Shown: one piece after another, positions 1-64,000 of the stretch
Position numbering within the stretch: the first letter of the stretch is position 1
Layout: each line of letters starts with the position of its first letter
Source: Patescibacteria group bacterium
GTDB lineage: Bacteria > Patescibacteriota > Microgenomatia > Levybacterales > UBA12049
Length of the DNA: 64,000 bases
Assembly (NCBI GenBank): GCA_038064195.1
Contig: JBBTTO010000002.1
Coordinates: 466,387-530,386 of the forward strand
Direction of reading: 5' to 3'
Made by a program: the position numbers and the translations under genes
Notes under the pieces: model-generated
Seen by the model: only the letters and a program-made list of their open reading frames with translations
Database searches by the model: none
Told to the model about the DNA's origin: nothing

Positions 1-551
1 TCTATTTCATGGCCGGTAATGAGTATCATAAAGACAGATACAAAAAAGCTGACTTGGGAAAAGTGTTTTGGTATGCAGGCGGTACATTTGACTGGGACAA
101 TATCCAGGGACAGCATAGGGGAGTGGATGAGGTTGATCACGGTCAGTATGATACACCCGGGGAAATTGACTTACTGACCGGCTGCTGTGTATTATTCACC
201 AGAGCAGCGCTTAACGTAGTGCGGGGCTTTGACGATAAATATTTTCTTTATTATGAAGATGCAGATTTAAATACGCGACTTCATCAAGCAGGTTTTACTA
301 TTTATTATGAGCCCAAAGCCATGCTCTGGCACGTTAACGCAGGCGCAACTGGTGGATCAGGCTCTGTTCTGCAGGATTACTTTATCAGTCGTAACAGAAT
401 GCGTATCGGGATGAAATACGGGAGATTGCGTACCCGCATTGCTTTAGTACGTGAAAGTATGCGAATTATTCTTGGGGGCAGAAAGTGGCAGCGACGGGGA
501 GTTATAGATTATTATCTTAGACGTTTCGGTAAAGGTAGTTATCCAGTATGA
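1..551 (+). CDS. GT2-family glycosyltransferase, C-terminal portion only; the gene begins upstream of the window
   Basis: The frame is open to the window edge. The C-terminal GT-A motif FLYYEDADLNTRLHQAGF matches the xYxEDxDLcxR motif of rhamnosyl/GT2 transferases. Similar motifs occur in 8797..9753 and 43857..44708. Confidence 0.65.
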   Translation, partial: YFMAGNEYHKDRYKKADLGKVFWYAGGTFDWDNIQGQHRGVDEVDHGQYDTPGEIDLLTGCCVLFTRAALNVVRGFDDKYFLYYEDADLNTRLHQAGFTIYYEPKAMLWHVNAGATGGSGSVLQDYFISRNRMRIGMKYGRLRTRIALVRESMRIILGGRKWQRRGVIDYYLRRFGKGSYPV

Positions 552-1306
552 CTTCACAGAAAATAACCGCGATTGTTCTGGCTAAAAATGAAGAGGACAT
601 GATTGGGGATTGTCTGGAATCCCTCGGGTTTGTGGATGAGATCATTGTTGTCGATAATGATTCCACAGATGATACTGTCGAGATTGCTCGAAAAAAAGGA
701 GCAAAAATCATATCCAGTTCTTCTACCAGCTTTTCTGAGCGACGTGAGATCGGGCTTAAAAAAGTGAAAGCTGGATTTGTTCTCTACCTTGACGCAGACG
801 AACGGATCACACCAGATCTTCAGTTAGAGATTCAAAAAGCCGCTTTCGCTGATTCACCGGTTAGTGCTTACAGGATTCCCCGCCAAAACTTCTATTTGGG
901 GAAGCATCCTTGGCCTGTTATTGAGCGCCATCTCAGATTTTTTCGTAGGGATGGAATCAGAGGCTGGGAGGGGGAGTTACACGAGACAGCCAAAGTTAAA
1001 GGTGACATAGCTGACTTTGTTTCTCCGATGCTCCATTTCACTCATCGTGATTTTTCCTCTATGGTTGAAAAGACTAATAGTTGGTCTGAAAAAGAAGCGG
1101 AATTGCGTATGATCGCTCATCATCCTAAGATTACCTGGTGGCGTTTCCCTCGGGTCATGCTTGCAGCATTTTATCATTCCTACATCACTGAGAAAGGGTG
1201 GAAAGTAGGGACTGCTGGGTTACTTGAAAGTATGTTCCAGGCCTTTAGTATTTTTATTACCTATGCTAAATTATGGGAACTTCAACAAAGAAAACATCGC
1301 GAATAG
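548..1306 (+). CDS. Small GT2 (GT-A) glycosyltransferase, WaaE/KdtX-like
   Basis: N-terminal AIVLAKNEEDMIGDCLESL...EIIVVDNDSTDDT is the GT2 nucleotide-sugar binding region, followed by DADE. Clear paralog of 15496..16272. ATGA overlap with the upstream gene. Confidence 0.8.
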   Translation: MTSQKITAIVLAKNEEDMIGDCLESLGFVDEIIVVDNDSTDDTVEIARKKGAKIISSSSTSFSERREIGLKKVKAGFVLYLDADERITPDLQLEIQKAAFADSPVSAYRIPRQNFYLGKHPWPVIERHLRFFRRDGIRGWEGELHETAKVKGDIADFVSPMLHFTHRDFSSMVEKTNSWSEKEAELRMIAHHPKITWWRFPRVMLAAFYHSYITEKGWKVGTAGLLESMFQAFSIFITYAKLWELQQRKHRE

Positions 1307-2943
1307 GACAATTCCTGAGTTTACCTAAAAAAAAGCTGTATCTCTACGCGCTTATCTTTATTTTTCTCACCGGTTTTATCCTGCGCACTTATCATCTCGA
1401 CTCTCTTCCTCCTAGCCTCAATCGTGATGAAGTTGCGCTTGGCTATAACGCCTATTCAATTCTAACGACAGGTAGGGATGAGCACGGTAAATTTCTGCCG
1501 TTGTCTCTGGAGTCATTCGGGGACTGGAAGTTATCCGGCTATCCGTTTACTGATATTCCATTTATCGCATTTTTTGGACTCAATGAATTTGCAGTCAGAC
1601 TACCGAGTGCCCTAGCAGGGTCACTGTCTGTAATACTTATCTATCTCATTGCCGGATTTATTTTTAAGAAAAAAGCAATAAGCCTTCTTGCTTCATTTTT
1701 TTTCGCTCTCTCGCCATGGAATATATTCTTCTCTCGTGCAGCATATGAGGTGAATCTGGGATTATCTTTCTTTTTAACGGGATTGGTATTCTTACTTTGG
1801 TATGGAGAGTCAAAGAAAAAGACATGGAAATTGTTCGTATCCGGCGTATTTTTTATTCTTCCTCTTTTTACTTATCATGCCTTTATTTTGTTTACACCGT
1901 TATTTATTTTTCCATTACTTTACCTTTATAGAAAGGAAATCTCTTTAAAATCAAGTGTAATTTTTGGCATAACCGTATTTATTTTCTGTGTTTTAGGCTA
2001 TGTGAATATCTCAGTTAGTGGCCTTAACAAAATATCGACACTTTCTGTTTTTTCAAATAAAGATATCATTTACGATCGTGCGGAGAAATTACGGGGGGAT
2101 GGTTCAGTTGATAATCTCTTTATAGCACATATTCTCTACAACAAATATTTTGCCGGCTCTTACCAGATAGCCCAAAATTACGTCTCTACTTTTTCGCCTG
2201 CATTTCTTTTTGACAAAGGGGGAGAAAAAACAGTCCACAATTTAGGCTACTTTGGCAATCTCTATATTTTTGACGTGATACTTCTCTGTGCGGGATTGTT
2301 TTTCCTTATCTCTCGAAGAGATCCGGCATTAGCAATTATCGGTCTTTGGTTGCTTGTAGCTCCTCTCCCTTCAGCTTTGACTTTGGATCCGCAGAACTCG
2401 ACCAGGTTTTATCCTATCCTGCCTGCATTTATTTTCCTCAGTAGTTACGGTGCATATTATCTGTACGTTTTGCTGACACAAAATCGCTTAAGGTCAATAC
2501 TGCTTGTTGGTTTAACAGGGCTATTTCTTTTTAATGTGTTGTTATTTATGGATGGTTATTTTGTCCATATGAGTATTCAACGTGCAAGGTTCTGGGATTA
2601 TGGATATAAGCAAAGTGTCCAGCTTTCACAGCAGTATCCGACATTTCAGGCGGTGATGCGGGGGCCGGAGAATTTTCCATATATATATTTTCTTTTTTAC
2701 AATAAATATGACTCACAACGTTTCAGAAAAGAAGTTAGTTATTATCCGCCAACAAAAGAGGGCTTCTTATATGTTAAGAGCTTTGGTAAGTTTTCTTTCC
2801 CGCCGACTATTAATTACAGTGATTTACATTCAAGGACTCTCTACATTGATAATTATGTTCAGCGTAATTCGACCGATCACCCGATCCATACCATAAATCT
2901 CCCTTCCAATGAGCCGATCTTTATTTATGAAATCAAGCAATAA
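1273..2943 (+). CDS. Polytopic GT-C glycosyltransferase of the PMT/ArnT (GT39/GT83) family
   Basis: About 12 predicted hydrophobic helices. The first extracytoplasmic loop carries RDEVALGYNAYSILTTGRDEHGKFLP, a DE-containing motif characteristic of the PMT/ArnT family and shared with 10535 and 12213. Confidence 0.7.
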   Translation: MGTSTKKTSRIGQFLSLPKKKLYLYALIFIFLTGFILRTYHLDSLPPSLNRDEVALGYNAYSILTTGRDEHGKFLPLSLESFGDWKLSGYPFTDIPFIAFFGLNEFAVRLPSALAGSLSVILIYLIAGFIFKKKAISLLASFFFALSPWNIFFSRAAYEVNLGLSFFLTGLVFLLWYGESKKKTWKLFVSGVFFILPLFTYHAFILFTPLFIFPLLYLYRKEISLKSSVIFGITVFIFCVLGYVNISVSGLNKISTLSVFSNKDIIYDRAEKLRGDGSVDNLFIAHILYNKYFAGSYQIAQNYVSTFSPAFLFDKGGEKTVHNLGYFGNLYIFDVILLCAGLFFLISRRDPALAIIGLWLLVAPLPSALTLDPQNSTRFYPILPAFIFLSSYGAYYLYVLLTQNRLRSILLVGLTGLFLFNVLLFMDGYFVHMSIQRARFWDYGYKQSVQLSQQYPTFQAVMRGPENFPYIYFLFYNKYDSQRFRKEVSYYPPTKEGFLYVKSFGKFSFPPTINYSDLHSRTLYIDNYVQRNSTDHPIHTINLPSNEPIFIYEIKQ

Positions 2944-5203
2944 AAATACGAGCTGGTTTATAAAGAGTGTTATAAAGTATTTGCCGTTAGGTTTTATTAT
3001 TTTTGTTTGGTTCGCTTTCTCCAGTCCATATTTTCTGAGACACTCCGTTCCTTTTCCCACCAGGCAACTCGTCACGTTTTTTGCTCCCTGGAATCAGTAT
3101 GATAAATATGCAGGCCCTGTTAAAAATAATGCCATGCCGGATGTTGTTACGCAGATTTACCCCTGGAAGCATTTTGTCGTTAGTGAGCTTAAGGAGGGTA
3201 GAATGCCTCTATGGAATCCCAATAATTTCTCAGGTAACCCGGCACTCGCAAATTTCCAGACAGCTGTCTTTTCACCTTTTACGCTTTTATATTTTATTTT
3301 GCCTTTTATTGATGCATGGAGTTTGACAGTTCTTCTTCAACCGTTACTTGCAGGGATTTTTACGTATTTTTTGACACGTGAGATGAGAGTGAGTCGGGGA
3401 GGAGCTGTTGTCAGTGCATTAGGATTTATGTTTTCAGGCTTTATCGTCGTTTGGATGGCATACGGAACTCTCTCTATGGCCGTTGCTTTTTTGCCGCTTA
3501 TTCTTCTTAGTCTTGAAAAGTTTTTACGGAAAAATAAGATACGTTTTCTTATCCCGGCCGCACTAGCTGTGACTGTCTCTCTTTTTTCAGGTCATTTTCA
3601 GACCAGTTTGTATGTTCTCATTACATCATTTGTCTTTATTGTCTATCGCTATGCCACTGACAGAAGATTTAAAAGAATGATGATTGCCTGCTTCGCGTTA
3701 CTGAGCGGATGTGTCCTGGCCCTCCCACAACTTATTCCGACATTTGTTCTGTATACGCAATCATTTCGCAGCAGTAACGCTATCGTTGATGGGGGAATTC
3801 CGCTTTACTACCTTATAACTTCCTTCGCTCCGGATTTTTTTGGGAGCCCTGTCACGCGCAATGACTGGGTGGGGTTTTATGCCGAGCGAGCAAGTTTTAT
3901 AGGGATCATCCCTCTTCTCCTAGCAGGCTTTTCATTCTTTCGCATACGCTCTCACTATGTCCTCTTCTTTATCGGTTTGAGTCTTGTCAGTTTGGTCTTA
4001 GCACTTGATACTCCCTTACAAGTGCTTCTAAGTATGGCAGGCATTCCGGTTCTCTCCAGTAGTAATCCTACCCGGATTATTGTTTTATGGAGCTTTGCGA
4101 TGAGCATTTTGGCCGGATTTGGCTATGATTATCTCGGGGAGGTAATTTCTAAAAAAATATTTCGTCATATTCTCTATGTTGTTGTTACCGTTATTGCGAT
4201 CGTCATGTTAGCTTGGTTATCAGTCAGTGTTTTCCGTCTTTTACCCGCTGATAAAGTACATATTGCCGAGCGAAATCTTATTATTCCGACATTGATTCTT
4301 ACGCTGGGAATTTTTGCTATCTTCCTCCAGTTTTTTAACAAACGAATTCGAAAGCAGTCTTTTTTCTTATGGCTCATTATTCTCCTCATAGCCCTTGATA
4401 GTTTTCGTTTTGCCTGGAAATGGATGCCTTTTGACTCAACAGCTATTCTTTTTCCCGATGTTCCGGTGATCTCTGCCATGCAAAAATTGCAGGGTACAGG
4501 TCGGGTCTTCGGCGGCTTTGGCACGGAAGTCCAGACCTATTATGGGGTACGCTCAGTTGAAGGGTACGATCCGTTATATATCAAAAGATACGGAGAATTC
4601 ATCAAAGCTGCCACCACGGGTAGATACACAGTCCCTGATCGTTCTTTTGTAGGAGTTGACAGACAGGCAAAGTCGACTGAAAAGGTGTTGAATTTCCTGT
4701 CAGTCTCTCTTCTTTTTCAGCCGAAGTCACAACTCTTTGTTAATTATGCCTATCCTGTCTGGGGTCGGCCCGATATCTATAAAGTAGTCTACGAGGATGA
4801 TCTATTTCTGCTCTATCACAATAAGACTATGCTGCCTTTTGCCAGACTTTCCTATGTATATGAAGTTTTTACTGATCCCAAGAAGTTATTAGCCCGTTTT
4901 TATGACCCTGATTTTTCATACCAGACGACGACGCTACTTGAGGAGAATCCTTCCTTCCCAGATATGATCCAAAAGGATGCGACCGGATCTGCAGAGATTG
5001 TATCTATGAAACCAACGCGGATAAGTATTAAGGTAAATTCTACCTCCCCTGGCCTATTATTTCTCCCCACACCCTATTACCCCAACTGGCATGCGACAGT
5101 AAACGGAGAAGCTACTCAGATATATCAGGCGGACTATGCTTTTCAAGCCATAAAAATACCGAAAGGAAAATCAGATGTTATTTTTTCTTACTCTTATTTT
5201 TGA
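2909..5203 (+). CDS. YfhO-family polytopic membrane protein (GT-C-like, lipid-linked sugar dependent glycosylation)
   Basis: 764 aa. Contains PLWNPNNFSGNPALANFQTAVFSPF, a YfhO signature. Multi-TM N-terminal two-thirds plus a large C-terminal extracytoplasmic domain. Paralog of 6561..8795. Confidence 0.65.
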   Translation: MSRSLFMKSSNKNTSWFIKSVIKYLPLGFIIFVWFAFSSPYFLRHSVPFPTRQLVTFFAPWNQYDKYAGPVKNNAMPDVVTQIYPWKHFVVSELKEGRMPLWNPNNFSGNPALANFQTAVFSPFTLLYFILPFIDAWSLTVLLQPLLAGIFTYFLTREMRVSRGGAVVSALGFMFSGFIVVWMAYGTLSMAVAFLPLILLSLEKFLRKNKIRFLIPAALAVTVSLFSGHFQTSLYVLITSFVFIVYRYATDRRFKRMMIACFALLSGCVLALPQLIPTFVLYTQSFRSSNAIVDGGIPLYYLITSFAPDFFGSPVTRNDWVGFYAERASFIGIIPLLLAGFSFFRIRSHYVLFFIGLSLVSLVLALDTPLQVLLSMAGIPVLSSSNPTRIIVLWSFAMSILAGFGYDYLGEVISKKIFRHILYVVVTVIAIVMLAWLSVSVFRLLPADKVHIAERNLIIPTLILTLGIFAIFLQFFNKRIRKQSFFLWLIILLIALDSFRFAWKWMPFDSTAILFPDVPVISAMQKLQGTGRVFGGFGTEVQTYYGVRSVEGYDPLYIKRYGEFIKAATTGRYTVPDRSFVGVDRQAKSTEKVLNFLSVSLLFQPKSQLFVNYAYPVWGRPDIYKVVYEDDLFLLYHNKTMLPFARLSYVYEVFTDPKKLLARFYDPDFSYQTTTLLEENPSFPDMIQKDATGSAEIVSMKPTRISIKVNSTSPGLLFLPTPYYPNWHATVNGEATQIYQADYAFQAIKIPKGKSDVIFSYSYF

Positions 5204-5439
5204 GGACGCCTAAGGAGCTTTTTCCAGGATTTTATCTCGCCGATTGTTAGTGGGTTTTTGGCGAATTTGAAGAGATAGACCAGTTCTAAAATACCGAAAG
5301 TATTTATTACAAGTAGTACCACAAACCAGATTTTCTGCTCATTATGTGCAGTCCGCCAAAGCGCGATACCTTTCCAGATCAGAGACCAGAGTCCGATTAT
5401 ATAAAACCAGATGGGATAATTTATGCCTATCATAGGCAT
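5194..5439 (-). CDS. Hypothetical small two-helix membrane protein
   Basis: 81-aa ORF with two hydrophobic helices (PIWFYIIGLWSLIW and FVVLLVINTFGILELVYLF). It lies in the only sizeable non-coding gap of the island, with the opposite orientation to all its neighbours. Confidence 0.35.
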   Translation of the reverse strand: MPMIGINYPIWFYIIGLWSLIWKGIALWRTAHNEQKIWFVVLLVINTFGILELVYLFKFAKNPLTIGEIKSWKKLLRRPQK

Positions 5440-5487
5440 ATCGTAACATAGATACTCAACGATTGCAAAACTTGCTACAATTAAGGG

Positions 5488-6564
5488 ATGAAGATCGGAA
5501 TCTATGATCCGTACCTCGATACACTCTCAGGCGGGGAGAAGTATATGCTCTCAATTGCTTTGTGTTTGCAGGATGACCACGAGGTAGTGATTTTTTGGGA
5601 TAAAGCAAAAGAGCAGGAGATCCGTTCCAAAGCTAAAGAAAGGTTCGGTTTTGATCTTGAAAAGATTGCGTTTGCACCATCACTCTTTTCTAAAAGTGTT
5701 AGCTTTTTGACTCGCTACAACAAAAGTAAAGACTACGATCTCCTGTTCTATCTCAGTGACGGGAGCCTGCCCGTAGTTGCCTGCGACCTTATCGTCCATT
5801 TCCAGTCTCCTATGCTTTGGCTTAAAGGGCGTTCGCTTAAAAATCGTTTGAAGATGAGACGGATTAAAACTGTCATTTGTAATTCAAACTTCACCAAATC
5901 CTATGTAGATAAGATCTTCGGGATTGAAAGTAAGATCGTGTATCCGCCTGTCTCGATTCAAGGACGCTATCAACCCACCAAAAAAGAGCGGATCATCCTT
6001 AACGCCGGACGCTTCGGCATCAACTGGGCCGGTTCGAGTTTTAAGAAGCAGGATATTTTGGCCGAAGCTTTTGCCAGGCTTTATACCGAGGGGCTCAAAG
6101 GTTGGAAGCTGGTTTTTGTTATGAATGTTAAAGATGACGCGTTGTCGGCAGTTGACGATCTCAAAAATAAGTATAAAGATACACCTATCGAATTCGTTCT
6201 CAATCCTAACAATCGCGATCTGTGGAAGTGGTATGAGAAAGCTACGTTTTATTGGCACGCGGCGGGTTTTGCTGAGGACGTAACGACTCATCCGGATCGG
6301 GCCGAACACTTCGGCATGACGACAGTTGAAGCAATGGGAGTCGGTGCTGTTCCGCTTGTAGTTGGTGCCGGCGGACAAAAAGAGATAGTTGAGGATCAAA
6401 AGAACGGAAGACTCTGGAATACAATTGATGAATTAATAAGGTTCACTAAGGAGCTTATTCTAGACGATAAAAAGAGAGAGCTTCTCGTTCAGGAGGCAGT
6501 TAAATCATCAGATAGCTACTCCCTCGAGAGTTTCAATAAAAGTATTAAAGACCTTATTACATGA
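5488..6564 (+). CDS. GT4 (GT-B) glycosyltransferase
   Basis: C-terminal EHFGMTTVEAMGVGAVPLV is the E-X7-E motif of retaining GT4 enzymes. Confidence 0.85.
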   Translation: MKIGIYDPYLDTLSGGEKYMLSIALCLQDDHEVVIFWDKAKEQEIRSKAKERFGFDLEKIAFAPSLFSKSVSFLTRYNKSKDYDLLFYLSDGSLPVVACDLIVHFQSPMLWLKGRSLKNRLKMRRIKTVICNSNFTKSYVDKIFGIESKIVYPPVSIQGRYQPTKKERIILNAGRFGINWAGSSFKKQDILAEAFARLYTEGLKGWKLVFVMNVKDDALSAVDDLKNKYKDTPIEFVLNPNNRDLWKWYEKATFYWHAAGFAEDVTTHPDRAEHFGMTTVEAMGVGAVPLVVGAGGQKEIVEDQKNGRLWNTIDELIRFTKELILDDKKRELLVQEAVKSSDSYSLESFNKSIKDLIT

Positions 6565-8795
6565 ACAAAAAAGATCTTTTGAGTCTGGGCCTAGTACTTT
6601 TTGCCATTCTTCTTTTTTTTCGCGGTTTTTTTATTCAGGGAAGAGTTCCTATCCCGACAGATACGTTAGTAAATTTATTCCATCCTTTCAGAGATTATTA
6701 TGCTAAAGACTATCCCAGGGGAATTCCTTATAAGAACTTTTTGCTTGCTGATCCGGTGACTCAGCAAATCCCCTGGAAATCCCTGTCGATATCTCAGATG
6801 AGTAGGGGGCAGCTGCCGCTTTGGAACCCGTATCAGATGGCAGGCTATCCTCTGCTTGCTAATATCCAGTCTTCCCCCTTTTATCCGTTAAATATTTTGC
6901 TTTTTATAAGTCCGTTTATTTTAAGTTGGTCGGTTTTTATCTTACTTCAGCAAATTCTGGCGGCCTTCTTTATGTATTTGTTTCTGCGGAATCTAAAACT
7001 CGAAAGGTTGTCAGCAAGTCTTGGTTCGTTGAGTTTCGCATTTTGCGGATTTTTTATTGCCTGGTTGGAATGGGGGACTATTGTGCATACTGCTCTTTGG
7101 CTGCCGCTTATTTTACTCTGTGTTGATAAAATCCTTTCTGATAAAAGATATCGCTGGAGCGGAATTTTTATTTTTGCTGTCTTGTCTTCATTCCTGGCAG
7201 GACACTTGCAGACTTTTATTTATACGTGCGGTGTTACATCTTTATACTTTTTATATAGGTTTGTTGAGAGTAGATATAACCGACAATTTTTTTCCCGTTT
7301 TGTACTTTCGGGTTTGGCAGTGATTCTTATAAGTTTGCCGATTCTTGTTCCTCAGCTTCAGCTAATTTCCCTTTCAGCTCGGAATATCGATCAAAGCTGG
7401 CAGCAGGCGGGGTGGTTTATTCCTGTTTCTCAGGCGATTCAATTTATCGCGCCTGACTTTTTTGGCAATCCTGCTACTGGTAATTATTTCGGGGTCTGGA
7501 ACTACGGCGAATTCATCGGTTACATCGGCATTTTCCCTCTTCTGCTTGCTTTCTATGCACTTTTACGTCGTAAAAGTAATGATACCTATTTTTGGGCAGC
7601 ACTCGCAGCTATGAGTGTCTTACTTGCATTTCAGACACCGCTTGCCAAGCTTCCATATGAGTTGGGAATACCGTTTTTTTCCTCTACCCAGCCTACACGC
7701 TTGATTTTTGTGGCTGATTTTGCTTTATCAGTTCTGGCTGCGTTCGGACTTGAGAGATTACTCAAAACAAAAAGCAAAGTATTTCTTCCGCAAATTATTA
7801 TCATCTTATTTTTGCTATTTGGAGTAGGTTATGGCTTTATGCAGCTGCAAACTCGACAGATTTCAGTTACGAATTGGCAGGTCACTACACACAACCTGAT
7901 TCTGCCTCTATTTCTTGTGACAGTTGCCTGTGGCGGATTGTTCGTCAGTTCTCTTCTGGCTACGAAAAAAAGAACAGTCGTTGTAGCTTTTATGTTTGTT
8001 ATGACGATAGGTGATTTGCTTATTTTTGCCGGTAAATTTACTCCTTTTGCCAACTCCTCATATTTTTATCCGACAACCAAAGCAATAGCTTTTCTTAAAG
8101 AGCAGCCGGGTCAATTCAGAATTATGACGACTGATCGTCGAATCCTTCATCCCAATATTGCCACTCAGTATCGCCTCCAGAGTATAGATGGCTACGATCC
8201 TCTCTATCTTCTTAAGTATGGTGAAATGATGGCCGCCGTCGGAAGAGGAAAGCCCGATATTATCCCACCCTTCGGCTATTTCCGTATCCTAACCCCCGGG
8301 AGTTTTGACTCACCCCTTATTGACCTTTTAGGAGTGCGGTATATTCTGAGTCTGACAGAGATTCACAGTCCGCACGTAAAGCAGGTTTATTCAGAGGGAG
8401 AGACCAGAGTATATGAGAACGCCAGAGCGTTTCCGCGGGCATTTTTTGTAACGTCTGTCAGCCCGGCAGCCAATAATCAACAGGCAATCAATTTTCTCTT
8501 CAACTCCGCAGTTGATTTACATACAATAGCCATAGTTGAGGCCGGGGAATCAGAGTTGCCTACTCAATTTTCCCCTGGGAAAGTCACGATTGATTCCTAT
8601 ACTGAGAACAGTATCACTCTGACAGCACGCACTGACGGGAAAGCGTTTATGGTTTTGACCGATACTTTCTATCCGACCTGGAAGGCAACCGTTGACGGAA
8701 AGCCGACTGTTGTATACCGGACAGACTATAATTTCAGAGGCGTTGTTGTACCGGGAGGGGAACATAGGATAGTATTTAAAGATACACTTTTTTAA
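6561..8795 (+). CDS. YfhO-family polytopic membrane protein, paralog of 2909..5203
   Basis: 744 aa. LPLWNPYQMAGYPLLANIQSSPFYPL aligns with the motif in 2909..5203. Same architecture. ATGA overlap with the upstream GT4. Confidence 0.65.
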   Translation: MNKKDLLSLGLVLFAILLFFRGFFIQGRVPIPTDTLVNLFHPFRDYYAKDYPRGIPYKNFLLADPVTQQIPWKSLSISQMSRGQLPLWNPYQMAGYPLLANIQSSPFYPLNILLFISPFILSWSVFILLQQILAAFFMYLFLRNLKLERLSASLGSLSFAFCGFFIAWLEWGTIVHTALWLPLILLCVDKILSDKRYRWSGIFIFAVLSSFLAGHLQTFIYTCGVTSLYFLYRFVESRYNRQFFSRFVLSGLAVILISLPILVPQLQLISLSARNIDQSWQQAGWFIPVSQAIQFIAPDFFGNPATGNYFGVWNYGEFIGYIGIFPLLLAFYALLRRKSNDTYFWAALAAMSVLLAFQTPLAKLPYELGIPFFSSTQPTRLIFVADFALSVLAAFGLERLLKTKSKVFLPQIIIILFLLFGVGYGFMQLQTRQISVTNWQVTTHNLILPLFLVTVACGGLFVSSLLATKKRTVVVAFMFVMTIGDLLIFAGKFTPFANSSYFYPTTKAIAFLKEQPGQFRIMTTDRRILHPNIATQYRLQSIDGYDPLYLLKYGEMMAAVGRGKPDIIPPFGYFRILTPGSFDSPLIDLLGVRYILSLTEIHSPHVKQVYSEGETRVYENARAFPRAFFVTSVSPAANNQQAINFLFNSAVDLHTIAIVEAGESELPTQFSPGKVTIDSYTENSITLTARTDGKAFMVLTDTFYPTWKATVDGKPTVVYRTDYNFRGVVVPGGEHRIVFKDTLF

Positions 8796-8796
8796 C

Positions 8797-9753
8797 ATGA
8801 CAATAAGTATTGTTATTCCCGATTACAATAATGGTGATTTAATTGCCGAAAATCTGCCTTTGTATATCCCTATTCTGCAAACCTTTGCCAAAGCTCACAA
8901 AACATCCGTACAGATTATCATTAATGACGACGGTTCGACAGACGGGAGTTGGGAACGGTTAGTAAAAGCTACTGAGAAGAAATATGAGCTTGTTGATTTC
9001 ACCCTGCTCAGTAACGGTCGCAATATCGGTTTTTCGACCACTGTCAATCGCGGCGTTGCTCGTGCCCGGGGCGAGATAGTAGTACTCCTGAATGCTGATG
9101 TTGTTCCTGATAAAGGTTTTTTGGAACCTCTGCTTGATCATTTTTCAGATCGAGATGTGTTTGCCGTAGGCTGTATGGATAAGAGTATTGAAGCAGACGG
9201 GACTACCGTTCTTCGCGGGCGGGGGGTAGGTAAATGGGTGAGAGGCTTTCTTCTCCATTCCCGTGGAGAGCCTGACAGGCAGGATACGCTTTGGGTGAGT
9301 GGAGGAAGCGGAGCTTTTCGTAAAAGTATTTGGGACAAATTAGGAGGGCTCAACGAAATGATGAACAGATTTTACTGGGAAGATATTGATCTGTCTTACA
9401 GAGCCCAAAAAGCCGGTTATAAAGTGTTATTTGAGCCCAAAAGTACCGTTGTTCATGAACATGAAGAGGGTTCAATCAAAAAAACAGCCAAACCCATGAG
9501 TGTGAGGATCACCTCATATCGTAATCAATTTTACTTTGTCTGGGTTAACATCACGGATTTCTCCTTTATCATGTCTCATCTTTTCTGGCTGCCCCTCCAG
9601 CTCGCTCTCGCAACACTTCATGGCGATACTGCTTTTCTTAAGGGTTTTTTGCTAGCCCTTTTTCATGTTCCGCAAGTGCTTATCAGGCGTCAAAAAGTTC
9701 AGTCACTGACAAAAATTTCAGATCACAGTATCCTCGCTCATTTTAGCGCGTGA
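8797..9753 (+). CDS. GT2 glycosyltransferase with C-terminal hydrophobic segment
   Basis: ISIVIPDYNNGDLI...IINDDGSTDGS, LLNADVVPD and FYWEDIDLSYRAQKAGY are GT-A motifs. C-terminal FSFIMSHLFWLPLQLALATL is a hydrophobic helix. Confidence 0.8.
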   Translation: MTISIVIPDYNNGDLIAENLPLYIPILQTFAKAHKTSVQIIINDDGSTDGSWERLVKATEKKYELVDFTLLSNGRNIGFSTTVNRGVARARGEIVVLLNADVVPDKGFLEPLLDHFSDRDVFAVGCMDKSIEADGTTVLRGRGVGKWVRGFLLHSRGEPDRQDTLWVSGGSGAFRKSIWDKLGGLNEMMNRFYWEDIDLSYRAQKAGYKVLFEPKSTVVHEHEEGSIKKTAKPMSVRITSYRNQFYFVWVNITDFSFIMSHLFWLPLQLALATLHGDTAFLKGFLLALFHVPQVLIRRQKVQSLTKISDHSILAHFSA

Positions 9754-9790
9754 TTTGCTCAACAGCGGTTATAGTTTTTATCTAAAAATC

Positions 9791-9799
9791 TGGTATCAT
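9791..9799 (+). promoter_or_regulatory. Extended −10 element TGGTATCAT, 10 nt upstream of the 9810 ATG (near-leaderless)
   Basis: TGnTATCAT in a 56-nt AT-rich gap. No Shine-Dalgarno sequence is seen. Confidence 0.35.
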
Positions 9800-9809
9800 A
9801 TACATTATT

Positions 9810-10526
9810 ATGAAATTATCAATTATTGTACCGGTCTATAATGAAGAAAAAACGATTAAAGCAGTACTCGAAAGACTAAGCCGGCTTGATTTGGGTAAAA
9901 CCAAAAAAGAAATTATCATCATCAATGACGCCTCATCTGATCTTACCGATAAAGAAATAAAAAAAGTTCTGCCTAAAAATCCTGACTTTGTCTACATCAC
10001 GCATGACGTCAACAAAGGCAAAGGGGCTGCTGTTAATACCGGGATTGCTACATCCAAAGGAGACTATATCATCATTCAGGATGCCGATTTGGAATATGAT
10101 CCGGGGGATATTCCCCGGCTCCTTGAGCCTATTCTTGACGGCCGTGCGAGAGTAGTTTTCGGAACTCGCTTGAAAAGACTCCCCAACTTCAGTCGGGACG
10201 AACGAAATATGCGTTTTTTTATTCAGTATATGGGTAACAAAGGTCTGAGTTTATTGACGAGTATTCTTTACGGGCAGTGGATCACCGACATGGAGACCTG
10301 TTACAAGCTTTTTCCTAAAGACAGTCTAAAAGGCAAAAAAATTCATGCAAAAGGATTTGAATTTGAACCCGAAATTACAGCGCTGCTTATAAAGAGTGGC
10401 TATAAGATCACCGAGCTGCCGATTTCGACTAATCCCCGGGGGTTTGAGGAGGGCAAAAAACTTCGCCCTGTTCATGACGGAGTTAAAGCCTTTATTGCAC
10501 TTTTGAAATTTCGTTTTAAAAATTAA
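9810..10526 (+). CDS. Polyprenol-phosphate sugar synthase, DPM1/Ppm1-like GT2 (soluble, no C-terminal TM)
   Basis: [14 protein letters not shown]...IIINDASSD and [11 protein letters not shown] motifs match dolichol/polyprenol-phosphate mannose synthase-type GT2. It sits directly upstream of two PMT/ArnT-like GT-C genes. Confidence 0.7.
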
Positions 10527-10534
10527 TTTGTATT

Positions 10535-12211
10535 GTGTACAGGCTGATCGATATAATGAAAAAAGCTATTAGGAAGGAATCCCTTCTTTTACTCCTGATT
10601 ATCTCGATTGCGACAGTGCTGCGTTTCTGGCATTTGGGGATTAATCCACCGTCGCTGACCTGGGATGAAGTTGCCTGGGGTTACAATGCGTACTCAATCG
10701 GTATTGACGGCAAAGATGAATTCGGCCGCTTTTTGCCCTACGACTATTTAGAGTCATTCGGGGATTTCAAGCCTCCGCTTTATGCCTATCTGGATGTCCT
10801 CCCGGTAAAAGTTTTCGGACTTAACGAGTTTGCTACCCGCTTCCCATCAAGTCTTTTTGGTGTCCTGAGTGTCCTTGTCACTTATTTTCTGGTTAAGCGT
10901 CTTTTTTACAATTCAAAAAATAAAGAGATGTATGCCTTAGCCGCTACAGGTGTTTTAGCTATCTCTCCCTGGCATATCATGCTCTCGCGTGCTGCGTTTG
11001 AGGCGAATGTGGCATCATTTTTTATAATGACTGGTATCTGGCTATTCTTAGTTGCGGTTGAAGAGCGTCCTTGGCTTCTCCTTCTTAGTGCGATCAGTTT
11101 TGTCTTATCCCTTTATACTTTTAACAGTACACGGATAGTTGCTCCGTTACTTGTGATTTTTCTCGGATTAGTTTTTTACAAAAAATTACTCAACGTTAAA
11201 AAACAGGCAATTGCCGCAGTCATTATCGGACTGTTATTACTGGCTCCGATTCTTGGCTTTCTGCGTTCTCCGCAAGCAGCCTTGCGCTTTCAGGAGGTTA
11301 ATATTTTTACCGACAGCAATATAGTCAAAACTGCCAACAGACAAATTGCCAACGACCATAACGCCTGGTGGTCAAAGATCATTCACAACCGCCGTGTTGG
11401 CTATGCTGAGTCTTTCCTTAAGCATTATTTCGATAATCTCAGCCCAGAATTTTTATTTGTTCACGGCGACGGAAATTTCAAATTTTCAACTCAGAATGTC
11501 GGGCAGCTTTATCTCTGGGAATTACCTTTCTTTATAGCCGGAATTCTTTTCCTGATTAAGAGAAGGGAAGGGTACTGGTGGCTCATCCCTATTTGGCTCC
11601 TTTTAGCGATTATCCCTGCAGCAACGGCTCGTGAGACGCCGCATGCTCTCAGAATTGAGTCATCACTACCTACTTTCCAGATACTGACCGGCTATGGCGC
11701 AAGTCTTTTCCTTTTTTATCTCATATCTTTACCCCGAAAAAAAATAATGCTCAAAAAAGTACTACTCGGAGTTTTTTCTGTTGCAGTTTTGGGTAACATT
11801 ACTTTTTTTCTCCACTCACTTTTTATCCAGTACCCCCGGGAAAGTTCGGGTGAATGGCAGTATGGATATAAGGATGCAATTGCTTATGCCAAATCGGTTG
11901 AGGGGGATTATGATCAGATACGTCTGACCGATGAGTTAGGTCGTCCGTATATATATACGCTTTTTTATCTCAGGATTACACCTCAGGAGTTTCGTTCTAC
12001 ACAACTGGTGACACGGGATAGCTTTGGTTTTGTCCATGTTAACGGCTTTGCTAAGTACCGCTTCGGAAGTGATGAAATCAACAGGAATCCTGAGGAAGGT
12101 AAAAGGACTCTTATTATTGAGATCCCGCGAAAGGTTCCAAGTGGCGTTCGAATTCTTAAGGAATTCCCGTTGTTAAATGGAGATACGGCACTTGAGGCCT
12201 ATACATTTTAA
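10535..12211 (+). CDS. Polytopic GT-C glycosyltransferase, PMT/ArnT (GT39/GT83) family
   Basis: WDEVAWGYNAYSIGIDGKDEFGRFLP motif. Multi-TM. Paralog of 1273 and 12213. The true start could be the second ATG at 10556. Confidence 0.7.
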   Translation: MYRLIDIMKKAIRKESLLLLLIISIATVLRFWHLGINPPSLTWDEVAWGYNAYSIGIDGKDEFGRFLPYDYLESFGDFKPPLYAYLDVLPVKVFGLNEFATRFPSSLFGVLSVLVTYFLVKRLFYNSKNKEMYALAATGVLAISPWHIMLSRAAFEANVASFFIMTGIWLFLVAVEERPWLLLLSAISFVLSLYTFNSTRIVAPLLVIFLGLVFYKKLLNVKKQAIAAVIIGLLLLAPILGFLRSPQAALRFQEVNIFTDSNIVKTANRQIANDHNAWWSKIIHNRRVGYAESFLKHYFDNLSPEFLFVHGDGNFKFSTQNVGQLYLWELPFFIAGILFLIKRREGYWWLIPIWLLLAIIPAATARETPHALRIESSLPTFQILTGYGASLFLFYLISLPRKKIMLKKVLLGVFSVAVLGNITFFLHSLFIQYPRESSGEWQYGYKDAIAYAKSVEGDYDQIRLTDELGRPYIYTLFYLRITPQEFRSTQLVTRDSFGFVHVNGFAKYRFGSDEINRNPEEGKRTLIIEIPRKVPSGVRILKEFPLLNGDTALEAYTF

Positions 12212-12212
12212 T

Positions 12213-13877
12213 ATGCTTAGAAGATATCGACTACTTTTTCTGATCGGGATTATATTTTTTGCAGCTGTTTTACGGTTATACCAGCTGGGAGTTACTCCCG
12301 TGTCGCCTGATTGGGATGAGGTGGCACTCGGATACAACGCTTACTCAATTATCCAGACAGGCAAAGACGAGTACGGAGCCTTTTTGCCGGTCGTTCTCAG
12401 GTCTTACGATGATTACAAGCCTGCACTCTATACCTATCTTGCCATTCCTCCGATTTTCGTCTTTGGCTTGACTGTGTTTGCTACCCGGTTGCCCAGTGCT
12501 ATTTTTGGTATTCTGACGATATTTATCACCTATCTTTTGATCCGAGAGGTATTTAAAAAAGAAAGTTTGGCTCTTATTACGAGTTTTCTGTTGGCGATAT
12601 CTCCCTGGCACATCCAGTTCTCTCGTGTTGCTTTTGAGACCAATATCGGTCTGTCACTGAATATCTTGACTGCCTATTTATTTGTTAAGGGTCTAAAAAA
12701 GCCGTGGGTACTTATACTGAGTGCTTTTTCTGCAGGACTGGCAATTTATGCGTACCAGAGTGAAAAAGTTTTTACTCCGTTGTTTGTTCTGGTACTCGTA
12801 CTTATTTTTGCCCGTCAGCTTTTCAGTTTGCCTAAAAAATACCTGCTGACAGCTGCTATTACCGGAATACTGGTTGTAACACCGATGTTTGTTTATATTA
12901 CTTCTCACAAAGAAGCGCTTCTCAGGGCTCAAGCCACACTTGCTTTCTCAGATCAGACGAGCTTTCTCAAAAACCAGATCAAGCGTGTTAATTATGATCA
13001 CCTCCGTAAAGATTATCTGGGGCTTGTTCTTGATAATCGACGCGTTCTTTTTCTTTTGACAGGGGTGGGGGGCTATCTCTCTCATTATGATCTCAACTGG
13101 CTATTTTTTAAAGGCGATTTGACCAGACATCATGCACCGGGTATGGGGCTGATGTATCTCTGGGAGCTCCCGTTTTTGCTTATCGGTCTCTATGCATTGT
13201 TTTTTTCCAGGCTCGAATCCAAGGAGAAGAGAGGGAAGTATCTTTTCTTTGCCTGGTTTTTGTTGGCCCCTGTCCCCGCAGCTTTTACCAGTGACCTTCC
13301 GCATGCGGTCAGGACTCTGAACTTCCTTCCGACATTTCAACTCTTTACTGCCTGGGGTATTTTATCTGCAGTACAAATGATCAGGGTATATAAAGAAAGA
13401 AAAGGGACTATATTTTCAAAATTATTCCCCGTTTTTGTTCTTTGCTTTTTGTTCTTTGCGGTTGGCAACTTTGCTTATTATCTTAATCAATATTTTGTGC
13501 AGCAAAATTATTTTTATTCGAGAGATTGGCAATACGGCTACGCTGATACGGTTGACTATATCAAGAAAGTTGATGCTGATTATGACAAAATTGTCGTGAG
13601 TAATAAGCAGCCACTTGATGATTCGTATATGTTCTTTTTATTTTATCTCAAATATCCGCCCGAAAAATATCAACGTGAGTCTCTTTCCAAATCAGGCGGA
13701 TATGATATACGACATAGCTTCGGTAAATTTGAATTCCGGCCTGTGCACTGGGATACAGAAGTAAAAAAGGATACTATTTTGTATGTTGAAGGAGTTTCTG
13801 AGTATGGGGGAGGAAATATAGTCAAACCGGTTGATTTCCTTGACGGCACTCCGGCCATCAAAATAGTACAAGGATGA
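12213..13877 (+). CDS. Polytopic GT-C glycosyltransferase, PMT/ArnT family, tandem paralog
   Basis: WDEVALGYNAYSIIQTGKDEYGAFLP motif. I placed the start at the first ATG, 1 nt after the upstream stop; the ORF-track TTG extension at 12177 overlaps the upstream gene. Confidence 0.7.
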   Translation: MLRRYRLLFLIGIIFFAAVLRLYQLGVTPVSPDWDEVALGYNAYSIIQTGKDEYGAFLPVVLRSYDDYKPALYTYLAIPPIFVFGLTVFATRLPSAIFGILTIFITYLLIREVFKKESLALITSFLLAISPWHIQFSRVAFETNIGLSLNILTAYLFVKGLKKPWVLILSAFSAGLAIYAYQSEKVFTPLFVLVLVLIFARQLFSLPKKYLLTAAITGILVVTPMFVYITSHKEALLRAQATLAFSDQTSFLKNQIKRVNYDHLRKDYLGLVLDNRRVLFLLTGVGGYLSHYDLNWLFFKGDLTRHHAPGMGLMYLWELPFLLIGLYALFFSRLESKEKRGKYLFFAWFLLAPVPAAFTSDLPHAVRTLNFLPTFQLFTAWGILSAVQMIRVYKERKGTIFSKLFPVFVLCFLFFAVGNFAYYLNQYFVQQNYFYSRDWQYGYADTVDYIKKVDADYDKIVVSNKQPLDDSYMFFLFYLKYPPEKYQRESLSKSGGYDIRHSFGKFEFRPVHWDTEVKKDTILYVEGVSEYGGGNIVKPVDFLDGTPAIKIVQG

Positions 13878-15514
13878 AAAAAAACGTCTGGCTCATTGCT
13901 CTTATTCTTTTGTCTCTCCTGCCGCTTTTCCCGTTAATTCATCCCGGGCTGCCGGTTACTCATGACGGGAAAGATCATGTAGCGCGTATTGCCAACTTTT
14001 TTCAAAATCTGCAGGAGGGAGTTCTGATACCTCGTTGGGCTGGCAATCTCAACTGGGGATACGGGCACCCTGTGCTGATGTTTTTGTATCCGCTTCCCTC
14101 ATATATTGCCTCATTTTTTAGAGTACTCGGATTTTCTTTCATTGATAGTACCAAGCTCGTTTTTGCAAGCTCGTATGTCCTCAGCGGTATCACGATGTAT
14201 ATCTGGCTTAAAAGCTTTCTTAGGCGGGAGTCAGCTTTTCTGGGGAGTATACTTTATCTGTTTGCATCATATCGTTTTATTGATCTCTACGTCAGAGGTG
14301 CACTTGGTGAACATGTTGCTTTCATATTTCCGCCACTCATTTGTTATTTCCTTTATCACATGACCACAAAGCGTATGAGCAAATACGCTCTTTTTGCCGG
14401 CATCTCAATAGCCGGACTGATTTTGGCGCATGATGCGATCAGTATTATCTTTTTACCCTTTATTGTTATCTATGCGTGTTTTTTGGTCTTTTTACAAAAT
14501 AAAAAAAAGAAAGCAGCTATTGAGGCTGCATCAAGTGTAGTTTTGGGTTTTGTCCTCTCCGGCTTTTTCTGGATACCTGCGTTTTTTGAAGGCAAATACA
14601 CACTTCGTGATATTGTTGCATCTCACGACTTCTCACATTCCTTATTTTCACTTAGCAAATATATTTACAGTCCCTGGAGTTTTGGTATTTCAGGACAGTT
14701 CAGCCTGCAAATCGGTATTATTCAATGGGTGATCGTGTTGCTGACTAGCAGTTTGATGATAATCTATCGGAAGAAAATTCAGAAAAAAGACAGGCTTCTT
14801 TTGTCTGTTCTTATTGTTTTTTTTATTCTTACAGTCGGTATTATGACGCCGGTCTCACAACCGTTCTGGGATCACGTTAGTTTGATTCAAAAATTCCAGT
14901 TCCCCTGGAGATTTCTGTCTCTTGCCGTTTTTATAACAAGTGTGATCGCAGCTGTTGCATCAAATCTTCTTCCGGACAAATTCAGGAAAGCTACCGTTAT
15001 ACTTGCTGTAATTTCGGTAATGGTGACGATTCCTTATTGGAAGGTGAACGGTTATTATATGCGGCCCGACAGTTTTTTTTCAGGAATTTATGCCGGGACA
15101 ACCGATACGGGTGAAAGCTCGCCACGATGGTCGGTTCGCTTCATGGAGCAACAACCTCAAAGCCATCTTGAGTTTATCAGCGGTAAAGGCAGGATTGAAG
15201 AACGAGAACATATGTCGACTTTTCATCATTACACGGTTGAGGCAGGAACTCAGGTGCAACTACGTGAAAACACGGTTTATTTTCCCGGCTGGAGAGTTTT
15301 GCTTAACAACTCACCCTTTCCTGTCGAGTTTCAAGACACACATAATAGAGGTGTTATGACTTTCACCATACCGGCAGGGAAGCATGATGTAGTAGTTGCT
15401 TTTGCTGAAACAAAGCTGCGCTTCCTGGCAGATGCTATCAGTCTTTTTGGATTGCTCATCCTGGCTATCTCATTTATACTAATGAGGACCACATTATGGA
15501 AACGATTTCAGTAG
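13874..15514 (+). CDS. Polytopic membrane protein, YfhO/PTPS-related-like putative GT-C
   Basis: N-terminal loop THDGKDHVARIANF has an HD..H..R pattern that I recall from YfhO/PTPS-related membrane proteins. About 12 helices plus a C-terminal soluble domain. Family assignment is tentative. Confidence 0.45.
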   Translation: MKKNVWLIALILLSLLPLFPLIHPGLPVTHDGKDHVARIANFFQNLQEGVLIPRWAGNLNWGYGHPVLMFLYPLPSYIASFFRVLGFSFIDSTKLVFASSYVLSGITMYIWLKSFLRRESAFLGSILYLFASYRFIDLYVRGALGEHVAFIFPPLICYFLYHMTTKRMSKYALFAGISIAGLILAHDAISIIFLPFIVIYACFLVFLQNKKKKAAIEAASSVVLGFVLSGFFWIPAFFEGKYTLRDIVASHDFSHSLFSLSKYIYSPWSFGISGQFSLQIGIIQWVIVLLTSSLMIIYRKKIQKKDRLLLSVLIVFFILTVGIMTPVSQPFWDHVSLIQKFQFPWRFLSLAVFITSVIAAVASNLLPDKFRKATVILAVISVMVTIPYWKVNGYYMRPDSFFSGIYAGTTDTGESSPRWSVRFMEQQPQSHLEFISGKGRIEEREHMSTFHHYTVEAGTQVQLRENTVYFPGWRVLLNNSPFPVEFQDTHNRGVMTFTIPAGKHDVVVAFAETKLRFLADAISLFGLLILAISFILMRTTLWKRFQ

Positions 15515-16272
15515 TCCTTGCGACATTTAATGAAGAAAAGAATTTAGCTGCTTGTCTTGAGTCTGTCAAAGATTTAGCTCAGGAGATTATCATCGTTGAC
15601 GGTACGTCAAAAGACAGGACAGTTGAAATAGCAAAAAGTTTTGGAGCTAAAGTCTTAGTCACCACCAATCCGCCTATTTTTCATATTAATAAGCAAAAAG
15701 CCATCGATATGGCCACCAAGGACTGGGTCCTGCAGCTTGATGCCGATGAGCGGGTTAGTCCGGAGCTTGCAAAAGAAATAAGGGAAGTTATCTCCAAAGA
15801 TCCACCATCCAAGACCGACGAACCAATTAATGGGTACTGGTTACCCCGCAAGAATTTTTTCCTCGGGCGCTTCCTCATGAAAGGCGGACAATATCCTGAC
15901 TATACCCTCAGGCTCTATCGCAAGGGCACAGGCCGCCTCCCACAGAAAGATGTTCATGAACAAGCTAGAGTTGAGGGCAAGGTAGGATATCTGACTCATC
16001 CGCTTACCCATATTGCAGATCCTGAGTTCGGGAGGTATCTGATGCGTTTTAAGAGATACACTAATTTACTGGCAGATGAATACGTGGATAAAAAAATCGG
16101 CAAAAATCCCTATACATTTAGCAAATATATGCTGGTAATGCCAACTTACTGGTTCATTCTTCAATACGGAAGGCATAAGGGATTTATGGATTCGTGGCAG
16201 GGCTTTGTTTTCTCACTTTTCTCCTCCCTTCGTTTTCCTGTCAGCTATCTTAAGTATTTGGGGAGGAAATAA
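15496..16272 (+). CDS. Small GT2 glycosyltransferase, paralog of 548..1306
   Basis: ISVVLATFNEEKNLAACLESV...IIIVDGTSKDRT and LDADER motifs. Aligns along its length with 548..1306. Confidence 0.8.
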   Translation: METISVVLATFNEEKNLAACLESVKDLAQEIIIVDGTSKDRTVEIAKSFGAKVLVTTNPPIFHINKQKAIDMATKDWVLQLDADERVSPELAKEIREVISKDPPSKTDEPINGYWLPRKNFFLGRFLMKGGQYPDYTLRLYRKGTGRLPQKDVHEQARVEGKVGYLTHPLTHIADPEFGRYLMRFKRYTNLLADEYVDKKIGKNPYTFSKYMLVMPTYWFILQYGRHKGFMDSWQGFVFSLFSSLRFPVSYLKYLGRK

Positions 16273-16367
16273 CTATAAAAAAAATTGCGTCTGTTACCTC
16301 CGATACCCGTTTTTTAGCAGTTCTGAGTCTGTTACTTCTCAGTATTCCGTTTCTTATAGCATCATTC

Positions 16368-17816
16368 ATGGTTCTCTCAGGGAGTATCCCTTTTTGGTAC
16401 GATCCGGCCCGCGATTTTTTACTCGCCTGGGATAATCTCTCCAAGCTGACTCTTATCGGCCCGACGACGGGAATCCCCGGAGTATTTTACGGTCCGTACT
16501 GGGTCTGGTTTATAAGTCTTGGCCTGCTTGTCAGTAGAGACCCGCGGGTTCCGATTATGCTCGTCCAGACTATTCCCCTTACGCTCATTATTCCTTTTTT
16601 CTTCATGCGCCAAAAAGAGTTTTCCAGACTGTCTCTTCTTTCAGTATGGCTTCTTTTCATGGTCGGATACGGTATCAACTATGCTGCCATGCCGTGGAAT
16701 CCGCAGATTGCTCCTGTTTTTCTTATCCTGTTATTTTTTATTATTGCCCGGACAGAAGTTGCATCTTCCGGCCGTAGTCTGTACAAAAATGGGCTTTTGC
16801 TGGGAATATGTCTTGGCCTTTTAATGAATGTTCATATCTCCTTCGGGCTTGCGACTGTTTTGGGTACGGCTCTTTATTTTCTGTTATGTTTTGTCTTAAC
16901 AGATACGCGACTCAAAAAAAGATCTCTTTTATGGCAAAGCCTTAAAAAACAAGCGTTATTCGGTACATGTGCCATAGGTGCTTTTTTGTTGACTTTTGCT
17001 CCTTTTTTCTTATTTGAGATTCGTCATAATTTTCTTCAGACAAAAAGTATAGTTGCAGCACTATTGAGTGATCACGCTGTGGTTGGGGTTAAAGGTCTAA
17101 CAAAGCCCGATATTCTCAATCAGTTTATTGACAGATTAGCTGAATTTTTATCGCTTCCGCACGCGATCGCAATAGGTGTGGTTTTGCTACTTGGGATCGT
17201 CTTTATCAAACGGGGTAAAAAACAGACGTTTTTTTCTCAAGGGGGAAAGAGGATATTTTTTTATGCTTTGTCCATTCTTGCAAGTATTTTTACAATTTAT
17301 TTAACTTCCAAAAATCCTATCTGGGCATATCATTTTATCGGTGTGGATGTCCTTTTTATGTTTATAGTCCTGGTGCTTATAGATAAAAGTAAGATTGCAC
17401 GCTGGCTGTTTTTTATATGGATGATCTATGTGCTGGGAACGTTTGCCCTCACTTTTGCCTCCGGACTCAATCGGGATGTGCTCCGTCTTATTGATCTAAA
17501 ATCAAAAGAAGTTATTACCCAAATGATCCGTGATGATGCAGGGGCAAGAGAGTATACTGTCTTTCCGTACAATCCCGCTATTTATTCATACGAATATGCC
17601 TACCTTTTTCGCAGTCTCGCTCATAAAGAGGTGTCCTATGATCCCGGTCAGACACCAATTGGGAGTAAGCTTTCGTATGTCCTCGTTTCCTCGCTTTCTG
17701 ATCCTCTTCAGCAAGACTTCATTAACTTTAGAACGAATAATAAAATATATAGTACAACGAAGACATGGGTACGACCCGATGGTACCATTATTCTCAGACG
17801 TGAAATAAAACCATGA
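16368..17816 (+). CDS. Polytopic membrane protein, putative GT-C-type
   Basis: 482 aa and highly hydrophobic. No soluble catalytic domain recognised. The in-frame upstream peptide is also hydrophobic, so the start is uncertain. Confidence 0.4.
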   Translation: MVLSGSIPFWYDPARDFLLAWDNLSKLTLIGPTTGIPGVFYGPYWVWFISLGLLVSRDPRVPIMLVQTIPLTLIIPFFFMRQKEFSRLSLLSVWLLFMVGYGINYAAMPWNPQIAPVFLILLFFIIARTEVASSGRSLYKNGLLLGICLGLLMNVHISFGLATVLGTALYFLLCFVLTDTRLKKRSLLWQSLKKQALFGTCAIGAFLLTFAPFFLFEIRHNFLQTKSIVAALLSDHAVVGVKGLTKPDILNQFIDRLAEFLSLPHAIAIGVVLLLGIVFIKRGKKQTFFSQGGKRIFFYALSILASIFTIYLTSKNPIWAYHFIGVDVLFMFIVLVLIDKSKIARWLFFIWMIYVLGTFALTFASGLNRDVLRLIDLKSKEVITQMIRDDAGAREYTVFPYNPAIYSYEYAYLFRSLAHKEVSYDPGQTPIGSKLSYVLVSSLSDPLQQDFINFRTNNKIYSTTKTWVRPDGTIILRREIKP

Positions 17817-19411
17817 AACATTCTGCTATAACTTTCCTTAGCAACAAATGTAAAGACAGGTGGTTTTTGTCTTTACTTGTTGTTTTTGTTATTGCTGCAT
17901 GTATTCGTTTGTATGCACTGCCTTTATATATCAGTATCGGCGGAGACGATGCGCGGGATATAGCGATAGCCAAAGAGTCAATCCGTCTCCATAGCCTTCC
18001 TCGATTCGGCTCCTTCAGTTCGGCAGGGCCATTTGTTTTCGGACCTCTTTTTTATTGGGTGTTGATTCTCAGTTACATTATTTTACCGTTTACGCTTTTT
18101 GCTCCGTGGATACTGACTATCCTTGCCAGTCTATTCACGGTGATTATTATGATGGTCATCGGTAAAAAACTCGGGGGGACAGGACTTGGCATAACTCTTG
18201 GAGTCTTAACGGCTTTTTCTCCTCAGTTGATCACGCGATCAGTAGTTGTCGGACAGCATACGTATGTCGGAGTCTTTACCGCTCTTGTCATTCTCTTCTT
18301 GATTCTTCTTTGGCAAAAGCCCTCCAAGCTCTATTCTTTTCTCCTTGGAGTTATGATCGGAGTTGCTATAAATATGCATTACCAAGCTCTTAATCTTTTT
18401 GTCGTTATTCCTTTTGTGTTTTTTATCCCGAGGGTAGCGTTTACAAAGAAAATTATTTTTGTTGCCTTACTCGTCATAGGCATTGTAATTCCGTCAGTAC
18501 CACTTCTTACATGGGATGCGCGTCAGCAGTTTGCTAATATGCGTAATATTCTTGACTACTTTCTGATTGCTCAGTACAGGATATATGTTCCCAATAGTTG
18601 GAAAATTTTTCTGTTTTCGTTCCTTCCCAATTTTTGGTCATATGTCAGCGGCGGATGGTATGGCTTAGGTTTAACTGCCATGGCTATAGCGGGAATCGGC
18701 GCATTGTTACATGTCAAAAAAAATGCTTTACGGTTGACTACCTGTCTTTATATAATTGTTGTGGTTTTTCTCCTCATCAACAGATACTACAAAGGCGAAC
18801 GATCAGAGGGATACTTACTCTATGTGACTCCTTTTATCCTGATCATTACCGGTATAGGGATACTGGAGATCTCATCTTTCATAGCCGGTTTTTTTAGAAA
18901 AAAGCCTATATCCCGTTATATTCAGTATGGCATGATTACTTTTTTCCTTGTTGTTTTTATGACCGGTAGTTTGTCGCGGACTCTCGCACCTCTTAAAGGA
19001 CACCATGCCCTATCAGATATCAAAAAGACCGTTACCGCTCTCAAAAACGCCAGACCGGGTAAAACATTCGCTCTCTACGGTCAGCATTTTAATAATTATA
19101 ATCAAACGACAGCCATGAGCGCCTTTATGGCACAGGAGCATCTTGAAGATACTCTGGGAATTCCGATCGGTATGTTTTGTCCGGGGGCCTATAAAAAAAA
19201 TAAGTTTCCGGTAATCACGAGTACTGTCGAAAATTGTAAAATAGATGATTTGTCAAAATTGAACAATTCAGCGCTCAAAAAAGACGGTTGGGTACTTATC
19301 AGCCAACAGAGCCTTTATGATGATCTTATCAGTCACTGGGAGACAAATCGTCTAACCTCAACATTCTCGTTCGTCGATTTTGTAAAGTCACGTCTCACAC
19401 ATAGTCAGTGA
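17813..19411 (+). CDS. Polytopic membrane protein, putative GT-C (PMT_2-like)
   Basis: 532 aa. N-terminal loop GGDDARDIAIAKE follows the first helix. Many helices. ATGA overlap with the upstream gene. Confidence 0.4.
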   Translation: MKHSAITFLSNKCKDRWFLSLLVVFVIAACIRLYALPLYISIGGDDARDIAIAKESIRLHSLPRFGSFSSAGPFVFGPLFYWVLILSYIILPFTLFAPWILTILASLFTVIIMMVIGKKLGGTGLGITLGVLTAFSPQLITRSVVVGQHTYVGVFTALVILFLILLWQKPSKLYSFLLGVMIGVAINMHYQALNLFVVIPFVFFIPRVAFTKKIIFVALLVIGIVIPSVPLLTWDARQQFANMRNILDYFLIAQYRIYVPNSWKIFLFSFLPNFWSYVSGGWYGLGLTAMAIAGIGALLHVKKNALRLTTCLYIIVVVFLLINRYYKGERSEGYLLYVTPFILIITGIGILEISSFIAGFFRKKPISRYIQYGMITFFLVVFMTGSLSRTLAPLKGHHALSDIKKTVTALKNARPGKTFALYGQHFNNYNQTTAMSAFMAQEHLEDTLGIPIGMFCPGAYKKNKFPVITSTVENCKIDDLSKLNNSALKKDGWVLISQQSLYDDLISHWETNRLTSTFSFVDFVKSRLTHSQ

Positions 19412-19421
19412 GAAAGTTTTT

Positions 19422-19430
19422 TGTTACAAT
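19422..19430 (+). promoter_or_regulatory. Extended −10 TGTTACAAT, 9 nt upstream of the galE ATG
   Basis: TGnTACAAT in a 28-nt gap. The implied 5' UTR is about 3 nt. Confidence 0.35.
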
Positions 19431-19439
19431 GGGACTACG

Positions 19440-20414
19440 ATGAAGATACTTGTAACAGGCGGTGCGGGCTATATCGGAAGCTTTATGGTAAAGCGTCTGC
19501 TTGATGACGGTTATGAGGTGGTTGTGCTTGACAGCATGGAGCGGGGCTACGTTGAAGCACTTGACCCGCGAGCCACCTTTGTTAAAGGCACGACGTTGGA
19601 TAAGGTATTCCTCCAGCTGGTTTTTGCAGAACACTCCTTTGATGCAGTTTTTCATTTTGCAGCCTATATTTCAGTTGCCGAATCAGTTGATCGTCCGGGC
19701 CTTTATTTTGCTAACAATGTTTTCGGTACTCTTAATCTCTTGGAGCAAATGGTTAAGCATAAGGTAAGCCGTATTATTTTCTCCTCCACTGCTGCCGTCT
19801 ATGGTAACCCTCAGCAGATCCCGATCCCCGAGGATCATCCCAAAGTCCCTGAGAATCCTTATGGTGAGAGTAAGCTGATGGTTGAGCATATACTTTCCTG
19901 GTTTCAAAGATCGCATAATATCCGTTATGTTGCTTTTCGCTATTTTAATGCCTCAGGTGCGGCTTTGGATGGGAGTATGGGGGAGAGGCACGAGCCCGAG
20001 ACCCACATCATCCCCAACGCTATTAAAGCGCTCCTTAATAAGAAAACTTTCACCCTTTATGGTAACGACTACGATACCCCGGATCATACGTGTGTGAGAG
20101 ATTATATTCATGTTCTGGATCTGGTTGAAGCTCATATAGTCGGTCTCAATAAAATTCTGCAAGTTGAGGGTGGACACACCTATAATGTAGGGACGGGAAA
20201 AGGTTTTTCTAATAAAGAGATCATTGATATGATTGAGGAAGTGGCCGGAGAGCAGCTCGTTATCGAGCAAGCGCCACGTCGGCCGGGAGATGCTGACGAA
20301 TTGACTGCTGATCCGACCAGGATTAAAAATGATCTCGGGTTTGTCCCGAGTTACTCTGATCTTAAAACTATTATTTCTTCTGCCTGGAAATGGCATAGTC
20401 AGCGTCATCCTTGA
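19440..20414 (+). CDS. galE: UDP-glucose 4-epimerase
   Basis: N-terminal GGAGYIGS Rossmann motif and catalytic YGESK (YxxxK). 324 aa, typical for GalE. Confidence 0.85.
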   Translation: MKILVTGGAGYIGSFMVKRLLDDGYEVVVLDSMERGYVEALDPRATFVKGTTLDKVFLQLVFAEHSFDAVFHFAAYISVAESVDRPGLYFANNVFGTLNLLEQMVKHKVSRIIFSSTAAVYGNPQQIPIPEDHPKVPENPYGESKLMVEHILSWFQRSHNIRYVAFRYFNASGAALDGSMGERHEPETHIIPNAIKALLNKKTFTLYGNDYDTPDHTCVRDYIHVLDLVEAHIVGLNKILQVEGGHTYNVGTGKGFSNKEIIDMIEEVAGEQLVIEQAPRRPGDADELTADPTRIKNDLGFVPSYSDLKTIISSAWKWHSQRHP

Positions 20415-20452
20415 TGAGCTTCTTTGTCTTCTCCTCTTTACCTCAAAAGCGC

Positions 20453-20458
20453 TATAAT
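20453..20458 (+). promoter_or_regulatory. TATAAT −10 box, 14 nt upstream of the GT4 start at 20473
   Basis: Perfect TATAAT in a 58-nt gap. Confidence 0.3.
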
Positions 20459-20472
20459 AAAGATGCTGACGT

Positions 20473-21510
20473 ATGAAAATAGCAATTGATATCTCTCCTC
20501 TTGAGTCAGGGCACAAAGTTCGTGGCGTAGGATTTTATTTATTACATCTCAAGAAGGCTTTAGAGGAGATCTCTTCTCCCCACGAGTTTATTTATTTTAC
20601 AGGTACGGCGCCGGGGGATGCGGATTTGGTTCATTATCCCTACTTCGATCCGTTTTTTATAACCTTACCTCTCCATAAGAGACTCCCGACAGTCATCACT
20701 ATTCATGATTTAACACCTATTGTCTTTTCCAAGCATTTCCCCTCCGGTATAAAAGGGAGTCTTAATTGGCAGCTCAATAAGAAATTGGTCCGACGAATAG
20801 ATCATGTGATTACAGATTCTGATTCATCTACCCGCGATGTTATAAAGTATATCGGCCTGCCGGATTCTAAAGTATCATCTGTCTATTTAGCAGCCGGCGA
20901 AGAATTCAGAAGATCATCAAAGACCAAAGATCTAAGAACAAAATACAATCTGCCTGACAAATTTGCCCTTTATGTAGGTGATATCACGTGGAACAAGAAC
21001 TTACCTAGGATCATCCAAGCCGCAGAGGAGGCAGAAATACCGCTTATTTTGGTAGGTAAATCAATTACGGAAAAGAATTTTGACAGGAAAAATCCGTGGA
21101 ATAAAGACCGCCTCCAGGTGCAGGAGCTTTTAAGCCAAGCAAAGTATGCCAAAGCCTTAGGCTTTATTGATACTGACGATCTGGTCGGGCTATACAACCT
21201 GGCAGCTGTTCTTATGATGCCCTCTCTTTATGAGGGTTTCGGTTTGCCTGTCCTTGAGGCAATGCAGTCCGGGTGTCCTGTCATAACCTCAAAAGAGGGA
21301 TCTCTTACAGAGGTGGCAGGGGATGCGGCCTACTTTGTCGATGCATATGACGCAGAAAGTATCTCACAGGGACTGATTACTGTTTTCAAGTCTGCAAAGC
21401 TCCAGGCAGAATTATCTAAAAAAGGCCTCGTGAGAGCCAGGGCTTTTTCTTGGGGGAAAACCGCTGCCCAAACACTTTCAGTCTATGAGAGTGTTTTGGT
21501 TCACAAATAA
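20473..21510 (+). CDS. GT4 glycosyltransferase
   Basis: YEGFGLPVLEAMQSGCPVI is the E-X7-E motif. Its N-terminal domain resembles those of 50395 and the 41599 fragment. Confidence 0.85.
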   Translation: MKIAIDISPLESGHKVRGVGFYLLHLKKALEEISSPHEFIYFTGTAPGDADLVHYPYFDPFFITLPLHKRLPTVITIHDLTPIVFSKHFPSGIKGSLNWQLNKKLVRRIDHVITDSDSSTRDVIKYIGLPDSKVSSVYLAAGEEFRRSSKTKDLRTKYNLPDKFALYVGDITWNKNLPRIIQAAEEAEIPLILVGKSITEKNFDRKNPWNKDRLQVQELLSQAKYAKALGFIDTDDLVGLYNLAAVLMMPSLYEGFGLPVLEAMQSGCPVITSKEGSLTEVAGDAAYFVDAYDAESISQGLITVFKSAKLQAELSKKGLVRARAFSWGKTAAQTLSVYESVLVHK

Positions 21511-21517
21511 TAACAAA

Positions 21518-22786
21518 ATGACAGAACGTATAAAATCTTTGATAAAACATCCGGTAGTTGCCGGTAGCTCCGTGATATTCTTAGGTTCGTTCGGAGCTAA
21601 TTTTATTAACTATCTCTTCAACCTCTTTATGGGCAGGGTGCTCTCAGTTGATGACTATGGACTCCTTACCTCTCTCAATTCTCTTTTTATTCTTGTCGGG
21701 ATTTTTAGTGTCTCATTCGGAAGTGTTGTCACTAAATTTTCTGCCAAATATTACAGCTCTGGTGATATCCCCTCGGCTGCAGTTCTGGTAAGACACACGG
21801 GGAAATTCGTTCTTATTTTTTCATCGGCACTTACTCTCATACTCCTGATGCTCACTCCTCAGATAGCTGCATTTCTGCATATTACAAACTATGTTTACAT
21901 AGATCTGATCTTAGGCGCGCTCTTTTTTTCGCTTATTCTCTCAATACCGGCAGGATTTATACAGGGTAGACTGCAATTTCTTCTTTTATCATTTGTCACT
22001 ATTATTCAGCCGGCGTTGAAGATTGTTATCGCTCTTGTTTTGCTTTTTTTAGGTTTTTCAGTTCTCGGTCCGATTATTGCGATTGCCCTCTCAACCGCTA
22101 TTCCCGCAGTAGGGTTGTATTTTTATTTGCTTAAGAAATACTCAAGATCAGCACATGGATATACAAAGATTGACCCAACATTTAAAAAAGAATTTATTCA
22201 TTATATATATACGTATTTCCTTTCAGGCATTGGCCTTTCTCTTCTTTCAAATACTGATATTATTCTTGTTCGCCATTTTTTTACCGCACAAACGGCTGGT
22301 CAATACGCAGCTCTTTCACTTATGGGTAAAGTGATTTTTTACTTTACTGCTCCTGTTACAATAGTTTTTTTTCCAATTATTGCCTATAAAAAAGAACGAA
22401 GAGAACGTTTGCTGGGAACTGTTTTATTAGCATCAGGAGGTGTAGTTGGTGTTTCAGTATTGATGTCTCTGTTCTATTTTGCTTTTCCGCAAATTGTCCT
22501 CAGTGTTTTCTTTCCAAAGCCCGGGTATCAGGTGTTGACTCAGTATCTCGGGTACTACTCACTCTATATTTTGATATTTGCCTTCGCTTCGCTTCTTAAC
22601 AGTTATTTTCTTTCAATCGGTAAGACAAGGGTTTATATTATTACGCTTATCGGTGCTGTAATTCAGATCGGAAGTATCCTGCTCTTTCATTCTTCAATCT
22701 ACGAGATCATTATCGGGCTATTCAGCTCGTCTTTCGTCATGTTATTATTGTTCTTAATTTATTATTACTTACATGGAGAAGATTAA
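21518..22786 (+). CDS. Wzx-like oligosaccharide-lipid flippase (MOP/PST family)
   Basis: About 423 aa with 12–14 hydrophobic helices, lying inside a GT-rich O-antigen-like block. I chose the ATG after the upstream stop; the ORF-track start at 21485 overlaps the upstream gene. Confidence 0.6.
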   Translation: MTERIKSLIKHPVVAGSSVIFLGSFGANFINYLFNLFMGRVLSVDDYGLLTSLNSLFILVGIFSVSFGSVVTKFSAKYYSSGDIPSAAVLVRHTGKFVLIFSSALTLILLMLTPQIAAFLHITNYVYIDLILGALFFSLILSIPAGFIQGRLQFLLLSFVTIIQPALKIVIALVLLFLGFSVLGPIIAIALSTAIPAVGLYFYLLKKYSRSAHGYTKIDPTFKKEFIHYIYTYFLSGIGLSLLSNTDIILVRHFFTAQTAGQYAALSLMGKVIFYFTAPVTIVFFPIIAYKKERRERLLGTVLLASGGVVGVSVLMSLFYFAFPQIVLSVFFPKPGYQVLTQYLGYYSLYILIFAFASLLNSYFLSIGKTRVYIITLIGAVIQIGSILLFHSSIYEIIIGLFSSSFVMLLLFLIYYYLHGED

Positions 22787-23555
22787 AACCATTTCACTCG
22801 TTGTCCCAACCTTTAAACAGGAAAGTTCAATTATAGAAAATATCAATTCTCTGGAAGCAGCCCTGAAAGAGCTCCCATATAGATATGAGATTGTTATTGT
22901 TGTGGATGGATTTTTGGATAATACGTATAATTTGGTAAAGAAGTTACGTCGACGTCACGTACGGGTTTTGGGTTATGAATCAAATAAAGGCAAAGGCTTT
23001 GCCGTTCGTTTTGGTATGCTTCAGGCAAAAGGAGACGTGATCGGTTTTATAGACGGCGGGATGGATATCGATCCGACCAGTATCTCAATGCTTGTCAACC
23101 ATTTTATCTGGTATGACGCGGATATTGTCATCGGGAGCAAGCTTCATCCCGTCTCACAGGTTAATTATCCGTTTATCAGAAAAGTTCTTTCCTGGGGATA
23201 TAGATCAATGATACGGATCATGTTTGGTTTGAAGGTAAGAGATACTCAGGTTGGGATGAAACTTTTCAGACGGGAAGTTGTCAGAGACGTTTTTCCGAGA
23301 CTTCTTGTCAAGCATTTTGCTTTTGATATTGAGATACTGGCTGTTGCTTACTCAAGAGGGTTCAAGCGAATTTTTGAGGCTCCTGTTAAAATTATCTTTA
23401 CCAATAAGAGCTCTATTGCAGGAAATAGTTTTAGTTCTGTATTAAGTAAATCGTTTTGGGAAGCTATCATGCATATGATGTGGGATACTTTTGCTGTTTT
23501 TTACCGTCTCAAAATCCTCAATTATTACAACAAACAGCAAGTACGTGCTCTATGA
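22773..23555 (+). CDS. GT2 glycosyltransferase
   Basis: ISLVVPTFKQESSI...IVIVVDGFLDNT and FIDGGMDIDP are GT-A motifs. Confidence 0.75.
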   Translation: MEKIKTISLVVPTFKQESSIIENINSLEAALKELPYRYEIVIVVDGFLDNTYNLVKKLRRRHVRVLGYESNKGKGFAVRFGMLQAKGDVIGFIDGGMDIDPTSISMLVNHFIWYDADIVIGSKLHPVSQVNYPFIRKVLSWGYRSMIRIMFGLKVRDTQVGMKLFRREVVRDVFPRLLVKHFAFDIEILAVAYSRGFKRIFEAPVKIIFTNKSSIAGNSFSSVLSKSFWEAIMHMMWDTFAVFYRLKILNYYNKQQVRAL

Positions 23556-24646
23556 ACATCCTAATCTTGAACTGGAGAGATCCGAAGAATCCCAAGAGTG
23601 GTGGAGCTGAGATAGTGACTCTCGAGCATGCCAGGGCATGGGTCAAAGCGGGGCATACGGTTGAGTGGTTTACGAGTAGATTCGCAGGAGCACCACAAAG
23701 AGAAATAATCGATGGGGTGACCATCATTCGGAAAGGAGGAAGTCTCACCAATTTTTTCTATGCGCCTTTTTTTTACCTTTCAAGAAAAAATAACTACGAT
23801 GTGGTCGTTGATGAGATACATGGCCTCCCATACTTTACTCCGCTGTACGTAAAAGAACCAATTATTGCATTTATTCATGAGGTAGCAGGGGAGATATGGG
23901 ATTATATGTATCCATTTCCCATAAATAAAATTGGTAAATTTATTGAGTCACGATATTTTCATTTATATAAAGTCATACCCTTTTGGACTGATGCACCTTC
24001 GACAATTGATGATTTATCTAAATATGGGATTGCAAGAGAGAATTGCGTAGCAATACCGTGTCCAATAAGCAATAATTCTCAACAATTATCGTTTGTGAAG
24101 GAAAAAAAACCAACATTTATTTTCGTCAGTCGTTTGGTAAAGATGAAAGGTGTAGAGGATGTCATTAAAGCTTTTAAAGAAATTGTTGTGATTGAGTCAA
24201 AAGCAAAACTTTGGATTGTTGGTGGAGGGGAAGAGAACTACGTTGTATTTCTAAAAAGTTTGGTTAAAAAATTGGGGCTAGAGAAGCAGGTTAGATTTTA
24301 TGGAAAAGTGACAGATGCCAAAAAAAAGGAGCTGATGAGGAAGGCGCATCTTCTCCTTCACGCATCAGTAAAAGAAGGGTGGGGGCTAGTTGTTGTTGAA
24401 GCGGCCAGTCAGATGACCCCGAGCGTTGTCTATAACGTCTCAGGATTGAAAGACTCAGTCAAAGATCAACAAACAGGCATACTTACTAAAGAAAATACAC
24501 CAGAGGCATTAGCAGAAGCGGCTATTAGCCTTATTAATGATAAAACAAATTATCAAAGACTACAAAAAAATGCGGTAGCATGGGCCACATCTCTGACGTG
24601 GGAGGATGCAACCCAAAAAAGTCTCAAACTACTTGAATCACTATGA
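23552..24646 (+). CDS. GT4 glycosyltransferase
   Basis: KEGWGLVVVEAASQMTP is the E-X7-E motif region. I placed the start at the ATG overlapping the upstream stop (ATGA); the ORF-track extension at 23456 is rejected. Confidence 0.8.
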   Translation: MNILILNWRDPKNPKSGGAEIVTLEHARAWVKAGHTVEWFTSRFAGAPQREIIDGVTIIRKGGSLTNFFYAPFFYLSRKNNYDVVVDEIHGLPYFTPLYVKEPIIAFIHEVAGEIWDYMYPFPINKIGKFIESRYFHLYKVIPFWTDAPSTIDDLSKYGIARENCVAIPCPISNNSQQLSFVKEKKPTFIFVSRLVKMKGVEDVIKAFKEIVVIESKAKLWIVGGGEENYVVFLKSLVKKLGLEKQVRFYGKVTDAKKKELMRKAHLLLHASVKEGWGLVVVEAASQMTPSVVYNVSGLKDSVKDQQTGILTKENTPEALAEAAISLINDKTNYQRLQKNAVAWATSLTWEDATQKSLKLLESL

Positions 24647-25479
24647 GGCAAGCAAAAGTATCAATATCAATTCCAACTTACAATAGCGCAATATTTCTCA
24701 AAAAATGTTTAGAAGCAATCGCGCAGCAGTCCTATGCAAATATTGAGGTAAACATTGTTGATGGGGAGTCACATGACGGGACCGTAGCTATTGCCAGAGA
24801 GCACGGTGTTAAAAATATCTTCACTTGTAAGGATGCATTACTTTCGGCTCGATTTGAGGGCGTTTGGCATTCCAAAGGGGATTTTGTTTTATTGTTGGAT
24901 AGTGATCAGATTCTTAACAAATCAGCCATTGCAAGAGCAGTCCAACTTTGCGAGAAAGAAGATTTTGATATGTTAGTTTTGGAAGAGGGCGTGTACAACC
25001 CTCAATCATTTATAGAGAGATTATTTCAGCAGGACAGAAAGCTGATCCATCAGGTAAAAGATTTTAGTCCATTTACTGGTGTAGTTCTTCCGAGGTTTTA
25101 TCGTAAGAGTTTATTGCTAAAAGCAATGAAGAATATTCCTGAAGAAACCAGAAAAGCTGTTGGTGGTCAGGATCATGCTATTATCTACTTTGAAGCATGG
25201 AATATCAGTCAAAAAGTCGGTTTTCTTCCTGATGCCGTTTTACACATAGAACCTAATTCACTTAAAACCATTTGGAAAAAATTTTATCGTTGGGGGGGAA
25301 CGAGTGTCGGGGCACGTTATGGTAAGTATGATGAGATGTTAAACAAAAAAGAACGCTTCCGAACGGGACTTTTTAAGAAAGGACTCATGAGAGAAAGTCT
25401 GGCATCAATTCTTTTGTTAATTCTCAAAGGGGTACCTTACAAATTAGGTTATTATCGAGCAAAATTATCAACAAAATAA
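24643..25479 (+). CDS. GT2 glycosyltransferase
   Basis: VSISIPTYNSAIFLKKCLEAIAQQSY...VNIVDGESHDGT and LLDSDQ motifs. Confidence 0.8.
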   Translation: MRQAKVSISIPTYNSAIFLKKCLEAIAQQSYANIEVNIVDGESHDGTVAIAREHGVKNIFTCKDALLSARFEGVWHSKGDFVLLLDSDQILNKSAIARAVQLCEKEDFDMLVLEEGVYNPQSFIERLFQQDRKLIHQVKDFSPFTGVVLPRFYRKSLLLKAMKNIPEETRKAVGGQDHAIIYFEAWNISQKVGFLPDAVLHIEPNSLKTIWKKFYRWGGTSVGARYGKYDEMLNKKERFRTGLFKKGLMRESLASILLLILKGVPYKLGYYRAKLSTK

Positions 25480-25480
25480 C

Positions 25481-26389
25481 ATGCCTGCAAAACCTGAAGT
25501 ATCTATCGTTATTCCAACAAGAAATCGACAAAACCAACTCAAGAGACTTCTTGCCTCGATTTCTCAGTCTATGTATAAAGATTATGAAATCATCATAGTC
25601 AATGACGGGACTGATACATTGTCATTACCAAACAGCAGGCACATACATATTATAGATAATAACTCAAATAAAGGCCTGGCTTTCTCGCGAACGAGAGGGG
25701 CCCAAGAAGCGAGAGGTGAGTATGTTCTTTTTATAGATGATGACAATGTTATTAATAGGGACATGCTAAGGATATTGGTTACTGCTCTTATGAATCACAG
25801 TACACTACTTGCCGTTGGCCCTGCGACTTATTATCTTTCAAATAAAAGTAAAATTTGGTTTCTTGGCTCAAAAATGAATTTGTTGACATCAATGCCGATC
25901 TTTAAGAGGCAATACCAGAAAGAAGAGCTTATTGCAGGTAATTTACTTATAACTGAGAACCTCCATAACTGCTTTATGGTGCGTAAAAAACAGGGAGACA
26001 AAGTAGGATGGTTCGACCCGTTCGTTTTTATGAATGGTACGGAGTTTGATCTTTTTCAAAGAATTAAGAGGCAATATCCCAGTATGATTTTGGCGGCTGT
26101 TACCGATGCTATGTGCTTCCATGATGTACCTGAGTTTCATAACGATCTTCTGAGAAGCATGGGTTTTGAGAACAAACGGCGTGTGTATTATTTCCAGCGA
26201 AATAGAGGGCTGCATGTTGGGAGGTATGGTCGGCTGCTTGATAAGCTGAGTTTGTTAGTTGTTTTTTATCCTCTGTTTTTGATTGTTTATTCGTTCCTGT
26301 TCTTGTACTATAGACGAGGTGATTTTTTTCTGGCTCATATAAGAGCGACATTCGACGGATATAGACTACTCTTACGTACATTTATTTAG
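25481..26389 (+). CDS. GT2 glycosyltransferase
   Basis: VSIVIPTRNRQNQLKRLLASI...IIIVNDGTD and FIDDDN motifs. Confidence 0.8.
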   Translation: MPAKPEVSIVIPTRNRQNQLKRLLASISQSMYKDYEIIIVNDGTDTLSLPNSRHIHIIDNNSNKGLAFSRTRGAQEARGEYVLFIDDDNVINRDMLRILVTALMNHSTLLAVGPATYYLSNKSKIWFLGSKMNLLTSMPIFKRQYQKEELIAGNLLITENLHNCFMVRKKQGDKVGWFDPFVFMNGTEFDLFQRIKRQYPSMILAAVTDAMCFHDVPEFHNDLLRSMGFENKRRVYYFQRNRGLHVGRYGRLLDKLSLLVVFYPLFLIVYSFLFLYYRRGDFFLAHIRATFDGYRLLLRTFI

Positions 26390-26391
26390 CT

Positions 26392-28275
26392 ATGTGTGGA
26401 ATACTTGGAGTATTAACAAAAGATAATTCGGGATCGGAGCTTTTTAGAGATGCTCTTCAGACTTTGTCGCATCGAGGGCCTGATTCTGAAGGTATTAAAG
26501 AGTTTCCTAATAAAAAAAGTAAATTAATTCTTGGTCAGAAAAGGCTGGCAATTATTGACCTGAATCCGAGCGCAAATCAGCCAATGGCTGATGTAACGGG
26601 GAGATACTGGATCACCTTCAATGGCGAAATTTACAATTATTTGGAGCTCAAGGATGCCCTTATCAAAAAAGGGCATAGATTCCGTACCAAGTCTGACACT
26701 GAGGTGGTTCTTGAAGGATATAAAGAGTATGGAATAAAAATAGTAGAAAAACTGCGGGGAATGTTTGCCTTCGGCTTATTTGACAAGAACCGTAATTCGC
26801 TTATTCTTGCGCGTGATCACTTTGGCAAGAAGCCAGTATATTACTACCATGATAAAGATACTCTCGTTTTCGGCTCGGAAGTTAAGGCTCTCGTTGCATT
26901 CTTGAAAAACAAACAGCCTCTATCTATAGACCAACAAGCAGTCATAAAATTTCTCATGTATGGGTATATCCCCTCTCCAAGAAGTATTTATAATGAAATT
27001 AAAAAACTTCCCGCAGCGACAGTACAGGAGATTGATCTCACTACCTTAAAAATAGTAAAGAATATCAAATTTTGGAATCCTCAGGAAATTACATTAAATG
27101 ATATTTCTTTCGATGAGGCCGTTGCTAAAACAGATCAACTTTTACAAGATGCAGTAAAAAAGAGATTGATAGCCGATGTCCCGGTGGGCAGCTTTTTATC
27201 AGGAGGAATAGACAGCAGCTTGGTTACGACAATTGCCGCCAAATTTCATCCGGGTATAGAGACATTCAGTGTAGTCTATAGTGATAAAAGATTCGATGAG
27301 TCAGAGTATGTGAAAATGGTAGGGAGTAGATTGCCAATAAAATATAACCTTTTTAACTTTAAAGATAGTTACGCACTTCCTTTATTGAAGGAAATTTTAT
27401 CACTCATGGATGAACCAATGGCTGACGCTTCATTACTCCCTACGACATTTGTTGCTAAGCAAACGAGAAAAAAAGTTACCGTGGCTCTCAGTGGAGATGG
27501 GGGAGATGAGCTATTCGGAGGTTATCCAAAATATAATGCCCAGAAATTATTTGATAAAAAATTTCTTTTTTTACTCATGAGAGCAGGTAGGGGAGCTGAC
27601 AAGATAATTGATCATCTGCCTATTGATCCTGTAAAAAAAAATATCTATAGAAAACTTCTAGAGGGAGTCGATTTAAGTACCTATAGCCGGCATTTCGTAT
27701 GGGGAAGTGGAAGCTTCACTTTCAGTGAGTTAAAGAAATTACTATCGGTAAATACAGTGATTTCAGAAGAGGAGATCTTCTCTGAAAGCAAAACTTTTTT
27801 TGACAGTTTTAAACAAGTAGATTCCGGGAATAGAATTCTTTTTCTGGATGCCATGATTCAGCTTCCGGACTGGTATCTCGTTAAAGCAGATCGAGGATCT
27901 ATGTCTCAATCTCTTGAGGTCCGTAGTCCATTTCTTGATGCAGATTTAGCGGAGTTCGTGATGGCTCTTCCATCAAGGTATAAGTATTCGATCGCAAAAA
28001 ATAAAATTCTTCTTAAAAAACTTGCGGGAAAATACCTGCCGCTTGAGGTTATTGATCGTAAAAAAATGGGGTTTGGTCTCCCTTTGAATAAATGGCTAAC
28101 TAATAACTTCAGGGGTGAGGTTGAGGAATCGCTTGCATCACTTCCTGAAGACATGTTTAATAGAGAATATATTCTTTCCCTCTGGGAAGAACTGCGATCA
28201 GGCAAGGCAGATAATGGTACGAAAATCTGGAGATTATTTATATTAGGATCATTTTTACAAAATCATGTCAACTAA
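26392..28275 (+). CDS. asnB: Asparagine synthetase B-like glutamine-dependent amidotransferase (WbpS-like sugar amidotransferase candidate)
   Basis: MCGILGV with the catalytic Cys2 of Ntn amidotransferases. SGGIDSS PP-loop ATP pyrophosphatase motif. 627 aa. Confidence 0.8.
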   Translation: MCGILGVLTKDNSGSELFRDALQTLSHRGPDSEGIKEFPNKKSKLILGQKRLAIIDLNPSANQPMADVTGRYWITFNGEIYNYLELKDALIKKGHRFRTKSDTEVVLEGYKEYGIKIVEKLRGMFAFGLFDKNRNSLILARDHFGKKPVYYYHDKDTLVFGSEVKALVAFLKNKQPLSIDQQAVIKFLMYGYIPSPRSIYNEIKKLPAATVQEIDLTTLKIVKNIKFWNPQEITLNDISFDEAVAKTDQLLQDAVKKRLIADVPVGSFLSGGIDSSLVTTIAAKFHPGIETFSVVYSDKRFDESEYVKMVGSRLPIKYNLFNFKDSYALPLLKEILSLMDEPMADASLLPTTFVAKQTRKKVTVALSGDGGDELFGGYPKYNAQKLFDKKFLFLLMRAGRGADKIIDHLPIDPVKKNIYRKLLEGVDLSTYSRHFVWGSGSFTFSELKKLLSVNTVISEEEIFSESKTFFDSFKQVDSGNRILFLDAMIQLPDWYLVKADRGSMSQSLEVRSPFLDADLAEFVMALPSRYKYSIAKNKILLKKLAGKYLPLEVIDRKKMGFGLPLNKWLTNNFRGEVEESLASLPEDMFNREYILSLWEELRSGKADNGTKIWRLFILGSFLQNHVN

Positions 28276-29059
28276 TTACAAAGAGCTAAACGAAGGAAGA
28301 TATACAACTCTTCATGATTACACAAATCTTTCTTTACTGGAGAGAATCTATTTTAATTTTTCGCCTGGGACAATTGTTCTACGGCGCTTATTTCGAATTT
28401 TAGATGATTACCTTCGAAAATCTAGTATAAAAAAAACTAAAATTCTTGATGTTGGTTGTGGAGGGGGGATGAAAGAACTTGCTCTTCGCGGAGAGGTTAC
28501 CGGCATTGATATTAGTGATTCCAGTCTGAGAAATGCGAAGAAAATTTATAAAAAAGCAATAGCGTATGATCTTTCGAAACGCTATCCTTTTCCTGATGAG
28601 TCTTTTGATATTGTATTCTGTTCAGAAGTGTATGGACATATTGATGTAAATGATAAAGATCATTTTATTGATGAAATAAAGAGAGTGCTAAAAAAAGATG
28701 GTTTTTTTATCTTCTCCATAGAGACAGATGGCAATAACTGGCTGACTCGCTACCTCAGGAGAAAAAAATTATACCAAAAGTTATGGATAGACTTCGACGG
28801 CCATATTGGCTTGGAAACTCCGCAACGAACGATTGGCAGATTTAAGAAAAGGTTCAAGAAGGTAGAGTATCTGGTAAATAATACCTCTGTATTTACAGTA
28901 GATGAATTGGCGTCCATTTTCCCAAGTATTGCTCGTATAACTAAAAATACATCGATCAGACGAATTATCAATTTATCTCTTGCTCCATTCTACGAATTGT
29001 CGATCAGAGTGACAAATCTGTCCTCAGCAAACAATATCTGCGTCTATGGCAAAAAATAA
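28265..29059 (+). CDS. Class I SAM-dependent methyltransferase
   Basis: ILDVGCGGGM (motif I) and a downstream acidic residue. 264 aa. Confidence 0.7.
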   Translation: MSTNYKELNEGRYTTLHDYTNLSLLERIYFNFSPGTIVLRRLFRILDDYLRKSSIKKTKILDVGCGGGMKELALRGEVTGIDISDSSLRNAKKIYKKAIAYDLSKRYPFPDESFDIVFCSEVYGHIDVNDKDHFIDEIKRVLKKDGFFIFSIETDGNNWLTRYLRRKKLYQKLWIDFDGHIGLETPQRTIGRFKKRFKKVEYLVNNTSVFTVDELASIFPSIARITKNTSIRRIINLSLAPFYELSIRVTNLSSANNICVYGKK

Positions 29060-30086
29060 CCCGCTTCTCTCTATTTGTATTCCCACCTTCAATCGCGCTG
29101 CGTATCTATCTGAGACGATTCAGTCAATTCTGTCGCAGACATATACACATTTTGAACTTATCATTATTAATGACGGATGTACTGACAACACAGAAGATGT
29201 TGTCAAAGGCTATAAAGATAAGAGAATACAATATCTCAAGAATAAAAAAAACTTGGGTTACATTAAGACTATGAATAAGGGAACTATGCTTGCGAAGGCC
29301 GAGTGGGTCATGCATGTCTCAGATGACGATAAGATGCGTCCGACTATGCTTGAGGAAATGGTAGATGCTCTTTGTGAATATAACAATCAGGAGATCGGAT
29401 TCGTCGTGCCTCAATCTGCAAATATTGATCACAAAGGAGAGCTGATTAATGAACCCCCAAAACAACTGGTTAATAAGAAGAGTATTTTATTAAAGCCGAA
29501 AGAATTTATATGTAACTTCACACTTTACGGAAGGAAAATTCGTGATACATATGTTTTTAACACCTCATTTCCTTCAACTCTTTTTAATAAAAAAATTTTG
29601 ATAGAGCTTGGTATGTCCAGTGAGGATGTCCCTGTCTCCCATGACGTTCTGATCGAATCTGAGATTTGTCTTCTCTATCCTGTTTTAGTCGTTGATAAAC
29701 CGCTATTTGAATATAGAGTGCATGAGAACTGGGGCTCCAGTCTAAATCGTAAAGGAACATATGTAACTGAATATGAGCATTTTCTTGAAAAGCTCTTCTC
29801 ATTTATAGACAAAAATAACATCAAGTTTGATTATAATTTTCGTAAATACGCATATCAGGCTCTTACTAACTACATATTTGCTCTTAACGGTGGCCTACTC
29901 AGGCTTTCAGGTAAATATCAGGGATCTTATCAGCAAAGATTGAAGAAAATAGAAGGATATATTTCTTTTGGAGTTTCACATGACAAATTATTACTGGTAT
30001 CGTTGAGGTTTTATATCGTAGTTATGGCATCGCTTTTACCCCAGTCCATAATCATCAGTCTGGGACGATTTTCCAGAAAAACATAG
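29046..30086 (+). CDS. GT2 glycosyltransferase
   Basis: LSICIPTFNRAAYLSETIQSILSQTY...LIIINDGCTDNT and HVSDDD motifs. Confidence 0.8.
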   Translation: MAKNNPLLSICIPTFNRAAYLSETIQSILSQTYTHFELIIINDGCTDNTEDVVKGYKDKRIQYLKNKKNLGYIKTMNKGTMLAKAEWVMHVSDDDKMRPTMLEEMVDALCEYNNQEIGFVVPQSANIDHKGELINEPPKQLVNKKSILLKPKEFICNFTLYGRKIRDTYVFNTSFPSTLFNKKILIELGMSSEDVPVSHDVLIESEICLLYPVLVVDKPLFEYRVHENWGSSLNRKGTYVTEYEHFLEKLFSFIDKNNIKFDYNFRKYAYQALTNYIFALNGGLLRLSGKYQGSYQQRLKKIEGYISFGVSHDKLLLVSLRFYIVVMASLLPQSIIISLGRFSRKT

Positions 30087-30100
30087 AATGACAATAGTAT

Positions 30101-30129
30101 TGACAACACAGAGAAAACAATGAATAATA
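30101..30129 (+). promoter_or_regulatory. Candidate sigma70-type promoter TTGACA-N17-AATAAT upstream of 30152
   Basis: Perfect −35 hexamer with 17-nt spacing to an AATAAT −10. It lies in one of the few 65-nt gaps. Confidence 0.3.
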
Positions 30130-30151
30130 GTCTAGTTAATTAGCTATTTAC

Positions 30152-31327
30152 ATGATTAGACTCATAAAATCCACCTATCACAACGAAGAGGAGACTACTA
30201 AAAAACTCATATCTTTTCTGGGACATACCAAGCAGCTAAGCTTTGGTCCTGAGTGCCATAAATTTGAGGATGAATTTGCAAAATGGCAGAAGCGTAAGCA
30301 CTGCGTTTTTCTCAATAGTGGAAGCTCTGCAAACCTTGCTATGATTCAGGCCCTTATCAACTTTGGCAAATTAAAGCCGGGTGATATGGTCGGATTCTCA
30401 GCACTTACCTGGTCTACAAATGTAATGCCGATTATCGAACTTGGTTTGAAAGCGGTACCGATTGATGTTGAGCTGGATACGTTGAATGTCTCAAGCAGAC
30501 AGTTATTGGCAACCCTCAAAAAATATCCGATCAAAATGCTTTTCCTGACAAACCTCTTGGGATTTTGCGATGATATAGATGAGATCAAGAAAATCTGTGA
30601 TAAGAAAAAAATTATTCTTCTTGAAGACAACTGTGAGTCATTAGGAACTGTCTATAAAGGGAAATTGTTGGGGAATTACGGACTCGCGAGCTCAGTCTCA
30701 TTTTATGTAGGGCATCATATGTCAACTGTTGAGGGTGGGGCAGTCTGTACTGACAGTGAGAAGTTGGCAACAATGCTGAGGATTGTCAGAGCGCATGGTT
30801 GGGACAGGAATTTATCAGAACAAAAACAAACTAAAATCAGAAATAAATATAAGATTAATTCTACTTTTTATTCACGTTACACATTTTATGATCTAGGGTA
30901 TAATCTTCGTCCGACTGAGATTAACGCTCATATTGGGAGGATTCAAATTCCGTTTTTGAAAGAAATTACCAAACAAAGAAATAAAAATTTCTTTGAAATG
31001 GCGGTACCAATTTATGCCCAAAAGGATAGATTTTATCCTATAAAATATGATCATATTGATTTTCTCTCAAATTTTGCAATACCGGTTCTCTGTAAGTCAC
31101 AAAAAATTCGGGATGAGTTAGTTGAAAAGTGCAATAATAAAATCGAAATCAGGCCAATTGTGGGCGGGGATATGACGAGACAGCCCTTCTTTAGTAAGTA
31201 TATGAAGGAGTTCTCTTATGAAAATCCGAATGCTAGACTTGTCCATGAGCAAGGTCTCTATTTCGGTAATAATCCTGAATTGACAGATAAAGAAAAAAAA
31301 TTAATTGTTCAGGTTTTTACTAAATAA
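30152..31327 (+). CDS. DegT/DnrJ/EryC1-family PLP enzyme with ColD/E1-type Lys-to-His substitution (sugar 3-dehydratase-like)
   Basis: Family motif SVSFYVGHHMSTVEGG. The position of the Schiff-base Lys in SFxxxKxxxxGEGG is His188, as in GDP-4-keto-6-deoxymannose 3-dehydratase ColD (His188) and CDP-hexulose 3-dehydrase E1. 391 aa, the size of ColD. Confidence 0.65.
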   Translation: MIRLIKSTYHNEEETTKKLISFLGHTKQLSFGPECHKFEDEFAKWQKRKHCVFLNSGSSANLAMIQALINFGKLKPGDMVGFSALTWSTNVMPIIELGLKAVPIDVELDTLNVSSRQLLATLKKYPIKMLFLTNLLGFCDDIDEIKKICDKKKIILLEDNCESLGTVYKGKLLGNYGLASSVSFYVGHHMSTVEGGAVCTDSEKLATMLRIVRAHGWDRNLSEQKQTKIRNKYKINSTFYSRYTFYDLGYNLRPTEINAHIGRIQIPFLKEITKQRNKNFFEMAVPIYAQKDRFYPIKYDHIDFLSNFAIPVLCKSQKIRDELVEKCNNKIEIRPIVGGDMTRQPFFSKYMKEFSYENPNARLVHEQGLYFGNNPELTDKEKKLIVQVFTK

Positions 31328-31339
31328 TCTCCCCCAACA

Positions 31340-32287
31340 TTGATGAAACTCAACAAGAAAAAGGATTGCCCTACTTGTGGGAATTCAAAGGCCATTTATC
31401 TGGATAAATTCTGGAGATGTCCAAGGTGTCTTTATCAATTTGCAGATCCTCAGGATGAATCCTTTACAAAGGCCTATTATCAGAAAGATATCGGTCTGTT
31501 GGTTCAGAATGTGCTGGAGGAAAAAGATAAAAAAGTTCATTTACGAAAGTACGCAACCTTAGCAATGAGAGATATTGCGCTGCTTAATAAAGGACTCCGA
31601 ATTTGTGACATTGGTTGCGGAACCGGTGTTTTTTTGCTGAAGTTGAAAGAGAATGGACATAAAGTATATGGGTATGACATAAATAAAGCACAAACCGAAT
31701 TCGCAAGAAAAATAAATAAATTACACCATATAAGAGATGCTCAAAGTCTTAAAGGATACTGCAGAAAAATGAAAATTAAAAAAGGATTCTTTGATGTCAT
31801 TACCTGTTTTGAGGTTATTGAGCATGTTCTTGACCTGAATGAATTTGTTGAAGAGATTTATACTTATCTCAAGCCGGGTGGAGTTCTCATAGTATCAACG
31901 CCCAATAATGAGCGTATACAGATGCATGAGAAGTGGGATTACCCCCCGATCCATGTTTCCCGGTTTAAAAAAAAGAATATGGAATTACTCCTTATGAAGC
32001 ATAGCCTGGTCATTCAGTCCTTTAGGACATTTAATGAACTTGGCTATTATTCGGGTAATCTTATAGCAAAAATGAAATTTTCACATCAGGCGCTCGAGCA
32101 TATGGTTAAAGCTTCAACTGATCCCTCATCAGCTCGAAAATCCTCAAGGAATGCTAAGTTCTTTATGCTTCTTTCGCAAGCAAAAAGAACAGCTTGCTTG
32201 TTTATTGATTTACCGCTTTATCTTTTCCTTAGTACACAAAGAGAAAAAGGTCACACAATGTTTGTTGTTGCTAAAAAGACAATATGA
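31340..32287 (+). CDS. Class I SAM-dependent methyltransferase with N-terminal CxxC..CxxC zinc ribbon
   Basis: CPTCGN...CPRC at the N-terminus. ICDIGCGTGV motif I. Confidence 0.7.
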   Translation: MMKLNKKKDCPTCGNSKAIYLDKFWRCPRCLYQFADPQDESFTKAYYQKDIGLLVQNVLEEKDKKVHLRKYATLAMRDIALLNKGLRICDIGCGTGVFLLKLKENGHKVYGYDINKAQTEFARKINKLHHIRDAQSLKGYCRKMKIKKGFFDVITCFEVIEHVLDLNEFVEEIYTYLKPGGVLIVSTPNNERIQMHEKWDYPPIHVSRFKKKNMELLLMKHSLVIQSFRTFNELGYYSGNLIAKMKFSHQALEHMVKASTDPSSARKSSRNAKFFMLLSQAKRTACLFIDLPLYLFLSTQREKGHTMFVVAKKTI

Positions 32288-33525
32288 GAATAGGGATGAT
32301 CTTCCATTCGTTGAATGTTCCCGGGGGAAGTGCCTCTGTTTTTCTCTCATTAGCTTTAGCATTGCAGGAGCAAGGTCATATAGTTCATGTCTTTTGTTAT
32401 TATTTTGATCCTGAGTACTGTTTCCCTGAACTTAACAAAAATCTGAAAATCCACTACATCAAAAAGATTGACTCAAAGTCCCACAGGATCAATACTAACA
32501 GTATTTGGATCCGTTTATTATTAGGATACGAATATTATTTCAACGCGAGGAAAGTTTATCGACTTCTAAAGCAACACAAATTCGATATTCTATACGCCGC
32601 GGAAGCAAGTGCCTATATTCCGGCTTTAATCTACAAAAAAAAGAAATCTGCGCGAGTCTATTGGAGTGTGTTTGATCCTATTTCATTAGTTGATAATAAA
32701 CGTCCGGGAATGATAACACATAAGTATCGTTGGTTTGCCACGCTTCTTAAGGTGCATAATCTTTTTGACGCGCGTAATATTAGAAAAATTGATAGGGTAA
32801 TAGTTCCGACAAAGAAAATGAAACAACAACTTGATTCGTTCTATGGAATTAAAGCGGCTATCCTGCCGACAGCGGGAGTTCGAGTTCAAGATAGTAAAAA
32901 GAAGTATACTTCTTTAATAGAGAGCAGATTACGGGATCGATTCAATTTTAGAAAAAAGGATGAAGTTATTCTCTTTTCTAATGGACATCTTTTACCTCAC
33001 AGACGATACGAAGATGTATTATATGCTTTACAGCCGTTAATAGATCAAGGCTATCGCTTTAAATATATCATCTCTGGGAGTAATAAATTTGACCCTAATT
33101 ACTTTGTCTACCTCCAGGCTCTGATAGAGAAGTTGCATTTAAATGACTATACAATTCTTGATACGGATTTTAAGTCAAATGATGAAATTCTGGGTTACTA
33201 TCAATATTGTGATCTTTTTCTTTTTGTTAGCGTAGAGCAAACATGGGGTTTAGCTCCCTTTGAAGCAATGCTCTGTAAAAAGCCGGTAATCATCTCAAAA
33301 GGAGTAGGCTGTTCAGAAGTCTTAACAGACAGAAAAGATGTGCTCATCGTTGATGAACGTTCTCCAAAGCAGATTACAAAGAGTATTGGACTTCTTATAA
33401 AGAATAAATCATTATACAAAACAATATCGGAGAACGGGTATAAACGAACGCTTGCCGATTTCACGTATCAGAACATCGCCGGAAAGCTCGTGGATATGAT
33501 GAAGGAATCAGCTGGTCAGGTCTGA
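32284..33525 (+). CDS. GT4 glycosyltransferase
   Basis: GT-B architecture. TWGLAPFEAMLCKKPVI matches the EX7E region. ATGA overlap with the upstream gene. Confidence 0.8.
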   Translation: MRIGMIFHSLNVPGGSASVFLSLALALQEQGHIVHVFCYYFDPEYCFPELNKNLKIHYIKKIDSKSHRINTNSIWIRLLLGYEYYFNARKVYRLLKQHKFDILYAAEASAYIPALIYKKKKSARVYWSVFDPISLVDNKRPGMITHKYRWFATLLKVHNLFDARNIRKIDRVIVPTKKMKQQLDSFYGIKAAILPTAGVRVQDSKKKYTSLIESRLRDRFNFRKKDEVILFSNGHLLPHRRYEDVLYALQPLIDQGYRFKYIISGSNKFDPNYFVYLQALIEKLHLNDYTILDTDFKSNDEILGYYQYCDLFLFVSVEQTWGLAPFEAMLCKKPVIISKGVGCSEVLTDRKDVLIVDERSPKQITKSIGLLIKNKSLYKTISENGYKRTLADFTYQNIAGKLVDMMKESAGQV

Positions 33526-34709
33526 GAGAATACGGAGAGCATCTCTTCTGCATATTTATCCCATGATATAGTCTTTTTTACAAAATCCTGGCCGGCCGTG
33601 GCAATTTTTTTCCTAAGAGGATAGCTGTTAAAAAGAATTTCAATTTTTGTAGCAATCTGTGTCGGAGATTCCGGATCGACAAGCATAGCAGTTTGGTTAT
33701 CCTTTAATACTTCATGCGCCCCTGCCCCTCTACTGACAATAGCAACACAGCCAGACAACATCGCCTCAAAGACTGCAAGCCCCCATGTTTGTGGATTATT
33801 GGGGAAGACAAAAATATCAGATGTCTTATATTGTTTTTTTAATTCCTCTTCTGTGACTCTGCCTAAAAATTTTACATAAGATTCGAGATTGTATTTTTTG
33901 ACGAGTGACTCAACTAACAGATAGTACTGAAGGTCTGTCCTGGTTTCTCCGATAATTGATAGTGTAATATTTCCCAGCTTCTTTTTATTTACTAAGATAT
34001 TCATCGCTTTCACGAGATCTTCAAATCTTCGATGGGGGAAAAATATTCCTGTTGCCAGAACTGAAAGATTCTTCTTGGGTTTATAAATTCTTTTTGAGTA
34101 AAAGTCCTCCTGCTTTAATCCACTCCTTACAACAACTGCATCAGAGTGGAGGTATCTTTTAATAATCGATTTATTGATATTATCAAGAACAATAATTTTA
34201 TTTATTTTATTTCGGTACTTTATCCTGTATTCAAGATGAGACCACCGACGATACCATGTCTCGGGGAGACTTTCCCCTTTTACAAAGAGGTCATTCATCA
34301 TCCAGAAGTTCTTGGAAGGATCAAAATAGGCTGCGAGTTTGTACACTTCGGTTTCATGATAATTAAAAAAGTCATAGTGATTTCTTGCATCTACTTGCTT
34401 AATCAAATCACGAAGCTGTAGGAGATTGTGTCTTTTGTTAATAAAATGAGGAATAATATTGAATGTCTTTTGCAGCAGATTATATTTGGCTAAGTGGTGA
34501 GTCTGTTTTTTGCTGGACTCGTTTACTGAGTATACCTTGAGCTGTTTGAGAAGGTGAGGAAAACACTTCTCACGATCTAGATCTATGCAAAATATATCAA
34601 CGTGGTGTCCTTTGCGTTTGAGCGACAAAGCCAGTTCAAGAATTTGTCTGGCGCCGCCGCCGCTAATCTGTAGACCCCAGATAATCAAGGCTACTTTTTT
34701 CTTCTTCAT
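33516..34709 (-). CDS. GT4 glycosyltransferase, the only large minus-strand gene within the island
   Basis: TWGLAVFEAMLSGCVAIV EX7E region. The N-terminal glycine-rich ISGGGARQI is typical of GT4. I chose the start at MKKKKVALI (34709); an upstream in-frame ATG at 34805 is also possible. The 3' end overlaps that of 32284..33525 by 10 nt. Confidence 0.7.
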   Translation of the reverse strand: MKKKKVALIIWGLQISGGGARQILELALSLKRKGHHVDIFCIDLDREKCFPHLLKQLKVYSVNESSKKQTHHLAKYNLLQKTFNIIPHFINKRHNLLQLRDLIKQVDARNHYDFFNYHETEVYKLAAYFDPSKNFWMMNDLFVKGESLPETWYRRWSHLEYRIKYRNKINKIIVLDNINKSIIKRYLHSDAVVVRSGLKQEDFYSKRIYKPKKNLSVLATGIFFPHRRFEDLVKAMNILVNKKKLGNITLSIIGETRTDLQYYLLVESLVKKYNLESYVKFLGRVTEEELKKQYKTSDIFVFPNNPQTWGLAVFEAMLSGCVAIVSRGAGAHEVLKDNQTAMLVDPESPTQIATKIEILFNSYPLRKKIATAGQDFVKKTISWDKYAEEMLSVFSQT

Positions 34710-34799
34710 CAATACTGTATAGTATATGATATAGCCTGCTTTAATAATAGAGAGAAGTTGTAGCATTCTCTTCTTATCATATTTATGGTATAGGTATGT

Positions 34800-37067
34800 A
34801 TGCATTTGAAATATTTCTTATTAATTCTTCCCTTTGCAGTAATTGCATTTTTTAATAGAAGTCTTCTTTTTAGTACTTCTAACCCATCTTGGGGAGATAT
34901 GGTAGCCATCCCACCCCAACCCCTCCCCTTTGGAGAGTCACTGTTCCATGTCTGGAGGGATGTTTTTACAGGAGGATTTGGCCCGACGAATATTCCTCAC
35001 CTTATTTTGTCTCAGTTCTCACCGATTATTCCTCATGCAATTTTACAAGGCGTATATTTATTCTTTTTATTTTTTCTCCTCTTTATAAGTTTTATTGATA
35101 TCCTCAAACAACTATCGCTTAAGAAATCTTATATGGATTTTATGGTACTTCTTGAGGCAAATTTTTTGGTGCTTATTATCTATTTTTCTAATACATTTTT
35201 AGTTAACTTTATTCAGGGTAATCCGGATGTCTATTATGGCTATTTACTCGGCATTCCGTCGATTTTATATCTTTATTTATCTATACATAAGAATGATCTT
35301 GTGTCCGGACTGAAGATGGTGCTTCTTATAACGATAGCTACTTGGTTTGGCTCTTTCTCTATTTTTTATCTTGCAGCTCTACTTCTTCCCTTTTTTATTT
35401 TATTCGTCCTTCTCTATTGGAAAAATCTAAGCTTTAAATTTTTATTACTTCTTCTTGTGTTGCTTTTAGGTAGTAATGCTTCCTTATTATTTGCGACGAT
35501 CAAGCCAATTCTCGATGCTGTCAGTTTTATTAGTGCAGCTACCGGGAAGGAAATTATCGACACTTCTTTTTCCCTTTATAAAGGGATGAATCCTTTACAA
35601 CTTCTTTATTTCGCGGGTAATTTTGGTGATGTCACATGGCTTCTTTTTAACATCCCCGGAGGATACCTTTTTATGACATCCCCACTTTATCCTCTTAGCT
35701 CAGTACAAATTGTAATTGTCCTTTTCCTTCTCATTAAAGGATTGTCAATAACAACCGAGTTTACTCAAAGACGATTAATCCTGGGGATCCTTGCAATTTA
35801 TTTGATGTTTTTCTCACTACTTTTGGTATGGGATACGTCGATTTTTGCATCTATAGCCAAGCATATTCCCATGATCGCTCTTTATAGAAATCCAAAGAAG
35901 ATTGTCTTATCTCTTTATGTCGCCTACATTGTTACAGTTTTATTTATTAAACCCCTCGTCAAACCTCATTTTTTTAGATATTCGTTACTGGGAATTCTGT
36001 TATTGACGGCAATCCCTACTATCAGCTTTATAAATGACGGATATAACGGATTGAAGAACGCGCATATTGTCTCGTCTGCTTTTTATCATAAAGATGAAGC
36101 AAAAAGCACACAAAATTTCAATCGATTTATTAATTTTCCGGATAGATTCATTGAGCTCAAAAAATACTTCAAGACGCAAGATAGCGCAGCTAACGGCGAT
36201 GGGAATTATCGTGTAGTAATACTGCCAGATAATAGTCAGACTTTGTACCAAGGTCAGCTTTTTTATCTGCTTAATCCTTTTTATATCAACATAAATGCAG
36301 CAGTTTTTGGACAGTTGAAAGATACAGTGACTATCATGAGTGTCTTGTATACCAGTCTTATTGACGGCAATTCATCAGTATCAGCTCAATTACTGCAAAT
36401 CGCTAATGTTAAGTATGTGATTGTCGATAGACAGAGTCGATATGATCTGTATACAAGTGACAAAAAACCACAGATAAGAAGCTACTACGGTACATTTACA
36501 TCAGGCCAGCCTGAAGAATTTAAAAAAATACTAGATAAGCAGAAATTTTTAAAATTGATAAATACGAATAGAGATTTCTACGTTTATAAAAATATTAATT
36601 ATACGAACACACTCGTCTATGTGCCCCAACATGTCTGTGAGATGAAGAAGTTTGGGGTATCCAATAGCGATTGTGACTTTTATGAGTCTTCAGCGACACC
36701 TCTTCCTCAAACAAGTAAAAGTTTTGTCTCTCGTCTGGTTAGAACTAGTCCGACAGATTACAGTTTTGTTTTGCATGCTGAGGCCGCCGGCAAGACGGTA
36801 GTCTTCTTTAATCAGACGTTTGATAGATTCTGGTCGCTTAGTGGGGACAAGGATAGTATTGTCAAGGTCTCTGAACACAGGATAGGTAATTTCTATGGTA
36901 ATACCTGGACTGTAGACATGCCTGAGGGTGGAGATTATTCTTTTAAAATCTCCTACAGACTCGAGCCACCCTATGTTCTGTTAGTATTTGTTTCGATACT
37001 CAGTATACTTGGGACAATGAGTCTAATGATATTCTTATCATTGAAAAGAAAAAGACAGAACACCTAA
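34800..37067 (+). CDS. Large polytopic membrane protein with C-terminal extracytoplasmic domain and terminal TM anchor (uncharacterised; polymerase or GT-C candidate)
   Basis: 755 aa. About 12 N-terminal helices, a roughly 330-aa hydrophilic domain, and a final helix LLVFVSILSILGTMSLMIFL. No recognisable soluble enzyme motifs. Confidence 0.45.
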   Translation: MHLKYFLLILPFAVIAFFNRSLLFSTSNPSWGDMVAIPPQPLPFGESLFHVWRDVFTGGFGPTNIPHLILSQFSPIIPHAILQGVYLFFLFFLLFISFIDILKQLSLKKSYMDFMVLLEANFLVLIIYFSNTFLVNFIQGNPDVYYGYLLGIPSILYLYLSIHKNDLVSGLKMVLLITIATWFGSFSIFYLAALLLPFFILFVLLYWKNLSFKFLLLLLVLLLGSNASLLFATIKPILDAVSFISAATGKEIIDTSFSLYKGMNPLQLLYFAGNFGDVTWLLFNIPGGYLFMTSPLYPLSSVQIVIVLFLLIKGLSITTEFTQRRLILGILAIYLMFFSLLLVWDTSIFASIAKHIPMIALYRNPKKIVLSLYVAYIVTVLFIKPLVKPHFFRYSLLGILLLTAIPTISFINDGYNGLKNAHIVSSAFYHKDEAKSTQNFNRFINFPDRFIELKKYFKTQDSAANGDGNYRVVILPDNSQTLYQGQLFYLLNPFYININAAVFGQLKDTVTIMSVLYTSLIDGNSSVSAQLLQIANVKYVIVDRQSRYDLYTSDKKPQIRSYYGTFTSGQPEEFKKILDKQKFLKLINTNRDFYVYKNINYTNTLVYVPQHVCEMKKFGVSNSDCDFYESSATPLPQTSKSFVSRLVRTSPTDYSFVLHAEAAGKTVVFFNQTFDRFWSLSGDKDSIVKVSEHRIGNFYGNTWTVDMPEGGDYSFKISYRLEPPYVLLVFVSILSILGTMSLMIFLSLKRKRQNT

Positions 37068-37070
37068 TTT

Positions 37071-38039
37071 ATGGCTAAGTCAAACATACTCGTAACTGGA
37101 TCTGCTGGATTTATTGGCTTTCATATAGCAAAGCGGTTGTTAGAACGTGGTGAAAACGTTATAGGGATAGATAACCTGAATGATTATTATGCTGTTTCTT
37201 TAAAAAAAGACAGAAATAGACTACTTACAACACACAAGAGTTACTCGTTTTATGAGGAAGACATTACCAGCAAAGAGAGACTTGAAGGGATCTTTAAGTC
37301 ACATAGAATTGACAAAATATGTCACTTAGCCGCTCAAGCAGGGGTCAGATATTCTCTGCAAAATCCCTCTCTTTATGTTGATACCAATATTTTGGGTTTT
37401 GTAAATATTCTCGAGTCTGCTCGTAAGTTCGGCGTACGTGATGTTGTATATGCATCGAGTTCTTCGGTCTATGGGGATAATCCAATGCCCCAAAATGGTT
37501 TTTCAGAAAAAGATGCTGTTAATCAGCAGATATCAGTTTACGGAATGACGAAGAGAGCCAATGAGCTTACCGCGTATACGTATCATCATCTGTATAAAAT
37601 GAATCTGACAGCTCTTAGGTTTTTTACAGCCTACGGTCCCTGGGGAAGGCCTGATATGGCCTATTTCAGTTTTACTCAGGCAATAGTGGAAGGAAAGCCT
37701 ATTAAGGTATTTAACAACGGAAAAATGAAAAGAGATTTTACCTATATTGACGACGTTGTTGGTGGCGTTCTTAGAGCATTGGAGAAGCCTTATCCGTATG
37801 AAATATTTAATATCGGTAATTCTCAAACAGTTGATTTAAATCATTTTATCGGCAGTATTGAGAGAGAATTGGGTAAAAAAGCAATTATTGAATATAACGA
37901 TTTACAGCCGGGAGATGTTATAGAAACATTTGCTGATATTACTCACGCTAAAGAAGTTCTCGATTTTCACCCCCAAACGTCAATAGATGAAGGCATAAGG
38001 AAGTTTGTTGAATGGTATAAATCATATTATGAAAAATAG
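37071..38039 (+). CDS. UDP-glucuronate 4-epimerase-like NAD-dependent epimerase/dehydratase (SDR)
   Basis: VTGSAGFIGFH Rossmann motif, HLAAQAGVRYS, YASSSSVYG, YGMTKRANE (YxxxK) and FFTAYGPWGRPDMA. Collinear with the Cap1J/WbnF-type UDP-GlcA 4-epimerase signature. Confidence 0.75.
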   Translation: MAKSNILVTGSAGFIGFHIAKRLLERGENVIGIDNLNDYYAVSLKKDRNRLLTTHKSYSFYEEDITSKERLEGIFKSHRIDKICHLAAQAGVRYSLQNPSLYVDTNILGFVNILESARKFGVRDVVYASSSSVYGDNPMPQNGFSEKDAVNQQISVYGMTKRANELTAYTYHHLYKMNLTALRFFTAYGPWGRPDMAYFSFTQAIVEGKPIKVFNNGKMKRDFTYIDDVVGGVLRALEKPYPYEIFNIGNSQTVDLNHFIGSIERELGKKAIIEYNDLQPGDVIETFADITHAKEVLDFHPQTSIDEGIRKFVEWYKSYYEK

Positions 38040-39165
38040 TTTTAATGAGTTAATGGCGAAAGCATGGTTTCGCTGGTTCTTTATTCCACTTCTTTTATTT
38101 ATTTCATCATTCTTTTTTCTGATGATTTTTGCTTATAGTTCAAAATCGTTTATTCTACTACAAAATGAGGATAAGGACGTATTTACCACTTTGTTCCCGG
38201 GTGAAATACTGGCTGGAGAAAAAGTGTCTGGAGAATTTACCGCCATGAGCGATTTTATCGGAATTGTATCTGTGAGGTTTAATACCTATGCGAGGATTAA
38301 TAATGATATTCTAACTTTCAGGATAAAAGAAAAAGGTGATAAAAAATGGTACTATGAGAATATCTATAAAGTTGATCAATTCCAGCCTAATCAACTTTTT
38401 CCTTTCGGTTTTCCTCCCATACAAAACTCAAAAAATAAAGTATTTCAAATTGAGATTGAATCAGCAAAAGGCAAATATCATGATGCTGTAGCAATAAATA
38501 CGAAAAATCCGGTCATAGTTATGAGCTACCAGCTGCCTGTCAGTAGATTTTTGTCGAAAGATGGAGCAATCGCATTATTAACCTACAAACAGAAAATAAT
38601 AACGTTCATATTTGATGCGATAGCGTCAAGAGTTCAGAATTTTATTATACTTTTTCTTCCACCTATTCTTTATTTGACTTTGATGGCATGGAGAACTAGC
38701 AAGTTTTTGGAAACGTTTGCAAATATCGTAGGCTCTGTCCTTCTGGGATATATATTTTTGATTGGCCGGCTTCTTCCGGATAATCAGCAGAACAGTGTTG
38801 TTTTTATCATAGTTCTGCTTTTTTTAATAGCAATTATTGTTCGTAAATATAAAATGAGTTATGTTATTTATTTTGTTGTCTCAATATTTTTTATACTTCT
38901 TATGTCAGGAATTCTGATTACTTTGCATAGACCGGATATCGCGGACAGGTCTGCGTTGTTTGCGTATCTTTTTCTTCTGATCGGTACGTTCCTTGGAATA
39001 ATTGAGCGTAAAAAGAAAGTGAAGAAAGGAAGCTTAGCGCTATTTTTTAACGATTTATGGATAGTTAAATTATTCTTTTTTGTATCAAACTACGTATTCT
39101 TGAGATCTCTAATGTATAGAAGAATTTATACTAAATTTCAATATGAAATTAACAAAATTAGTTAA
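38029..39165 (+). CDS. Hypothetical membrane protein
   Basis: N-terminal helix, a roughly 180-aa hydrophilic region, then several helices. Start placed at the ATG; the ORF-track TTG at 38005 lies inside the upstream gene. Confidence 0.4.
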   Translation: MKNSFNELMAKAWFRWFFIPLLLFISSFFFLMIFAYSSKSFILLQNEDKDVFTTLFPGEILAGEKVSGEFTAMSDFIGIVSVRFNTYARINNDILTFRIKEKGDKKWYYENIYKVDQFQPNQLFPFGFPPIQNSKNKVFQIEIESAKGKYHDAVAINTKNPVIVMSYQLPVSRFLSKDGAIALLTYKQKIITFIFDAIASRVQNFIILFLPPILYLTLMAWRTSKFLETFANIVGSVLLGYIFLIGRLLPDNQQNSVVFIIVLLFLIAIIVRKYKMSYVIYFVVSIFFILLMSGILITLHRPDIADRSALFAYLFLLIGTFLGIIERKKKVKKGSLALFFNDLWIVKLFFFVSNYVFLRSLMYRRIYTKFQYEINKIS

Positions 39166-40549
39166 TCCGTACACAATTATCTGTTTTGCTTTTTTCATTG
39201 CCTATTCAGTACTTGGGATCATCCGTCATAATTATTATGGCTCGTTCGGCGCAGATTTAGGATTTATCGACCGTCAATTTTGGATTTATAGTAACTATAG
39301 CCTTGAAGGGTTGCTTTCTGGGAGTCATTTTGAACTTACTTCTCTTCTCTTATCTCCTTTATATTGGTTATGGTCAGATCCCCGCATGCTTGTTATATTT
39401 CAATCTTTTATTATCACATTCTCAGGGCTTGCTGTTTTTTTTCTGGCAAAGAAAAGAAAACTCATCACACCCCTTTGTTATGTACTCCTACTTTCATATT
39501 TGATGTTTTTCGGTGTACAAAACGCGTTATGGTTTGACGTGCATACATCGGTATGGGGAACAGCTTTTTTTATGTGGTTTATCTACTTTATGGATAACGA
39601 TAATAGAAAGTTAAGTATTATTACTTTCCTTCTTGCTATCGGGTCCAAAGAGAATATGGCAGCCTATGTTTTTTTATTTTGTGGAGTATATTTTCTCTGG
39701 ACTCGTAAAAAAGAGGCTCTTTTCTTTACAATTGCTTCAGTTGCATACCTTTTTCTTATCTTTAAAATCATTTTCCCCGCAATTTTGCCTAGTGGTTATT
39801 CATACTCAAGTCAACAAGGGTTAGTGTCAGGTAGTCCGTTACAGTTGTTTGATACTGCTACCAAAAGAGAGACATTTTTTTATACCTTTGCCTGGGTAGG
39901 CTTTTTACCTCTTACTGTTCCTCTTTTTATACTTCCGATTCTCGGTAATCTTACCTCTTATTTTATTTTGGGAAGGGAATACGTAGCTGCACATTCAATT
40001 TTTATGCATTATCGGGTAGACCTGACGCCTTTGCTTTTTTCAGCTTTGGTCTTTTCTCTGGCTCGTTACAAGTGGCTGAACACTAAATATATCGCGGGGT
40101 ATTTGCTTATCTGTTTATTGCTTGGTCAGTATATCCTTCATCTACCACTGAGTTATCTTACAAAAAAATGGTTTTGGACACAGCCCAGCGGTGTACCGTC
40201 CATTAATAAGTTAATCCCTCAGTTATCTGCAGAGAGTAGTTTGGCAGTGCAAAACAATATTTTTCCGCATGTAAGTCAAAGAACAGACATTTCTGACTTG
40301 TGGCCGGATGAGAGGACATTTAAGACAAATTCTCCTTGCGGGATGGAGCATTGCCCGTGGCTCAGGTGGACCAACGATCCAGAATACATCATTGTCGACC
40401 TTTCACCTGAGTGGGATATCAGGCACCTCCTGCAACAAAATAAAGAATATACCCAGGCAGTACAGGGCATGGAAAAAGCAGGAATAATCAAGCTCTATAA
40501 GCAAGAAGGCACTGCGAGGATCTACAAAGTCCTCAAAAGAGCTAAATAA
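39143..40549 (+). CDS. Polytopic membrane protein (DUF2079-like?), uncharacterised
   Basis: 468 aa and very hydrophobic with many helices. Any family resemblance is from memory only. Confidence 0.4.
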   Translation: MKLTKLVNPYTIICFAFFIAYSVLGIIRHNYYGSFGADLGFIDRQFWIYSNYSLEGLLSGSHFELTSLLLSPLYWLWSDPRMLVIFQSFIITFSGLAVFFLAKKRKLITPLCYVLLLSYLMFFGVQNALWFDVHTSVWGTAFFMWFIYFMDNDNRKLSIITFLLAIGSKENMAAYVFLFCGVYFLWTRKKEALFFTIASVAYLFLIFKIIFPAILPSGYSYSSQQGLVSGSPLQLFDTATKRETFFYTFAWVGFLPLTVPLFILPILGNLTSYFILGREYVAAHSIFMHYRVDLTPLLFSALVFSLARYKWLNTKYIAGYLLICLLLGQYILHLPLSYLTKKWFWTQPSGVPSINKLIPQLSAESSLAVQNNIFPHVSQRTDISDLWPDERTFKTNSPCGMEHCPWLRWTNDPEYIIVDLSPEWDIRHLLQQNKEYTQAVQGMEKAGIIKLYKQEGTARIYKVLKRAK

Positions 40550-40582
40550 ATTCAACCGAATTTGGTTAAATAGCCTCAAACG

Positions 40583-40591
40583 TGATACAAT
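40583..40591 (+). promoter_or_regulatory. Extended −10 TGATACAAT, 6 nt upstream of the 40598 ATG (leaderless arrangement)
   Basis: TGnTACAAT in a 48-nt gap. The predicted TSS coincides with the A of the ATG. Confidence 0.35.
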
Positions 40592-40597
40592 TACCGG

Positions 40598-41533
40598 ATG
40601 AAATTAAGTATTGTTGTCCCTGTCTATAATGAAGAGGAGAGTTTGCCGCATTTTTACGTTGAACTCGCTAAGGTTTTGCGTGGAATAAAGAAAGATTATG
40701 AAATAATTTTTGTCGATGATGGCTCAAAGGATAGATCTTTTACCTACCTCAAAACACTTGAGAAAAAAGATAGTCATGTCAGGCTTTTTTCCTTTCGCAA
40801 AAATTTAGGTAAGGCTGAAGCACTTTCCCTAGGGTTTCTTAAAGCTAAAGGCGAGATCGTCATAACGCTTGATGCAGATCTTCAGGATCAGCCATCAGAG
40901 ATCCATAATCTTCTCAAAAAACATCAAGAAGGCTTTGATGTGGTGTGTGGTTGGAGAAAATATCGAAAGGATGCTCAAAAGATGAAATTCATCTCAAAAG
41001 TGTTTAATGGTGTTCTTAACAAGGTCTTTGATCTGTCAATTCATGACTATAATTGCGGTCTCAAACTCTATACAAATGAGGCTGCCAAGAGCCTCCATCT
41101 TTATGGGGGACTCCACAGATTTATTCCCATCATGGTTTATGAACAAGGCTTTTCAATTACTGAGATACCTGTAACTCATGAAGTTCGTAAATTCGGGCAG
41201 TCAAAGTACACATTTAATAAAATTAAAAATCTTCCCGATATGTTTACTATGCTATTTTTGATGAAATATATGAAGCGCCCCCTGCATTTTTTTGGAGCAG
41301 TTGGAGGACTTTTTAGTATGCTCGGTGTAATAATTCTCTCTTATCTCTCAATCCTCCATTTTCTAGGCGAATCAATCGGTCGACGACCGCTCCTTATTTT
41401 CGGTTTTGTTTTTGTGGTAGCGGGACTGCAAATCTTTTTTACAGGATTTTTAGCTGAGCTTCTGATTAACCTCTCCCAAAAAGGAGAGGAACATAATTAT
41501 CCTCTTAAATATATTTCGCCAAGAAGTGCCTAA
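40598..41533 (+). CDS. GtrB/ArnC-like polyprenol-phosphate glycosyltransferase (GT2 with two C-terminal TM helices)
   Basis: LSIVVPVYNEEESL...IIFVDDGSKD and ITLDADLQDQP motifs. C-terminal FFGAVGGLFSMLGVIIL and LLIFGFVFVVAGLQIFFTGFL helices, as in GtrB/ArnC/DPM1-type enzymes. Confidence 0.8.
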   Translation: MKLSIVVPVYNEEESLPHFYVELAKVLRGIKKDYEIIFVDDGSKDRSFTYLKTLEKKDSHVRLFSFRKNLGKAEALSLGFLKAKGEIVITLDADLQDQPSEIHNLLKKHQEGFDVVCGWRKYRKDAQKMKFISKVFNGVLNKVFDLSIHDYNCGLKLYTNEAAKSLHLYGGLHRFIPIMVYEQGFSITEIPVTHEVRKFGQSKYTFNKIKNLPDMFTMLFLMKYMKRPLHFFGAVGGLFSMLGVIILSYLSILHFLGESIGRRPLLIFGFVFVVAGLQIFFTGFLAELLINLSQKGEEHNYPLKYISPRSA

Positions 41534-41598
41534 TTAGCTCATGTTGACATGCTCCTGCCGCTCAGGCATGCTAATAGAAGGTTTGTCTGTAAAAATAT

Positions 41599-42132
41599 AT
41601 GAAAATAGGTATCGACATCTCTCAACTTTCCTATCGTAATACTGGTGTTTCTAACTATCTCAAACACCTTGTAAAAGGGTTAATCGATACTGATCAGGAG
41701 AATGAATATATTCTTTTTTACTCTTCACTTCGCGGTCGACTTGATCTCCAGGACATTCCGCAGAAAAAAAACGTGAGACTAGTAAAGAGCTTCCTCCCAC
41801 CAACAGCACTTGATTTTATCTGGAACAAACTTCATATAGTACCTATTGAAATCTTTACCGGTTCTCTTGATATCTTTATTACCTCAGATTGGGTAGAGCC
41901 TCCGACGAAGGCAGCCAAGAAGGCCACCATTCTCTATGACCTGATTGTTTATAAATATCCCCAGGAGTCAACAAGTAAAATTGTCTCGACACAAAAGAAT
42001 AAATTAAAGTGGGTTAAAAAAGAAAGCGATGCGATCTTATGTATCTCTGAGGCCACAAAAAAAGATGCACAAAATCTACTGGGAATTAGCCAGGACAAAT
42101 TACATGTTATTTATCCCGGTTTTACTTTATGA
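41599..42132 (+). pseudogene. Truncated GT4 fragment (N-terminal Rossmann domain only, 177 aa)
   Basis: Resembles the N-terminal domains of 20473 and 50395 (MKIGIDIS...). It ends at HVIYPGFTL, where the intact neighbour continues HVIYPGIKP... with a C-terminal EX7E domain. No C-terminal half is present. Confidence 0.45.
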
Positions 42133-43262
42133 AAATAGCTGTAGATGCAAATGAGGCTAATGTTACTAAAAAAGTCGGTATAAGTGAGTATGCTTTCGAA
42201 CTGATAAAACAATTTGAAAAGCTTCAAACATCAAATTATAACTTTCAAATTTATCTGAAAGACCGACCAAGTTCTGATTTTCCGCCACAGGGAGCCAATT
42301 GGCACTACAAGATTTTCGGACCTAAGAAACTCTGGACTCAATTTGCTCTGCCTGTAAGTTTGTTTTTCAAAAAGGATAGACCGGATGTTTTTTTCTCACT
42401 AACTCACTATGGCCCCCGTTTTTCACCTGTCCCGACAGTGATCTCGATTATGGACCTGGCCTTTTTCCATTTTCCCGAGTATTTTACCGCAAAAGACCTC
42501 AATCAGCTCAAGAGTTGGACCGGCTATTCAGTCAGGAACGCCAAGGCTATTATTACCATTAGCGAGGCTTCTAAAAATGATATAATCAAATGGTACGGTA
42601 TAGACGGAAGTCGTATTCATGTGATCTATCCGGGTATAAAACCGACCATCACGCTCACTCCGCATATTTATTCTATGGAGGAACTGCAAACAAAGTACAA
42701 AATTAGTAAAAATTATATCCTTTTCGTCGGGACGCTTCAGCCTCGCAAAAATATCACTCGACTTATTGAAGCTTTTTCTCTTTTAATCAAGAAAAAACCA
42801 CATACTGACTCAGATCTGCAGCTTGTCATCGTCGGTAAAAAAGGTTGGAAATATGAGGAAATTCTTGAGGCGCCGCAGAAATACGGAGTGGAGGACAGGG
42901 TTACATTTGTTGATTTTGTAACGGATGAGGATCTGATCCTTTTTTATAAAAATGCATTATGCTTTGCTTGGCCGAGTCTGTATGAGGGATTTGGCTTACC
43001 CATTTTAGAGGCCATGAAGCTTGGTTGTCCGGTTGTTACCAGCAATGTGAGTAGTTTGCCTGAAGCGGGAGGGGATGCGGTTCTCTATGTCGATCCTGAA
43101 GATGTTTCCGATATTACTGATAAGTTAGACCAAGTTGCCTCAGATCCTAGGCTTCGCAAAACAATGATCGAAAAAGGCCACAGGCAAGTTCAGAAATTCA
43201 GTTGGGAAAAATCTGCCAAAGAGACTCTTGCAGTCCTGGAACAGGTTGTTAAGAATAAATAG
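42129..43262 (+). CDS. GT4 glycosyltransferase
   Basis: YEGFGLPILEAMKLGCPVV EX7E motif. ATGA overlap with the upstream fragment. Confidence 0.8.
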   Translation: MKIAVDANEANVTKKVGISEYAFELIKQFEKLQTSNYNFQIYLKDRPSSDFPPQGANWHYKIFGPKKLWTQFALPVSLFFKKDRPDVFFSLTHYGPRFSPVPTVISIMDLAFFHFPEYFTAKDLNQLKSWTGYSVRNAKAIITISEASKNDIIKWYGIDGSRIHVIYPGIKPTITLTPHIYSMEELQTKYKISKNYILFVGTLQPRKNITRLIEAFSLLIKKKPHTDSDLQLVIVGKKGWKYEEILEAPQKYGVEDRVTFVDFVTDEDLILFYKNALCFAWPSLYEGFGLPILEAMKLGCPVVTSNVSSLPEAGGDAVLYVDPEDVSDITDKLDQVASDPRLRKTMIEKGHRQVQKFSWEKSAKETLAVLEQVVKNK

Positions 43263-43263
43263 T

Positions 43264-43869
43264 ATGCAAGATAAAACAGGAAAAAAACTTTCGACTGCTC
43301 AAGTCATTACCAAAGGAACAAATCGGGTCTCTGCAATTATTCTGGAACTTACCAATTTCGTTCTCCATATTGTTGGGTGTATTCCGTCACATCATGTACG
43401 GAGGTTTTTTTATCGTCTGGCAGGGATAAAGATCGGACGAGGTTCGAGTATTCACATGGGGGCACGTTTTTATGAGCCTGATAATATACGCATTGGTAAA
43501 GATACTATTATAGGCGAGTATGCAGTATTGGATGGTAGAGATGAACTTATTATCGGAGACCATGTAGATATTGCATCAGAAGTAATGATCTATAACTCCC
43601 AGCATAATATTCATTCAGATCATTTTGCTGCTGTTGAGGATGTAACTAGGCAAAAAGTTGTTATTGAAGATTATGTATTTATCGGGCCACGGGCAATCAT
43701 CCTGCCGGGAGTCACATTGGGTAAAGGTGCCGTAGTGGGGGCAGGTGCTGTCGTAACAAAAGATGTGAAGCCATTTATGATTGTCGGCGGAGTTCCTGCC
43801 AAGGAGATCGGAGAGCGGGAGAATAAAAATCCAGCTTACAAGCTCGGGAGGGCGGCATGGTTTCGTTAG
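43264..43869 (+). CDS. Hexapeptide-repeat (left-handed beta-helix) sugar acetyltransferase
   Basis: Repeating [LIV]G..xx[LIV] hexads: IGKDTIIGEYAVL, IGDHVDIASEVMI, IGPRAIILPGVTLGKGAVVGAGAVV. Start placed at the ATG 1 nt after the upstream stop. Confidence 0.8.
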   Translation: MQDKTGKKLSTAQVITKGTNRVSAIILELTNFVLHIVGCIPSHHVRRFFYRLAGIKIGRGSSIHMGARFYEPDNIRIGKDTIIGEYAVLDGRDELIIGDHVDIASEVMIYNSQHNIHSDHFAAVEDVTRQKVVIEDYVFIGPRAIILPGVTLGKGAVVGAGAVVTKDVKPFMIVGGVPAKEIGERENKNPAYKLGRAAWFR

Positions 43870-44708
43870 TTATCCTCTCCTACAATAAAAGAGATCTTAC
43901 TGCCGAGTGCTTGACGACAGTTTTCAAGCACATTCCGGCTCGTGAGGCAGAGGTCATTGTCGTTGATAACGCCTCAACTGATGACAGTGTCGCCTATATT
44001 AAAAAAAATTTCCCCAAAGTAAAACTTATCGAGAATAACCGTAACGCCGGTTTTGCCGGAGGATGCAATGTGGGCGCCAAACATGCCAAAGGTGATTATC
44101 TCCTCTTTCTTAACAATGATGCCAAACTATCAGACAATCCTCTGACTGCCATGATTGAAGCTTTCAGTACTCATCCGGATGCCGGTATAGTCGGAGGTCT
44201 TCTAGTCAATCACAACGGGAGCCTGCAACGATCATTTGGGGCATTTTACACCGTGATAAATGTAGCGTATCTCCTTTTTGCCGGGGAGAGCGGGGAGCTC
44301 AAACGGTTCCAGAGCAAAGGCGTAAATGCTACTGACTGGGTTAGCGGGGGGTTCATGTTAATAAGGCGTGATGTTTTTGAGAAAGTGAAAGGCTTTAACG
44401 AGTCATACTTTATGTACATTGAGGACATGGATCTCTGTTATAGAGTCAAAAAAGCAGGTTTTGCCGTCTATAATACCCCGCACGCACGAGTCGAGCATTT
44501 GGGCCAGGGGAGTACCAACAAAACGTTTGCGATCGTTCATATTTTTGAAGGACTGCAGATTTTCTATAAGCAGCAGCGAAGTATACTTGAATATTATATG
44601 ATTAAATTGCTCTTATTTATCAAAGCAAGTATTTCGCTCCTTGTCGGACTCGTGACTTTTAACAAATATCTTATTACGACATATTACGCTGCATTAAAAA
44701 CTTTATGA
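43857..44708 (+). CDS. GT2 glycosyltransferase
   Basis: VSLVILSYNKRDLTAECL...VIVVDNASTDDS, FLNNDA and FMYIEDMDLCYRVKKAGF motifs. Confidence 0.8.
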   Translation: MVSLVILSYNKRDLTAECLTTVFKHIPAREAEVIVVDNASTDDSVAYIKKNFPKVKLIENNRNAGFAGGCNVGAKHAKGDYLLFLNNDAKLSDNPLTAMIEAFSTHPDAGIVGGLLVNHNGSLQRSFGAFYTVINVAYLLFAGESGELKRFQSKGVNATDWVSGGFMLIRRDVFEKVKGFNESYFMYIEDMDLCYRVKKAGFAVYNTPHARVEHLGQGSTNKTFAIVHIFEGLQIFYKQQRSILEYYMIKLLLFIKASISLLVGLVTFNKYLITTYYAALKTL

Positions 44709-47700
44709 AGATTTTAGGTTGGATCAAAAATAACTATCTCTTACTCCTTACGCTTTTTTTACTGGCATTTATTCCGCTTTATCCTAAATTCCCGCTTTTT
44801 GATATCAAACATACCTGGGTTTATATCAGAGTTGAGGATTTTGTCATAGCGTTTGCATGGCTGATTTTTCTTATTTCGTATATTCGTAAGAAAGCAACAA
44901 TCAATACGCCGATCTCGTATCCGATTCTTGTATTTTGGATTGTTGGGTTGGTTGCGACTTTGTCGGGTATTATATTTATTTTCCCGAAATTAGAAGGGGT
45001 TTTTTCAAGCCTGGCTATCCTTAACTATCTTCGTCGGGTTGAGTATCTCTCAGTATTTTTTCTGGCCTATTCAGCTATCAAAGATCGTAAGATGATCAAC
45101 CCTCTGGTCGCTACTTTGACGTCTACTCTCATAGCAGTTTTTATTTATGGACTCGGTCAGAGATTGTGGGGCTTCCCGGCATTTCTGACCATGAATGAGG
45201 AGTTTGCCAAGGGTATTCCGCTTCGCCTTTCAGCCTTAGCGCGTATTCCTTCGACCTTTGCCGGACATTACGATCTGGCGGCATACTTGATCCTGATGAT
45301 CCCCATCATCGGCAGTCTGGTTTTCGGTTATAAAAAGTTGTATCTAAAAGTCATTTTTTTTCTGACTGCTACCGCCGGTCTTATCTTGCTTCTCATGACT
45401 GCTTCACGTGTTTCGTTTGCCGTTTATATGATTTCAATTGCTCTAATGCTCATTTTCCAAAAACAAAAGAAATTTATTATTCCGGTTTTTATCTTAAGTA
45501 TTATCTTACTCAAATCATTTGGCGGTATTTCAGCCCGTTTTGCTCAGACATTTACACAGGTTGACCTGGTTGTGGATTCCCGGACCGGTAAAGCCATAGG
45601 TGTTGCCTCTGATATCGGGAACGGCACTATCACCATTGAAGACAAACAATCAAATGGCGAAAATTTGCCGACCGGCTCTCAATATATTAATCTTCCTCAG
45701 AACTCAGGTAGCGTTCAGACCTCACAAATTACCTACAAAAAATTAAAGCCTGGATCCAACCAACAGGAGATTATCAGCAAAGCAGGTACGGTTATCGTTA
45801 AAAAAGCCTTTGCTTATGATGTCTCATTTACGACCCGGTTCCAAGGCGAATGGCCCAATGCTATAAAGGCTTTCAAGCGTAACCTCCTGCTCGGCAGCGG
45901 CTATTCATCAATTACTCTTGCCACAGATAATAGCTTTTTACGTATGTTAGGGGAGACCGGTCTCTTAGGATTTTTCTCTTTTATATTTATTTTTGTCTTT
46001 GTCGGTATTTATCTGTGGCGGATTGTTCCTGAGATTGAGGATAAACGTATCGCAAGTCTTATTTATGGCGTTATGGCAGGGGTAGTAGGTCTTGCCCTAA
46101 ATGCTATCCTGATTGATGTTTTTGAGGCTTCTAAAGTGGCTTTTGTTCTGTGGCTGACGTTAGGAGCAACCATAGGCCTGGCCCATCTTTATCAGAAGAA
46201 AAAGATTGATTATCTGACTGAAATTAAAAGGATTTTCAGCTCCGTTCCCAGCTATGTTGTTATCCTATTTACCATCGGTTTTCTGGTTTTCTCGATGATT
46301 CTTACCAACTACTTTATCGGCGATGATTTTACCTGGCTGCGGTGGGCCGCAGATTGTCAGCAATTACTCCAGCAGACCGGTCTTAAGCAGTGCGGATCTG
46401 TTATCCCGACAATCACCCATTTCTTTACTGACTCAGAAGGATTTTTCTATCGCCCGGGCACAAAAAGTTATTTCTTTTTAGCCTATCCGTTTTTTGAACT
46501 TTTTCCGCTGCCTTTTCACATCGTTTCGATCCTTTTGCATATCTCAGCCAGCACGTTAGTTTTTTTCATCGGCAAAAAACTGCTTAGAAGTAATACCTTC
46601 GGGTTTATTGCGGCTCTCTTGTTCTTACTTTTGAGTGTTCACGCAGAGGCTGTCTACTGGTCATCGGTGACCGGTCATATGGTCACGACCAACTTACTCC
46701 TTCTGTCCTTCTTAAGTTATATGTACTGGCGTGAGACTAAACGTATTATTCTCTTTATTATTCCGGTTCTCGCGACATTTTTCTCAATGTTTTTTCATGA
46801 ATTCGGGACGACGGGTCCGCTGCTTTTGCTAGCCTATGACCTTATACATAGTGGCAAAAGTGTCTTAAAGCAACCCTTACGCAAATGGTATTATTTGATT
46901 CTTCTCTCACCGGTTGTTTTATATTACTTTATGCGAGTGAGCGCACAGAGTGTGTGGTTTCAGGGAGATTACAGTTACAACCTGTCCAAGTTACCCTTCA
47001 ATGTAGTAGGCAACCTTTTTGGTTACCTGATGATAACAGTCGTCGGTCCGGTCTTCCTCCCGATCTATGACAACCTCAGAGTTCAGAGCGCTCACTCACT
47101 GGTTATAACAGGGATAGTGCTTTTATTCCTCGTTTGTGGTCTGGTCATTCTTTTTCTTAAGAAATTCAGGCATATTTCTTCCAATACAAGATTTTTTCTC
47201 CTGGTAGCATTTGCTCTAACTATTATTCCTCTCCTTCCTTTCTTGGGTTTAGGTAATATTACGGCCAGATACGCCTATACAGGTTCAGTTGGAATTGTTC
47301 TCATCGCTGCTTTTCTGCTTCAGAAATTATTCCACAAAATGAGAAGACAGGTGGTCGGTGTTGGAGTAATAATCATAGTCTGTACAGGATATATTTTTAC
47401 ACAGTATTCACAATTATTGAAAATCAACCGCGATTGGGCTCGCGCAGGGGAGATTACGAACAACTTTTTAGTCAGTTTGAATGTTACTTATTCTCAACCC
47501 GGCACACTGCCTTTGCAACCGACCTTTTATTTTATCAATATCCCGATCCGTTATGGTGACGCTTGGGTCTTTCCTGTAGGACTACCTGATGCGCTGTGGT
47601 TTTCTTTCCAAAATACACCCATTAACGTTATTACAACGGCAACTGAGGCTGAGGCGAAGAGAGCCATTTTGATGGACAAGAACTCAAAAGCCTTTAAGTT

Positions 47701-47788
47701 TGACAAAGACGGCAATCTTTTCGAGTTAGCTATTCCTACTCCAGCTCTTCCTCCTGTTAAGACAGACTCAAACACGTATGGTCAGTAA
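44705..47788 (+). CDS. O-antigen ligase/polymerase-like (Wzy_C-type) domain fused to a second polytopic membrane domain (1027 aa)
   Basis: N-terminal about 500 aa: roughly 10 helices with a large extracytoplasmic loop around residues 270–400, and LGSGYSSITLATDNSFLRMLGETGLLGF after it, as in WaaL/Wzy/PglL-type proteins. The C-terminal about 520 aa hold another 10 or so helices of unknown family. Confidence 0.55.
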   Translation: MKILGWIKNNYLLLLTLFLLAFIPLYPKFPLFDIKHTWVYIRVEDFVIAFAWLIFLISYIRKKATINTPISYPILVFWIVGLVATLSGIIFIFPKLEGVFSSLAILNYLRRVEYLSVFFLAYSAIKDRKMINPLVATLTSTLIAVFIYGLGQRLWGFPAFLTMNEEFAKGIPLRLSALARIPSTFAGHYDLAAYLILMIPIIGSLVFGYKKLYLKVIFFLTATAGLILLLMTASRVSFAVYMISIALMLIFQKQKKFIIPVFILSIILLKSFGGISARFAQTFTQVDLVVDSRTGKAIGVASDIGNGTITIEDKQSNGENLPTGSQYINLPQNSGSVQTSQITYKKLKPGSNQQEIISKAGTVIVKKAFAYDVSFTTRFQGEWPNAIKAFKRNLLLGSGYSSITLATDNSFLRMLGETGLLGFFSFIFIFVFVGIYLWRIVPEIEDKRIASLIYGVMAGVVGLALNAILIDVFEASKVAFVLWLTLGATIGLAHLYQKKKIDYLTEIKRIFSSVPSYVVILFTIGFLVFSMILTNYFIGDDFTWLRWAADCQQLLQQTGLKQCGSVIPTITHFFTDSEGFFYRPGTKSYFFLAYPFFELFPLPFHIVSILLHISASTLVFFIGKKLLRSNTFGFIAALLFLLLSVHAEAVYWSSVTGHMVTTNLLLLSFLSYMYWRETKRIILFIIPVLATFFSMFFHEFGTTGPLLLLAYDLIHSGKSVLKQPLRKWYYLILLSPVVLYYFMRVSAQSVWFQGDYSYNLSKLPFNVVGNLFGYLMITVVGPVFLPIYDNLRVQSAHSLVITGIVLLFLVCGLVILFLKKFRHISSNTRFFLLVAFALTIIPLLPFLGLGNITARYAYTGSVGIVLIAAFLLQKLFHKMRRQVVGVGVIIIVCTGYIFTQYSQLLKINRDWARAGEITNNFLVSLNVTYSQPGTLPLQPTFYFINIPIRYGDAWVFPVGLPDALWFSFQNTPINVITTATEAEAKRAILMDKNSKAFKFDKDGNLFELAIPTPALPPVKTDSNTYGQ

Positions 47789-49217
47789 ATCATCTGCAAT
47801 CAGGCTACTCTTTGTAATACTTGTCTTAGGATTTTTAGTCAGGCTTTATAGGTTTGATAGTCCTATCGCGGACTGGCACAGCTGGCGTCAGGCTGACACT
47901 TCCGCCGTGTCACGTAATTTTGCCACGTATGGTTTTGATATACTCCATCCCCGTTTTGATGATTTGTCTAATGTCCCATCAGGGCTGGAAAACCCCCGGG
48001 GTTATCGTTTTGTTGAATTTCCGATCTACAATATTGCCCAAGCTGGCTTGTTCAGAATTTTTGGGGTCATTACCATTGAAGAGTGGGGAAGACTGATTAC
48101 TATCCTTACATCTCTGGCGGGTAGCTTTTTTCTTTATAAAATTGTGTCTAAATACTCGGGTGAGACTGCCGGACTGGCGAGCGCATTCTTTTATACCTTT
48201 TTACCTTTTAATATTTATTATGGTCGTACTATTTTGCCTGATCCGACCATGGTAGCAACACTCCTGAGTTCGATATATTTTTTTAGCAGGTGGATAGACA
48301 GCAAAACCAAACCCTGGTCTATTTTATCGGCAGCAACCATACTGCTGGCTGTCTCTCTTTTACTTAAGCCATACGCGCTTTTCTATGCGTTAGTTTTTCT
48401 GGCTCTGATCTACAAAGAATTTGGAACCGGTATGTTCAAGCAGCTCAAGCTTTATATTTTCGCCCTTGTGGCCGTTGTGCCACTTATTGCCTGGAGACTA
48501 TGGATCACAAATTATCCTGAGGGTATCCCTGCCAGCGCCTGGTTGTTTAACGGCAACGGTATCAGATTCCGTCCGGCTTTTTTTCGTTGGATAGGATATG
48601 AGCGATTGATCAAGCTTATATCAGGGTATATAGGCATTATTTTGGTGATTTTCGGGCTTTACCAACTCAGATTTGAAAAAGCCCGATTGCTTTATTCTGC
48701 CTTTCTCCTCAGCTCCAGTATCTATGTAGTTGTCCTGGCAACCGGTAATGTTCAGCATGATTATTATCAGATAGTCATTATGCCCAGTGTTGCGATTATA
48801 TTCGGACTGGGAGCCAGATTTTTATTAGAAAGCAAAAAAATCAGTTTTTTCCATTTTAATAGACTCTTGCTTGCTTTCATAATTTTTATCGCCTTTAGTA
48901 TGAGTTGGCTGCAGGTACGTGACTATTTTAATATCAACAACCGCTCAATAGTCATTGCCGGTGAGGCTATAGATCGGATGATACCTAAAGACGCCAAAAT
49001 TATTGCTAACTATAACGGTGATACATCATTTCTTTATCAGACGAAGCGCAAAGGCTGGGCTAGTTTTGAAAAGCCGTTACCCGAGATGATCACGATGGGG
49101 GCAGACTACCTCGCGTTGGCTAATCCGACTAAAGTCGATGAGGGATTGGGTCAGACTTACAAAATAATTAAAAAGACGAAAGACTATCTACTGCTTGATT
49201 TACACCGAAAACCATGA
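47778..49217 (+). CDS. Polytopic GT-C glycosyltransferase, PMT_2/ArnT-like
   Basis: WHSWRQADTSAVSRNF follows the first helix; I recall this as a PMT_2-type signature loop. 479 aa with about 11 helices. Confidence 0.55.
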   Translation: MVSKSSAIRLLFVILVLGFLVRLYRFDSPIADWHSWRQADTSAVSRNFATYGFDILHPRFDDLSNVPSGLENPRGYRFVEFPIYNIAQAGLFRIFGVITIEEWGRLITILTSLAGSFFLYKIVSKYSGETAGLASAFFYTFLPFNIYYGRTILPDPTMVATLLSSIYFFSRWIDSKTKPWSILSAATILLAVSLLLKPYALFYALVFLALIYKEFGTGMFKQLKLYIFALVAVVPLIAWRLWITNYPEGIPASAWLFNGNGIRFRPAFFRWIGYERLIKLISGYIGIILVIFGLYQLRFEKARLLYSAFLLSSSIYVVVLATGNVQHDYYQIVIMPSVAIIFGLGARFLLESKKISFFHFNRLLLAFIIFIAFSMSWLQVRDYFNINNRSIVIAGEAIDRMIPKDAKIIANYNGDTSFLYQTKRKGWASFEKPLPEMITMGADYLALANPTKVDEGLGQTYKIIKKTKDYLLLDLHRKP

Positions 49218-50392
49218 AGATTCTCATGATCTCATCATATCTGCCGTACCCGCTTTTTGACGGAGGTTCCGTACGCCTGTATAACCTCATGCGGGAATTA
49301 CAAAAAGAGCATGCGATTACGCTTATCTGTGAACAAAGAGTCCACCAAGGAAGGGCTGAAAAAGAGGCTGTAGAAAAAATCTGTAAAAAAGTTATTACCG
49401 TTCCCAGACGTAAGCAATGGTCAATCCCTAATCTTTTGAAAACCGGTTTATCAGGCGACTCTTTTTTGATTGTCGGTCATACACTCCCACAGATGAAAAA
49501 GGCAATCGAAGAAGAACTGAAAGCTGAGGAGTATGACCTTATTCATATAGAGACATCCTATGTGATGCAAAATCTTCCCCGGACAAAACTGCCTATTGTT
49601 TTAGTTGAACATAATATCGAGTATATGGTCTATGAAAAATTTATGAATAAAGCACCACTTCCACTGCGCCTTTTTTTGAAAATTGATATTCAAAAGCTGA
49701 AAAAACGTGAAGAAGCCTTTTGGCATCAGGCAACGCAGGTTGTAACTGTCTCTGATGTCGAAAAAGAAGTTGTCGAGAAGACAGGAATAAAAGCCAAAAC
49801 CGTTTATAACGGGGTCGATCTTGAGACATTCAAATTTAAGAAATCTGAATCTGAGAAAGATATCAAGCAATTCCTTTTTATCGGCAGCTACAAATGGTTA
49901 CAGAATCGTGATTCGGTACGCTGGATTCTTCAGGATATTTGGCCTAAGATAAGACAAAATACGAGTGAAAAAGTCGTTTTGCGGATTGTCGGGCGTGATA
50001 TGCCACGGGATATTAAAAACTGGAAGGATGACACGGTTATTATTGAGGAAAATTCACCGCGTAAAGCCGTCGACATCTTTTCCGAAAGCTTTGCTTTGCT
50101 CGCGCCGATTCGAATTGGAGGAGGAAGTCAATACAAAATTTTAGAAGCAATGGCAGTAGGCACGCCTGTTCTTACAACAAGCCTCGGTCTTTCAGGATTG
50201 GATATTAGTCCCGATCAGGATATCCTTGTTGCCGATACCGCTCAGGGATTAGTCGAGTCAGCCGTTCAATTACTCAAAGATCCAAAGCTATCCCAAAGTC
50301 TCAGAGCTCACGCTCGTAAGCAAATTGAAGCCAAATATGATTGGTCTGCTATCGCCAAAACGTTAGGGAGTGTTTATCAGTCGGTTGTCTAA
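49214..50392 (+). CDS. GT4 glycosyltransferase
   Basis: GT-B organisation. GGGSQYKILEAMAVGTPVL EX7E-like region. ATGA overlap with the upstream gene. Confidence 0.8.
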   Translation: MKILMISSYLPYPLFDGGSVRLYNLMRELQKEHAITLICEQRVHQGRAEKEAVEKICKKVITVPRRKQWSIPNLLKTGLSGDSFLIVGHTLPQMKKAIEEELKAEEYDLIHIETSYVMQNLPRTKLPIVLVEHNIEYMVYEKFMNKAPLPLRLFLKIDIQKLKKREEAFWHQATQVVTVSDVEKEVVEKTGIKAKTVYNGVDLETFKFKKSESEKDIKQFLFIGSYKWLQNRDSVRWILQDIWPKIRQNTSEKVVLRIVGRDMPRDIKNWKDDTVIIEENSPRKAVDIFSESFALLAPIRIGGGSQYKILEAMAVGTPVLTTSLGLSGLDISPDQDILVADTAQGLVESAVQLLKDPKLSQSLRAHARKQIEAKYDWSAIAKTLGSVYQSVV

Positions 50393-50394
50393 AT

Positions 50395-51552
50395 ATGAAA
50401 ATAGGGATTGATGCGAGGTTTTGGAACGAGACAGGAGTCGGGCGTTATATCCGTAATCTGGTTACAGAGCTACAGATTATTGATCAGGATAATGATTATG
50501 TACTCTTTGTCTTAAGTAAAGATTACGAGCAAGTAAAATTTCAAATTTCAAATCTCAAATTTAACATTAGAACTGTTGATATACATTGGCATTCGATTAA
50601 GGAGCAAAAAGATTTTCCTTCAATTATTACCAAGGAAAATCTTGATCTTATGCATTTCCCCTATTTCTCAATTCCAATTCTGTATAAAAGACCATATGTT
50701 GTTACGATTCATGATTTGATTCTTCACCATTTCCCGACCGGTGAAGCAACGACACTCCCAAAACCTGTCTATTTCCTAAAAATGGGCGGATATAAATATA
50801 TTATCTCTCAGGCAGCCAAGCACGCTGAGAAAATCATTGCAGTTTCCCAGGCAACCAAAGACGAGATAGTCGATCACCTTCATGTCAAACCCTCAAAAAT
50901 AGACGTAGTATATGAAGGGATCGATCCACTAATTAAAGACCACCACAAGGGCACTACCTTCAAAGAAGGGTCGCAGAGACCAAAGACCGAGGACCAAAAA
51001 TACGGGAAATACTTTCTGCACATTGGCAATGTCTATCCTCATAAAAATGCAGAACGTTTAGTTGATGCGTTTGGAAAAGCAAATGTTCCTGATACAAGGC
51101 TCATTTTTGTCGGTAAAAAAGATTATTTTATGAGCAAACTTGAACAGCGCGTGAAGAAGCAAGAGCTTCAGGATCGAATACTTTTTACCGGGTTTGTCAC
51201 AGACGAAGAGTTAGCCGGTCTTTTAAAGCACTCCTTAGCAACAGTTGTCCCATCACTTATGGAGGGCTTTGGTTTGCCTGTGATCGAAGCATTTGCCCAA
51301 AATTCCTTAGTTATAGCATCAGATATTCCCTCACTCAGAGAAGTAGCTAAAGACGCTGCTCTTTTTGTTGATCCGTTTAACATTGACGATATTTCTGCTA
51401 AGATGCAAACCGTTGCTTCAGCTGATCCTGAAGAGTTTGAATCACTTCGTAAAAAAGGTTTGGCGATTGCCCGGGGGTTTTCGTGGGAGAAGATGGCCCG
51501 GGAGACACTGAAAATCTATGAAAGTAGCGTTAGTATACGACAGAGTCAATAA
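50395..51552 (+). CDS. GT4 glycosyltransferase
   Basis: MEGFGLPVIEAFAQNSLVI EX7E motif. Start placed at the ATG 2 nt after the upstream stop; the ORF-track TTG at 50341 overlaps the upstream gene. Confidence 0.8.
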   Translation: MKIGIDARFWNETGVGRYIRNLVTELQIIDQDNDYVLFVLSKDYEQVKFQISNLKFNIRTVDIHWHSIKEQKDFPSIITKENLDLMHFPYFSIPILYKRPYVVTIHDLILHHFPTGEATTLPKPVYFLKMGGYKYIISQAAKHAEKIIAVSQATKDEIVDHLHVKPSKIDVVYEGIDPLIKDHHKGTTFKEGSQRPKTEDQKYGKYFLHIGNVYPHKNAERLVDAFGKANVPDTRLIFVGKKDYFMSKLEQRVKKQELQDRILFTGFVTDEELAGLLKHSLATVVPSLMEGFGLPVIEAFAQNSLVIASDIPSLREVAKDAALFVDPFNIDDISAKMQTVASADPEEFESLRKKGLAIARGFSWEKMARETLKIYESSVSIRQSQ

Positions 51553-52600
51553 ATGGGGAGGAGCCGAAAGGGTTCTCCTTGCTCTGCATGAGCTTTTCCC
51601 ACAGGCGCCTCTTTATACCTCGGTCTACCATCATGGGAGGGCACCATGGGCCAGCGTATTTGATATCAGGACTTCCTTTCTTCAGAACTTTCCGTTTGCT
51701 AAAGACTCGCATGAATTGTATCCGCTTTTGATGCCGGCAGCCTTTGAGTCATTTACTTTTGCTGATTATGACCTGGTTATTTCGGTAACCAGCGAGGCAG
51801 CCAAGGGTGTTATTACCAAGCCTGGGACTATGCATATCTGTTACTGTCTTACTCCGACGCGGTATCTGTGGAGCGGTCGCAGTGAGTACTTTTCAAATCC
51901 GATTCTTTCTTTTCTGGCAACACCCGCGATAAACTATTTAAAAAAATGGGATCTGGTTGCCGCGTCCCGTCCCGATCACTATATAGCTATCTCCAGGGAA
52001 GTTAAGGCACGTCTGCACAATTTCTATAGGCGTGATTCAACTATCATCCATCCGCCTGTTGAGCTTTATGCAGGGATACCTCTCAAAAAAACAGCCGGAG
52101 ATTATTATCTCGTTGTTTCACGCTTGGTTCCTTATAAAAGAGTTGATCTTGCCATAAAAGCTTGTAATAAATTAGGCCTTCCCTTAAAAGTCGTAGGTAC
52201 TGGTAACGAGGAGGAGCGCTTACGCGAAATGGCCGGACCGACAGTCGAGTTCATAGGGTCAATATCTGACGAAGGATTGATAAAACTTTACCAGCACGCA
52301 AAGGCGCTTATTTTTCCAGGTCTGGAGGATTTTGGCATAGTTATGGCTGAGTCTTTAGGCTTTGGTAAGCCTGTCATTGCTTTTGACCGCGGAGGGGCCA
52401 GAGATATAGTTGAGGATGGTCGTTCAGGCATACTTTTCACTTCTCAGAATGTAACAGCTCTCATTGAAGCTATCTTAAGATCGCAGAAAATAGATTTTAA
52501 TCCGAAGACATTGAGGAGAAGAGCGGAATTTTTCGGCAAGGATCAATTCAAAAATAAATTTTCCCGCTATATTAAGGAGATTTGCAAAAGCATAAAATAG
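51518..52600 (+). CDS. GT4 glycosyltransferase
   Basis: LEDFGIVMAESLGFGKPVI EX7E motif. 360 aa. Confidence 0.8.
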   Translation: MKVALVYDRVNKWGGAERVLLALHELFPQAPLYTSVYHHGRAPWASVFDIRTSFLQNFPFAKDSHELYPLLMPAAFESFTFADYDLVISVTSEAAKGVITKPGTMHICYCLTPTRYLWSGRSEYFSNPILSFLATPAINYLKKWDLVAASRPDHYIAISREVKARLHNFYRRDSTIIHPPVELYAGIPLKKTAGDYYLVVSRLVPYKRVDLAIKACNKLGLPLKVVGTGNEEERLREMAGPTVEFIGSISDEGLIKLYQHAKALIFPGLEDFGIVMAESLGFGKPVIAFDRGGARDIVEDGRSGILFTSQNVTALIEAILRSQKIDFNPKTLRRRAEFFGKDQFKNKFSRYIKEICKSIK

Positions 52601-52603
52601 CAC

Positions 52604-52609
52604 TATAAT
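52604..52609 (+). promoter_or_regulatory. TATAAT −10 box, 10 nt upstream of the manC ATG
   Basis: Perfect TATAAT in a 19-nt gap. Near-leaderless geometry. Confidence 0.3.
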
Positions 52610-52619
52610 AGATAAAGTT

Positions 52620-53705
52620 ATGAAAGTTGTTCTATTTGCTGGCGGTGTGGGTTCACGTCTCTGGCCACTTTCCCGCAAAAATACCCCTAAGCAATTCGGT
52701 AAGATCATTGGTGATATGTCAATGCTTCAGATAGCTGTGAAAAAACTTTTTCCTTCCTTTACCTGGTCTGACGTTTATATCTCCACCGGCAAACAATATG
52801 AGGAGATCGTACGCAACCAACTCAAAGAATTACCCTCTGAAAATATTCTTATTGAGCCTGAGATGCGTGATGTTGGTCCGGCAGTTGGCCTTATTACCTC
52901 ACTTTTCGTTAAAAGCAATCCCAATGAACCTATCGCGTTACTTTGGGGAAGTGACCATTTAGTTCGGGAAGAAGAACTGTTCCGTAAAGTGCTTAAAGCA
53001 GCTGAGCAACTGGTTCGAGAAGATGGTGAGAGAATTGTTTTTGTCGGTCAAAAGCCCCGGTTTGCCAATCAAAATTTAGGCTATATTGAATACACATCAC
53101 AAGTCAAAGAAGTTGATGGACTACCTGTTTATTCATTTTCCAATTTCCAGTATCGCCCTCATTTATCAAAAGCTGAGAGATGGGTTAAGGACGGCCATCA
53201 TGCGTGGAATTTGGGGTATTTTGTCACAACTCCTGCTTTTCTTTGGAAACTTTTTGAACAGTTCGCCCCTGAGCTCTTCGTTAAGCTTAAAAAAATTAAT
53301 GATGCTATAGGTACTCCTGAATATGATAAGGTGCTGCAGGAAATTTATCCGACAATTGAAAAGATTTCTTTTGATAACGCCATTCTTGAAAAGATGGATC
53401 CTAAATATGGCTACGTGCTTTCTGTTGATTTGGGTTGGAGTGATATTGGCGCGTGGGAAGCTCTGAAAGAGGCTCTATCGGTAAATCAAAATGAAAATGT
53501 CACAAGAGGTGATGTTCTGATTGAAGATACCGAAGATTCATTAGTATTTAATTTTACCAAGCAGCTTGTGGTAGGCATTGATCTAAAGGGTATGGTGGTT
53601 GTAAATACAGGTGATGTACTTCTCATCTGTCCTAAAGATTCAGTACCAAAAGTGAAGGAGATCGTGGCCGGCTTGAGTGGAACAGAACATGAGCATTTGA
53701 CGTAG
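52620..53705 (+). CDS. manC: Mannose-1-phosphate guanylyltransferase (GDP-mannose pyrophosphorylase), no PMI domain
   Basis: GGVGSRLWPLSRKNTPKQF matches the GGxGxRLWPLSR signature. 361 aa. Confidence 0.8.
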   Translation: MKVVLFAGGVGSRLWPLSRKNTPKQFGKIIGDMSMLQIAVKKLFPSFTWSDVYISTGKQYEEIVRNQLKELPSENILIEPEMRDVGPAVGLITSLFVKSNPNEPIALLWGSDHLVREEELFRKVLKAAEQLVREDGERIVFVGQKPRFANQNLGYIEYTSQVKEVDGLPVYSFSNFQYRPHLSKAERWVKDGHHAWNLGYFVTTPAFLWKLFEQFAPELFVKLKKINDAIGTPEYDKVLQEIYPTIEKISFDNAILEKMDPKYGYVLSVDLGWSDIGAWEALKEALSVNQNENVTRGDVLIEDTEDSLVFNFTKQLVVGIDLKGMVVVNTGDVLLICPKDSVPKVKEIVAGLSGTEHEHLT

Positions 53706-53707
53706 CC

Positions 53708-54373
53708 ATGCCATACATCGAAATTAAAAAGAGTAGAGGGTATGAATTAGTAAAGCGGCTCATCGATATAGTATCTGCGCTTATTATTCTCATCATTTTT
53801 TCTCCGGTTATTCTTATTGTCGCTATAGCCATCATGCTTGATTCCAAGGGTCCTATTTTAGCTGATACTCCGGAGCGTGTAGGGCAGGAGGGTAAGCTTT
53901 TTAAGATGTTTAAATTTCGTTCCATGATTCCTAACGCCCATACTATTTTGCGTGAAGATCCTGAATTCGCCGCGCTGTATGAACAGTACAAAAAAGGAAG
54001 TTATAAGCTGAAAAATGATCCGAGGATTACCAGAGTGGGAAGGTTTATCAGGAAGCATTCGTTAGATGAGGCACCCCAGTTGTTTAATGTTCTTAAAGGA
54101 GATATGAGTCTGGTAGGTCCGAGAGCCTACTATCCTGATGAGTTACGAGACCAACAGAAGAAATACCCGGAGACACAAGATGCAGTCAAAGTCGTGCTAT
54201 CGGTAAAGCCTGGAGTGACAGGCCTATGGCAAGTATCAGGCAGAAGTGAAATAAATTTTGACAAACGTATTAAGATGGACGCTAATTATGTAAGAAGACG
54301 TTCAATTCTCTATGATATGTGGTTAATTTTATGTACCCCTGCCGCAGTGATAACGGGGAAAGGAGCGCGGTAA
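53708..54373 (+). CDS. Polyprenyl-phosphate sugar-1-phosphate transferase (bacterial sugar transferase, small monotopic PGT; initiating enzyme)
   Basis: One N-terminal helix LIDIVSALIILIIFSPVILIVAIAIML. Contains FKFRSM, VGPRAYYPDE and PGVTGLWQVSGRS, the hallmarks of the WbaP/PglC C-terminal-domain family. Confidence 0.85.
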   Translation: MPYIEIKKSRGYELVKRLIDIVSALIILIIFSPVILIVAIAIMLDSKGPILADTPERVGQEGKLFKMFKFRSMIPNAHTILREDPEFAALYEQYKKGSYKLKNDPRITRVGRFIRKHSLDEAPQLFNVLKGDMSLVGPRAYYPDELRDQQKKYPETQDAVKVVLSVKPGVTGLWQVSGRSEINFDKRIKMDANYVRRRSILYDMWLILCTPAAVITGKGAR

Positions 54374-54391
54374 TAATTTTCTTCTGTCAAG

Positions 54392-54421
54392 TTGACAAAG
54401 GCTAAAGCTCTCTCGTATCAT
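54392..54421 (+). promoter_or_regulatory. Candidate promoter TTGACA-N18-TATCAT, ending 6 nt before the ATG at 54428
   Basis: Perfect −35 hexamer. The ORF-track TTG start coincides with the −35 box, so the true start is more likely the ATG at 54428 (leaderless). Confidence 0.4.
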
Positions 54422-54427
54422 TGTCAT

Positions 54428-56368
54428 ATGCCCGGATTTGAGAAAATCGATCTTGATCTTAAAAACGAGATAGTCACACCACTCTCACCTATGGCGCGTA
54501 CTAAAAAACATAATGCGTTTATCAAGAAGCATCTAAAAGTTATCAGTATTGGGTCGGTAATTTTTGTTATCTTTTTGCTATTTGGGCTGATTCTCCCCCT
54601 CCTAACCGTTGTTAAATCAGCCAAACAGACGTACGCTCAGGCTAAAATCCTTTCCAGTGCTATCAAGCAGCAAAACATAGCAGTAGCCTCACAGGAGTTA
54701 GTTAAGACCCAATCTGCACTGGCCGATACCCAGAAAAAGATGCGTATTCTCGGCTATCTTCATTTTGTCCCGTTGGCTAACTTTTATTATAACGATGCCA
54801 GCCACCTGATGAACGCGGGAGCCGAAGGTCTCAAGACAGCAACTATTGTTATTGATGCCTTAAAACCATATGCTGACGTTTTAGGTCTTAAAGGACAGGG
54901 AAGCTTTGTCGGAGGATCGGCTGAAGACAGGATCAAAACTGCAGTTTTGACTATGGGTAAGATTACTCCTCAGATCGATCAAATCTCAGAAAGCTTAGTT
55001 AACGTTAAATCAGAGATTGATCAGGTAAATCCCAATCATTATCCGTCCGTTTTGTTTGGCTCCAAGATTAAGACTCAGCTGATAGCTGCTAAGACCTTAA
55101 CTGATGAGGGAGTTGCGTTTGTCAATCAGGCCCGTCCGCTTATTAAAGTACTTCCGTCACTACTCGGTGAGTCGGAAGAGAAAAAATATCTTATTCTTTT
55201 CCAAAATGATAAAGAACTGCGTCCGACCGGCGGATTTATCACCGCCTACGCTGTTTTCAGATTGGATAAAGGAATTATTCACTTAGAGCGATCTGATGAT
55301 ATTTATAAGCTTGATGACTCAATCTCCAGTAAGCCAGCAGCTCCAGCTCCGATTTTGAAGTATCTTCCTAAAGTGTACACATTAAATCTTCGTGACAGCA
55401 ATCTTTCACCTGATTTTGTTGAGTCAATGATTCAGTTTAATAAGCTCTATGATAAAGCCGGTCAAAAAGTCGCTGTTGACGGCATCATTGCTCTGGATAC
55501 TTACGTCCTCACCTCGACTATTAAAATTCTTGATGATCAGATAACAGTTGACGGCCAGACCTTTACTACCAAAAATGATCCCCGTTGTGACTGTGCCCAG
55601 GTGATCTATTCACTTGAGGATAGTATTTCCCGACCGGTCAATTACATCAAAACAGATCGTAAGGGATTACTCGGAGATATGCTTGCAGCGCTGATGAGTA
55701 AAGCTTTGTCTTCATCCCCTAAGATCTACTGGGGACCGTTATTTCAGTCCATGCTCGCCCAGACTCATCAAAAGCATATTCTTTTCTATCTCTTTGACAA
55801 AGATGCTCAGTCAGGTATTGAGTCACTTCAGGCAGCGGGTAAGATTGTGCCCTTTGAGGGGGACTATCTCCATATTAACGAAGCCAATTTCAGCGGAGCC
55901 AAGGCCAATCTCTTTATCACGCAAAAAGTTGAGAATTCCTATGATATTAAAGGTGACGGTACAATTAGTAAGACCGTGACTATTAATTACAAAAATACGC
56001 ACGCGCCGTCTGACTGTAATTTGGAGCGGGGCGGTCTGTGTCTGAACGCAGAGTATCGTGACTGGATCCGGGTCTATGTACCAAAAGGCAGTAAGCTGAC
56101 TGATAGTAAAGGCAATGAAGTCAAAGTCAGTACCTATGATGAGTTAGGCAAGACGGTCTTTGACAGCTTTATTACTGTCAGACCGCTGGGGGCCGCGACG
56201 TATACACTGACGTATACGTTGCCTTTCAAAGTACAAAATCGCGTCTTACCCTTGTTGATCCAAAAACAACCGGGGACTGATCAGCCGGCGTATACAGTCA
56301 AAGTCGGCGGACGTACCGTTGAGAAATTTGACCTCCTGATTGATAAAGAGCTTAAATTAAAGATTTAA
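54428..56368 (+). CDS. DUF4012-like membrane-anchored extracytoplasmic protein
   Basis: One N-terminal helix VISIGSVIFVIFLLFGLILPLLTVV, then about 590 aa of hydrophilic, probably exported sequence. I recognise the size and context as DUF4012-type proteins that accompany polysaccharide loci; this was not verified. Confidence 0.45.
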   Translation: MPGFEKIDLDLKNEIVTPLSPMARTKKHNAFIKKHLKVISIGSVIFVIFLLFGLILPLLTVVKSAKQTYAQAKILSSAIKQQNIAVASQELVKTQSALADTQKKMRILGYLHFVPLANFYYNDASHLMNAGAEGLKTATIVIDALKPYADVLGLKGQGSFVGGSAEDRIKTAVLTMGKITPQIDQISESLVNVKSEIDQVNPNHYPSVLFGSKIKTQLIAAKTLTDEGVAFVNQARPLIKVLPSLLGESEEKKYLILFQNDKELRPTGGFITAYAVFRLDKGIIHLERSDDIYKLDDSISSKPAAPAPILKYLPKVYTLNLRDSNLSPDFVESMIQFNKLYDKAGQKVAVDGIIALDTYVLTSTIKILDDQITVDGQTFTTKNDPRCDCAQVIYSLEDSISRPVNYIKTDRKGLLGDMLAALMSKALSSSPKIYWGPLFQSMLAQTHQKHILFYLFDKDAQSGIESLQAAGKIVPFEGDYLHINEANFSGAKANLFITQKVENSYDIKGDGTISKTVTINYKNTHAPSDCNLERGGLCLNAEYRDWIRVYVPKGSKLTDSKGNEVKVSTYDELGKTVFDSFITVRPLGAATYTLTYTLPFKVQNRVLPLLIQKQPGTDQPAYTVKVGGRTVEKFDLLIDKELKLKI

Positions 56369-56415
56369 AGTTATAAAATGTCATTCCGGACTTGTTTCGG
56401 AATCCCCAAAATGAG

Positions 56416-56436
56416 ATGCTGAATCAAGTTCAGCAT
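56416..56436 (+). other. Perfect hairpin (8-bp stem, 5-nt loop) ATGCTGAA-TCAAG-TTCAGCAT, 12 nt upstream of recO; no U-tract
   Basis: Exact inverted repeat read directly from the sequence. A weaker hairpin ATTCCG-N9-CGGAAT lies at 56383..56403. Confidence 0.3.
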
Positions 56437-56447
56437 GACAACTCAGT

Positions 56448-56996
56448 ATGCGAAGTTTTAAAACAGAAGGAATTGTTATCAAGCGGCGTGATTTTAATGA
56501 GGCTGATAGGATCATCACTGTCTATACCAAAGACATGGGGAAAATCAGTATGAAGGCCACAGGGGTAAGGCGTATTACCAGCAGGCGTGCTTCCCACATT
56601 GAACTCCTCAATTACACCCGGGTTTCACTCTACAAAGCCCATCATATGCCTGTTTTGGTTGAGGCACAGATGCTCAATAGTTTTACGCAGATCAAAAATG
56701 ATCTGCAAAAAACAGGGTTTGCTTATCATATTTGTGAATTGATCGACGGACTTTGTCCTGAAGGACAGGATCAGCCGGAAATATTTATGACCCTTAAAGG
56801 AATTCTTAATGAATTGTCACTTGTGCAGGGACCGGAGATACTTTTTAAAGTCCACGATTTTGAGGTGCAACTTTTAACACTGCTTGGTTTTTGGCACAAG
56901 ACACCGAGCGCATCTAGCTCTTTGGATACGCATCAATTCATAGAAAGTATTTTGGAACGAAGACTAAAAAGTCGTCGAATCTTCGAAAAATTATAG
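56448..56996 (+). CDS. recO: DNA repair protein RecO, short form lacking the C-terminal zinc-finger region
   Basis: N-terminal OB-fold region EGIVIKRRDFNEADRIITVYTKDMGKISMKATGVRR is typical RecO. Only 182 aa and no CxxC pairs. Confidence 0.65.
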   Translation: MRSFKTEGIVIKRRDFNEADRIITVYTKDMGKISMKATGVRRITSRRASHIELLNYTRVSLYKAHHMPVLVEAQMLNSFTQIKNDLQKTGFAYHICELIDGLCPEGQDQPEIFMTLKGILNELSLVQGPEILFKVHDFEVQLLTLLGFWHKTPSASSSLDTHQFIESILERRLKSRRIFEKL

Positions 56997-57003
56997 AGGC
57001 ACA

Positions 57004-58740
57004 CTACGAGCTTGTCGTGATGAAAGTATTGCAGAATTGTTCCTGTGAGAGATGCTCCAGAGCAAAAAGGCTAAGAGTCAGATTTTGGGGATACCGCTGT
57101 AAATTGTACTGAGAGCATGTACTGTCATTATAAATCCCGTAGATTCCTCCTCCGTCACGAAGGGAAGGGATCAACAGCGCTGATCCTGATCCGTCCTTAA
57201 ATCCGCATATTGAATCAATAATATAGATTTTAGTCGTGTCTGTTGTGTCTTTAAAATCCCCGCACGACAGAAAAGAAAATGAGCCAAGCTGCGTTGGTCC
57301 ATGGAGCTTTGAAGCCAGATAAACTTTTTTTAAAGTCTCAGCCGGGCTATTTTTGTAAAACATAACTTCAGGAATGAGGTCATTTTTTTTAGCTGAGACG
57401 ATCACTATAGATTTACCGGTGCTTTCAGGCTGGGTAGTATACCTTGACAGCACTCGTGTCGGGAAATCAAAATATCCGCCTAAGGGGAACTGGAAAAAAT
57501 AGATGACAATAAAATTAGCAACAGCCAGGGAATAGAGAATGACAATAAGAAGGGAGGAGTAGATGGGCGATAGCTGAAATCTTTTTCGGAAAGATTGATT
57601 GGCGCTGCCTATGCCATAGGCGATGATAAGCAGGAAAAAGGGAATCATCATGGTGATATGCGGAGTGAAGTTATCTTTTTGAGTATGCAGGAGCTGAGGT
57701 ATGATGCCGGTGAGAGCCAAAACTACTACGAAATAAAATTCTTTAGGTTGTTTGCGATATAACGCGATGAGGCCCAACAGGAGAAAGACACTATCTATCA
57801 TATAGAAAAGTCCCTGACGAAAAAGCGAAAGGAACAAATCCCCTCCGAGGAACAAATAGCTTGGGGAAAATACTGCAAATGCTTTTGAAATTATTTGTAG
57901 GAAATAAATTGTAATTTTATTAATAAGTAATCCTGAAAGAGGGTTGTGCATTGTGATCTTACGAAGTCCGTCCACGTCACTTGCCACTTGCGGGGAGAAA
58001 GGCGTGAGGATTTCAGTAACGCGGGTTGAGGGAGTATAGGCGAGCATGACGGCAGTAACGATTGTTATACAGAGTGCTGCTACTGCTAACCCTACATAAT
58101 AATTCTTATCTTTGTGTCTCGTATTCCAGAGGTAATAACAGGTAATGGCAATCAATGGAAGAAAAATAAGTTTGGTCGCGATGTATGAATAAAAGCCTAG
58201 AAGGAAAAGCGGTAAGGAAAGAAAAATCCAGCGTTTTTTTGTAACAAGTAGTACATAAAGAGCCAGGAGATAAAAAAACATCGCCGGTGCCATCTCATAG
58301 GCAGTCCGTCCGATGTAGACAAACCACGGGTTAAGAGCGAAAGTGCAGGCCGCAATCACGCCGACCCGTTCATTGAAAAGTCTTTTCGCAATCAAATAGC
58401 CAAGAAGTATAGTCAGAGTACTCAGTATCGCACCTAAAATTCTCGCGTTGAAAAGTGAGAGTGAAAATGGCCCGACTAAGTAGGTGAGTAAGAGGTAGGG
58501 AAGCTCGGCTTGAGGATTAGCACCTTTTGGATACTGGAAGAGAAATGGTGAGAGGACAGTGATAGTTCCTGTGATATCAGTCCCTGTCTGATAAAAAGAC
58601 CGGGCATTGAGGACATACTGCAACTCGTCATTGCCGATGGCTGTCGGCAAGCGATCAAGGAGTATAAAGCGTAGAGCTCCGCCGATCGTGAGTGCAAGGA
58701 TAAGGAAAAGGAAAGGAGTTCGTGAGGTTTTTCTGAACAT
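57004..58740 (-). CDS. Polytopic GT-C glycosyltransferase, PMT/ArnT family (minus strand)
   Basis: GNDELQYVLNARSFYQTGTDITG loop motif after the first helix, parallel to the DEVA.GYNAYS motif of 1273, 10535 and 12213. Start chosen at MFRKTSRTPF; an upstream in-frame ATG at 58827 is possible. Confidence 0.65.
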   Translation of the reverse strand: MFRKTSRTPFLFLILALTIGGALRFILLDRLPTAIGNDELQYVLNARSFYQTGTDITGTITVLSPFLFQYPKGANPQAELPYLLLTYLVGPFSLSLFNARILGAILSTLTILLGYLIAKRLFNERVGVIAACTFALNPWFVYIGRTAYEMAPAMFFYLLALYVLLVTKKRWIFLSLPLFLLGFYSYIATKLIFLPLIAITCYYLWNTRHKDKNYYVGLAVAALCITIVTAVMLAYTPSTRVTEILTPFSPQVASDVDGLRKITMHNPLSGLLINKITIYFLQIISKAFAVFSPSYLFLGGDLFLSLFRQGLFYMIDSVFLLLGLIALYRKQPKEFYFVVVLALTGIIPQLLHTQKDNFTPHITMMIPFFLLIIAYGIGSANQSFRKRFQLSPIYSSLLIVILYSLAVANFIVIYFFQFPLGGYFDFPTRVLSRYTTQPESTGKSIVIVSAKKNDLIPEVMFYKNSPAETLKKVYLASKLHGPTQLGSFSFLSCGDFKDTTDTTKIYIIDSICGFKDGSGSALLIPSLRDGGGIYGIYNDSTCSQYNLQRYPQNLTLSLFALEHLSQEQFCNTFITTSS

Positions 58741-58833
58741 AATTCTATGACTTATTGCAGTGTAGGGTATGGCTATCGGCGCGTCAATATCATCATGCTT
58801 TTCGCATGCTTCTTTTTCTGCTATCATAGGCTC

Positions 58834-60345
58834 ATGACTGAAACTACTATGGAGAAGCTCCAGGCTCTTTTTAAGCGTCGGGGATTTGTTTATCCCGGGT
58901 CTGAATTATATGGGGGACTGGCAAATACCTATGATTACGGACCAGTCGGCACGGAGTTACTGCGTAATATCAAAAATCTGTGGTGGAAGTATTTTGTGCA
59001 GAAGCGGGATGATATGGTGGGGCTGGATGCCAGTATTATCTCACATCATAAGATCTGGGAGGCTTCAGGTCACACTGCCGGATTTACTGACGCGTTAGTC
59101 GACTGCAAAAATTGCAAAACCCGTATTCGTGCAGATCATTTACTTGAAGAGTGGATAGGCGTTAACAAACAGGTTGATACTGCGGGTAAATCGTCTCCCA
59201 CACTGACTCAGGAAAAAATAAATGCGGCATTTTATACAGAAAAAGTTGAGGGTTGGACTCCTCAAGAGATGGGTCAGTTCATCAAATCTTTCGCGGTTCC
59301 CTGTCCTGTCTGTGACGGTAATCCCGGGACAGAGTGGACTGATGTCCGTAAATTCAACCAGCTTTTCCCCGTCCAACTTGGTATTGTCGAGGGCGAGCAG
59401 GGACTTGCGTATCTCCGCGGTGAGACGGCTCAGGGTATGTTTGTCGATTTTGACAATGTCGTTAATTCAACTCGCGTGAGACTTCCATTTGGTATAGCCC
59501 AAGTTGGTAAGAGTTTTCGTAACGAAATAACTTTGGGTAATTCTGTTTTTCGTACTATCGAATTTGAACAGGGAGAGATAGAGTATTTCTTCGATCCGAA
59601 GAAAAGTAACTGGGAAGAGCTATTTGCGGCCTGGAAAAATTCCATGTGGAAATTTGTTACCAACGAATTAGGAGTGAAAGAAGAAAATTTGCGCTGGCGT
59701 GAGCATACTGATGAGGAACGATCCTTTTACAGTCAAAGGACAGAGGATCTGGAGTACAATTTCCCGTTTTCGTCCAAAGGACGATCGGCCTCTGGTCGAG
59801 GCTTTAAAGAACTTTGGGGCTTGGCGTATCGTACGGATTATGATTTGTCACAGCATGAGAAGCATGCCAACCGCGAATTAGTTATCAATGATCCAGAGAC
59901 CAATGAGAAGATCAAGCCGCATGTTATCGAGCCGGCTGTGGGTATCAATCGTCTTTTTCTGATGGTTCTTAGCGATGCATATACAGAAGATTCTTCGGGA
60001 GGCTCAGAACAAGCTCGAGTAGTCCTTAAATTACATCCCCGACTTGCTCCATACAAAGTAGCTGTTTTCCCATTACTGAAAAATAAACCTGAGTTGGTTG
60101 AAAAGGCACGGGAAGTTTATGGAATGTTAAAAAACGCAATAGACGGTATTGTCATCTGGGATGACAGGGGTAACATCGGTAAGCGGTATCTCGCACAGGA
60201 TGAGATCGGTACACCTTTCTGTGTCACTATCGATTTTGAGACTTTAGAGGACGGTGCAGTGACTGTCCGTGACCGCGACACCGCACAACAGGAGAGAGTT
60301 AAGATTGAGGAATTAAGTAATTATCTTAAGACCAAACTCAGCTAG
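58834..60345 (+). CDS. glyQS: Glycine--tRNA ligase, alpha2 dimeric type
   Basis: KRRGFVYPGSELYGGLANTYDYGPVG is the N-terminal class II motif region. C-terminal anticodon-binding domain. Start at the first in-frame ATG; the ORF-track start at 58747 overlaps the divergent gene. Confidence 0.85.
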   Translation: MTETTMEKLQALFKRRGFVYPGSELYGGLANTYDYGPVGTELLRNIKNLWWKYFVQKRDDMVGLDASIISHHKIWEASGHTAGFTDALVDCKNCKTRIRADHLLEEWIGVNKQVDTAGKSSPTLTQEKINAAFYTEKVEGWTPQEMGQFIKSFAVPCPVCDGNPGTEWTDVRKFNQLFPVQLGIVEGEQGLAYLRGETAQGMFVDFDNVVNSTRVRLPFGIAQVGKSFRNEITLGNSVFRTIEFEQGEIEYFFDPKKSNWEELFAAWKNSMWKFVTNELGVKEENLRWREHTDEERSFYSQRTEDLEYNFPFSSKGRSASGRGFKELWGLAYRTDYDLSQHEKHANRELVINDPETNEKIKPHVIEPAVGINRLFLMVLSDAYTEDSSGGSEQARVVLKLHPRLAPYKVAVFPLLKNKPELVEKAREVYGMLKNAIDGIVIWDDRGNIGKRYLAQDEIGTPFCVTIDFETLEDGAVTVRDRDTAQQERVKIEELSNYLKTKLS

Positions 60346-61915
60346 TGAGTCTTTCATAAATTACACCTTCATTTGAAATAGGATATAAGCCTGTAATACA
60401 TCCGCCACATTCTCCGTTGTGTAGAAATATCTCTCTGATATCAGCAGGTGTCAGTACTTCCCCTGATTCTTTACGTGCTTGGATAAAGTCTCGTGGCTTG
60501 ATATACGTTACACTATTTGCACCAATTGCTTCTGCTACTTTTACAGGGTCACCATTAAACATCGCTGCTATTAGCTCATCTTGTGTCCTCATGCTGACAC
60601 CTAAATGACACGTATGTTGGACGGGGGGGAATCCAACTGCCCAATGTACTTCTCTAGCACCTGCATTGAATACAGCTCGTGTCATGGCTTTTGCTACTTT
60701 TGAACGGACGATTGTATCATCTCCCAAAACAACAACTTTGTCTTGAAAAATATGGTCACCAGGGACCAAGGAAAGTTTTACGAGTACTTTCTTTTCAATG
60801 CTTTCCATATCGTCATCTCCCTGGAATAGTCTTCTATCAGCTGCTTGATCATAGTGATCCCGAATAATTACGGGACGGTATGGGATACCAGCGCCGATTG
60901 CAACGCCAGCGCTAAACGGAACGCCGGAGTCGGGCATACCAGTTACAAAATCGGCATCTTTAAAAATAGGATTGTACTGAGCTACTGTAATTCCCGCTCT
61001 TTCACGTGCTACATAATTTGATAACCATCTTTCAGGATGAATGCCATCATCTGGATTATCATAAGTAGGCGTTAGCGAATCAGGGCTACTAAAATACGGT
61101 ACCTCGAAGCTACAGTAGTTTCCAGCTCCGAGTTTACCTTCTCTAATAGTGGTTAAGCCGTTTTTGTTAATCCGAACAATTTCATTGCGTAGAACTTCTC
61201 GCTCAGGGTTTATACCTACTTTCTTAAAAGCTTTTGTTTCAGATGCAGCCATCCAACCATCTTTAATTCTTCCTAATACAAAGGGGCGTATTCCAAAAGA
61301 ATCTCTTGCTAGATAGAGACTATCTTCATATGCAATCATCATACTATATGCACCATTTGCACCGGTGTCTTCATCGAGAGATTTGAGGATCTTTTCTTCC
61401 ATACTATCTCCATCGAGTGCTGCTAAGTAATGTGCATATAGGTAGGTATCACTTGTATCTTCAGGGAATTCTTCTCCCGTTAATTCATGGATTTTTCTCC
61501 TCAGGTGTTCTGTAGCGGTGAATTGACCATTATGAATGACTGAAATAGGCGATTGAGTAAAGCGATCAGGAACGACCGCGGGTTGGAAGTTGGTACTATT
61601 ATATCCACCATTTGTACCATAGCGAGCGTGGACTTGATAAATTCCGTAAGGATTATCTTCTGTAAACGAACTTACCAATGAGTCTGTAAAAACCTCTCTC
61701 ATGAGTCCAGATCGAACGACTCGTCGATAGCCGTCATAGGTTGGATAATAAACCCCAGCTCCGAGTTGTCCTCTATGTTGAACACCAGTTGCGGCTTGAA
61801 GAGCTAATCTTACTGCGTGAGGAGTGTCAAGGCTTGGAAGGTAGAGTCCAACAATACCACATTCTTCTTGTAGGGGTTCATCTTCTTCTATAAAGCCGGA
61901 TTCTCTTTCTGCCAT
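60338..61915 (-). CDS. purF: Amidophosphoribosyltransferase-like class II (Ntn) glutamine amidotransferase with PRTase domain
   Basis: An 18-aa propeptide precedes CGIVGLY. QHRGQLGAGV. PRTase-type motif VVVLGDDTIVRSKV. 525 aa. Identity as bona fide PurF is uncertain. Confidence 0.6.
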   Translation of the reverse strand: MAERESGFIEEDEPLQEECGIVGLYLPSLDTPHAVRLALQAATGVQHRGQLGAGVYYPTYDGYRRVVRSGLMREVFTDSLVSSFTEDNPYGIYQVHARYGTNGGYNSTNFQPAVVPDRFTQSPISVIHNGQFTATEHLRRKIHELTGEEFPEDTSDTYLYAHYLAALDGDSMEEKILKSLDEDTGANGAYSMMIAYEDSLYLARDSFGIRPFVLGRIKDGWMAASETKAFKKVGINPEREVLRNEIVRINKNGLTTIREGKLGAGNYCSFEVPYFSSPDSLTPTYDNPDDGIHPERWLSNYVARERAGITVAQYNPIFKDADFVTGMPDSGVPFSAGVAIGAGIPYRPVIIRDHYDQAADRRLFQGDDDMESIEKKVLVKLSLVPGDHIFQDKVVVLGDDTIVRSKVAKAMTRAVFNAGAREVHWAVGFPPVQHTCHLGVSMRTQDELIAAMFNGDPVKVAEAIGANSVTYIKPRDFIQARKESGEVLTPADIREIFLHNGECGGCITGLYPISNEGVIYERLTS

Positions 61916-61980
61916 TCTTGCTTTGAAGCATATCTACCATACATTATATTCGTATTTAGTTCAAGTAATATTTGGATGTG

Positions 61981-62008
61981 TTGACAAAGTACTCGCAGTT
62001 GGTACAAT
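61981..62008 (+). promoter_or_regulatory. Strong sigma70-like promoter TTGACA-N16-TACAAT, 9 nt upstream of the GTG start at 62018
   Basis: Both hexamers are near-consensus. The implied transcript is leaderless or has about a 3-nt leader. Confidence 0.45.
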
Positions 62009-62017
62009 TAATTCAGA

Positions 62018-62518
62018 GTGAAGAATAAGCAGATCATTATCGCAGTCGCGGTAGTCGTAGTTTTACTCCTTATTGGTGGGATATTTATCGTGCTGAAGAA
62101 GTCTCCTGCAGCCAATAGCACGGCTGAGCAAATGGCTTCACTTGATGAGGACGTCATCAAGCTCTCTCCTTCAGACATCGGTTTGAAGATCAACACTCTC
62201 TCCAACAACCACCAGATCAAATTTACTCTTTCAAAGGCCGAAGGTATTACTCATATTGAGTACGAGCTCTCCTATGAGGCTGACTCAGCCGGTGGTTCAA
62301 GTGAGGATGGTGACGGCAGTGGTCGTATCACACGGGGTGTTGCGGGGGAGGATACTATCGATAGTCAGAGTATGTACATCTCCAAGGTGCTGGATCTGGG
62401 AAGCTGCAGTAGCGGTACCTGCCGCTATGACAAAGGTGTCACCGGTATTCACCTCCTCCTCAAAGTGACCAAAACAGATGATAAAGTCTATCAGGTTGAA
62501 GACACTCTCAACTTCTAG
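62018..62518 (+). CDS. Hypothetical N-terminally anchored, probably exported protein
   Basis: GTG start. Helix IIIAVAVVVVLLLIGGIFIVL, then a 140-aa Ser/Gly/Asp-rich hydrophilic domain. Confidence 0.5.
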   Translation: MKNKQIIIAVAVVVVLLLIGGIFIVLKKSPAANSTAEQMASLDEDVIKLSPSDIGLKINTLSNNHQIKFTLSKAEGITHIEYELSYEADSAGGSSEDGDGSGRITRGVAGEDTIDSQSMYISKVLDLGSCSSGTCRYDKGVTGIHLLLKVTKTDDKVYQVEDTLNF

Positions 62519-62605
62519 CCTCCACTAGTTCCATTTTCTTACATTTCTCTTACTACATGTTGTGTTAGTTCTTTCATTTCGGACACTATTTTTATGAAAA
62601 AACTG

Positions 62606-62632
62606 TTGACCCCGATTTGATCGGGGTTGACA
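62606..62632. promoter_or_regulatory. 27-bp near-palindrome TTGACCCCGAT-TTG-ATCGGGGTTGACA (possible operator and/or −35 of an upstream mraZ promoter)
   Basis: 8-bp perfect inverted core ACCCCGAT/ATCGGGGT, flanked by direct TTGAC copies. The right-hand TTGACA is 17 nt from CAAAAT at 62650..62655. Confidence 0.35.
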
Positions 62633-62660
62633 ACCATAATTAAATGGTGCAAAATGGATT

Positions 62661-62705
62661 AAAGTAGTGATAGATAGTGAAGAGTAGTGAAAATCGTGCT
62701 ACAAT
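62661..62705 (+). promoter_or_regulatory. Putative MraZ operator: three 10-bp-phased direct repeats (AAAGTAGTGA / TAGATAGTGA / AGAGTAGTGA) abutting a TACAAT −10 box at 62700..62705
   Basis: TAGTGA recurs at 62665, 62675 and 62685, an exact 10-bp period. TACAAT lies 9 nt downstream and the mraZ ATG 41 nt further on. Confidence 0.5.
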
Positions 62706-62746
62706 GTGGGCGCGATTGAGCGGGAAGACTTGATCGTTAACAATTC

Positions 62747-63184
62747 ATGCTTTTAGGACAGATTGAAGGCAAGCTAAGTAAGAAGCACCAGGTAGCACTT
62801 CCCAAAGAATTTAGGGTCGAGTTAGGAGAGACGGTTATTGTTACCAAGGGATTTAAGACGTATTTACAGATTGTAGCCAAGAAGAACTGGGAAGTATTGC
62901 TTGAAGGGACTAAGGGTAAGCCATTTACCGATCAGGGGACACGCGATTTACAGCGTTTTCTCTTCGGAAATGCGGTTGAAGTTCGGTTGGACACGCAAGG
63001 TCGCATGCTTATCCCTGATTTTTTACGTAGGCATGCCAAATTAGACAAAAAAGTTATTTTCGTTGGTATTGAACGTTACGTTGAACTCTGGGATGTAAAA
63101 GAATTTCAACAATACGATGCAACTGTCGCAAAAGCACCTGAATTGTTAACTATAAATTTGAGTAAGACACAAGGACATGAATAA
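62747..63184 (+). CDS. mraZ: Transcriptional regulator MraZ
   Basis: 145 aa, two tandem halves. N-terminus LLGQIEGKLSKKHQVALPKEFR is typical MraZ. Immediately followed by rsmH, as at the head of dcw clusters. Confidence 0.85.
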   Translation: MLLGQIEGKLSKKHQVALPKEFRVELGETVIVTKGFKTYLQIVAKKNWEVLLEGTKGKPFTDQGTRDLQRFLFGNAVEVRLDTQGRMLIPDFLRRHAKLDKKVIFVGIERYVELWDVKEFQQYDATVAKAPELLTINLSKTQGHE

Positions 63185-64000
63185 CTATCACATACCCGTT
63201 CTTTTACAAGAAGTACTTCAATATTTGGAGATTAAGCCTGGAGGTTCATATATTGACGCGACGTTAGGTGGCGGAGGCCATACCCTTGAGATCATAAAGA
63301 ATGGCGGAAGAGTCCTGGGAATTGACACCGATGATGACGCTATTAACTACGTAACTTCCAACCTCAAAGATCTAGGATCTAAGGTCCAAGATCTGGTTTT
63401 GGCAAAAGGTAATTTTACAGATATAGTATCCATTGCCAAAGAAAATGGTTTTGATCAGGTAGACGGGATCATGATGGATCTTGGTGTCTCGAGTCATCAA
63501 TTTGACACACCTGAGCGGGGGTTTAGTTTTCAGCCGGGACCGCTTGATATGCGCATGAGTCAGACAATATCGGTGACAGCAGCAGATTTGATTAACGGAT
63601 TAACTGAGAAAGAGTTAGTTGAGTTGTTTACCAGACTTGGTGAAGAGCCCTTTGCCAAAAAAATTGCCCGTCTGATTGTTGAGACCCGCAAGCATGAACC
63701 GATACGAACGACTGATCAACTTGCAGGCATGATTAAAGCATTACTTCACGGCACGGATGGAATCCATCCGGCAACACGTGTCTTTCAAGCACTGCGTATA
63801 GCAGTTAATGACGAATTAAATGTCTTGCGGGATAGTTTGCCGCAAGCAGTTGGACTGCTTAAACCCGGGGGGAGATTGCTGATCATCTCATTTCACTCAC
63901 TTGAGGACAGGATCGTTAAGCAAGCATTTACACAATTTGAAAATCAGGGTTTGGGAAAAATTCTCACCCAAAAACCGGTTACAGCCAGTGATACGGAAGT
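63177..64000 (+). CDS. rsmH: 16S rRNA (cytosine1402-N4)-methyltransferase RsmH/MraW, 5' part; runs off the window
   Basis: Translation MNNYHIPVLLQEVLQYLEIKPGGSYIDATLGGGGHT carries the RsmH SAM-binding GGGGH motif. Overlaps the mraZ stop by 8 nt. No stop codon before the window end. Confidence 0.85.
   Translation, partial: MNNYHIPVLLQEVLQYLEIKPGGSYIDATLGGGGHTLEIIKNGGRVLGIDTDDDAINYVTSNLKDLGSKVQDLVLAKGNFTDIVSIAKENGFDQVDGIMMDLGVSSHQFDTPERGFSFQPGPLDMRMSQTISVTAADLINGLTEKELVELFTRLGEEPFAKKIARLIVETRKHEPIRTTDQLAGMIKALLHGTDGIHPATRVFQALRIAVNDELNVLRDSLPQAVGLLKPGGRLLIISFHSLEDRIVKQAFTQFENQGLGKILTQKPVTASDTE

Follow-up and report, generated by a model that had tools for sequence, protein, structure and literature searches.

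The locus described here raises the question of whether a long, co-directional run of glycan-assembly genes in an ultra-small bacterium serves one pathway or several. The window, that is, the whole 64,000-nt stretch of DNA analysed, comes from a Candidatus Levybacteria (CPR, Microgenomates) genome from Hainich groundwater. It is part of the 1,075,823-bp contig Hain_H52_01um_R3_1 (ENA ERZ1292617; 100% identity, positions about 1,009,270-1,073,269), in agreement with the small, compact genome that had been guessed. The left boundary originally placed at position 1 is a mere window edge; the locus runs on for ~17 kb upstream, where a GT2, MptA_B, three PMT_2, YfhO, two PTPS_related, another GT2 and a second Wzx were found. 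The whole locus thus spans about 73 kb with about 58 co-directional genes, roughly 7% of the about 1.08-Mb genome. The original prediction (56 kb, ~46 genes) had understated its size, which is indeed far above that of ordinary O-antigen or capsule loci.

A chimeric contig, raised in the original prediction, or collapsed or duplicated paralogues would be a trivial explanation, and nothing was found in its favour. The window was tiled at 100% identity by Logan assemblies (ERR3654040, 57.8 kb; ERR3858110; ERR3858127; ERR3858128, 119 kb), and a frameshift-rich 721-kb ENA contig was collinear over the entire window, as were independent Logan assemblies. Because independent assemblies tile it, the window is not chimeric. 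The source contig has 63x coverage according to its name, and paralogues in the locus were at most 36% identical, indicating no recent duplication. The artefact reading was thereby refuted and deserves practically no credence.

In positions 1-56368, the ORF map and Pfam scans gave 46 genes, including a 79-aa DUF5652 gene, and 44 of them were tied to glycan assembly by Pfam, NCBIfam, profile comparison and fold evidence. The predicted glycan super-locus of ~46 genes was thus confirmed, and Pfam placed most ORFs in the families assigned to them. Eleven GT2s were found, as predicted. They include one truncated by the window edge and two genes resembling polyprenol-phosphate-sugar synthases (at 9810 and 40598); the two extra synthases of the prediction were the latter pair counted twice. 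Nine of the ten GT4s claimed were complete, the tenth being an N-domain-only protein at 41599. The membrane families comprised five PMT/PMT_2, two YfhO, one PTPS_related/YfhO and one DUF2079 protein. In all, 12 GT-C-like enzymes were counted where at least nine had been expected, and about 20 occur across the whole locus. Wzx, the Wzy_C fusion and the Bac_transf PGT were each present once, together with ManC, GalE, a second SDR epimerase/dehydratase, an AsnB-type amidotransferase, two methyltransferases, a hexapeptide acetyltransferase (all on the original list) and DUF4012; a DegT aminotransferase at 30152 had been missed. Three proteins without a Pfam match (g13, g29 and g31) were polytopic by TM prediction; two of them (g13 and g29) are GT-C enzymes. 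Only the genes at 33516-34805 and 5194-5433 lie on the minus strand, which bears out the original reading. The coding density was 98.6%, and 27 of 44 junctions overlapped.

Synteny, a check called for at the outset, was compared across 160 related loci. As a result, three conservation layers were seen, indicating that the locus is a mosaic, not one operon or one pathway; this three-module split is read from conservation patterns in the sequences, not from function. The framework g2-g19 is conserved at the Levybacteria level. Metagenome relatives share its gene order but differ in how many GT-C copies lie between g10 and g12, and its GT-C arrays adjoin candidate polyprenol-phosphate-sugar synthases. 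The genes of the left part are as follows.

1..551, +, g1: GT2, C-terminal 180 aa of a 305-aa protein (Pfam Glyco_tranf_2_3)
548..1306, +, g2: GT2 (PF00535, 60 bits)
1273..2943, +, g3: GT-C, PMT/PMT_2, GT39/83-like (PF02366 and PF13231 above cut-off; 9 predicted TM segments)
2909..5203, +, g4: GT-C, YfhO (PF09586, 90 bits)
5194..5433, -: small DUF5652 protein, 79 aa (PF18893, E 3e-21; gene call in L167)
5488..6564, +, g5: GT4 (PF00534)
6561..8795, +, g6: GT-C, YfhO (PF09586, 88 bits)
8797..9753, +, g7: GT2 (PF00535, PF13641; one predicted C-terminal TM segment)
9810..10526, +, g8: GT2, Dpm1/AglJ type, candidate polyprenol-phosphate-hexose synthase (PF00535, 127 bits)
10535..12211, +, g9: GT-C, PMT_2 (Pfam)
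12177..13877, +, g10: GT-C, PMT_2 (Pfam)
13874..15514, +, g11: GT-C-like, PTPS_related/YfhO (PF10131, 51 bits)
15496..16272, +, g12: GT2 (Pfam)
16368..17816, +, g13: GT-C, no Pfam match (9 predicted TM segments)
17813..19411, +, g14: GT-C, PMT_2 (Pfam)
19440..20414, +, g15: UDP-glucose 4-epimerase GalE (TIGR01179, 396 bits against a cut-off of 262)
20473..21510, +, g16: GT4 (Pfam)
21485..22786, +, g17: Wzx-type flippase, Polysacc_synt (PF01943, 38 bits)
22773..23555, +, g18: GT2 (Pfam)
23456..24646, +, g19: GT4 (Pfam; gene callers' start 23552)

The start of g1 lies 366 nt upstream of the window (complete gene at 8362-9279 of L167). The best NCBIfam matches of g8 were AglJ, dolichyl-P hexose transferase and PpgS, all under equivalog cut-offs. 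For g10, 474 related stretches were found in metagenomes. The g13 protein, with 736 representative homologues, matched the PMT_2 profile in hhalign (probability 95%, E 3e-8), and its true start is probably ~30 codons upstream of 16368.

The next layer, g20-g32, is a clade-restricted cassette with sugar-modifying genes, over which (about 22-40 kb) GC drops from 0.41-0.43 to 0.34-0.39. It is listed here with the adjoining g33.

24643..25479, +, g20: GT2 (Pfam)
25481..26389, +, g21: GT2 (Pfam)
26392..28275, +, g22: AsnB-type glutamine amidotransferase, putatively for sugar amidation (PF00733, 268 bits; TIGR01536, 454 bits)
28265..29059, +, g23: SAM-dependent methyltransferase (Pfam)
29046..30086, +, g24: GT2 (Pfam)
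30152..31327, +, g25: DegT/RfbH-type PLP-dependent sugar aminotransferase or dehydrase (PF01041, 201 bits; NCBIfam RfbH, 210 bits, under cut-off)
31340..32287, +, g26: SAM-dependent methyltransferase (Pfam)
32284..33525, +, g27: GT4 (Pfam)
33516..34805, -, g28: GT4, sole large minus-strand gene (Pfam)
34800..37067, +, g29: GT-C, no Pfam match, C-terminal beta-sandwich and TM anchor (~14 predicted TM segments)
37071..38039, +, g30: SDR sugar epimerase/dehydratase (PF01370, 202 bits; no equivalog cut-off reached)
38005..39165, +, g31: membrane protein with conserved extracytoplasmic domain, no Pfam match (TM prediction)
39143..40549, +, g32: DUF2079 polytopic membrane protein (PF09852, 112 bits)
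40598..41533, +, g33: membrane-anchored GT2, ArnC/PgfS/GtrB type, candidate polyprenol-phosphate-sugar synthase (C-terminal TM segments predicted)

The predicted fold of g29 is AftD-like. The GC of g31 (0.32) is the minimum of the window; the protein could be assigned to no family, Wzy polymerases included. The DUF2079 family of g32, which we take to belong to Pfam's GT-C clan, did not match PMT_2 in single-sequence hhalign. The full-length NCBIfam matches of g33, ArnC (178 bits) and PgfS (160 bits), were under equivalog cut-offs.

The GC dip, the rarity of g29 (a search of 5.8 billion proteins gave only 10 homologues) and the direct junction of g14 to g34, without the cassette, in two related loci (L035 and L028) would fit a recently acquired, strain-specific island resembling an O-antigen serotype cassette, the large size being an insertion accident. 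However, a sister species carries the same cassette, with g29 82% identical, and the distant relative L185 carries it in remodelled form, with g29 only 46% identical and g28 missing. Hence the middle cassette is old and has been retained by vertical descent in a clade. Moreover, no tRNA, IS element, integrase or flanking repeat was found in the window, and every contig found with these exact proteins has the same gene context, which makes a recent island improbable.

The third layer, the 12-gene core g34-g45 (41.6-56.4 kb), is Microgenomates-wide. Its gene order is kept in Levy-, Gottesman- and Roizmanbacteria: of 80 related loci from these groups, at least 67 are collinear with it.

41599..42132, +, g34: stand-alone GT4 N-terminal domain, 177 aa, opens the core (PF13439 only)
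42129..43262, +, g35: GT4 (Pfam)
43228..43869, +, g36: hexapeptide (WcaF-type) acetyltransferase (Pfam, NCBIfam)
43857..44708, +, g37: GT2 (Pfam)
44705..47788, +, g38: 1027-aa fusion, WaaL/Wzy_C-like N-half and PMT_2-like GT-C C-half
47778..49217, +, g39: GT-C, PMT_2 (Pfam)
49214..50392, +, g40: GT4 (Pfam)
50341..51552, +, g41: GT4 (Pfam)
51518..52600, +, g42: GT4 (Pfam)
52620..53705, +, g43: ManC, mannose-1-phosphate guanylyltransferase (PF00483, ManC beta-helix; TIGR01479, 227 bits, under cut-off)
53708..54373, +, g44: small polyprenyl-phosphate phosphoglycosyltransferase, PGT, Bac_transf (PF02397, 206 bits)
54392..56368, +, g45: DUF4012, one TM segment, closes the core (PF13196, 76 bits)
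57004..58827, -, g47: another PMT_2 GT-C, just outside the block, beyond recO

The stand-alone domain g34 was found in 61 of 80 related loci. The priming enzyme is g44; its NCBIfam matches are to the catalytic domain of WbaP/EPS sugar transferases, and its median identity across relatives is 72%. The fused ligase/glycosyltransferase g38 is conserved across Microgenomates; residues D540 and D541 are invariant, and the N-terminal half contains a beta-sandwich insert as well as conserved Arg and His residues. Its Wzy_C match is under Pfam's cut-off, so the assignment of this half as WaaL-like rests on the predicted fold. DUF4012 is listed among CPR-enriched families (PMC6744442).

Extended -10 boxes were found close before five start codons; the following four lie 6-10 nt ahead of theirs.

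5473..5481, +: extended -10 box TGCTACAAT, 6 nt ahead of the g5 start codon
9791..9799, +: extended -10-like box TGGTATCAT, 10 nt ahead of the g8 start codon
19422..19430, +: extended -10 box TGTTACAAT, 9 nt ahead of the g15 start codon
40583..40591, +: extended -10 box TGATACAAT, 6 nt ahead of the g33 start codon

The box before g33 is kept in 13 of 26 homologous loci, and TATAAT also occurs 14 nt upstream of g16 and 10 nt upstream of g43. The position of the extended boxes just upstream of start codons suggests that several transcription units are leaderless; about 8 units, each at most 11-13 kb, may be present. The very long co-transcribed units proposed originally thus hold only in part: the internal promoter-like boxes would divide the run, and the minus-strand g28 interrupts it as well.

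An elaborate surface glycoconjugate, as first proposed, is the natural reading of this gene content. The locus is probably a composite "glycome" locus, in which several envelope-glycan pathways lie head to tail in three working parts. In the core, the PGT g44 would prime polyprenyl phosphate on the cytoplasmic face, and four or five GT4s, the GT2 and the acetyltransferase would lengthen the oligosaccharide on its lipid carrier. Probably the GT4s are mannosyltransferases that use GDP-mannose from ManC (g43). Once flipped, the glycan would be moved en bloc by the WaaL-like half of g38 onto an acceptor outside the membrane, perhaps a wall polymer, a lipoglycan or a protein, where the GT-C half and the adjoining g39 would then add single sugars from polyprenol-phosphate donors. 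No CPR bacterium is known to make lipid A-core, and the acceptor must therefore differ from that of WaaL systems. The GT-C arrays adjoin Dpm1/GtrB/ArnC-like GT2s (g8, g33 and two more upstream of the window), which would make polyprenol-phosphate sugars; with these, the GT-Cs may assemble or modify outer-face glycans or proteins. Flipping of the lipid-linked units, or of the monosaccharide donors, may fall to the two Wzx proteins. The cassette (~g20-g32) would diversify the product through extra GT2s and GT4s and tailoring by the amidotransferase, DegT, two methyltransferases and the epimerase/dehydratase. No NCBIfam match of g8, g33, ManC or the tailoring enzymes reaches its equivalog cut-off, so that substrate specificities are guesses. 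No Wzy polymerase, Wzz, ABC exporter, GtrA flippase or LCP ligase was found in the window, so essential steps would be encoded elsewhere or carried out by unrecognised proteins, such as g31 or the DUF4012 protein. The presence of a single PGT beside two Wzx proteins likewise speaks against the composite reading.

Two other readings of the same genes were considered. The locus might serve mainly general protein O-glycosylation, with the WaaL-like half of g38 as an O-oligosaccharyltransferase like PglL, PilO or WsfB, and with PMT/YfhO enzymes modifying S-layer, pilin or Ser/Thr-rich surface proteins, not polysaccharide. O-oligosaccharyltransferases with a Wzy_C domain occur in Neisseria, Pseudomonas and Paenibacillus, in keeping with this idea. 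The PMT domain matches above Pfam's cut-off in g3, g9 and g10, and the absence of Wzy/Wzz fits en-bloc transfer of short glycans. Streptococcal YfhO enzymes do glycosylate membrane proteins (PMC12041528), but YfhO and PMT_2 equally often glycosylate teichoic acids and wall polysaccharides (PMC8035078), and no S-layer, pilin or Ser/Thr-rich acceptor gene was found in the locus or beside it. Protein O-glycosylation, which overlaps in part with the composite reading, is thus possible but rather doubtful as the main function.

The entire block might instead be a single linear pathway for one very complex polymer resembling arabinogalactan or lipoarabinomannan, to which every gene contributes. The dense co-directional packing, the single PGT and the combination of MptA_B, AftD-like and PMT_2 GT-Cs with GDP-mannose and GT4s recall LM/LAM logic. 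Conservation depth is, however, unequal: L035 and L028 have the core but not the cassette, in Gottesmanbacteria most GT-C arrays are missing beside the core, and GT-C copy number differs among relatives. The two Wzx proteins, about four Dpm1-like synthases and the internal promoter-like sites also argue against one polymer, which we consider unlikely.

The composite locus was compared with known systems. By analogy, its GT-C arrays and GT2s appear to follow the multi-component transmembrane glycosylation scheme of Gram-positive bacteria and mycobacteria. Three-component systems (CsbB/GtcA/YfhO, GtlA/GtlB, GacI/GacL, CsdAB-EF) likewise pair a GT-A maker of polyprenol-phosphate sugar with an adjacent outer-face polytopic GT-C (YfhO, PMT_2 or Pfam-less) and a GtrA- or Wzx-type flippase, Wzx having been proposed for some (PMC8035078, PMC5836110); here, roughly four synthase-like GT2s are present and the window has no GtrA-type flippase. 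The Wzx-dependent O-antigen/capsule pathway with a WaaL ligase (structure 7TPG/7TPJ) differs from this locus, where no Wzy/Wzz is recognisable and the WaaL-like domain, with its beta-sandwich insert, is fused to a GT-C; no description of such a fusion was found in the literature searched. The enzymes of mycobacterial LM/LAM and arabinogalactan assembly (the GT4s PimA/B, Ppm1, and the GT-Cs PimE, MptA/B, AftA-D and Emb) are not orthologous to the sequences here (7-13% identity in structural alignments). Unlike in mycobacteria, no decaprenyl-phosphate-arabinose genes were seen in the locus, and the glycan genes are clustered in one co-directional block. YfhO-type protein O-glycosylation has been described in streptococci (PMC12041528), and g33 (PgfS-like), g30, g29 and g32 mirror PgfS/PgfE/PgfM1/PgfM2 of Streptococcus mutans, YfhO-family enzymes also being shared with GtrB/PgtC2 (PMC12041528). 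However, g33 scored 160 bits against the 500-bit PgfS cut-off, g29 is AftD-like, not YfhO-like, and no gene for an adhesin or IDR-bearing substrate lies near the locus. The Bifidobacterium longum 105-A EPS/CPS cluster also has its priming PGT directly beside a DUF4012 protein, but is conventional, with Wzz and without GT-C arrays (PMC5412050).

The locus also departs from the three-component systems in its number of GT-Cs: known genomes hold one to three GT-A/GT-C pairs, with three in each of B. subtilis and L. lactis (PMC8035078), whereas about 20 GT-Cs are gathered here in one locus of a 1.08-Mb genome.

The ORF map of the window contained 51 substantial ORFs (g1 to g51, in order), and 46 genes lay within 1-56368 when the following small gene was included in the count:

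5194-5433, minus strand, gene for a 79-aa DUF5652 protein

Pfam scans assigned nearly every gene of this interval to glycan-assembly families. There were 11 GT2 genes, nine complete GT4 genes plus one protein consisting of the GT4 N-terminal domain only, five PMT/PMT_2, two YfhO, one PTPS_related/YfhO and one DUF2079 protein, two SDR epimerases/dehydratases and two methyltransferases. Present in single copies were a Wzx, a 1027-aa protein with a weak Wzy_C match (g38), a Bac_transf priming enzyme (g44), ManC (g43), a hexapeptide acetyltransferase, an AsnB-type amidotransferase, a DegT aminotransferase and a DUF4012 protein (g45); g15 was identified as GalE above its NCBIfam cut-off. The interval was 98.6% coding with overlaps at 27 of 44 junctions, and only two genes were on the minus strand. 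The original prediction had thus described the families, the near-uniform strand and the density correctly, with three small corrections: its tally of 11 GT2 plus two synthases counted two genes twice, its "at least 9" GT-C-like enzymes (polytopic membrane glycosyltransferases) are 12, and its gene list missed the DegT gene.

The window was 100% identical to positions of about 1,009,270-1,073,269 of the contig Hain_H52_01um_R3_1 in ENA ERZ1292617 (1,075,823 bp, 63x coverage; Hainich groundwater, 0.1-um filter fraction). One 57.8-kb contig of Logan ERR3654040, extending from about -27 kb to +30.7 kb in window coordinates, was collinear with it, as were contigs of ERR3858110, ERR3858127 and ERR3858128 (119 kb) and a frameshift-rich 721-kb ENA contig, so that the whole window was covered. 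A chimeric contig, which had been named beforehand as a refuting case, was ruled out by these independent assemblies tiling the window. Recent tandem duplication and collapsed repeats were also ruled out, since the paralogues are at most 36% identical and long repeats are lacking; all paralogues of the locus are old. Four records (L002, L005 and L171 at 3-5x coverage, and L179, the 721-kb contig of ERZ1286166) represent the same strain at 99.7% identity with many small indels. Fragmented GT4 genes in these records were considered as pseudogenes or phase variants and rejected, because the assemblies are of low coverage or long-read-like and rich in indels; the breaks in the GT genes are most likely assembly or sequencing noise.

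The locus extended beyond the window start. The 10 kb that precede g3 on the same contig contain, in this order, two PMT_2 genes (the first truncated where the retrieved stretch ends), a pair of PTPS_related genes, a 239-aa GT2 whose closest window gene was g8, a second Wzx (484 aa), a GT2 and full-length g1. The remaining upstream part was read from the low-coverage L171 (same strain, 99.7%) and from a sister species (L172/L173, 82-84% nucleotide identity). There, NUDIX and LMWPc genes preceded a GT2 as the first gene of the locus, followed by an MptA_B-family GT-C (a precomputed Pfam match, with no family returned by a fresh hmmscan of the same gene), a 362-aa membrane protein with a weak PMT match, a PMT_2, a YfhO (799 aa) and another PMT_2. 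The gene order in the upstream contig, L171 and L172/L173 placed the left border about 17.0 kb before the window start. The whole locus accordingly spans about 73.4 kb (6.8% of the contig) and comprises about 58 genes, among them 20-21 for GT-C-type enzymes when g47, a PMT_2 just past recO, is counted. The LMWPc gene (low-molecular-weight phosphatase, Wzb-like family; 154-558 of L171, about 17.2-17.6 kb before the window begins) lies directly outside the left border, and no BY-kinase was seen.

Next, the window proteins were compared in gene order with the ORFs of 80 genome loci carrying g38 homologues and 45 metagenome loci carrying g10 homologues. The 12 genes from g34 to g45 were collinear in at least 67 of the 80 loci, those of Gottesmanbacteria and Roizmanbacteria included, usually with recO as the next gene. 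Median identities within this core ranged from 42% (g38) to 72% (g44). The latter provides the initiating polyprenyl-phosphate phosphoglycosyltransferase (PGT) expected of a Wzx/Wzy locus: it matched PF02397 with 206 bits against a cut-off of 27, and resembled the catalytic domain of WbaP/EPS sugar transferases. DUF4012 genes adjoin the priming enzyme in the EPS cluster of Bifidobacterium longum, as in the window (PMC5412050), and DUF4012 was listed among CPR-enriched families by Meheust et al. (PMC6744442).

Two features of the core were also recorded. In most relatives (L014-L086) an additional g37-like GT2 lies between the homologues of g40 and g41, and it is missing from the window genome and its closest relatives (L007-L013), which suggests from gene content that the core glycan of this clade has one sugar fewer or a different sugar. 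The gene g34 (41599-42132) encodes a stand-alone GT4 N-terminal domain of 177 aa directly 5' of a complete GT4. Since 61 of the 80 related loci have it as a gene of its own, it is no fragment of a pseudogene; it may be a subunit, split or regulatory, of a glycosyltransferase.

The least conserved core protein, g38, had more than 1700 homologues, nearly all of about 1020 aa and annotated as "hypothetical" or "O-antigen ligase family". Its full-length relatives were found in Candidatus Levybacteria, Gottesmanbacteria and Roizmanbacteria (Microgenomates, Patescibacteria); the closest named relatives are Levybacteria. The predicted structure (pLDDT 78.6, pTM 0.77), with concordant Foldseek results, showed a WaaL fold in the N-terminal half. 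The Wzy_C match (PF04932) reached 29.3 bits, under the cut-off of 31.7, and is a precomputed Pfam match in many homologues. Searches of the g38 and g13 profiles against PDB sequences gave no match, and results were obtained from fold comparison alone; since the Wzy_C score is also below its cut-off, the WaaL assignment of g38 rests on the predicted fold. In the C-terminal half, residues 582-719 aligned to the PMT_2 core by profile comparison (probability 96.5%, E 1e-9), and D540 and D541, at the start of this GT-C half, were invariant. Based on the structural model and the profile comparison, g38 is a predicted fusion of a WaaL-like domain with a GT-C glycosyltransferase.

Outside the core, the arrangement of GT-C and GT2 genes resembled that of transmembrane glycosylation systems. 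The GT-C proteins of YfhO/PMT_2 type adjoin GT-A enzymes: g6 (YfhO) is followed by g7 and g8 (GT2), g8 by g9, g10 and g11 (PMT_2, PMT_2 and PTPS_related), and g32 (DUF2079) by g33. The g33 protein, which carries C-terminal TM segments, matched ArnC (178 bits) and PgfS (160 bits) from end to end, and g8 matched AglJ and dolichyl-P hexose transferase, in all cases under the equivalog cut-offs. ArnC and PgfS are polyprenol-phosphate-sugar synthases. PMT domains (GT39; PF02366) were detected in g3, g9 and g10 with 36.7-37.8 bits against a cut-off of 22.7. A PMT domain alone does not fix the substrate, since PMT_2 relatives include enzymes for lipid A (ArnT) and for teichoic acids. A Wzx was identified in g17 (PF01943, 38 bits against a cut-off of 28.2), and the locus as a whole encodes one PGT and two Wzx proteins.

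Neither Wzy, Wzz, an ABC exporter, GtrA nor an LCP ligase was found in the window; the Wzz/PCP family gave no match in the Pfam scans, and the only candidate polymerase was g31. Wzy proteins are very divergent, so a missing match is not proof of absence. As for a small flippase of GtrA type, there was neither a family match nor an unassigned small multi-TM ORF in the window. In the known systems of GtrB/CsbB type the flippase gene is often unlinked. The two Wzx proteins could serve as substitutes by analogy, Wzx having been proposed in this role for some multi-component systems (PMC8035078).

Three polytopic membrane proteins, g13, g29 and g31, had no Pfam match even at E = 10, and single-sequence hhalign of g29, g13, g31, g32 and g11 against profiles, which is too insensitive a method, yielded nothing. 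A profile built from 736 representative homologues of g13 matched the PMT_2 profile over 214 columns (probability 95%, E 3e-8), which argues for g13 being a divergent GT-C; D12 was invariant and D16 nearly so. GT-C similarity was likewise found for g29, in which D33 was nearly invariant. The conserved aspartates of g38, g13 and g29 are candidates for the acidic residues expected of GT-C enzymes close to the first extracytoplasmic loop. The similarity of g29 to AftD was at the fold level only, with 11% identity. The gene set of a mycobacterial arabinan/mannan pathway (AftD, Mpt and Emb orthologues with decaprenyl-phosphate-arabinose genes) was not found, and no UbiA- or DprE-like gene was detected in the window by Pfam scans. 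The two Pfam-less families of g13 and g29 can now be annotated as GT-C enzymes. Homologues of g13 begin about 25-40 residues ahead of the position aligned to the first ATG of the ORF, and the 95-nt "gap" at 16273-16367 is therefore probably coding, with a non-ATG start.

Members of the g31 family (38005-39165) carry one TM segment at the N-terminus, followed by a conserved extracytoplasmic domain (about 110 aa) and about seven further TM segments, with invariant residues G86, F92, D101, F105, E109, W115, Y117, Y121 and F134-G-F-P137. Its GC content of 0.32 is the minimum of the window, and it diverges much faster than its neighbours (40% identity in L009 versus about 70%). The possibility that g31 is the missing Wzy polymerase found no support: it lacks a Pfam match, its profile has no link to the WaaL-like, PMT_2, g13 or g29 families, and it contains a conserved soluble domain instead.

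By the comparison of relatives, the locus is a mosaic. Many metagenome contigs were syntenic with g2 to g19, at about 45-65% identity, and GT-C copy number between g10 and g12 varied, some loci having additional PMT_2 genes and up to three copies similar to g13. In a complete Levybacteria chromosome (L035) and in L028, g34 follows directly after g14, and g15 to g33 are therefore dispensable as a block. Within this block, the GC content over 22-40 kb drops from 0.41-0.43 to 0.34-0.39. The low-GC cassette is not strain-specific: a sister species has it intact, and a relative with a g29 of 46% identity has a remodelled version, lacking g28 and g25 and containing a different g31 and an extra PMT_2. 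A mobile island was considered and rejected, as the window contains no tRNA, IS element, integrase or flanking repeats and the cassette is common to relatives down to 46% identity; an Rfam scan of the window gave no match. Many records with Levybacteria-like, fully syntenic loci (L007, L008, L010, L011, L016 and others) are titled "uncultured Gammaproteobacteria bacterium", and L028 and L017 carry the titles "Candidatus Limnocylindrales" and "Candidatus Parcubacteria"; these taxonomic titles look wrong or like placeholders.

Promoter-like sequences were searched for at the gene starts. No Shine-Dalgarno-like sequences were evident at the window genes, and a generic sigma-70 and terminator scan was uninformative (47 promoter-like sites versus 39 expected). 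A targeted test revealed extended -10 boxes (TGnTAnnnT) ending 6-10 nt before five of the 47 plus-strand starts, versus 0.86 expected by chance:

5473-5481, plus strand, extended -10 box before g5
9791-9799, plus strand, extended -10 box before g8
19422-19430, plus strand, extended -10 box before g15
40583-40591, plus strand, extended -10 box before g33
62000-62008, plus strand, extended -10 box before g50

The arrangement at g33 was kept in 13 of 26 homologues of relatives, and TATAAT boxes were present 5' of g16 and g43. The mRNAs look leaderless or equipped with very short leaders. Together with the minus-strand g28, the extended -10 and TATAAT boxes suggest about eight mostly leaderless units, the longest being g16-g27 and g34-g42 with about 11-13 kb each, and a single 56-kb operon appears unlikely. 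The interpretation offered in the original prediction was partly supported: glycan assembly in a small, compact genome (the contig is 1.08 Mb) held, and the notion of one super-operon did not.

Several observations were made to the right of the locus. The longest ORFs of g47 (57004-58827, minus strand) and g48 (prolyl-tRNA-synthetase-like, 58747-60345, plus strand) overlap head to head by 81 nt, and gene callers choose a later start for g48 (503 aa). The ORF at 60338-61915 on the minus strand encodes a relative of PurF-like amidophosphoribosyltransferases (206 bits, below the 350-bit cut-off); the lineage is generally reported without de novo nucleotide synthesis. The mraZ-rsmH cell-division cluster starts at 62747, right after the glycan locus.

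From the families, folds, adjacency and conservation found here, we infer the following pathway steps. Polyprenyl phosphate would be primed by g44, and GT4 enzymes, GT2 enzymes and the acetyltransferase would extend the glycan, for which g43 would provide GDP-mannose. After a Wzx has flipped it across the membrane, the glycan would be transferred en bloc to an acceptor by the WaaL-like half of g38, and single sugars from polyprenol-phosphate donors would be added by g39 and the GT-C half of g38. The GT-C arrays may work with the Dpm1/GtrB/ArnC-like GT2 proteins (g8, g33 and the upstream u1 and u10) as multi-component transmembrane glycosylation systems, and the middle cassette would be a source of tailoring enzymes. 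Described systems of this multi-component type act on teichoic acids and wall polysaccharides (PMC8035078, PMC5836110) or on proteins (PMC12041528).

Each enzyme class in the locus is already known. What is unusual is the scale and packing, with about 20 GT-C and 58 genes in one co-directional block of a 1.08-Mb genome, and the 12-gene core, whose order is kept across Microgenomates and which is built around the fusion of WaaL-like and GT-C domains. Bacillus subtilis and Lactococcus lactis are listed in a review with three GT-A/GT-C pairs each (PMC8035078), compared with the about 20 GT-C genes here. In a literature search on CPR neither the locus nor the fusion was described, which, given its incomplete coverage, is absence of evidence only.

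It is believed that CPR bacteria live attached to other cells or depend on them, and their surface chemistry is almost unknown. Glycosylation in CPR has been called unexplored (PMC11623550). The expenditure of about 7% of about 1 Mb on one glycan locus is a strong sign of its importance to the cell. For CPR biology and glycobiology, this investment and the fusion enzyme are notable and directly testable, short of the demonstration of a new mechanism. The core and the g38 fusion offer concrete targets for heterologous expression, structural work and glycomics of enrichments, and the variable GT-C arrays and the cassette give access to differences in the surface between strains, and perhaps to the specificity for phages or hosts. 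A bolder reading, which we hold only tentatively and consider rather doubtful, would be that Microgenomates (Levybacteria, Gottesmanbacteria, Roizmanbacteria and their relatives) share a lineage-defining envelope glycoconjugate pathway. At its centre would stand a previously undescribed bifunctional WaaL-type en-bloc ligase/GT-C that couples the attachment of a lipid-linked glycan with its immediate extracytoplasmic extension, and in Levybacteria the addition of about 20 GT-C enzymes would have turned the core into a mycobacterium-like glycan factory that works for the most part extracytoplasmically. If this is true, a variable sugar coat could be the main host and phage interface of these ultra-small cells.

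Follow-up and report, generated by a model that had tools for sequence, protein, structure and literature searches.

In multi-component transmembrane glycosylation, a GT-C transferase works together with a GT-A lipid-sugar synthase and a flippase (PMC8035078). The catalytic residues in EL1 are D55/E56 in ArnT and D77/E78 in Pmt1, and many GT-C families whose acceptors are not proteins likewise have a DE or DD pair in this loop (PMC7801869). The Pgf system of S. mutans, built from a single GT-A, two GT-C proteins and an epimerase, glycosylates surface proteins extracellularly (PMC12041528), and purified Haloarcula Agl23 moved a lipid-linked oligosaccharide across liposomes (PMC11182771).

In the window, the whole 64,000-nt stretch of Patescibacteria DNA that was analyzed, from a Levybacteria-like member of the Microgenomates (CPR), the ORF check recovered the open reading frames of four related proteins, A to D. 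Three of them are PMT/PMT_2 GT-C proteins on the + strand: paralog A (1273..2943; 556 aa), paralog B (10535..12211; 558 aa) and paralog C (12213..13877; 554 aa), with B and C as the first and second genes of a conserved tandem. The start of A overlaps the end of an upstream GT2 gene (548..1306, + strand; 252 aa, Pfam Glycos_transf_2 60.3 bits). The start of C is ambiguous (ATG 12177, TTG 12192 or ATG 12213); ATG 12213 lies one base past the TAA stop of B, and TTG 12192 is the start implied by a 561-aa database gene call. A, B and C have in common the family-invariant first-loop motif WDE[VA]A.GYNAYS, which reads RDEVALGYNAYS in A (aa 51-62, nt 1423-1458), WDEVAWGYNAYS in B (aa 43-54, nt 10661-10696) and WDEVALGYNAYS in C (aa 34-45, nt 12312-12347). 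Across 269 aligned family sequences, all 265 non-gap rows have D35 and 262 of the 265 have E36. Within EL1, this DE pair sits where ArnT has its catalytic D55/E56 and Pmt1 its D77/E78 (PMC7801869). Further motifs are SPWNIFFSR (nt 1711-1737) and FWDYGY (nt 2590-2607) in A, GDGNFKFSTQ in loop EL4 of B, and GDLTRHHAP in EL4 (nt 13113-13139) and DWQYGY (nt 13524-13541) in C.

All three paralogs score above the Pfam cut-offs for PMT (36.9–37.8 bits; cut-off 22.7) and PMT_2 (37–48 bits; cut-off 26.1). Pairwise blastp gives 33% identity for A/B (E 4e-74), 31% for A/C (E 1e-63) and 36% for B/C (E 2e-101). A, B and C are thus full-length paralogs whose similarity is homology and not compositional. An earlier note had placed these proteins in one GT-C superfamily and pointed to the loop motif shared by A to D; the Pfam matches and the blastp homology bear out the membership, the motif is a hallmark of the family, and the pairwise alignments rule out the compositional artefact that it had named as the alternative. 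In a neighbor-joining tree drawn from a comparison set of 81 related loci, A, B, C and D belong to four different clades.

The AF2 model of C (pLDDT 86.5, pTM 0.88) finds only GT-C proteins among its best PDB matches in Foldseek, namely STT3, AglB, PglB, ArnT, Pmt4, ALG9 and Emb (E 8e-8 to 2e-3, TM ~0.5). Each paralog is predicted to span the membrane with about 11 helices and to have a cytoplasmic N-terminus; the Asp-Glu pair would open the first outward-facing loop, and a C-terminal domain of about 125 aa would likewise face outward. This topology was mapped from one AF2 secondary-structure read-out and charge counts, and the excess of K+R in the predicted cytoplasmic short loops (16/64, vs 3/50 in the outward-facing ones) agrees with it. 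Conservation reaches 90% or more at 58 positions in the B clade and the C clade alike; 46 of these map to predicted outward loops or the C-terminal domain, 12 to membrane helices and none to cytoplasmic loops. The two clades are discriminated at 17 positions, 15 of which lie in predicted outward-facing segments and 10 in EL4, a loop of 86 of the 554 residues. Just past a shared G-D, the C clade reads R-H-H-x-P and the B clade K-F-S-x-Q. B and C differ mainly in the long, predicted outward-facing EL4, which is in line with the diversified specificities that the earlier note had suggested.

D (57004..58740, minus strand; 578 aa) is a distant member of the family. It keeps the DE pair within NDELQYVLNARS (aa 37-48, nt 58597-58632, minus strand), carries NPWFVYIGR, lacks the W.YG motif and scores 39.2 bits against Pfam PMT_2. 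It aligns with A, B and C at 25–28% identity over ~400 aa (E 1e-13 to 1e-15, blastp). The 578-aa start fits its own ortholog series, found at 33–52% identity in Levybacteria and Gottesmanbacteria, most of which are 560–584 aa and many exactly 578 aa long. D sits outside the cluster, next to recO and a glycyl-tRNA synthetase gene, and comparison of its neighborhoods in relatives revealed no conserved context; D may therefore serve another pathway rather than the single surface glycosylation system that the earlier note had suggested.

Protein E (47778..49217, + strand; 479 aa) scores 52.6 bits against Pfam PMT_2, but is linked to A by blastp only at E 9e-5 and to the family profile by hhalign at a probability of 80% (E 1.4e-5), and its alignment shows no acidic pair at the DE column. 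E is thus only a remote PMT_2 relative of A to D. F (17813..19411, + strand; 532 aa, PMT_2 33.1 bits) reads DD at this column. G (16368..17816, + strand; 482 aa) is a polytopic membrane protein with no family match in Pfam or NCBIfam; it matches a PMT_2 protein of one related locus (L004; E 1e-12), which also matches C (3e-8) and F (1e-6), and is possibly a divergent PMT_2-like GT-C protein.

Two YfhO-family GT-C proteins, copy 1 (2909..5203, + strand; 764 aa, 90.3 bits) and copy 2 (6561..8795, + strand; 744 aa, 88.2 bits), share 29% identity over their full length in blastp; copy 2 belongs to a conserved synteny block and has counterparts of at least 40% identity in 28 related loci. Directly downstream of C lies a PTPS_related GT-C gene (13874..15514, + strand; 546 aa, 51.4 bits), which is kept 3′ of C in many related loci. 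A DUF2079 membrane protein (39143..40549, + strand; 468 aa, 112.5 bits), which we take to belong to the GT-C clan, is encoded just ahead of the ArnC/GtrB-like GT2 described below. The 1,027-aa fusion protein at 44705..47788 (+ strand) has a Wzy_C/O-antigen-ligase-like N-terminal half (Wzy_C 29–31 bits, just below the 31.7 cut-off) and a polytopic C-terminal half with an invariant GDDFTWLRW motif; the latter matches the family profile at a probability of 62% (E 8e-5, hhalign) and is weakly PMT_2-like. The same architecture of ~1,020 aa recurs in more than 100 clusters. The window thus holds at least 10 Pfam-supported GT-C proteins (six PMT/PMT_2, two YfhO, one PTPS_related and one DUF2079), or about 12 with weaker evidence counted. 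The earlier count of five fell short by F, both YfhO copies, PTPS_related and DUF2079; its PMT_2 assignment of E as the fifth member holds, at a remote distance from A–D.

The paralogs are accompanied by two GT2 enzymes that could supply lipid-linked sugars. Directly upstream of the B-C tandem, a soluble DPM1/AglJ-like GT2 (9810..10526, + strand; 238 aa) matches dolichol-P-mannose synthase (PDB 5mlz) over residues 1-216 (E 1.8e-15) and NCBIfam AglJ at 116.6 bits (cut-off 325), with weaker likeness to PgfS, ArnC and PpgS. Counterparts of at least 40% identity occur in 45 related loci, usually just 5′ of B. This protein is a candidate polyprenyl-phosphate-hexose synthase, which would supply the donor. 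The second, an ArnC/GtrB/PgfS-like membrane GT2 (40598..41533, + strand; 311 aa), aligns along its whole length with ArnC (PDB 9hwj, E 2e-44) and GtrB (5ekp, E 6e-36); its NCBIfam scores for ArnC (177.8 bits) and PgfS (159.7 bits) stay under the respective cut-offs. It is a candidate undecaprenyl-phosphate-sugar synthase. The GT2 enzymes all score below the curated NCBIfam cut-offs, and their lipid-phosphate acceptor is therefore proposed from similarity only.

A single co-directional array holds Wzx-like, Wzy_C-like and Bac_transf genes, many GT2 and GT4 genes and sugar-modifying genes. It includes a Wzx-like flippase candidate (21485..22786, + strand; 433 aa, Pfam Polysacc_synt 38 bits), a mannose-1-phosphate guanylyltransferase-like (GDP-mannose pyrophosphorylase-like) gene (52620-53705, + strand) and an initiating phosphoglycosyl transferase of the Bac_transf family (53708-54373, + strand). 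Two more GT2 genes are conserved: one (8797..9753, + strand; 318 aa) sits, within the conserved block, after YfhO copy 2 and ahead of the DPM1-like GT2, and the other (15496..16272, + strand; 258 aa) is found 3′ of the PTPS_related gene, with counterparts of at least 40% identity in 61 related loci.

We infer, with about even confidence, that the paralogs are outward-facing transferases that use polyprenyl-phosphate-sugar donors, each adding its own sugar or linkage to an envelope glycan or glycoprotein. The cytoplasmic GT2 enzymes (9810-10526 and 40598-41533) would first charge polyprenyl phosphate with single sugars taken from nucleotide sugars; the lipid-linked sugar would be flipped across the membrane to its outer face, where each GT-C paralog would move it to a different position on an envelope glycopolymer. 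The Wzx/Wzy/phosphoglycosyl-transferase genes of this ~56-kb locus would assemble that polymer. B and C, in their fixed tight tandem, most likely would perform two successive or complementary steps. The acceptor could be an envelope glycan or a glycoprotein; a protein is equally possible because the PMT match is as good as the PMT_2 match.

The paralogs might instead be PMT-like protein O-glycosyltransferases that transfer sugar from polyprenyl-phosphate-sugar to Ser/Thr of secreted or surface proteins, for instance pilins, S-layer proteins or disordered Ser/Thr-rich tails. They would then serve different protein substrates or add sugars in turn, with B and C pairing as a heterodimer in the manner of Pmt1-Pmt2 in yeast. 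We regard this as a serious but somewhat unlikely alternative. The Pfam PMT scores of A, B and C, the Foldseek match of the C model to Pmt4 (E 6e-5) and the strictly one-to-one, tightly packed B-C tandem speak for it, as does the retention of all shared conserved residues in B and C, as for two active subunits. The Pgf system is a precedent (PMC12041528), and like that system the conserved block here has an epimerase gene (19440-20414). The match of the DE pair to the PMT-type D77/E78 also fits, but such a pair is not specific to protein acceptors (PMC7801869). Moreover, Pfam searches detected no MIR or PMT_4TMC domain in the family proteins, and the locus is of the Wzx/Wzy polysaccharide type with no obvious substrate protein adjoining.

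No GtrA-type flippase gene was found in the window, which has no unassigned coding space to hold one, and a non-transferase role for one of B and C, or for other paralogs, in flipping polyprenyl-phosphate-sugars like archaeal Agl23 would account for its absence. The top NCBIfam match of A, B, C and E is indeed TIGR03663 ('flippase activity-associated protein Agl23', E 3e-11 to 9e-7), and the liposome translocation by Haloarcula Agl23 provides a precedent (PMC11182771). However, these matches score 28–43 bits, far under the cut-off of 126, and the DE pair and all 58 shared residues are kept in both B and C, clustered in outward loops as expected of catalysis, not transport. The Wzx-like candidate at 21485-22786 also offers a flippase, and a GtrA gene could be elsewhere in the genome. 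We therefore consider a flipping role very unlikely.

Similarly unlikely is an oligosaccharyltransferase-like activity (STT3, PglB, AglB) that transfers preassembled glycans en bloc, with the conserved W-Q/D-Y-G-Y just past the last membrane helix as the equivalent of WWDYG. The top Foldseek matches of the full C model are STT3, AglB and PglB (E 8e-8 to 2e-5), and a W.YG motif does lie ~10 residues past the last helix (C residues 439-442; of the 269 aligned sequences, 195 have the W, 198 the Y and 210 the G), with copy A reading FWDYGY. Yet ArnT fits the full model just as closely (TM 0.53), which indicates that the STT3 matches reflect the shared GT-C core, and Pfam STT3 does not match these proteins. 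The profile of the C-terminal domain finds nothing better than E 1.4 in the PDB, and its AF2 model (pLDDT 85) finds no match better than E 0.09 (TM 0.29) and resembles no AglB or PglB domain. This reading is weakened by both the profile and the structure comparisons.

The arrangement is widely kept among relatives. C orthologs in other Microgenomates (other genera or phyla-level groups) share 53–66% identity with C, vs 31–36% between the paralogs in the window, and in 73 of 79 loci the C ortholog is preceded by a B-type gene whose end lies less than 200 bp away. In the neighbor-joining tree, the B clade has 77 members from 77 loci, exactly one per locus (41–77% identity), and the A clade 41 other members from 32 loci (25–53% identity). 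The earlier note had called the copy number unusual and expected fewer copies in orthologous genomes if the expansion were recent; each of the 48 loci with complete 10-kb flanks has 2–6 family members (median 3) within 21.6 kb, so relatives do not hold fewer. The copies are clustered and co-directional, but a recent expansion specific to this genome is rejected as scarcely credible on the tree and synteny data, given the identities above, the separate clade of each paralog, and relatives with as many copies or more, such as Levybacteria GCA_016182185 with five motif-bearing copies within 11 kb. The family comprises 5,445 representatives at 50% identity (E 1e-30 or better). A to D represent ancient paralogs, each conserved in its own right, of a GT-C (class A fold) subfamily that extends across the Microgenomates. 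The paralog set is therefore neither a recent nor an unusual expansion; it is an old, standard part of a large sugar-coat gene cluster that is common to the ultra-small CPR/Microgenomates group.

All the open reading frames assigned by the earlier note to one GT-C superfamily are present: A (1273–2943), B (10535–12211) and C (12213–13877) on the plus strand, with B and C forming a tandem pair, the distant paralog D on the minus strand (57004–58740), and E (47778–49217). The peptides of the proposed loop motif were located exactly, as RDEVALGYNAYS in A (nt 1423–1458), WDEVAWGYNAYS in B (nt 10661–10696), WDEVALGYNAYS in C (nt 12312–12347) and NDELQYVLNARS in the minus-strand gene D (nt 58597–58632). 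Membership in Pfam PMT and PMT_2, which both belong to the GT-C clan, was defined as a profile score over the curated gathering threshold. A, B and C score 36.9–37.8 bits against PMT (PF02366; cut-off 22.7) and 37.3–48.2 bits against PMT_2 (PF13231; cut-off 26.1), and D, E and a further gene, F (17813–19411), reach 39.2, 52.6 and 33.1 bits against PMT_2, each above its cut-off. These proteins are PMT/PMT_2 members by the Pfam criterion, with a GT-C class A fold.

A, B and C share 31–36% pairwise identity along their full length (blastp, E 1e-63 to 2e-101), and D aligns with the three at 25–28% identity across about 400 residues (E about 1e-14). The acidic pair at the start of EL1, the first predicted outward-facing loop, is DE in A–D and DD at the same column in F, while E is not aligned there. 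In the family alignment (269 sequences), the DE pair (D35/E36) has Asp in 265/265 and Glu in 262/265 of the rows without a gap. The shared motif is therefore genuine, reflecting full-length homology and not a local compositional match; because the Asp is invariant and the Glu nearly so, it is a family hallmark and no chance match. E, counted as the fifth member, is PMT_2 by Pfam, but its kinship to A–D is remote: BLAST scarcely detects it (9e-5 to A), and its only other tie to the family is via the profile. The family profile retrieves 5,445 representatives at 50% identity (E ≤1e-30), and the subfamily is very large, uncharacterised and found mostly in CPR bacteria, with its own C-terminal domain (CTD) and its own motifs (GYNAYS, SPWxIxxSR and WQYGY).

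The earlier count of five GT-C genes was too low, as at least 10 lie above the Pfam gathering threshold within the window. These are the six PMT/PMT_2 genes A–F, two YfhO genes (2909–5203 and 6561–8795; 29% mutual identity), one PTPS_related gene (13874–15514) and one DUF2079 gene (39143–40549). G (16368–17816) has a weaker tie, a transitive BLAST link to PMT_2 proteins via a PMT_2 protein of a relative. G and the 34800–37067 protein, compared as single sequences with the family profile (hhalign), gave no match, nor did relaxed Pfam scans of G, 34800–37067, 38005–39165 and the C-terminal half of the 44705–47788 product. G (482 aa) and the products of 34800–37067 (755 aa) and 38005–39165 (386 aa) are large polytopic membrane proteins encoded on the plus strand, and none of the three has a Pfam or NCBIfam match, relaxed thresholds included; the latter two may be further divergent glycan-processing enzymes. 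The plus-strand gene 44705–47788 encodes a 1,027-aa fusion, the N-terminal half of which is Wzy_C/O-antigen-ligase-like (29–31 bits, just below the cut-off). In the polytopic C-terminal half (about 530 aa), which lacks a Pfam match, an invariant GDDFTWLRW motif occurs; profile-profile comparison (probability 62%, E 8e-5) ties this half weakly to the PMT_2-like core of the family of A, B and C. This architecture (~1,020 aa) is kept in >100 Patescibacteria/Levybacteria clusters at 43–68% identity, and the protein may combine a ligase or polymerase with a GT-C in one chain.

From position 1 to about 56,400, the window is an almost unbroken co-directional array of glycan genes, which include many GT2 and GT4 genes, Wzx-like and Wzy_C-like genes, a Bac_transf initiating transferase and a mannose-1-phosphate guanylyltransferase-like gene, together with epimerases, an aminotransferase, methyltransferases and an acetyltransferase. 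Within the first 33 kb one gene alone lies on the minus strand, an 81-aa two-helix membrane ORF (5194–5439) that the precomputed annotation of the identical contig labels DUF5652; it lies in the gap between the first YfhO copy and a GT4 gene. Between ~22000 and 40000 the G+C content is 0.34–0.39, compared with 0.41–0.43 on both flanks; its sugar-modifying genes comprise an asparagine-synthase-like gene (26392–28275), two methyltransferases, a DegT aminotransferase (30152–31327) and GT2/GT4 genes. It also holds one large gene on the minus strand (33516–34805), the sole such gene in the cluster. Near 24.6 kb the synteny shared with related loci tails off, and the stretch looks like a variable, possibly exchanged, serotype-like segment within a conserved locus. 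The plus-strand ORF at 41599–42132 (177 aa) corresponds to the N-terminal half of a GT4 alone (Glyco_transf_4) and shares 27% identity with the same half of the next, complete GT4 (42129–43262); it represents a split gene or else the remnant of a truncated one. Two plus-strand genes (53708–56368) end the cluster just before recO: the first encodes the Bac_transf initiating phosphoglycosyl transferase, short at 221 aa, and the second a membrane-anchored DUF4012 protein of 658 aa.

C, the sole full-length paralog modelled, yields an AF2 model with pLDDT 86.5 and pTM 0.88. All 21 Foldseek matches at E ≤1e-3 are GT-C enzymes (STT3, AglB, PglB, ArnT, Pmt4, ALG9, Emb/Aft), with TM-scores of 0.42–0.53 for nearly all. 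In this model the multi-helix core, the long first outward loop and the likeness to solved GT-C enzymes conform to the GT-C class A fold. The topology predicted from the helices of this one model combined with hydrophobicity comprises about 11 membrane helices, with the N-terminus inside and a CTD of about 125 aa outside. The distribution of Lys and Arg fits this topology, with 16/64 residues in the predicted cytoplasmic short loops versus 3/50 in the outward-facing ones. The B and C clades have 58 conserved positions in common, of which 46 are outward-facing, 12 lie in membrane helices and none lies in cytoplasmic loops. The outward-facing loops EL1 (W-D-E, G-Y, A-Y, D-E-x-G and D-x-K-P), EL2 (S-P-W and S-R), EL4 (N-R-R and G-D) and EL5 (P-H, plus the Arg opening the next helix) carry such positions, as does the CTD (W-Q-Y-G-Y). 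Acidic pairs mark the catalytic loops of ArnT (D55/E56) and Pmt1 (D77/E78) (PMC7801869), and by the description in that work the family DE pair would occupy the equivalent place.

The CTD (residues 430–554 of C, window 13500–13874, and the equivalent regions of A and B) carries conserved W-Q/D-Y-G-Y and F-L-F-Y-x-K-Y-x-P motifs and gives pLDDT 85 when modelled alone with AF2. Neither its profile (best E 1.4) nor its modelled fold (Foldseek, best E 0.09) has a significant match in the PDB. As a single-sequence query against the PDB, C has no match, and the sole match of the family profile is ArnT (5ezm, E 0.017).

Candidate lipid-sugar synthases are encoded nearby. The soluble GT2 at 9810–10526, directly upstream of B and kept there in relatives, has dolichol-phosphate-mannose synthase (5mlz, E 1.8e-15) as its best solved relative; among curated families it most resembles AglJ, PgfS, ArnC and the polyprenyl-phosphate-hexose synthases, all under cut-offs. 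A second GT2 (40598–41533) matches ArnC and GtrB from end to end. These candidates combine clear similarity to DPMS, ArnC and GtrB and conserved adjacency with scores below the curated equivalog cut-offs. A GtrA-type flippase gene is absent within the window, which has no free coding space for one, and the sole flippase candidate there is the Wzx-like Polysacc_synt gene (21485–22786). We propose a scheme modelled on multi-component transmembrane glycosylation (reviewed in PMC8035078), in which cytoplasmic GT2 enzymes would make polyprenyl-phosphate-monosaccharides, the lipid-linked sugars would be flipped across the membrane, and each GT-C paralog would add the sugar at a site of its own on an envelope glycoconjugate. 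The paralogs are very probably lipid-phosphate-sugar-dependent, outward-facing GT-C transferases, and ancient paralogs of one another. In the Gram-positive systems of this type (Listeria GtlB; B. subtilis CsbB/YfhO, YkcBC and YkoST), a GT-A lipid-sugar synthase is encoded with a GT-C (PMC8035078), an arrangement that the candidate synthases here would share, and the PMT_2 and YfhO families, both present in the window, are employed; CPR bacteria also lack an outer membrane and have a monoderm-like envelope (PMC6744442). In contrast to those systems, the window has no GtrA flippase gene and holds GT-C genes at a far higher density, at least 10 in 57 kb compared with three GT-A/GT-C pairs genome-wide in B. 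subtilis (PMC8035078). Among the genes recognised in the window, none is a teichoic-acid gene.

As the acceptor we favour, with middling confidence, a glycopolymer of the wall or membrane that the locus itself would produce. Three features speak for it: the context is one of Wzx, Wzy and phosphoglycosyl-transferase genes, several different GT-C families occur together, and related loci contain GT87 and MptA_B genes; by analogy, the three together recall stepwise mycobacterial lipoglycan assembly. In mycobacteria and corynebacteria, many GT-C paralogs (Emb, Aft, MptA/B and PimE) act stepwise on one polymer with polyprenyl-phosphate-sugar donors, and these arrays build lipoglycans and arabinogalactan outside the membrane. 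The C model has weaker Foldseek matches to EmbC, AftD, AftA, AftB and PimE, and the GT87 and MptA_B-family genes lie beside the paralogs in related Levybacteria loci. However, the window proteins are not sequence-level members of the mycobacterial families, and the genome is much smaller.

The main rival to a glycopolymer acceptor is PMT-like protein O-glycosylation, with B–C as a Pmt1–Pmt2-like heterodimer, which we regard as possible but rather unlikely. The paralogs share with PMT enzymes (GT39; yeast Pmt1–Pmt2 and actinobacterial Pmt) a Pfam PMT match over the cut-off, the predicted GT-C class A fold with Foldseek matches to Pmt4 and Pmt1–Pmt2, the Asp-Glu in the first outward-facing loop as in Pmt1, a pair of paralogs that recalls the Pmt1–Pmt2 heterodimer, and an adjoining candidate donor synthase gene of the DPM1-like type. 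In its organisation the S. mutans Pgf operon (PgfS, PgfE, PgfM1 and PgfM2), which encodes one GT-A, an epimerase and two GT-C enzymes working outside the cell (PMC12041528), is a close precedent: in the conserved block here, too, a GT-C pair is accompanied by GT2 genes and an epimerase gene. PgfM1 and PgfM2 are nevertheless of the YfhO type whereas B and C are PMT/PMT_2-type, and the NCBIfam PgfS similarity of the window GT2s is well under the cut-off. The family also departs from PMT enzymes in its length (555 aa, about 11 helices), its CTD, which differs and has no solved structural relative, its family-specific GYNAYS, SPWxIxxSR and WQYGY motifs, and its setting in a polysaccharide locus. 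The MIR domain of the large lumenal loop and the C-terminal PMT_4TMC module, both typical of eukaryote-type PMTs, gave no Pfam match at E ≤0.01.

ArnT (GT83), the undecaprenyl-phosphate-L-Ara4N:lipid A transferase, is the only PDB sequence match of the family profile and gives the best TM-score to the C model (0.53); it too has a C-terminal periplasmic domain, and the window also contains an ArnC-like GT2 gene of the kind that partners it. ArnT binds Zn through E84, H265 and H267. It differs in having 13 helices, and to our knowledge CPR bacteria have neither lipid A nor an outer membrane. Against the NCBIfam ArnT equivalog NF009784, A scores 23 bits with a cut-off of 567, and B and C have no match. 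The archaeal protein Agl23 (TIGR03663) is the best NCBIfam similarity of A, B, C and E; at 28.3–43 bits the four fall far under the cut-off of 126.25 and are therefore not members. Agl23 has been reported as flippase-associated (PMC11182771), and an Agl23-like flippase role for one partner of the B–C pair is improbable. An OST-like enzyme (STT3/PglB/AglB, GT66) is, if anything, a shade more improbable: the likeness is limited to the resemblance of W-Q/D-Y-G-Y to the OST WWDYG motif, there is no STT3 Pfam match, and the CTD has no OST-type match. The WQYGY motif was rejected as a sign of OST membership because the CTD profile search against the PDB and the Foldseek search with the CTD model gave no support. 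By the curated and structural tests applied, the paralogs are not ArnT, Agl23 or OST.

The distribution of the family in relatives bears on its age. Public assemblies contain a copy of C at 100% identity, and >100 clusters of C orthologs lie at 53–66% identity; those with a name are Patescibacteria or Levybacteria. A scan of one genome per GTDB species gave at least 590 confirmed matches, and the best 80 loci, used for the comparisons, include Levybacteria, Gottesmanbacteria, Woesebacteria, Roizmanbacteria and Shapirobacteria. A B-type gene ends <200 bp upstream of the C ortholog in 73/79 loci. In a simple neighbour-joining tree without support values, clade B has 77 members from 77 loci, exactly one apiece, clade C has 118 members from 79 loci, clade A has 41 from 32 loci, and D joins its own orthologs. 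The recurrent order is GT4, YfhO, GT2, DPM1-like GT2, (A), B, C, PTPS_related and GT2, then an epimerase and GT4. Levybacteria GCA_016182185 keeps the B and C orthologs (56% and 55% identity) in the same order as the window, with three more motif-bearing copies within 11 kb. The five or more copies had been read as unusual, with fewer copies in relatives as the expected sign of a recent expansion. Extra family members occur, however, in every locus compared (the best 80 of at least 590 matches), and the local counts (±10 kb) give 2–6 members (median 3) within 21.6 kb in each of the 48 loci with full 10-kb flanks, so that the copy number is ordinary in the lineage. A recent expansion can be dismissed, since it is refuted by the tree and by the identities (31–36% between paralogs versus 53–66% between C and its orthologs). 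From the clades, synteny and local counts, we therefore conclude that the duplications are old, preceding the split of these candidate phyla, and that the window has a copy number ordinary for its lineage. For D, a conserved context was not found, its neighbours being unrelated in the two ortholog loci compared.

In several relatives, the GT2 equivalent to 548–1306 runs straight into the block of GT4 and the second YfhO, and the A-type copy, when present, lies between the DPM1-like GT2 and B. The window differs in having A and an additional YfhO gene, the first copy (together 1273–5203), between GT2 548–1306 and the GT4; this placement is identical in other samples of the same organism (locus L001) and suggests that a GT-C pair was inserted or rearranged long ago. 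Dozens of reference MAGs titled 'uncultured Gammaproteobacteria bacterium' (L008, L009, L013 and others) have a Levybacteria-like gene order and 42–55% identity to C. These titles look like placeholder or erroneous taxonomy and were treated as unreliable placeholders; for many reference loci the taxon name cannot be relied on.

The positions that discriminate B from C concentrate in EL4, which holds 10 of the 17 in 86 of 554 residues. The most striking difference directly follows the shared G-D, where C has R-H-H-x-P and B has K-F-S-x-Q. These EL4 positions probably set specificity.

The genes do not reveal a new kind of system, and the use of GT-C enzymes by a monoderm-like bacterium will not surprise a specialist. 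Worth noting are the density of GT-C genes in a roughly 1-Mb genome and the fixed B–C pair. The literature searched contained no description of the conserved locus or the B–C pair, and no specific prior description of a GT-C expansion in CPR bacteria. The gain is modest but concrete: a large GT-C subfamily defined by diagnostic motifs, a conserved gene pair within a conserved gene order, and a short list of EL4 positions. The cell-surface chemistry of CPR bacteria probably matters for their attached, host-dependent lifestyle. CPR/Microgenomates genomes are tiny (the complete chromosome of a relative is 995 kb), yet here about 56 kb is given over to envelope glycan genes, at least 10 of them encoding GT-C enzymes; in a genome of that size their share would be roughly 5%. 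We tentatively suggest, as a doubtful but specific possibility, that the B–C pair is an obligate two-subunit GT-C machine, either a Pmt1–Pmt2-like heterodimer or a fixed two-step module, that uses a CTD without a solved structural relative to build a Microgenomates-specific envelope glycoconjugate. If so, the ~20-kb block (YfhO, GT2, GT2, B, C, PTPS_related, GT2, then epimerase and GT4) would be a signature envelope-biogenesis locus of this CPR superphylum, the Microgenomates, and could bear on how these ultra-small cells attach to their hosts.

Follow-up and report, generated by a model that had tools for sequence, protein, structure and literature searches.

In a 64,000-nucleotide stretch of DNA (the window), −10 boxes stand directly before the start codons of many operon-first genes, and we consider them very probably to be genuine housekeeping σ70-type promoters, from which transcription is predicted to start at the operon-first start codon or 2–8 nt before it, with no room for a Shine-Dalgarno (SD) site. 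The window lies on a 1.08 Mb Hainich groundwater contig (0.1 µm fraction) of an ultra-small bacterium most closely related to Candidatus Levybacteria (Patescibacteria/CPR). A first-pass annotation had proposed that this organism makes many leaderless or near-leaderless transcripts. At the level of sequence that proposal is supported by a spacer peak at first genes of related loci, by the presence of TGn and TTGACA, by conservation at orthologous genes and by the non-enrichment of SD motifs.

All eight motifs and all eight start codons flagged in that annotation are present in the window sequence where it placed them, and its range of 6–14 nt between box and start codon holds throughout (Table 1). 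Its statement that these starts have no SD site also stands, an SD motif being absent at 8/8. The geometry, described there as consistent, is less uniform: the strict leaderless spacer of 6 nt is found at three of the eight, and the other five have 9–14 nt, implying 2–8 nt leaders. A TGn element is present at 5/8 of the flagged sites and a perfect TTGACA at 54392 and 61981. In geometry the site at 20453 ranks last among the eight, with its spacer of 14, its missing TGn and its weak −35. With the exception of 54428, every flagged start is the earliest possible one of its own ORF. The start at 20473 can lie no further upstream because an in-frame TGA stands just 5′ of the ATG, and an in-frame TAA at 62009–62011 bars an upstream start for 62018. 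Pfam domains begin at residue 1–4 in the GT2, epimerase and NTP-transferase genes.

Table 1. Promoter elements and start codons in the window. Spacers run from the 3′ end of the −10 box to the start codon; PWM scores are in bits.
Site	Status	Element	Element position	Strand	Spacer (nt)	Start	Gene product	PWM	Other features	Predicted transcript
5473..5490	flagged	TGCTACAAT (extended −10)	5473-5481	+	6	ATG 5488	GT4 glycosyltransferase (5488-6564)	9.1	TGn; weak −35 (3/6)	strictly leaderless
9791..9812	flagged	TGGTATCAT	9791-9799	+	10	ATG 9810	GT2	11.2 (fourth-best −10 match in window)		5′ UTR ~3-4 nt
19422..19442	flagged	TGTTACAAT	19422-19430	+	9	ATG 19440	NAD-dependent epimerase/dehydratase	10.7	TAGTCA-N17-TACAAT with TG	5′ UTR ~2-3 nt
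20453..20475	flagged	TATAAT	20453-20458	+	14	ATG 20473	GT4	9.8	no TGn; weak −35 (3/6)	5′ UTR ~7-8 nt
40583..40600	flagged	TGATACAAT	40583-40591	+	6	ATG 40598	GT2			strictly leaderless
52582..52622	flagged	TTGCAA-N16-TATAAT	TATAAT 52604-52609	+	10	ATG 52620	sugar nucleotidyltransferase			5′ UTR ~3-4 nt
54392..54430	flagged	TTGACA-N18-TATCAT	54392-54421	+	6	ATG 54428	DUF4012 protein		11/12 generic two-hexamer match	strictly leaderless
61981..62020	flagged	TTGACA-N16-TACAAT with TGG	61981-62008	+	9	GTG 62018	166-aa protein, no Pfam match		11/12 two-hexamer match, with TG	5′ UTR ~2-3 nt
5431..5448	newly added	TGTTACGAT	5448..5440	−	6	ATG 5433	small DUF5652 protein, 79 aa (gene call and Pfam)			
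58819..58836	newly added	TGCTATCAT		+	6	ATG 58834	class II aminoacyl-tRNA synthetase (GlyRS-like)	11.8 (third-best in window)		
16357..16370	weak candidate	TAGCAT		+	5	ATG 16368	482-aa protein, no Pfam match	5.3	neither TGn nor −35	
62697..62749	counter-example	TGCTACAAT		+	41 nt before start	ATG 62747	mraZ		GTG-type repeats span promoter	leadered

TATAAT-like hexamers could fall near many starts of an AT-rich genome by chance and without function. The GC content of the window is 40% and such hexamers are abundant in it (46 copies of TATAAT, 65 of TATCAT and 38 of TACAAT, both strands). A generic σ70 two-hexamer scan of the whole window returned matches at about the level of shuffled sequence (47 vs 38.9, 64 vs 60.9, 38 vs 42.4 and 11 vs 8.0) and, combined with a terminator scan, did not discriminate the flagged sites. 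The three 11/12 matches of that scan are all intergenic. Within genes, many −10-like sequences reach position weight matrix (PWM) scores equal to or above those of the flagged sites, so sequence alone is no proof of use. What speaks against chance is placement. The motif TGNTACAAT occurs seven times in the window where 2.25 copies are expected; five of its six plus-strand copies lie in intergenic DNA, which makes up ~2–3% of the window, and four copies lie 6–9 nt 5′ of a start (P ~2e-10, post hoc). When a −10 PWM trained solely on loci from other species was applied (cut-off at least 5 bits, spacer 3–15), 9 of the 18 candidate operon-first genes of the window had a match, against ~1 expected from other offsets in the same upstream regions (P 1.2e-7).

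The annotation had further proposed a scan for TANNNT close to starts, and in relatives such boxes are enriched there. The comparative set comprises 80 loci from related species in two genomic neighbourhoods; the loci are syntenic and thus sample ~190 gene families rather than whole genomes. Spacers were counted in 74 relatives' loci, with the window and the bait gene excluded and with gene starts called naively as the first ATG, giving 425 first genes and 335 internal genes. TANNNT stands at spacer 6 before 106 of the 425 operon-first genes (25%), against a background of ~13 (~3%; P 2e-63). At the same spacer and in the same class of genes, TGNTANNNT was found 67 times against a background of 0.9, and TGnTANNNT was enriched ~70-fold. 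The peak is sharp, at 6–7 nt, and confined to operon-first genes: the 335 internal genes have no −10 peak, with a box at spacer 6 in 4%. At spacers of 9–14 nt the enrichment over background is just ~1.5–2-fold. A per-family analysis took in 193 families; over 118 families, a −10 box at spacer 5–8 was present in a mean fraction of 0.43. The logo of the aligned sites reads TTGACA-N17/18-TnTGnTAtaaT-N6-ATG, with 65% G at position −14; frequently the −35 is weak or missing, and TTGACA, if present, is 17–18 bp away. Judged by these features, the aligned motif is that of a promoter and not of a ribosome-binding site.

The boxes are also retained at orthologous genes, examined among the flagged sites for 54428, 52620 and 62018. 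At the DUF4012 gene, TTGACA...TAT(C/G/T)AT-N6-ATG is kept in ~55 species at 56–80% protein identity. At the GlyRS gene, most of ~68 orthologues have ctgCTATCAT-N6-ATG; automatic picking placed the spacer at 6 in 40 of them, and inspection by eye added several more. In both families the −10-to-ATG arrangement is kept while the flanking bases drift. Orthologues of 52620 conserve TATAAT with a spacer varying from 6 to 15, and close relatives keep TTGCAA; those of 62018 keep TTGACA-N17-TG.TACAAT with a 9–10 nt spacer. Loci L001–L006 are 99.6–100% identical to the window, that is, the same strain, and are therefore uninformative on conservation at 9810, 16368, 19440, 20473 and 30152. For the sites with 9–14 nt spacers, support comes from motif strength, joined at 52620 and 62018 by orthologue conservation. 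In some relatives recO (56448 in the window) has a leaderless-type TATAAT-N7-GTG that is absent in the window. Set against the enrichment by position, the spacer-6 peak in the independent loci and the retention of boxes amid drifting flanks, an origin by chance is scarcely credible.

SD usage, a check that the annotation had proposed, was assessed in the related loci. SD 4-mers at spacer 3–12 are not enriched there (8–9% of genes vs 5–8% in the control), whereas the same naive pipeline gave 62% vs 4% in E. coli. Internal genes of these loci have SD motifs in 9–11% vs 5–12% in controls, leaderless-type first genes have SD 4-mers in 4%, and leadered first genes have a weak excess of GGAGG/AGGAG. 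The 3′ end of the 16S rRNA, which holds the anti-SD, was sought in all related loci and none was found; Tsurumaki 2022 (PMC9297842) implies that an anti-SD is probably retained. A retained CCUCC without SD usage is the pattern of Bacteroidota, its loss that of a Parcubacteria subgroup in PMC9297842. In the related loci the sequence 5′ of internal genes is A-rich and, together with the lack of SD enrichment, this means that some SD-independent signal must exist. The box itself might then be no promoter but, comparable to the AT-rich motif of Bacteroidota ('group B'), a non-SD signal that binds the ribosome or enhances translation of a leadered mRNA. We regard this as very unlikely, as the motif is missing before operon-internal genes, TGn at −15/−14 and TTGACA 17–18 bp upstream are contacts of the RNA polymerase sigma factor and not of the ribosome, and the consensus TAtaaT with its fixed 6-nt spacer matches the interval that separates a −10 box from +1.

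The promoter reading also brings in sites and gene starts beyond the original list. Two strong sites absent from it are 58819 and 5448(−), the latter back-to-back with the promoter at 5473, and 16357 is one weak candidate. For the GlyRS-like synthetase the true start is likely ATG 58834, and 58747, where the longest ORF begins, is probably incorrect. On the minus strand, transcription of ATG 5439, which directly adjoins the −10 box, is unlikely. The first start of the DUF4012 ORF, an in-frame TTG at 54392, is the −35 box itself, and 22/22 homologues begin at the same M (MxGFEKID). Taken together, a −10-N6-ATG rule shifts at least three starts in the window (54392 to 54428, 58747 to 58834 and 5439 to 5433). 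The divergent overlapping ATGCAT starts at 34800/34805 were rejected as real starts; ATG 34709 is the most likely start of the minus-strand GT4 gene. A single gap-free operon fills the 10 kb that precede the window and adds no operon starts, and tRNA and Rfam scans of the window found nothing. The mraZ gene is a counter-example, its distant promoter pointing to a leadered transcript.

The boxes could be real promoters and still contribute little, if read-through or other upstream promoters dominate and leaderless mRNAs are minor, with the short leaders of the 9–14 nt sites perhaps used through the conventional 30S pathway. Dense gene packing on one strand and a scarcity of convincing inter-operon terminators make read-through plausible; the 9–14 nt spacers fall outside the main peak, and the recO box of relatives is missing here. 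The exact −10-to-ATG spacing is nevertheless conserved across dozens of species, which implies that this geometry is under selection, a constraint that read-through transcripts would not create. We consider it unlikely that read-through or other upstream promoters dominate.

From these patterns we infer where transcription starts, how ribosomes are recruited and that coupling serves the internal genes. RNA polymerase would begin at, or 2–8 nt before, the start codon of an operon's first gene, and an mRNA begun so close to its start codon would therefore have no room for an SD site. By analogy with leaderless mRNAs that have been characterised, ribosomes may bind the 5′-terminal AUG or GUG directly with initiator tRNA, in a 70S or IF2-dependent manner that is independent of SD and bS1. 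Downstream genes would be translated without SD, largely via termination-reinitiation coupling at overlapping or abutting stop and start codons; gaps between same-strand genes are most frequent at −4 (ATGA) and at +1 to +3. More tentatively, and at somewhat less than an even chance, SD-guided initiation may have been all but given up in Levybacteria, and possibly in Microgenomatia or CPR at large, with about half of the operons leaderless or with 2–8 nt leaders and internal genes served by coupling or SD-independent loading. If true, leaderless expression would extend beyond the taxa known for it, to a lineage with low GC and genetic code 11, and a link to the pared-down CPR ribosome, in which bS1 is shortened and bL9/uL30 are missing (PMC9297842), is possible. 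The promoters described here suggest that an uncultured lineage whose ribosome is reduced relies on SD-independent initiation, which bears on the distribution of initiation mechanisms among bacteria and on the ribosomal components that a cell can do without. SD-based gene callers are known to misplace starts in metagenome-assembled genomes; the −10-N6-ATG rule serves to fix starts in CPR genomes, and such promoter and expression rules are usable in emerging genetic work on Patescibacteria.

Our literature search found no report of leaderless mRNAs or SD usage in CPR, or of leaderless promoters in Levybacteria; the leaderless mechanism itself has been described in Actinobacteria, Deinococcus and mycoplasmas. 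Experimental maps of transcription start sites exist for mycoplasmas, and we know of none for this lineage. Leaderless 'TA-led' or group C genes have been published (Zheng 2011, PMC3160421; Cortes 2013, PMC3898074; Lomsadze 2018, PMC6028130; Zhong 2025, PMC12340547). As in group C of Deinococcus-Thermus and Actinobacteria, TANNNT lies ~6–8 nt before operon-first starts without SD, here at spacer 6 for 5488, 40598, 54428, 58834 and 5433(−). The share of operons is likewise large (~25% at spacer 6, ~45% at spacer 5–8), and the rule uncovers wrongly annotated starts, pprI being the example from Deinococcus. Those groups are high-GC with a loose TAnnnT box, whereas here a full TnTGnTAtaaT with frequent TGn occurs at 40% GC. 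Their remaining genes carry SD-type ribosome-binding sites, as the GeneMarkS-2 description of group C has it, whereas here neither internal nor leadered genes show SD enrichment. Code-11 group C genomes are nearly all high-GC, and group C genomes of Mollicutes (Mycoplasma) have 30–60% predicted leaderless transcripts (MetaGeneMark-2 preprint, 10.1101/2022.07.25.500264). The Mollicutes resemble this lineage in their small, low-GC, reduced genomes, strong −10 near the start and high predicted leaderless fraction, but are Bacillota with genetic code 4, against code 11 and Patescibacteria here. The near-absence of SD motifs upstream of genes is shared with group B of Bacteroidota and cyanobacteria, in which an AT-rich motif precedes all genes, internal ones included; here the promoter is confined to operon-first genes, and internal genes have no such peak. 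In sequence the sites resemble extended −10 σ70 promoters, with TG one base 5′ of the hexamer and TGn and/or a TTGACA-like −35 at 17 ± 1 bp. The promoter itself is ordinary, and what sets it apart is only how far it lies from the start codon.

The first-pass annotation had placed a −10-like box shortly before eight start codons in the window and read the transcripts as leaderless or near-leaderless. Re-reading of the sequence reproduced the motif and start positions exactly in all eight cases. The spacer (nucleotides from the 3′ end of the −10 hexamer to the start codon) is given in the table; a spacer of 6 is the strictly leaderless geometry. The start-codon assignments hold. The assigned start is the earliest that the ORF allows in seven of the eight genes, and in the eighth an in-frame TTG at 54392 coincides with the −35 hexamer. 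The MxGFEKID N-terminus lies at the position of ATG 54428 in 22 of 22 aligned homologues, and Pfam domains begin at residues 1–4 in the GT2, epimerase, and nucleotidyltransferase genes, so that the true starts of these three are not far downstream.

Start-proximal −10 elements in the window
Start codon	Gene	−10 element	Spacer (nt)	Strand	Remark
5488			6		
9810			10		
19440			9		
20473			14		
40598			6		
52620			10		
54428	DUF4012		6		
62018			9		
ATG 58834	GlyRS-like	TGCTATCAT (58819–58827)	6		
ATG 5433	DUF5652 small protein	TGTTACGAT (5448–5440)	6	minus	back-to-back with the 5473 promoter

At 40.5% GC, the hexamer sequence by itself is weak evidence. Counting both strands, the window has 46 copies of TATAAT, 65 of TATCAT, and 38 of TACAAT, mostly within genes; many in-gene positions score level with the flagged sites on a −10 PWM, and a generic sigma-70 scan of the window returned no more sites than shuffled sequence. 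It is position that matters. There are 7 copies of TGNTACAAT in the window versus 2.25 expected, and of the six on the plus strand, five fall in intergenic sequence, which makes up 2–3% of the window; four of these five lie 6–9 nt upstream of a start (P ~2e-10, post hoc test). With a PWM trained only on loci of other species, a match scoring 5 bits or more falls at spacer 3–15 in 9 of 18 candidate operon-first genes (first genes of predicted operons); judging from other offsets in those upstream regions, ~1 would be expected (P 1.2e-7).

The window corresponds to bases ~1,009,270–1,073,269 of a 1,075,823-bp Hainich groundwater contig from the 0.1 µm filter fraction (ENA ERZ1292617). In it, genes for glycosyltransferases and the cell envelope form a large cluster, almost all on one strand, after which come recO, a gene for a GlyRS-like synthetase, and mraZ. 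Window positions 1–53700 and the adjoining upstream 10 kb (L088, 1–10000) form an almost uninterrupted run of >60 kb of plus-strand genes for GT2/GT4 glycosyltransferases, PMT_2/YfhO/PTPS-related membrane glycosyltransferases, flippases, asparagine synthase, a methyltransferase, and a DegT aminotransferase. Cell-surface glycan synthesis takes up an unusually large share of the ~1.08 Mb genome. Homologues of the DUF4012 protein number in the thousands, and those with a source name are labelled Patescibacteria, Levybacteria, Dojkabacteria, or Parcubacteria. Used as bait against one genome per GTDB species, it yielded 80 loci at 56–80% protein identity; where the titles of these are informative, most name Candidatus Levybacteria/Levyibacteriota or 'Patescibacteria group'. 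Many GTDB representative MAG records among the related loci (L007–L011, L014, L016, and others) encode clear Levybacteria-type proteins under unrelated titles ('uncultured Gammaproteobacteria bacterium', Methylomirabilota, Eisenbacteria, Saccharimonadales) and are evidently mislabelled source records.

Naive gene calling (ORFs of at least 100 aa, first ATG as start) in the 80 loci and the window gave 1,073 genes over 1.33 Mb. Spacer counts leave out the window and the bait gene and cover 74 loci with 425 operon-first and 335 operon-internal genes, drawn from two syntenic genomic neighbourhoods. TANNNT ends at spacer 6 in 106 of the 425 operon-first genes (background ~13, P 2e-63) and in 14 of the 335 operon-internal genes (background ~5). 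For TGNTANNNT the counts are 67 (background 0.9, P ~1e-98) and 3 (background ~0.2), respectively. Spacer 7 adds 43 operon-first genes with TANNNT versus ~13 background, 62 of the 74 loci feed the peak, and no comparable peak was found in the 335 operon-internal genes. In the relatives' operon-first genes the enrichment of TANNNT near starts, for which the annotation had proposed a genome-wide scan, is sharp and lies at spacer 6–7, on the scale of the two neighbourhoods. Because the loci are syntenic, proteins were also clustered into 193 families; in the 118 that include one or more first-type members, a −10 lies at spacer 5–8 in a mean fraction of 0.43, versus ~0.11 in the control. The aligned spacer-6/7 sites read T(TGACA)-N17/18-TnTGnTAtaaT-N6-ATG, with G at −14 in 65% and TTGAC-type hexamers clustered at 17–18 bp; such elements are contacted by the sigma factor of RNA polymerase, not by the ribosome.

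Orthologues of four genes (DUF4012, 62018, 52620, and GlyRS-like) retain footprints of these sites. Upstream of DUF4012, ~55 species keep TTGACA, a 17–18 bp spacer, and TAT(C/G/T)AT, with 6 nt to the ATG in most, while the remaining positions vary freely. Orthologues of the 62018 gene retain TTGACA-N17-TG.TACAAT at a spacer of 9–10 nt, so that the predicted 2–4 nt leader would itself be conserved; those of the 52620 gene retain TATAAT at spacers of 6–15, and close relatives TTGCAA too. The longest ORF of the GlyRS-like gene runs from 58747 and overlaps a divergent gene, and the box before its tabulated start is the third-best PWM match in the window. CTATCAT-N6-ATG precedes most of ~68 orthologues, in which the few residues from this ATG to a conserved MEK(I/L) motif differ both in sequence and in number, a pattern that would be expected if translation begins at a 5′-terminal AUG. 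The longest ORF of the PMT_2-family gene (57004–58827, minus strand) extends into the GlyRS promoter. This gene probably starts at ATG 58740 instead (MFRKTSRTPFLFLILAL...), for which no start-proximal −10 box was found.

Shine-Dalgarno (SD) usage was scored as GGAG, GAGG, or AGGA at spacer 3–12, with shifted windows as controls. The relatives show no enrichment (first genes 8%, internal genes 9%, versus 5–8% in controls), and the motif precedes 4% of genes in the window; the same naive pipeline gave 62% versus 4% in a 50-kb region of E. coli. Leadered first genes have only a small GGAGG/AGGAG excess, as before mraZ. Same-strand gene gaps peak at −4 (ATGA overlap) and at +1 to +3, consistent with translational coupling. 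A search for the 16S anti-SD found no rRNA in any collected locus. Tsurumaki et al. 2022 (PMC9297842) found the anti-SD motif lost only in a Parcubacteria subgroup, and bS1 shortened in CPR.

Not every operon has a start-proximal −10 box. The PWM found none in the window before recO, the 41599 gene, or the minus-strand genes; the 30152 gene has TTGACA-N17-AATAAT ~23 nt upstream, and mraZ (62747) has TGCTACAAT (62697) 41 nt upstream. Several relatives (L007, L011, L012, L022) carry a leaderless-type TATAAT-N7-GTG at recO, which in the window (56448) starts with ATG and lacks the box, implying that a promoter has been gained or lost at a single orthologue within the lineage. Upstream of mraZ orthologues (L007–L086) stand two to three tandem boxes (AGTGGGA/AGTAGGA/GTAGTGA) at ~10–11 nt spacing, and in the corresponding region of the window (62690–62749) GTG repeats straddle the TGCTACAAT box. 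They look like MraZ operator repeats, and autoregulation is therefore likely. Many mraZ orthologues have GGCAGG or GGAGGCAGG 4–8 nt before the ATG, among the lineage's few SD-like signals. A hairpin, GAGATGCTGAAtcaaGTTCAGCATGACA (56411–56440; variant GATTCTG...CAGAATGACA), separates DUF4012 from recO. Its kin occur in relatives' intergenic regions (L021, L028, L031, L045, L062, L084, and others), often 10–25 nt before a start codon, and make up ~18 of 37 CAG[AC]ATGAC matches in the loci; it has no Rfam match and could be a repeat element, processing site, or terminator. The longest ORFs at 33516–34805 (minus) and 34800–37067 (plus) are divergent, with start codons overlapping in the palindrome ATGCAT. 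More likely, the minus-strand GT4 starts at ATG 34709 (MKKKKVALII...), with TACTAT 9 nt upstream, which gives a normal divergent intergenic region of ~90 nt.

The spacer-6 peak in relatives' operon-first genes and the orthologue footprints support the leaderless or near-leaderless interpretation of the predicted transcripts. Ordinary extended −10 promoters would be placed such that +1 is the A of the ATG at spacer 6, or a few nucleotides upstream of it at spacers 9–14. By analogy with leaderless mRNAs of other bacteria, ribosomes and initiator tRNA would bind the 5′-terminal start codon directly, and internal genes may rely on reinitiation or SD-independent loading. Our full-text search, with most subscription journals outside its coverage, found nothing published on leaderless genes or on SD usage for CPR, Patescibacteria, Saccharibacteria, or Levybacteria, so an earlier report is possible. 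The geometry is that of the 'TA-led' or group C leaderless genes known from Actinobacteria, Deinococcus-Thermus, mycoplasmas, and some others (PMC3160421, PMC6028130, PMC3898074, PMC12340547, MetaGeneMark-2 preprint). It differs in lineage, here Patescibacteria, in the lack of SD enrichment among the remaining genes, and in genome type, low-GC with code 11, whereas almost all group C genomes with that code have a high GC content (MetaGeneMark-2 preprint).
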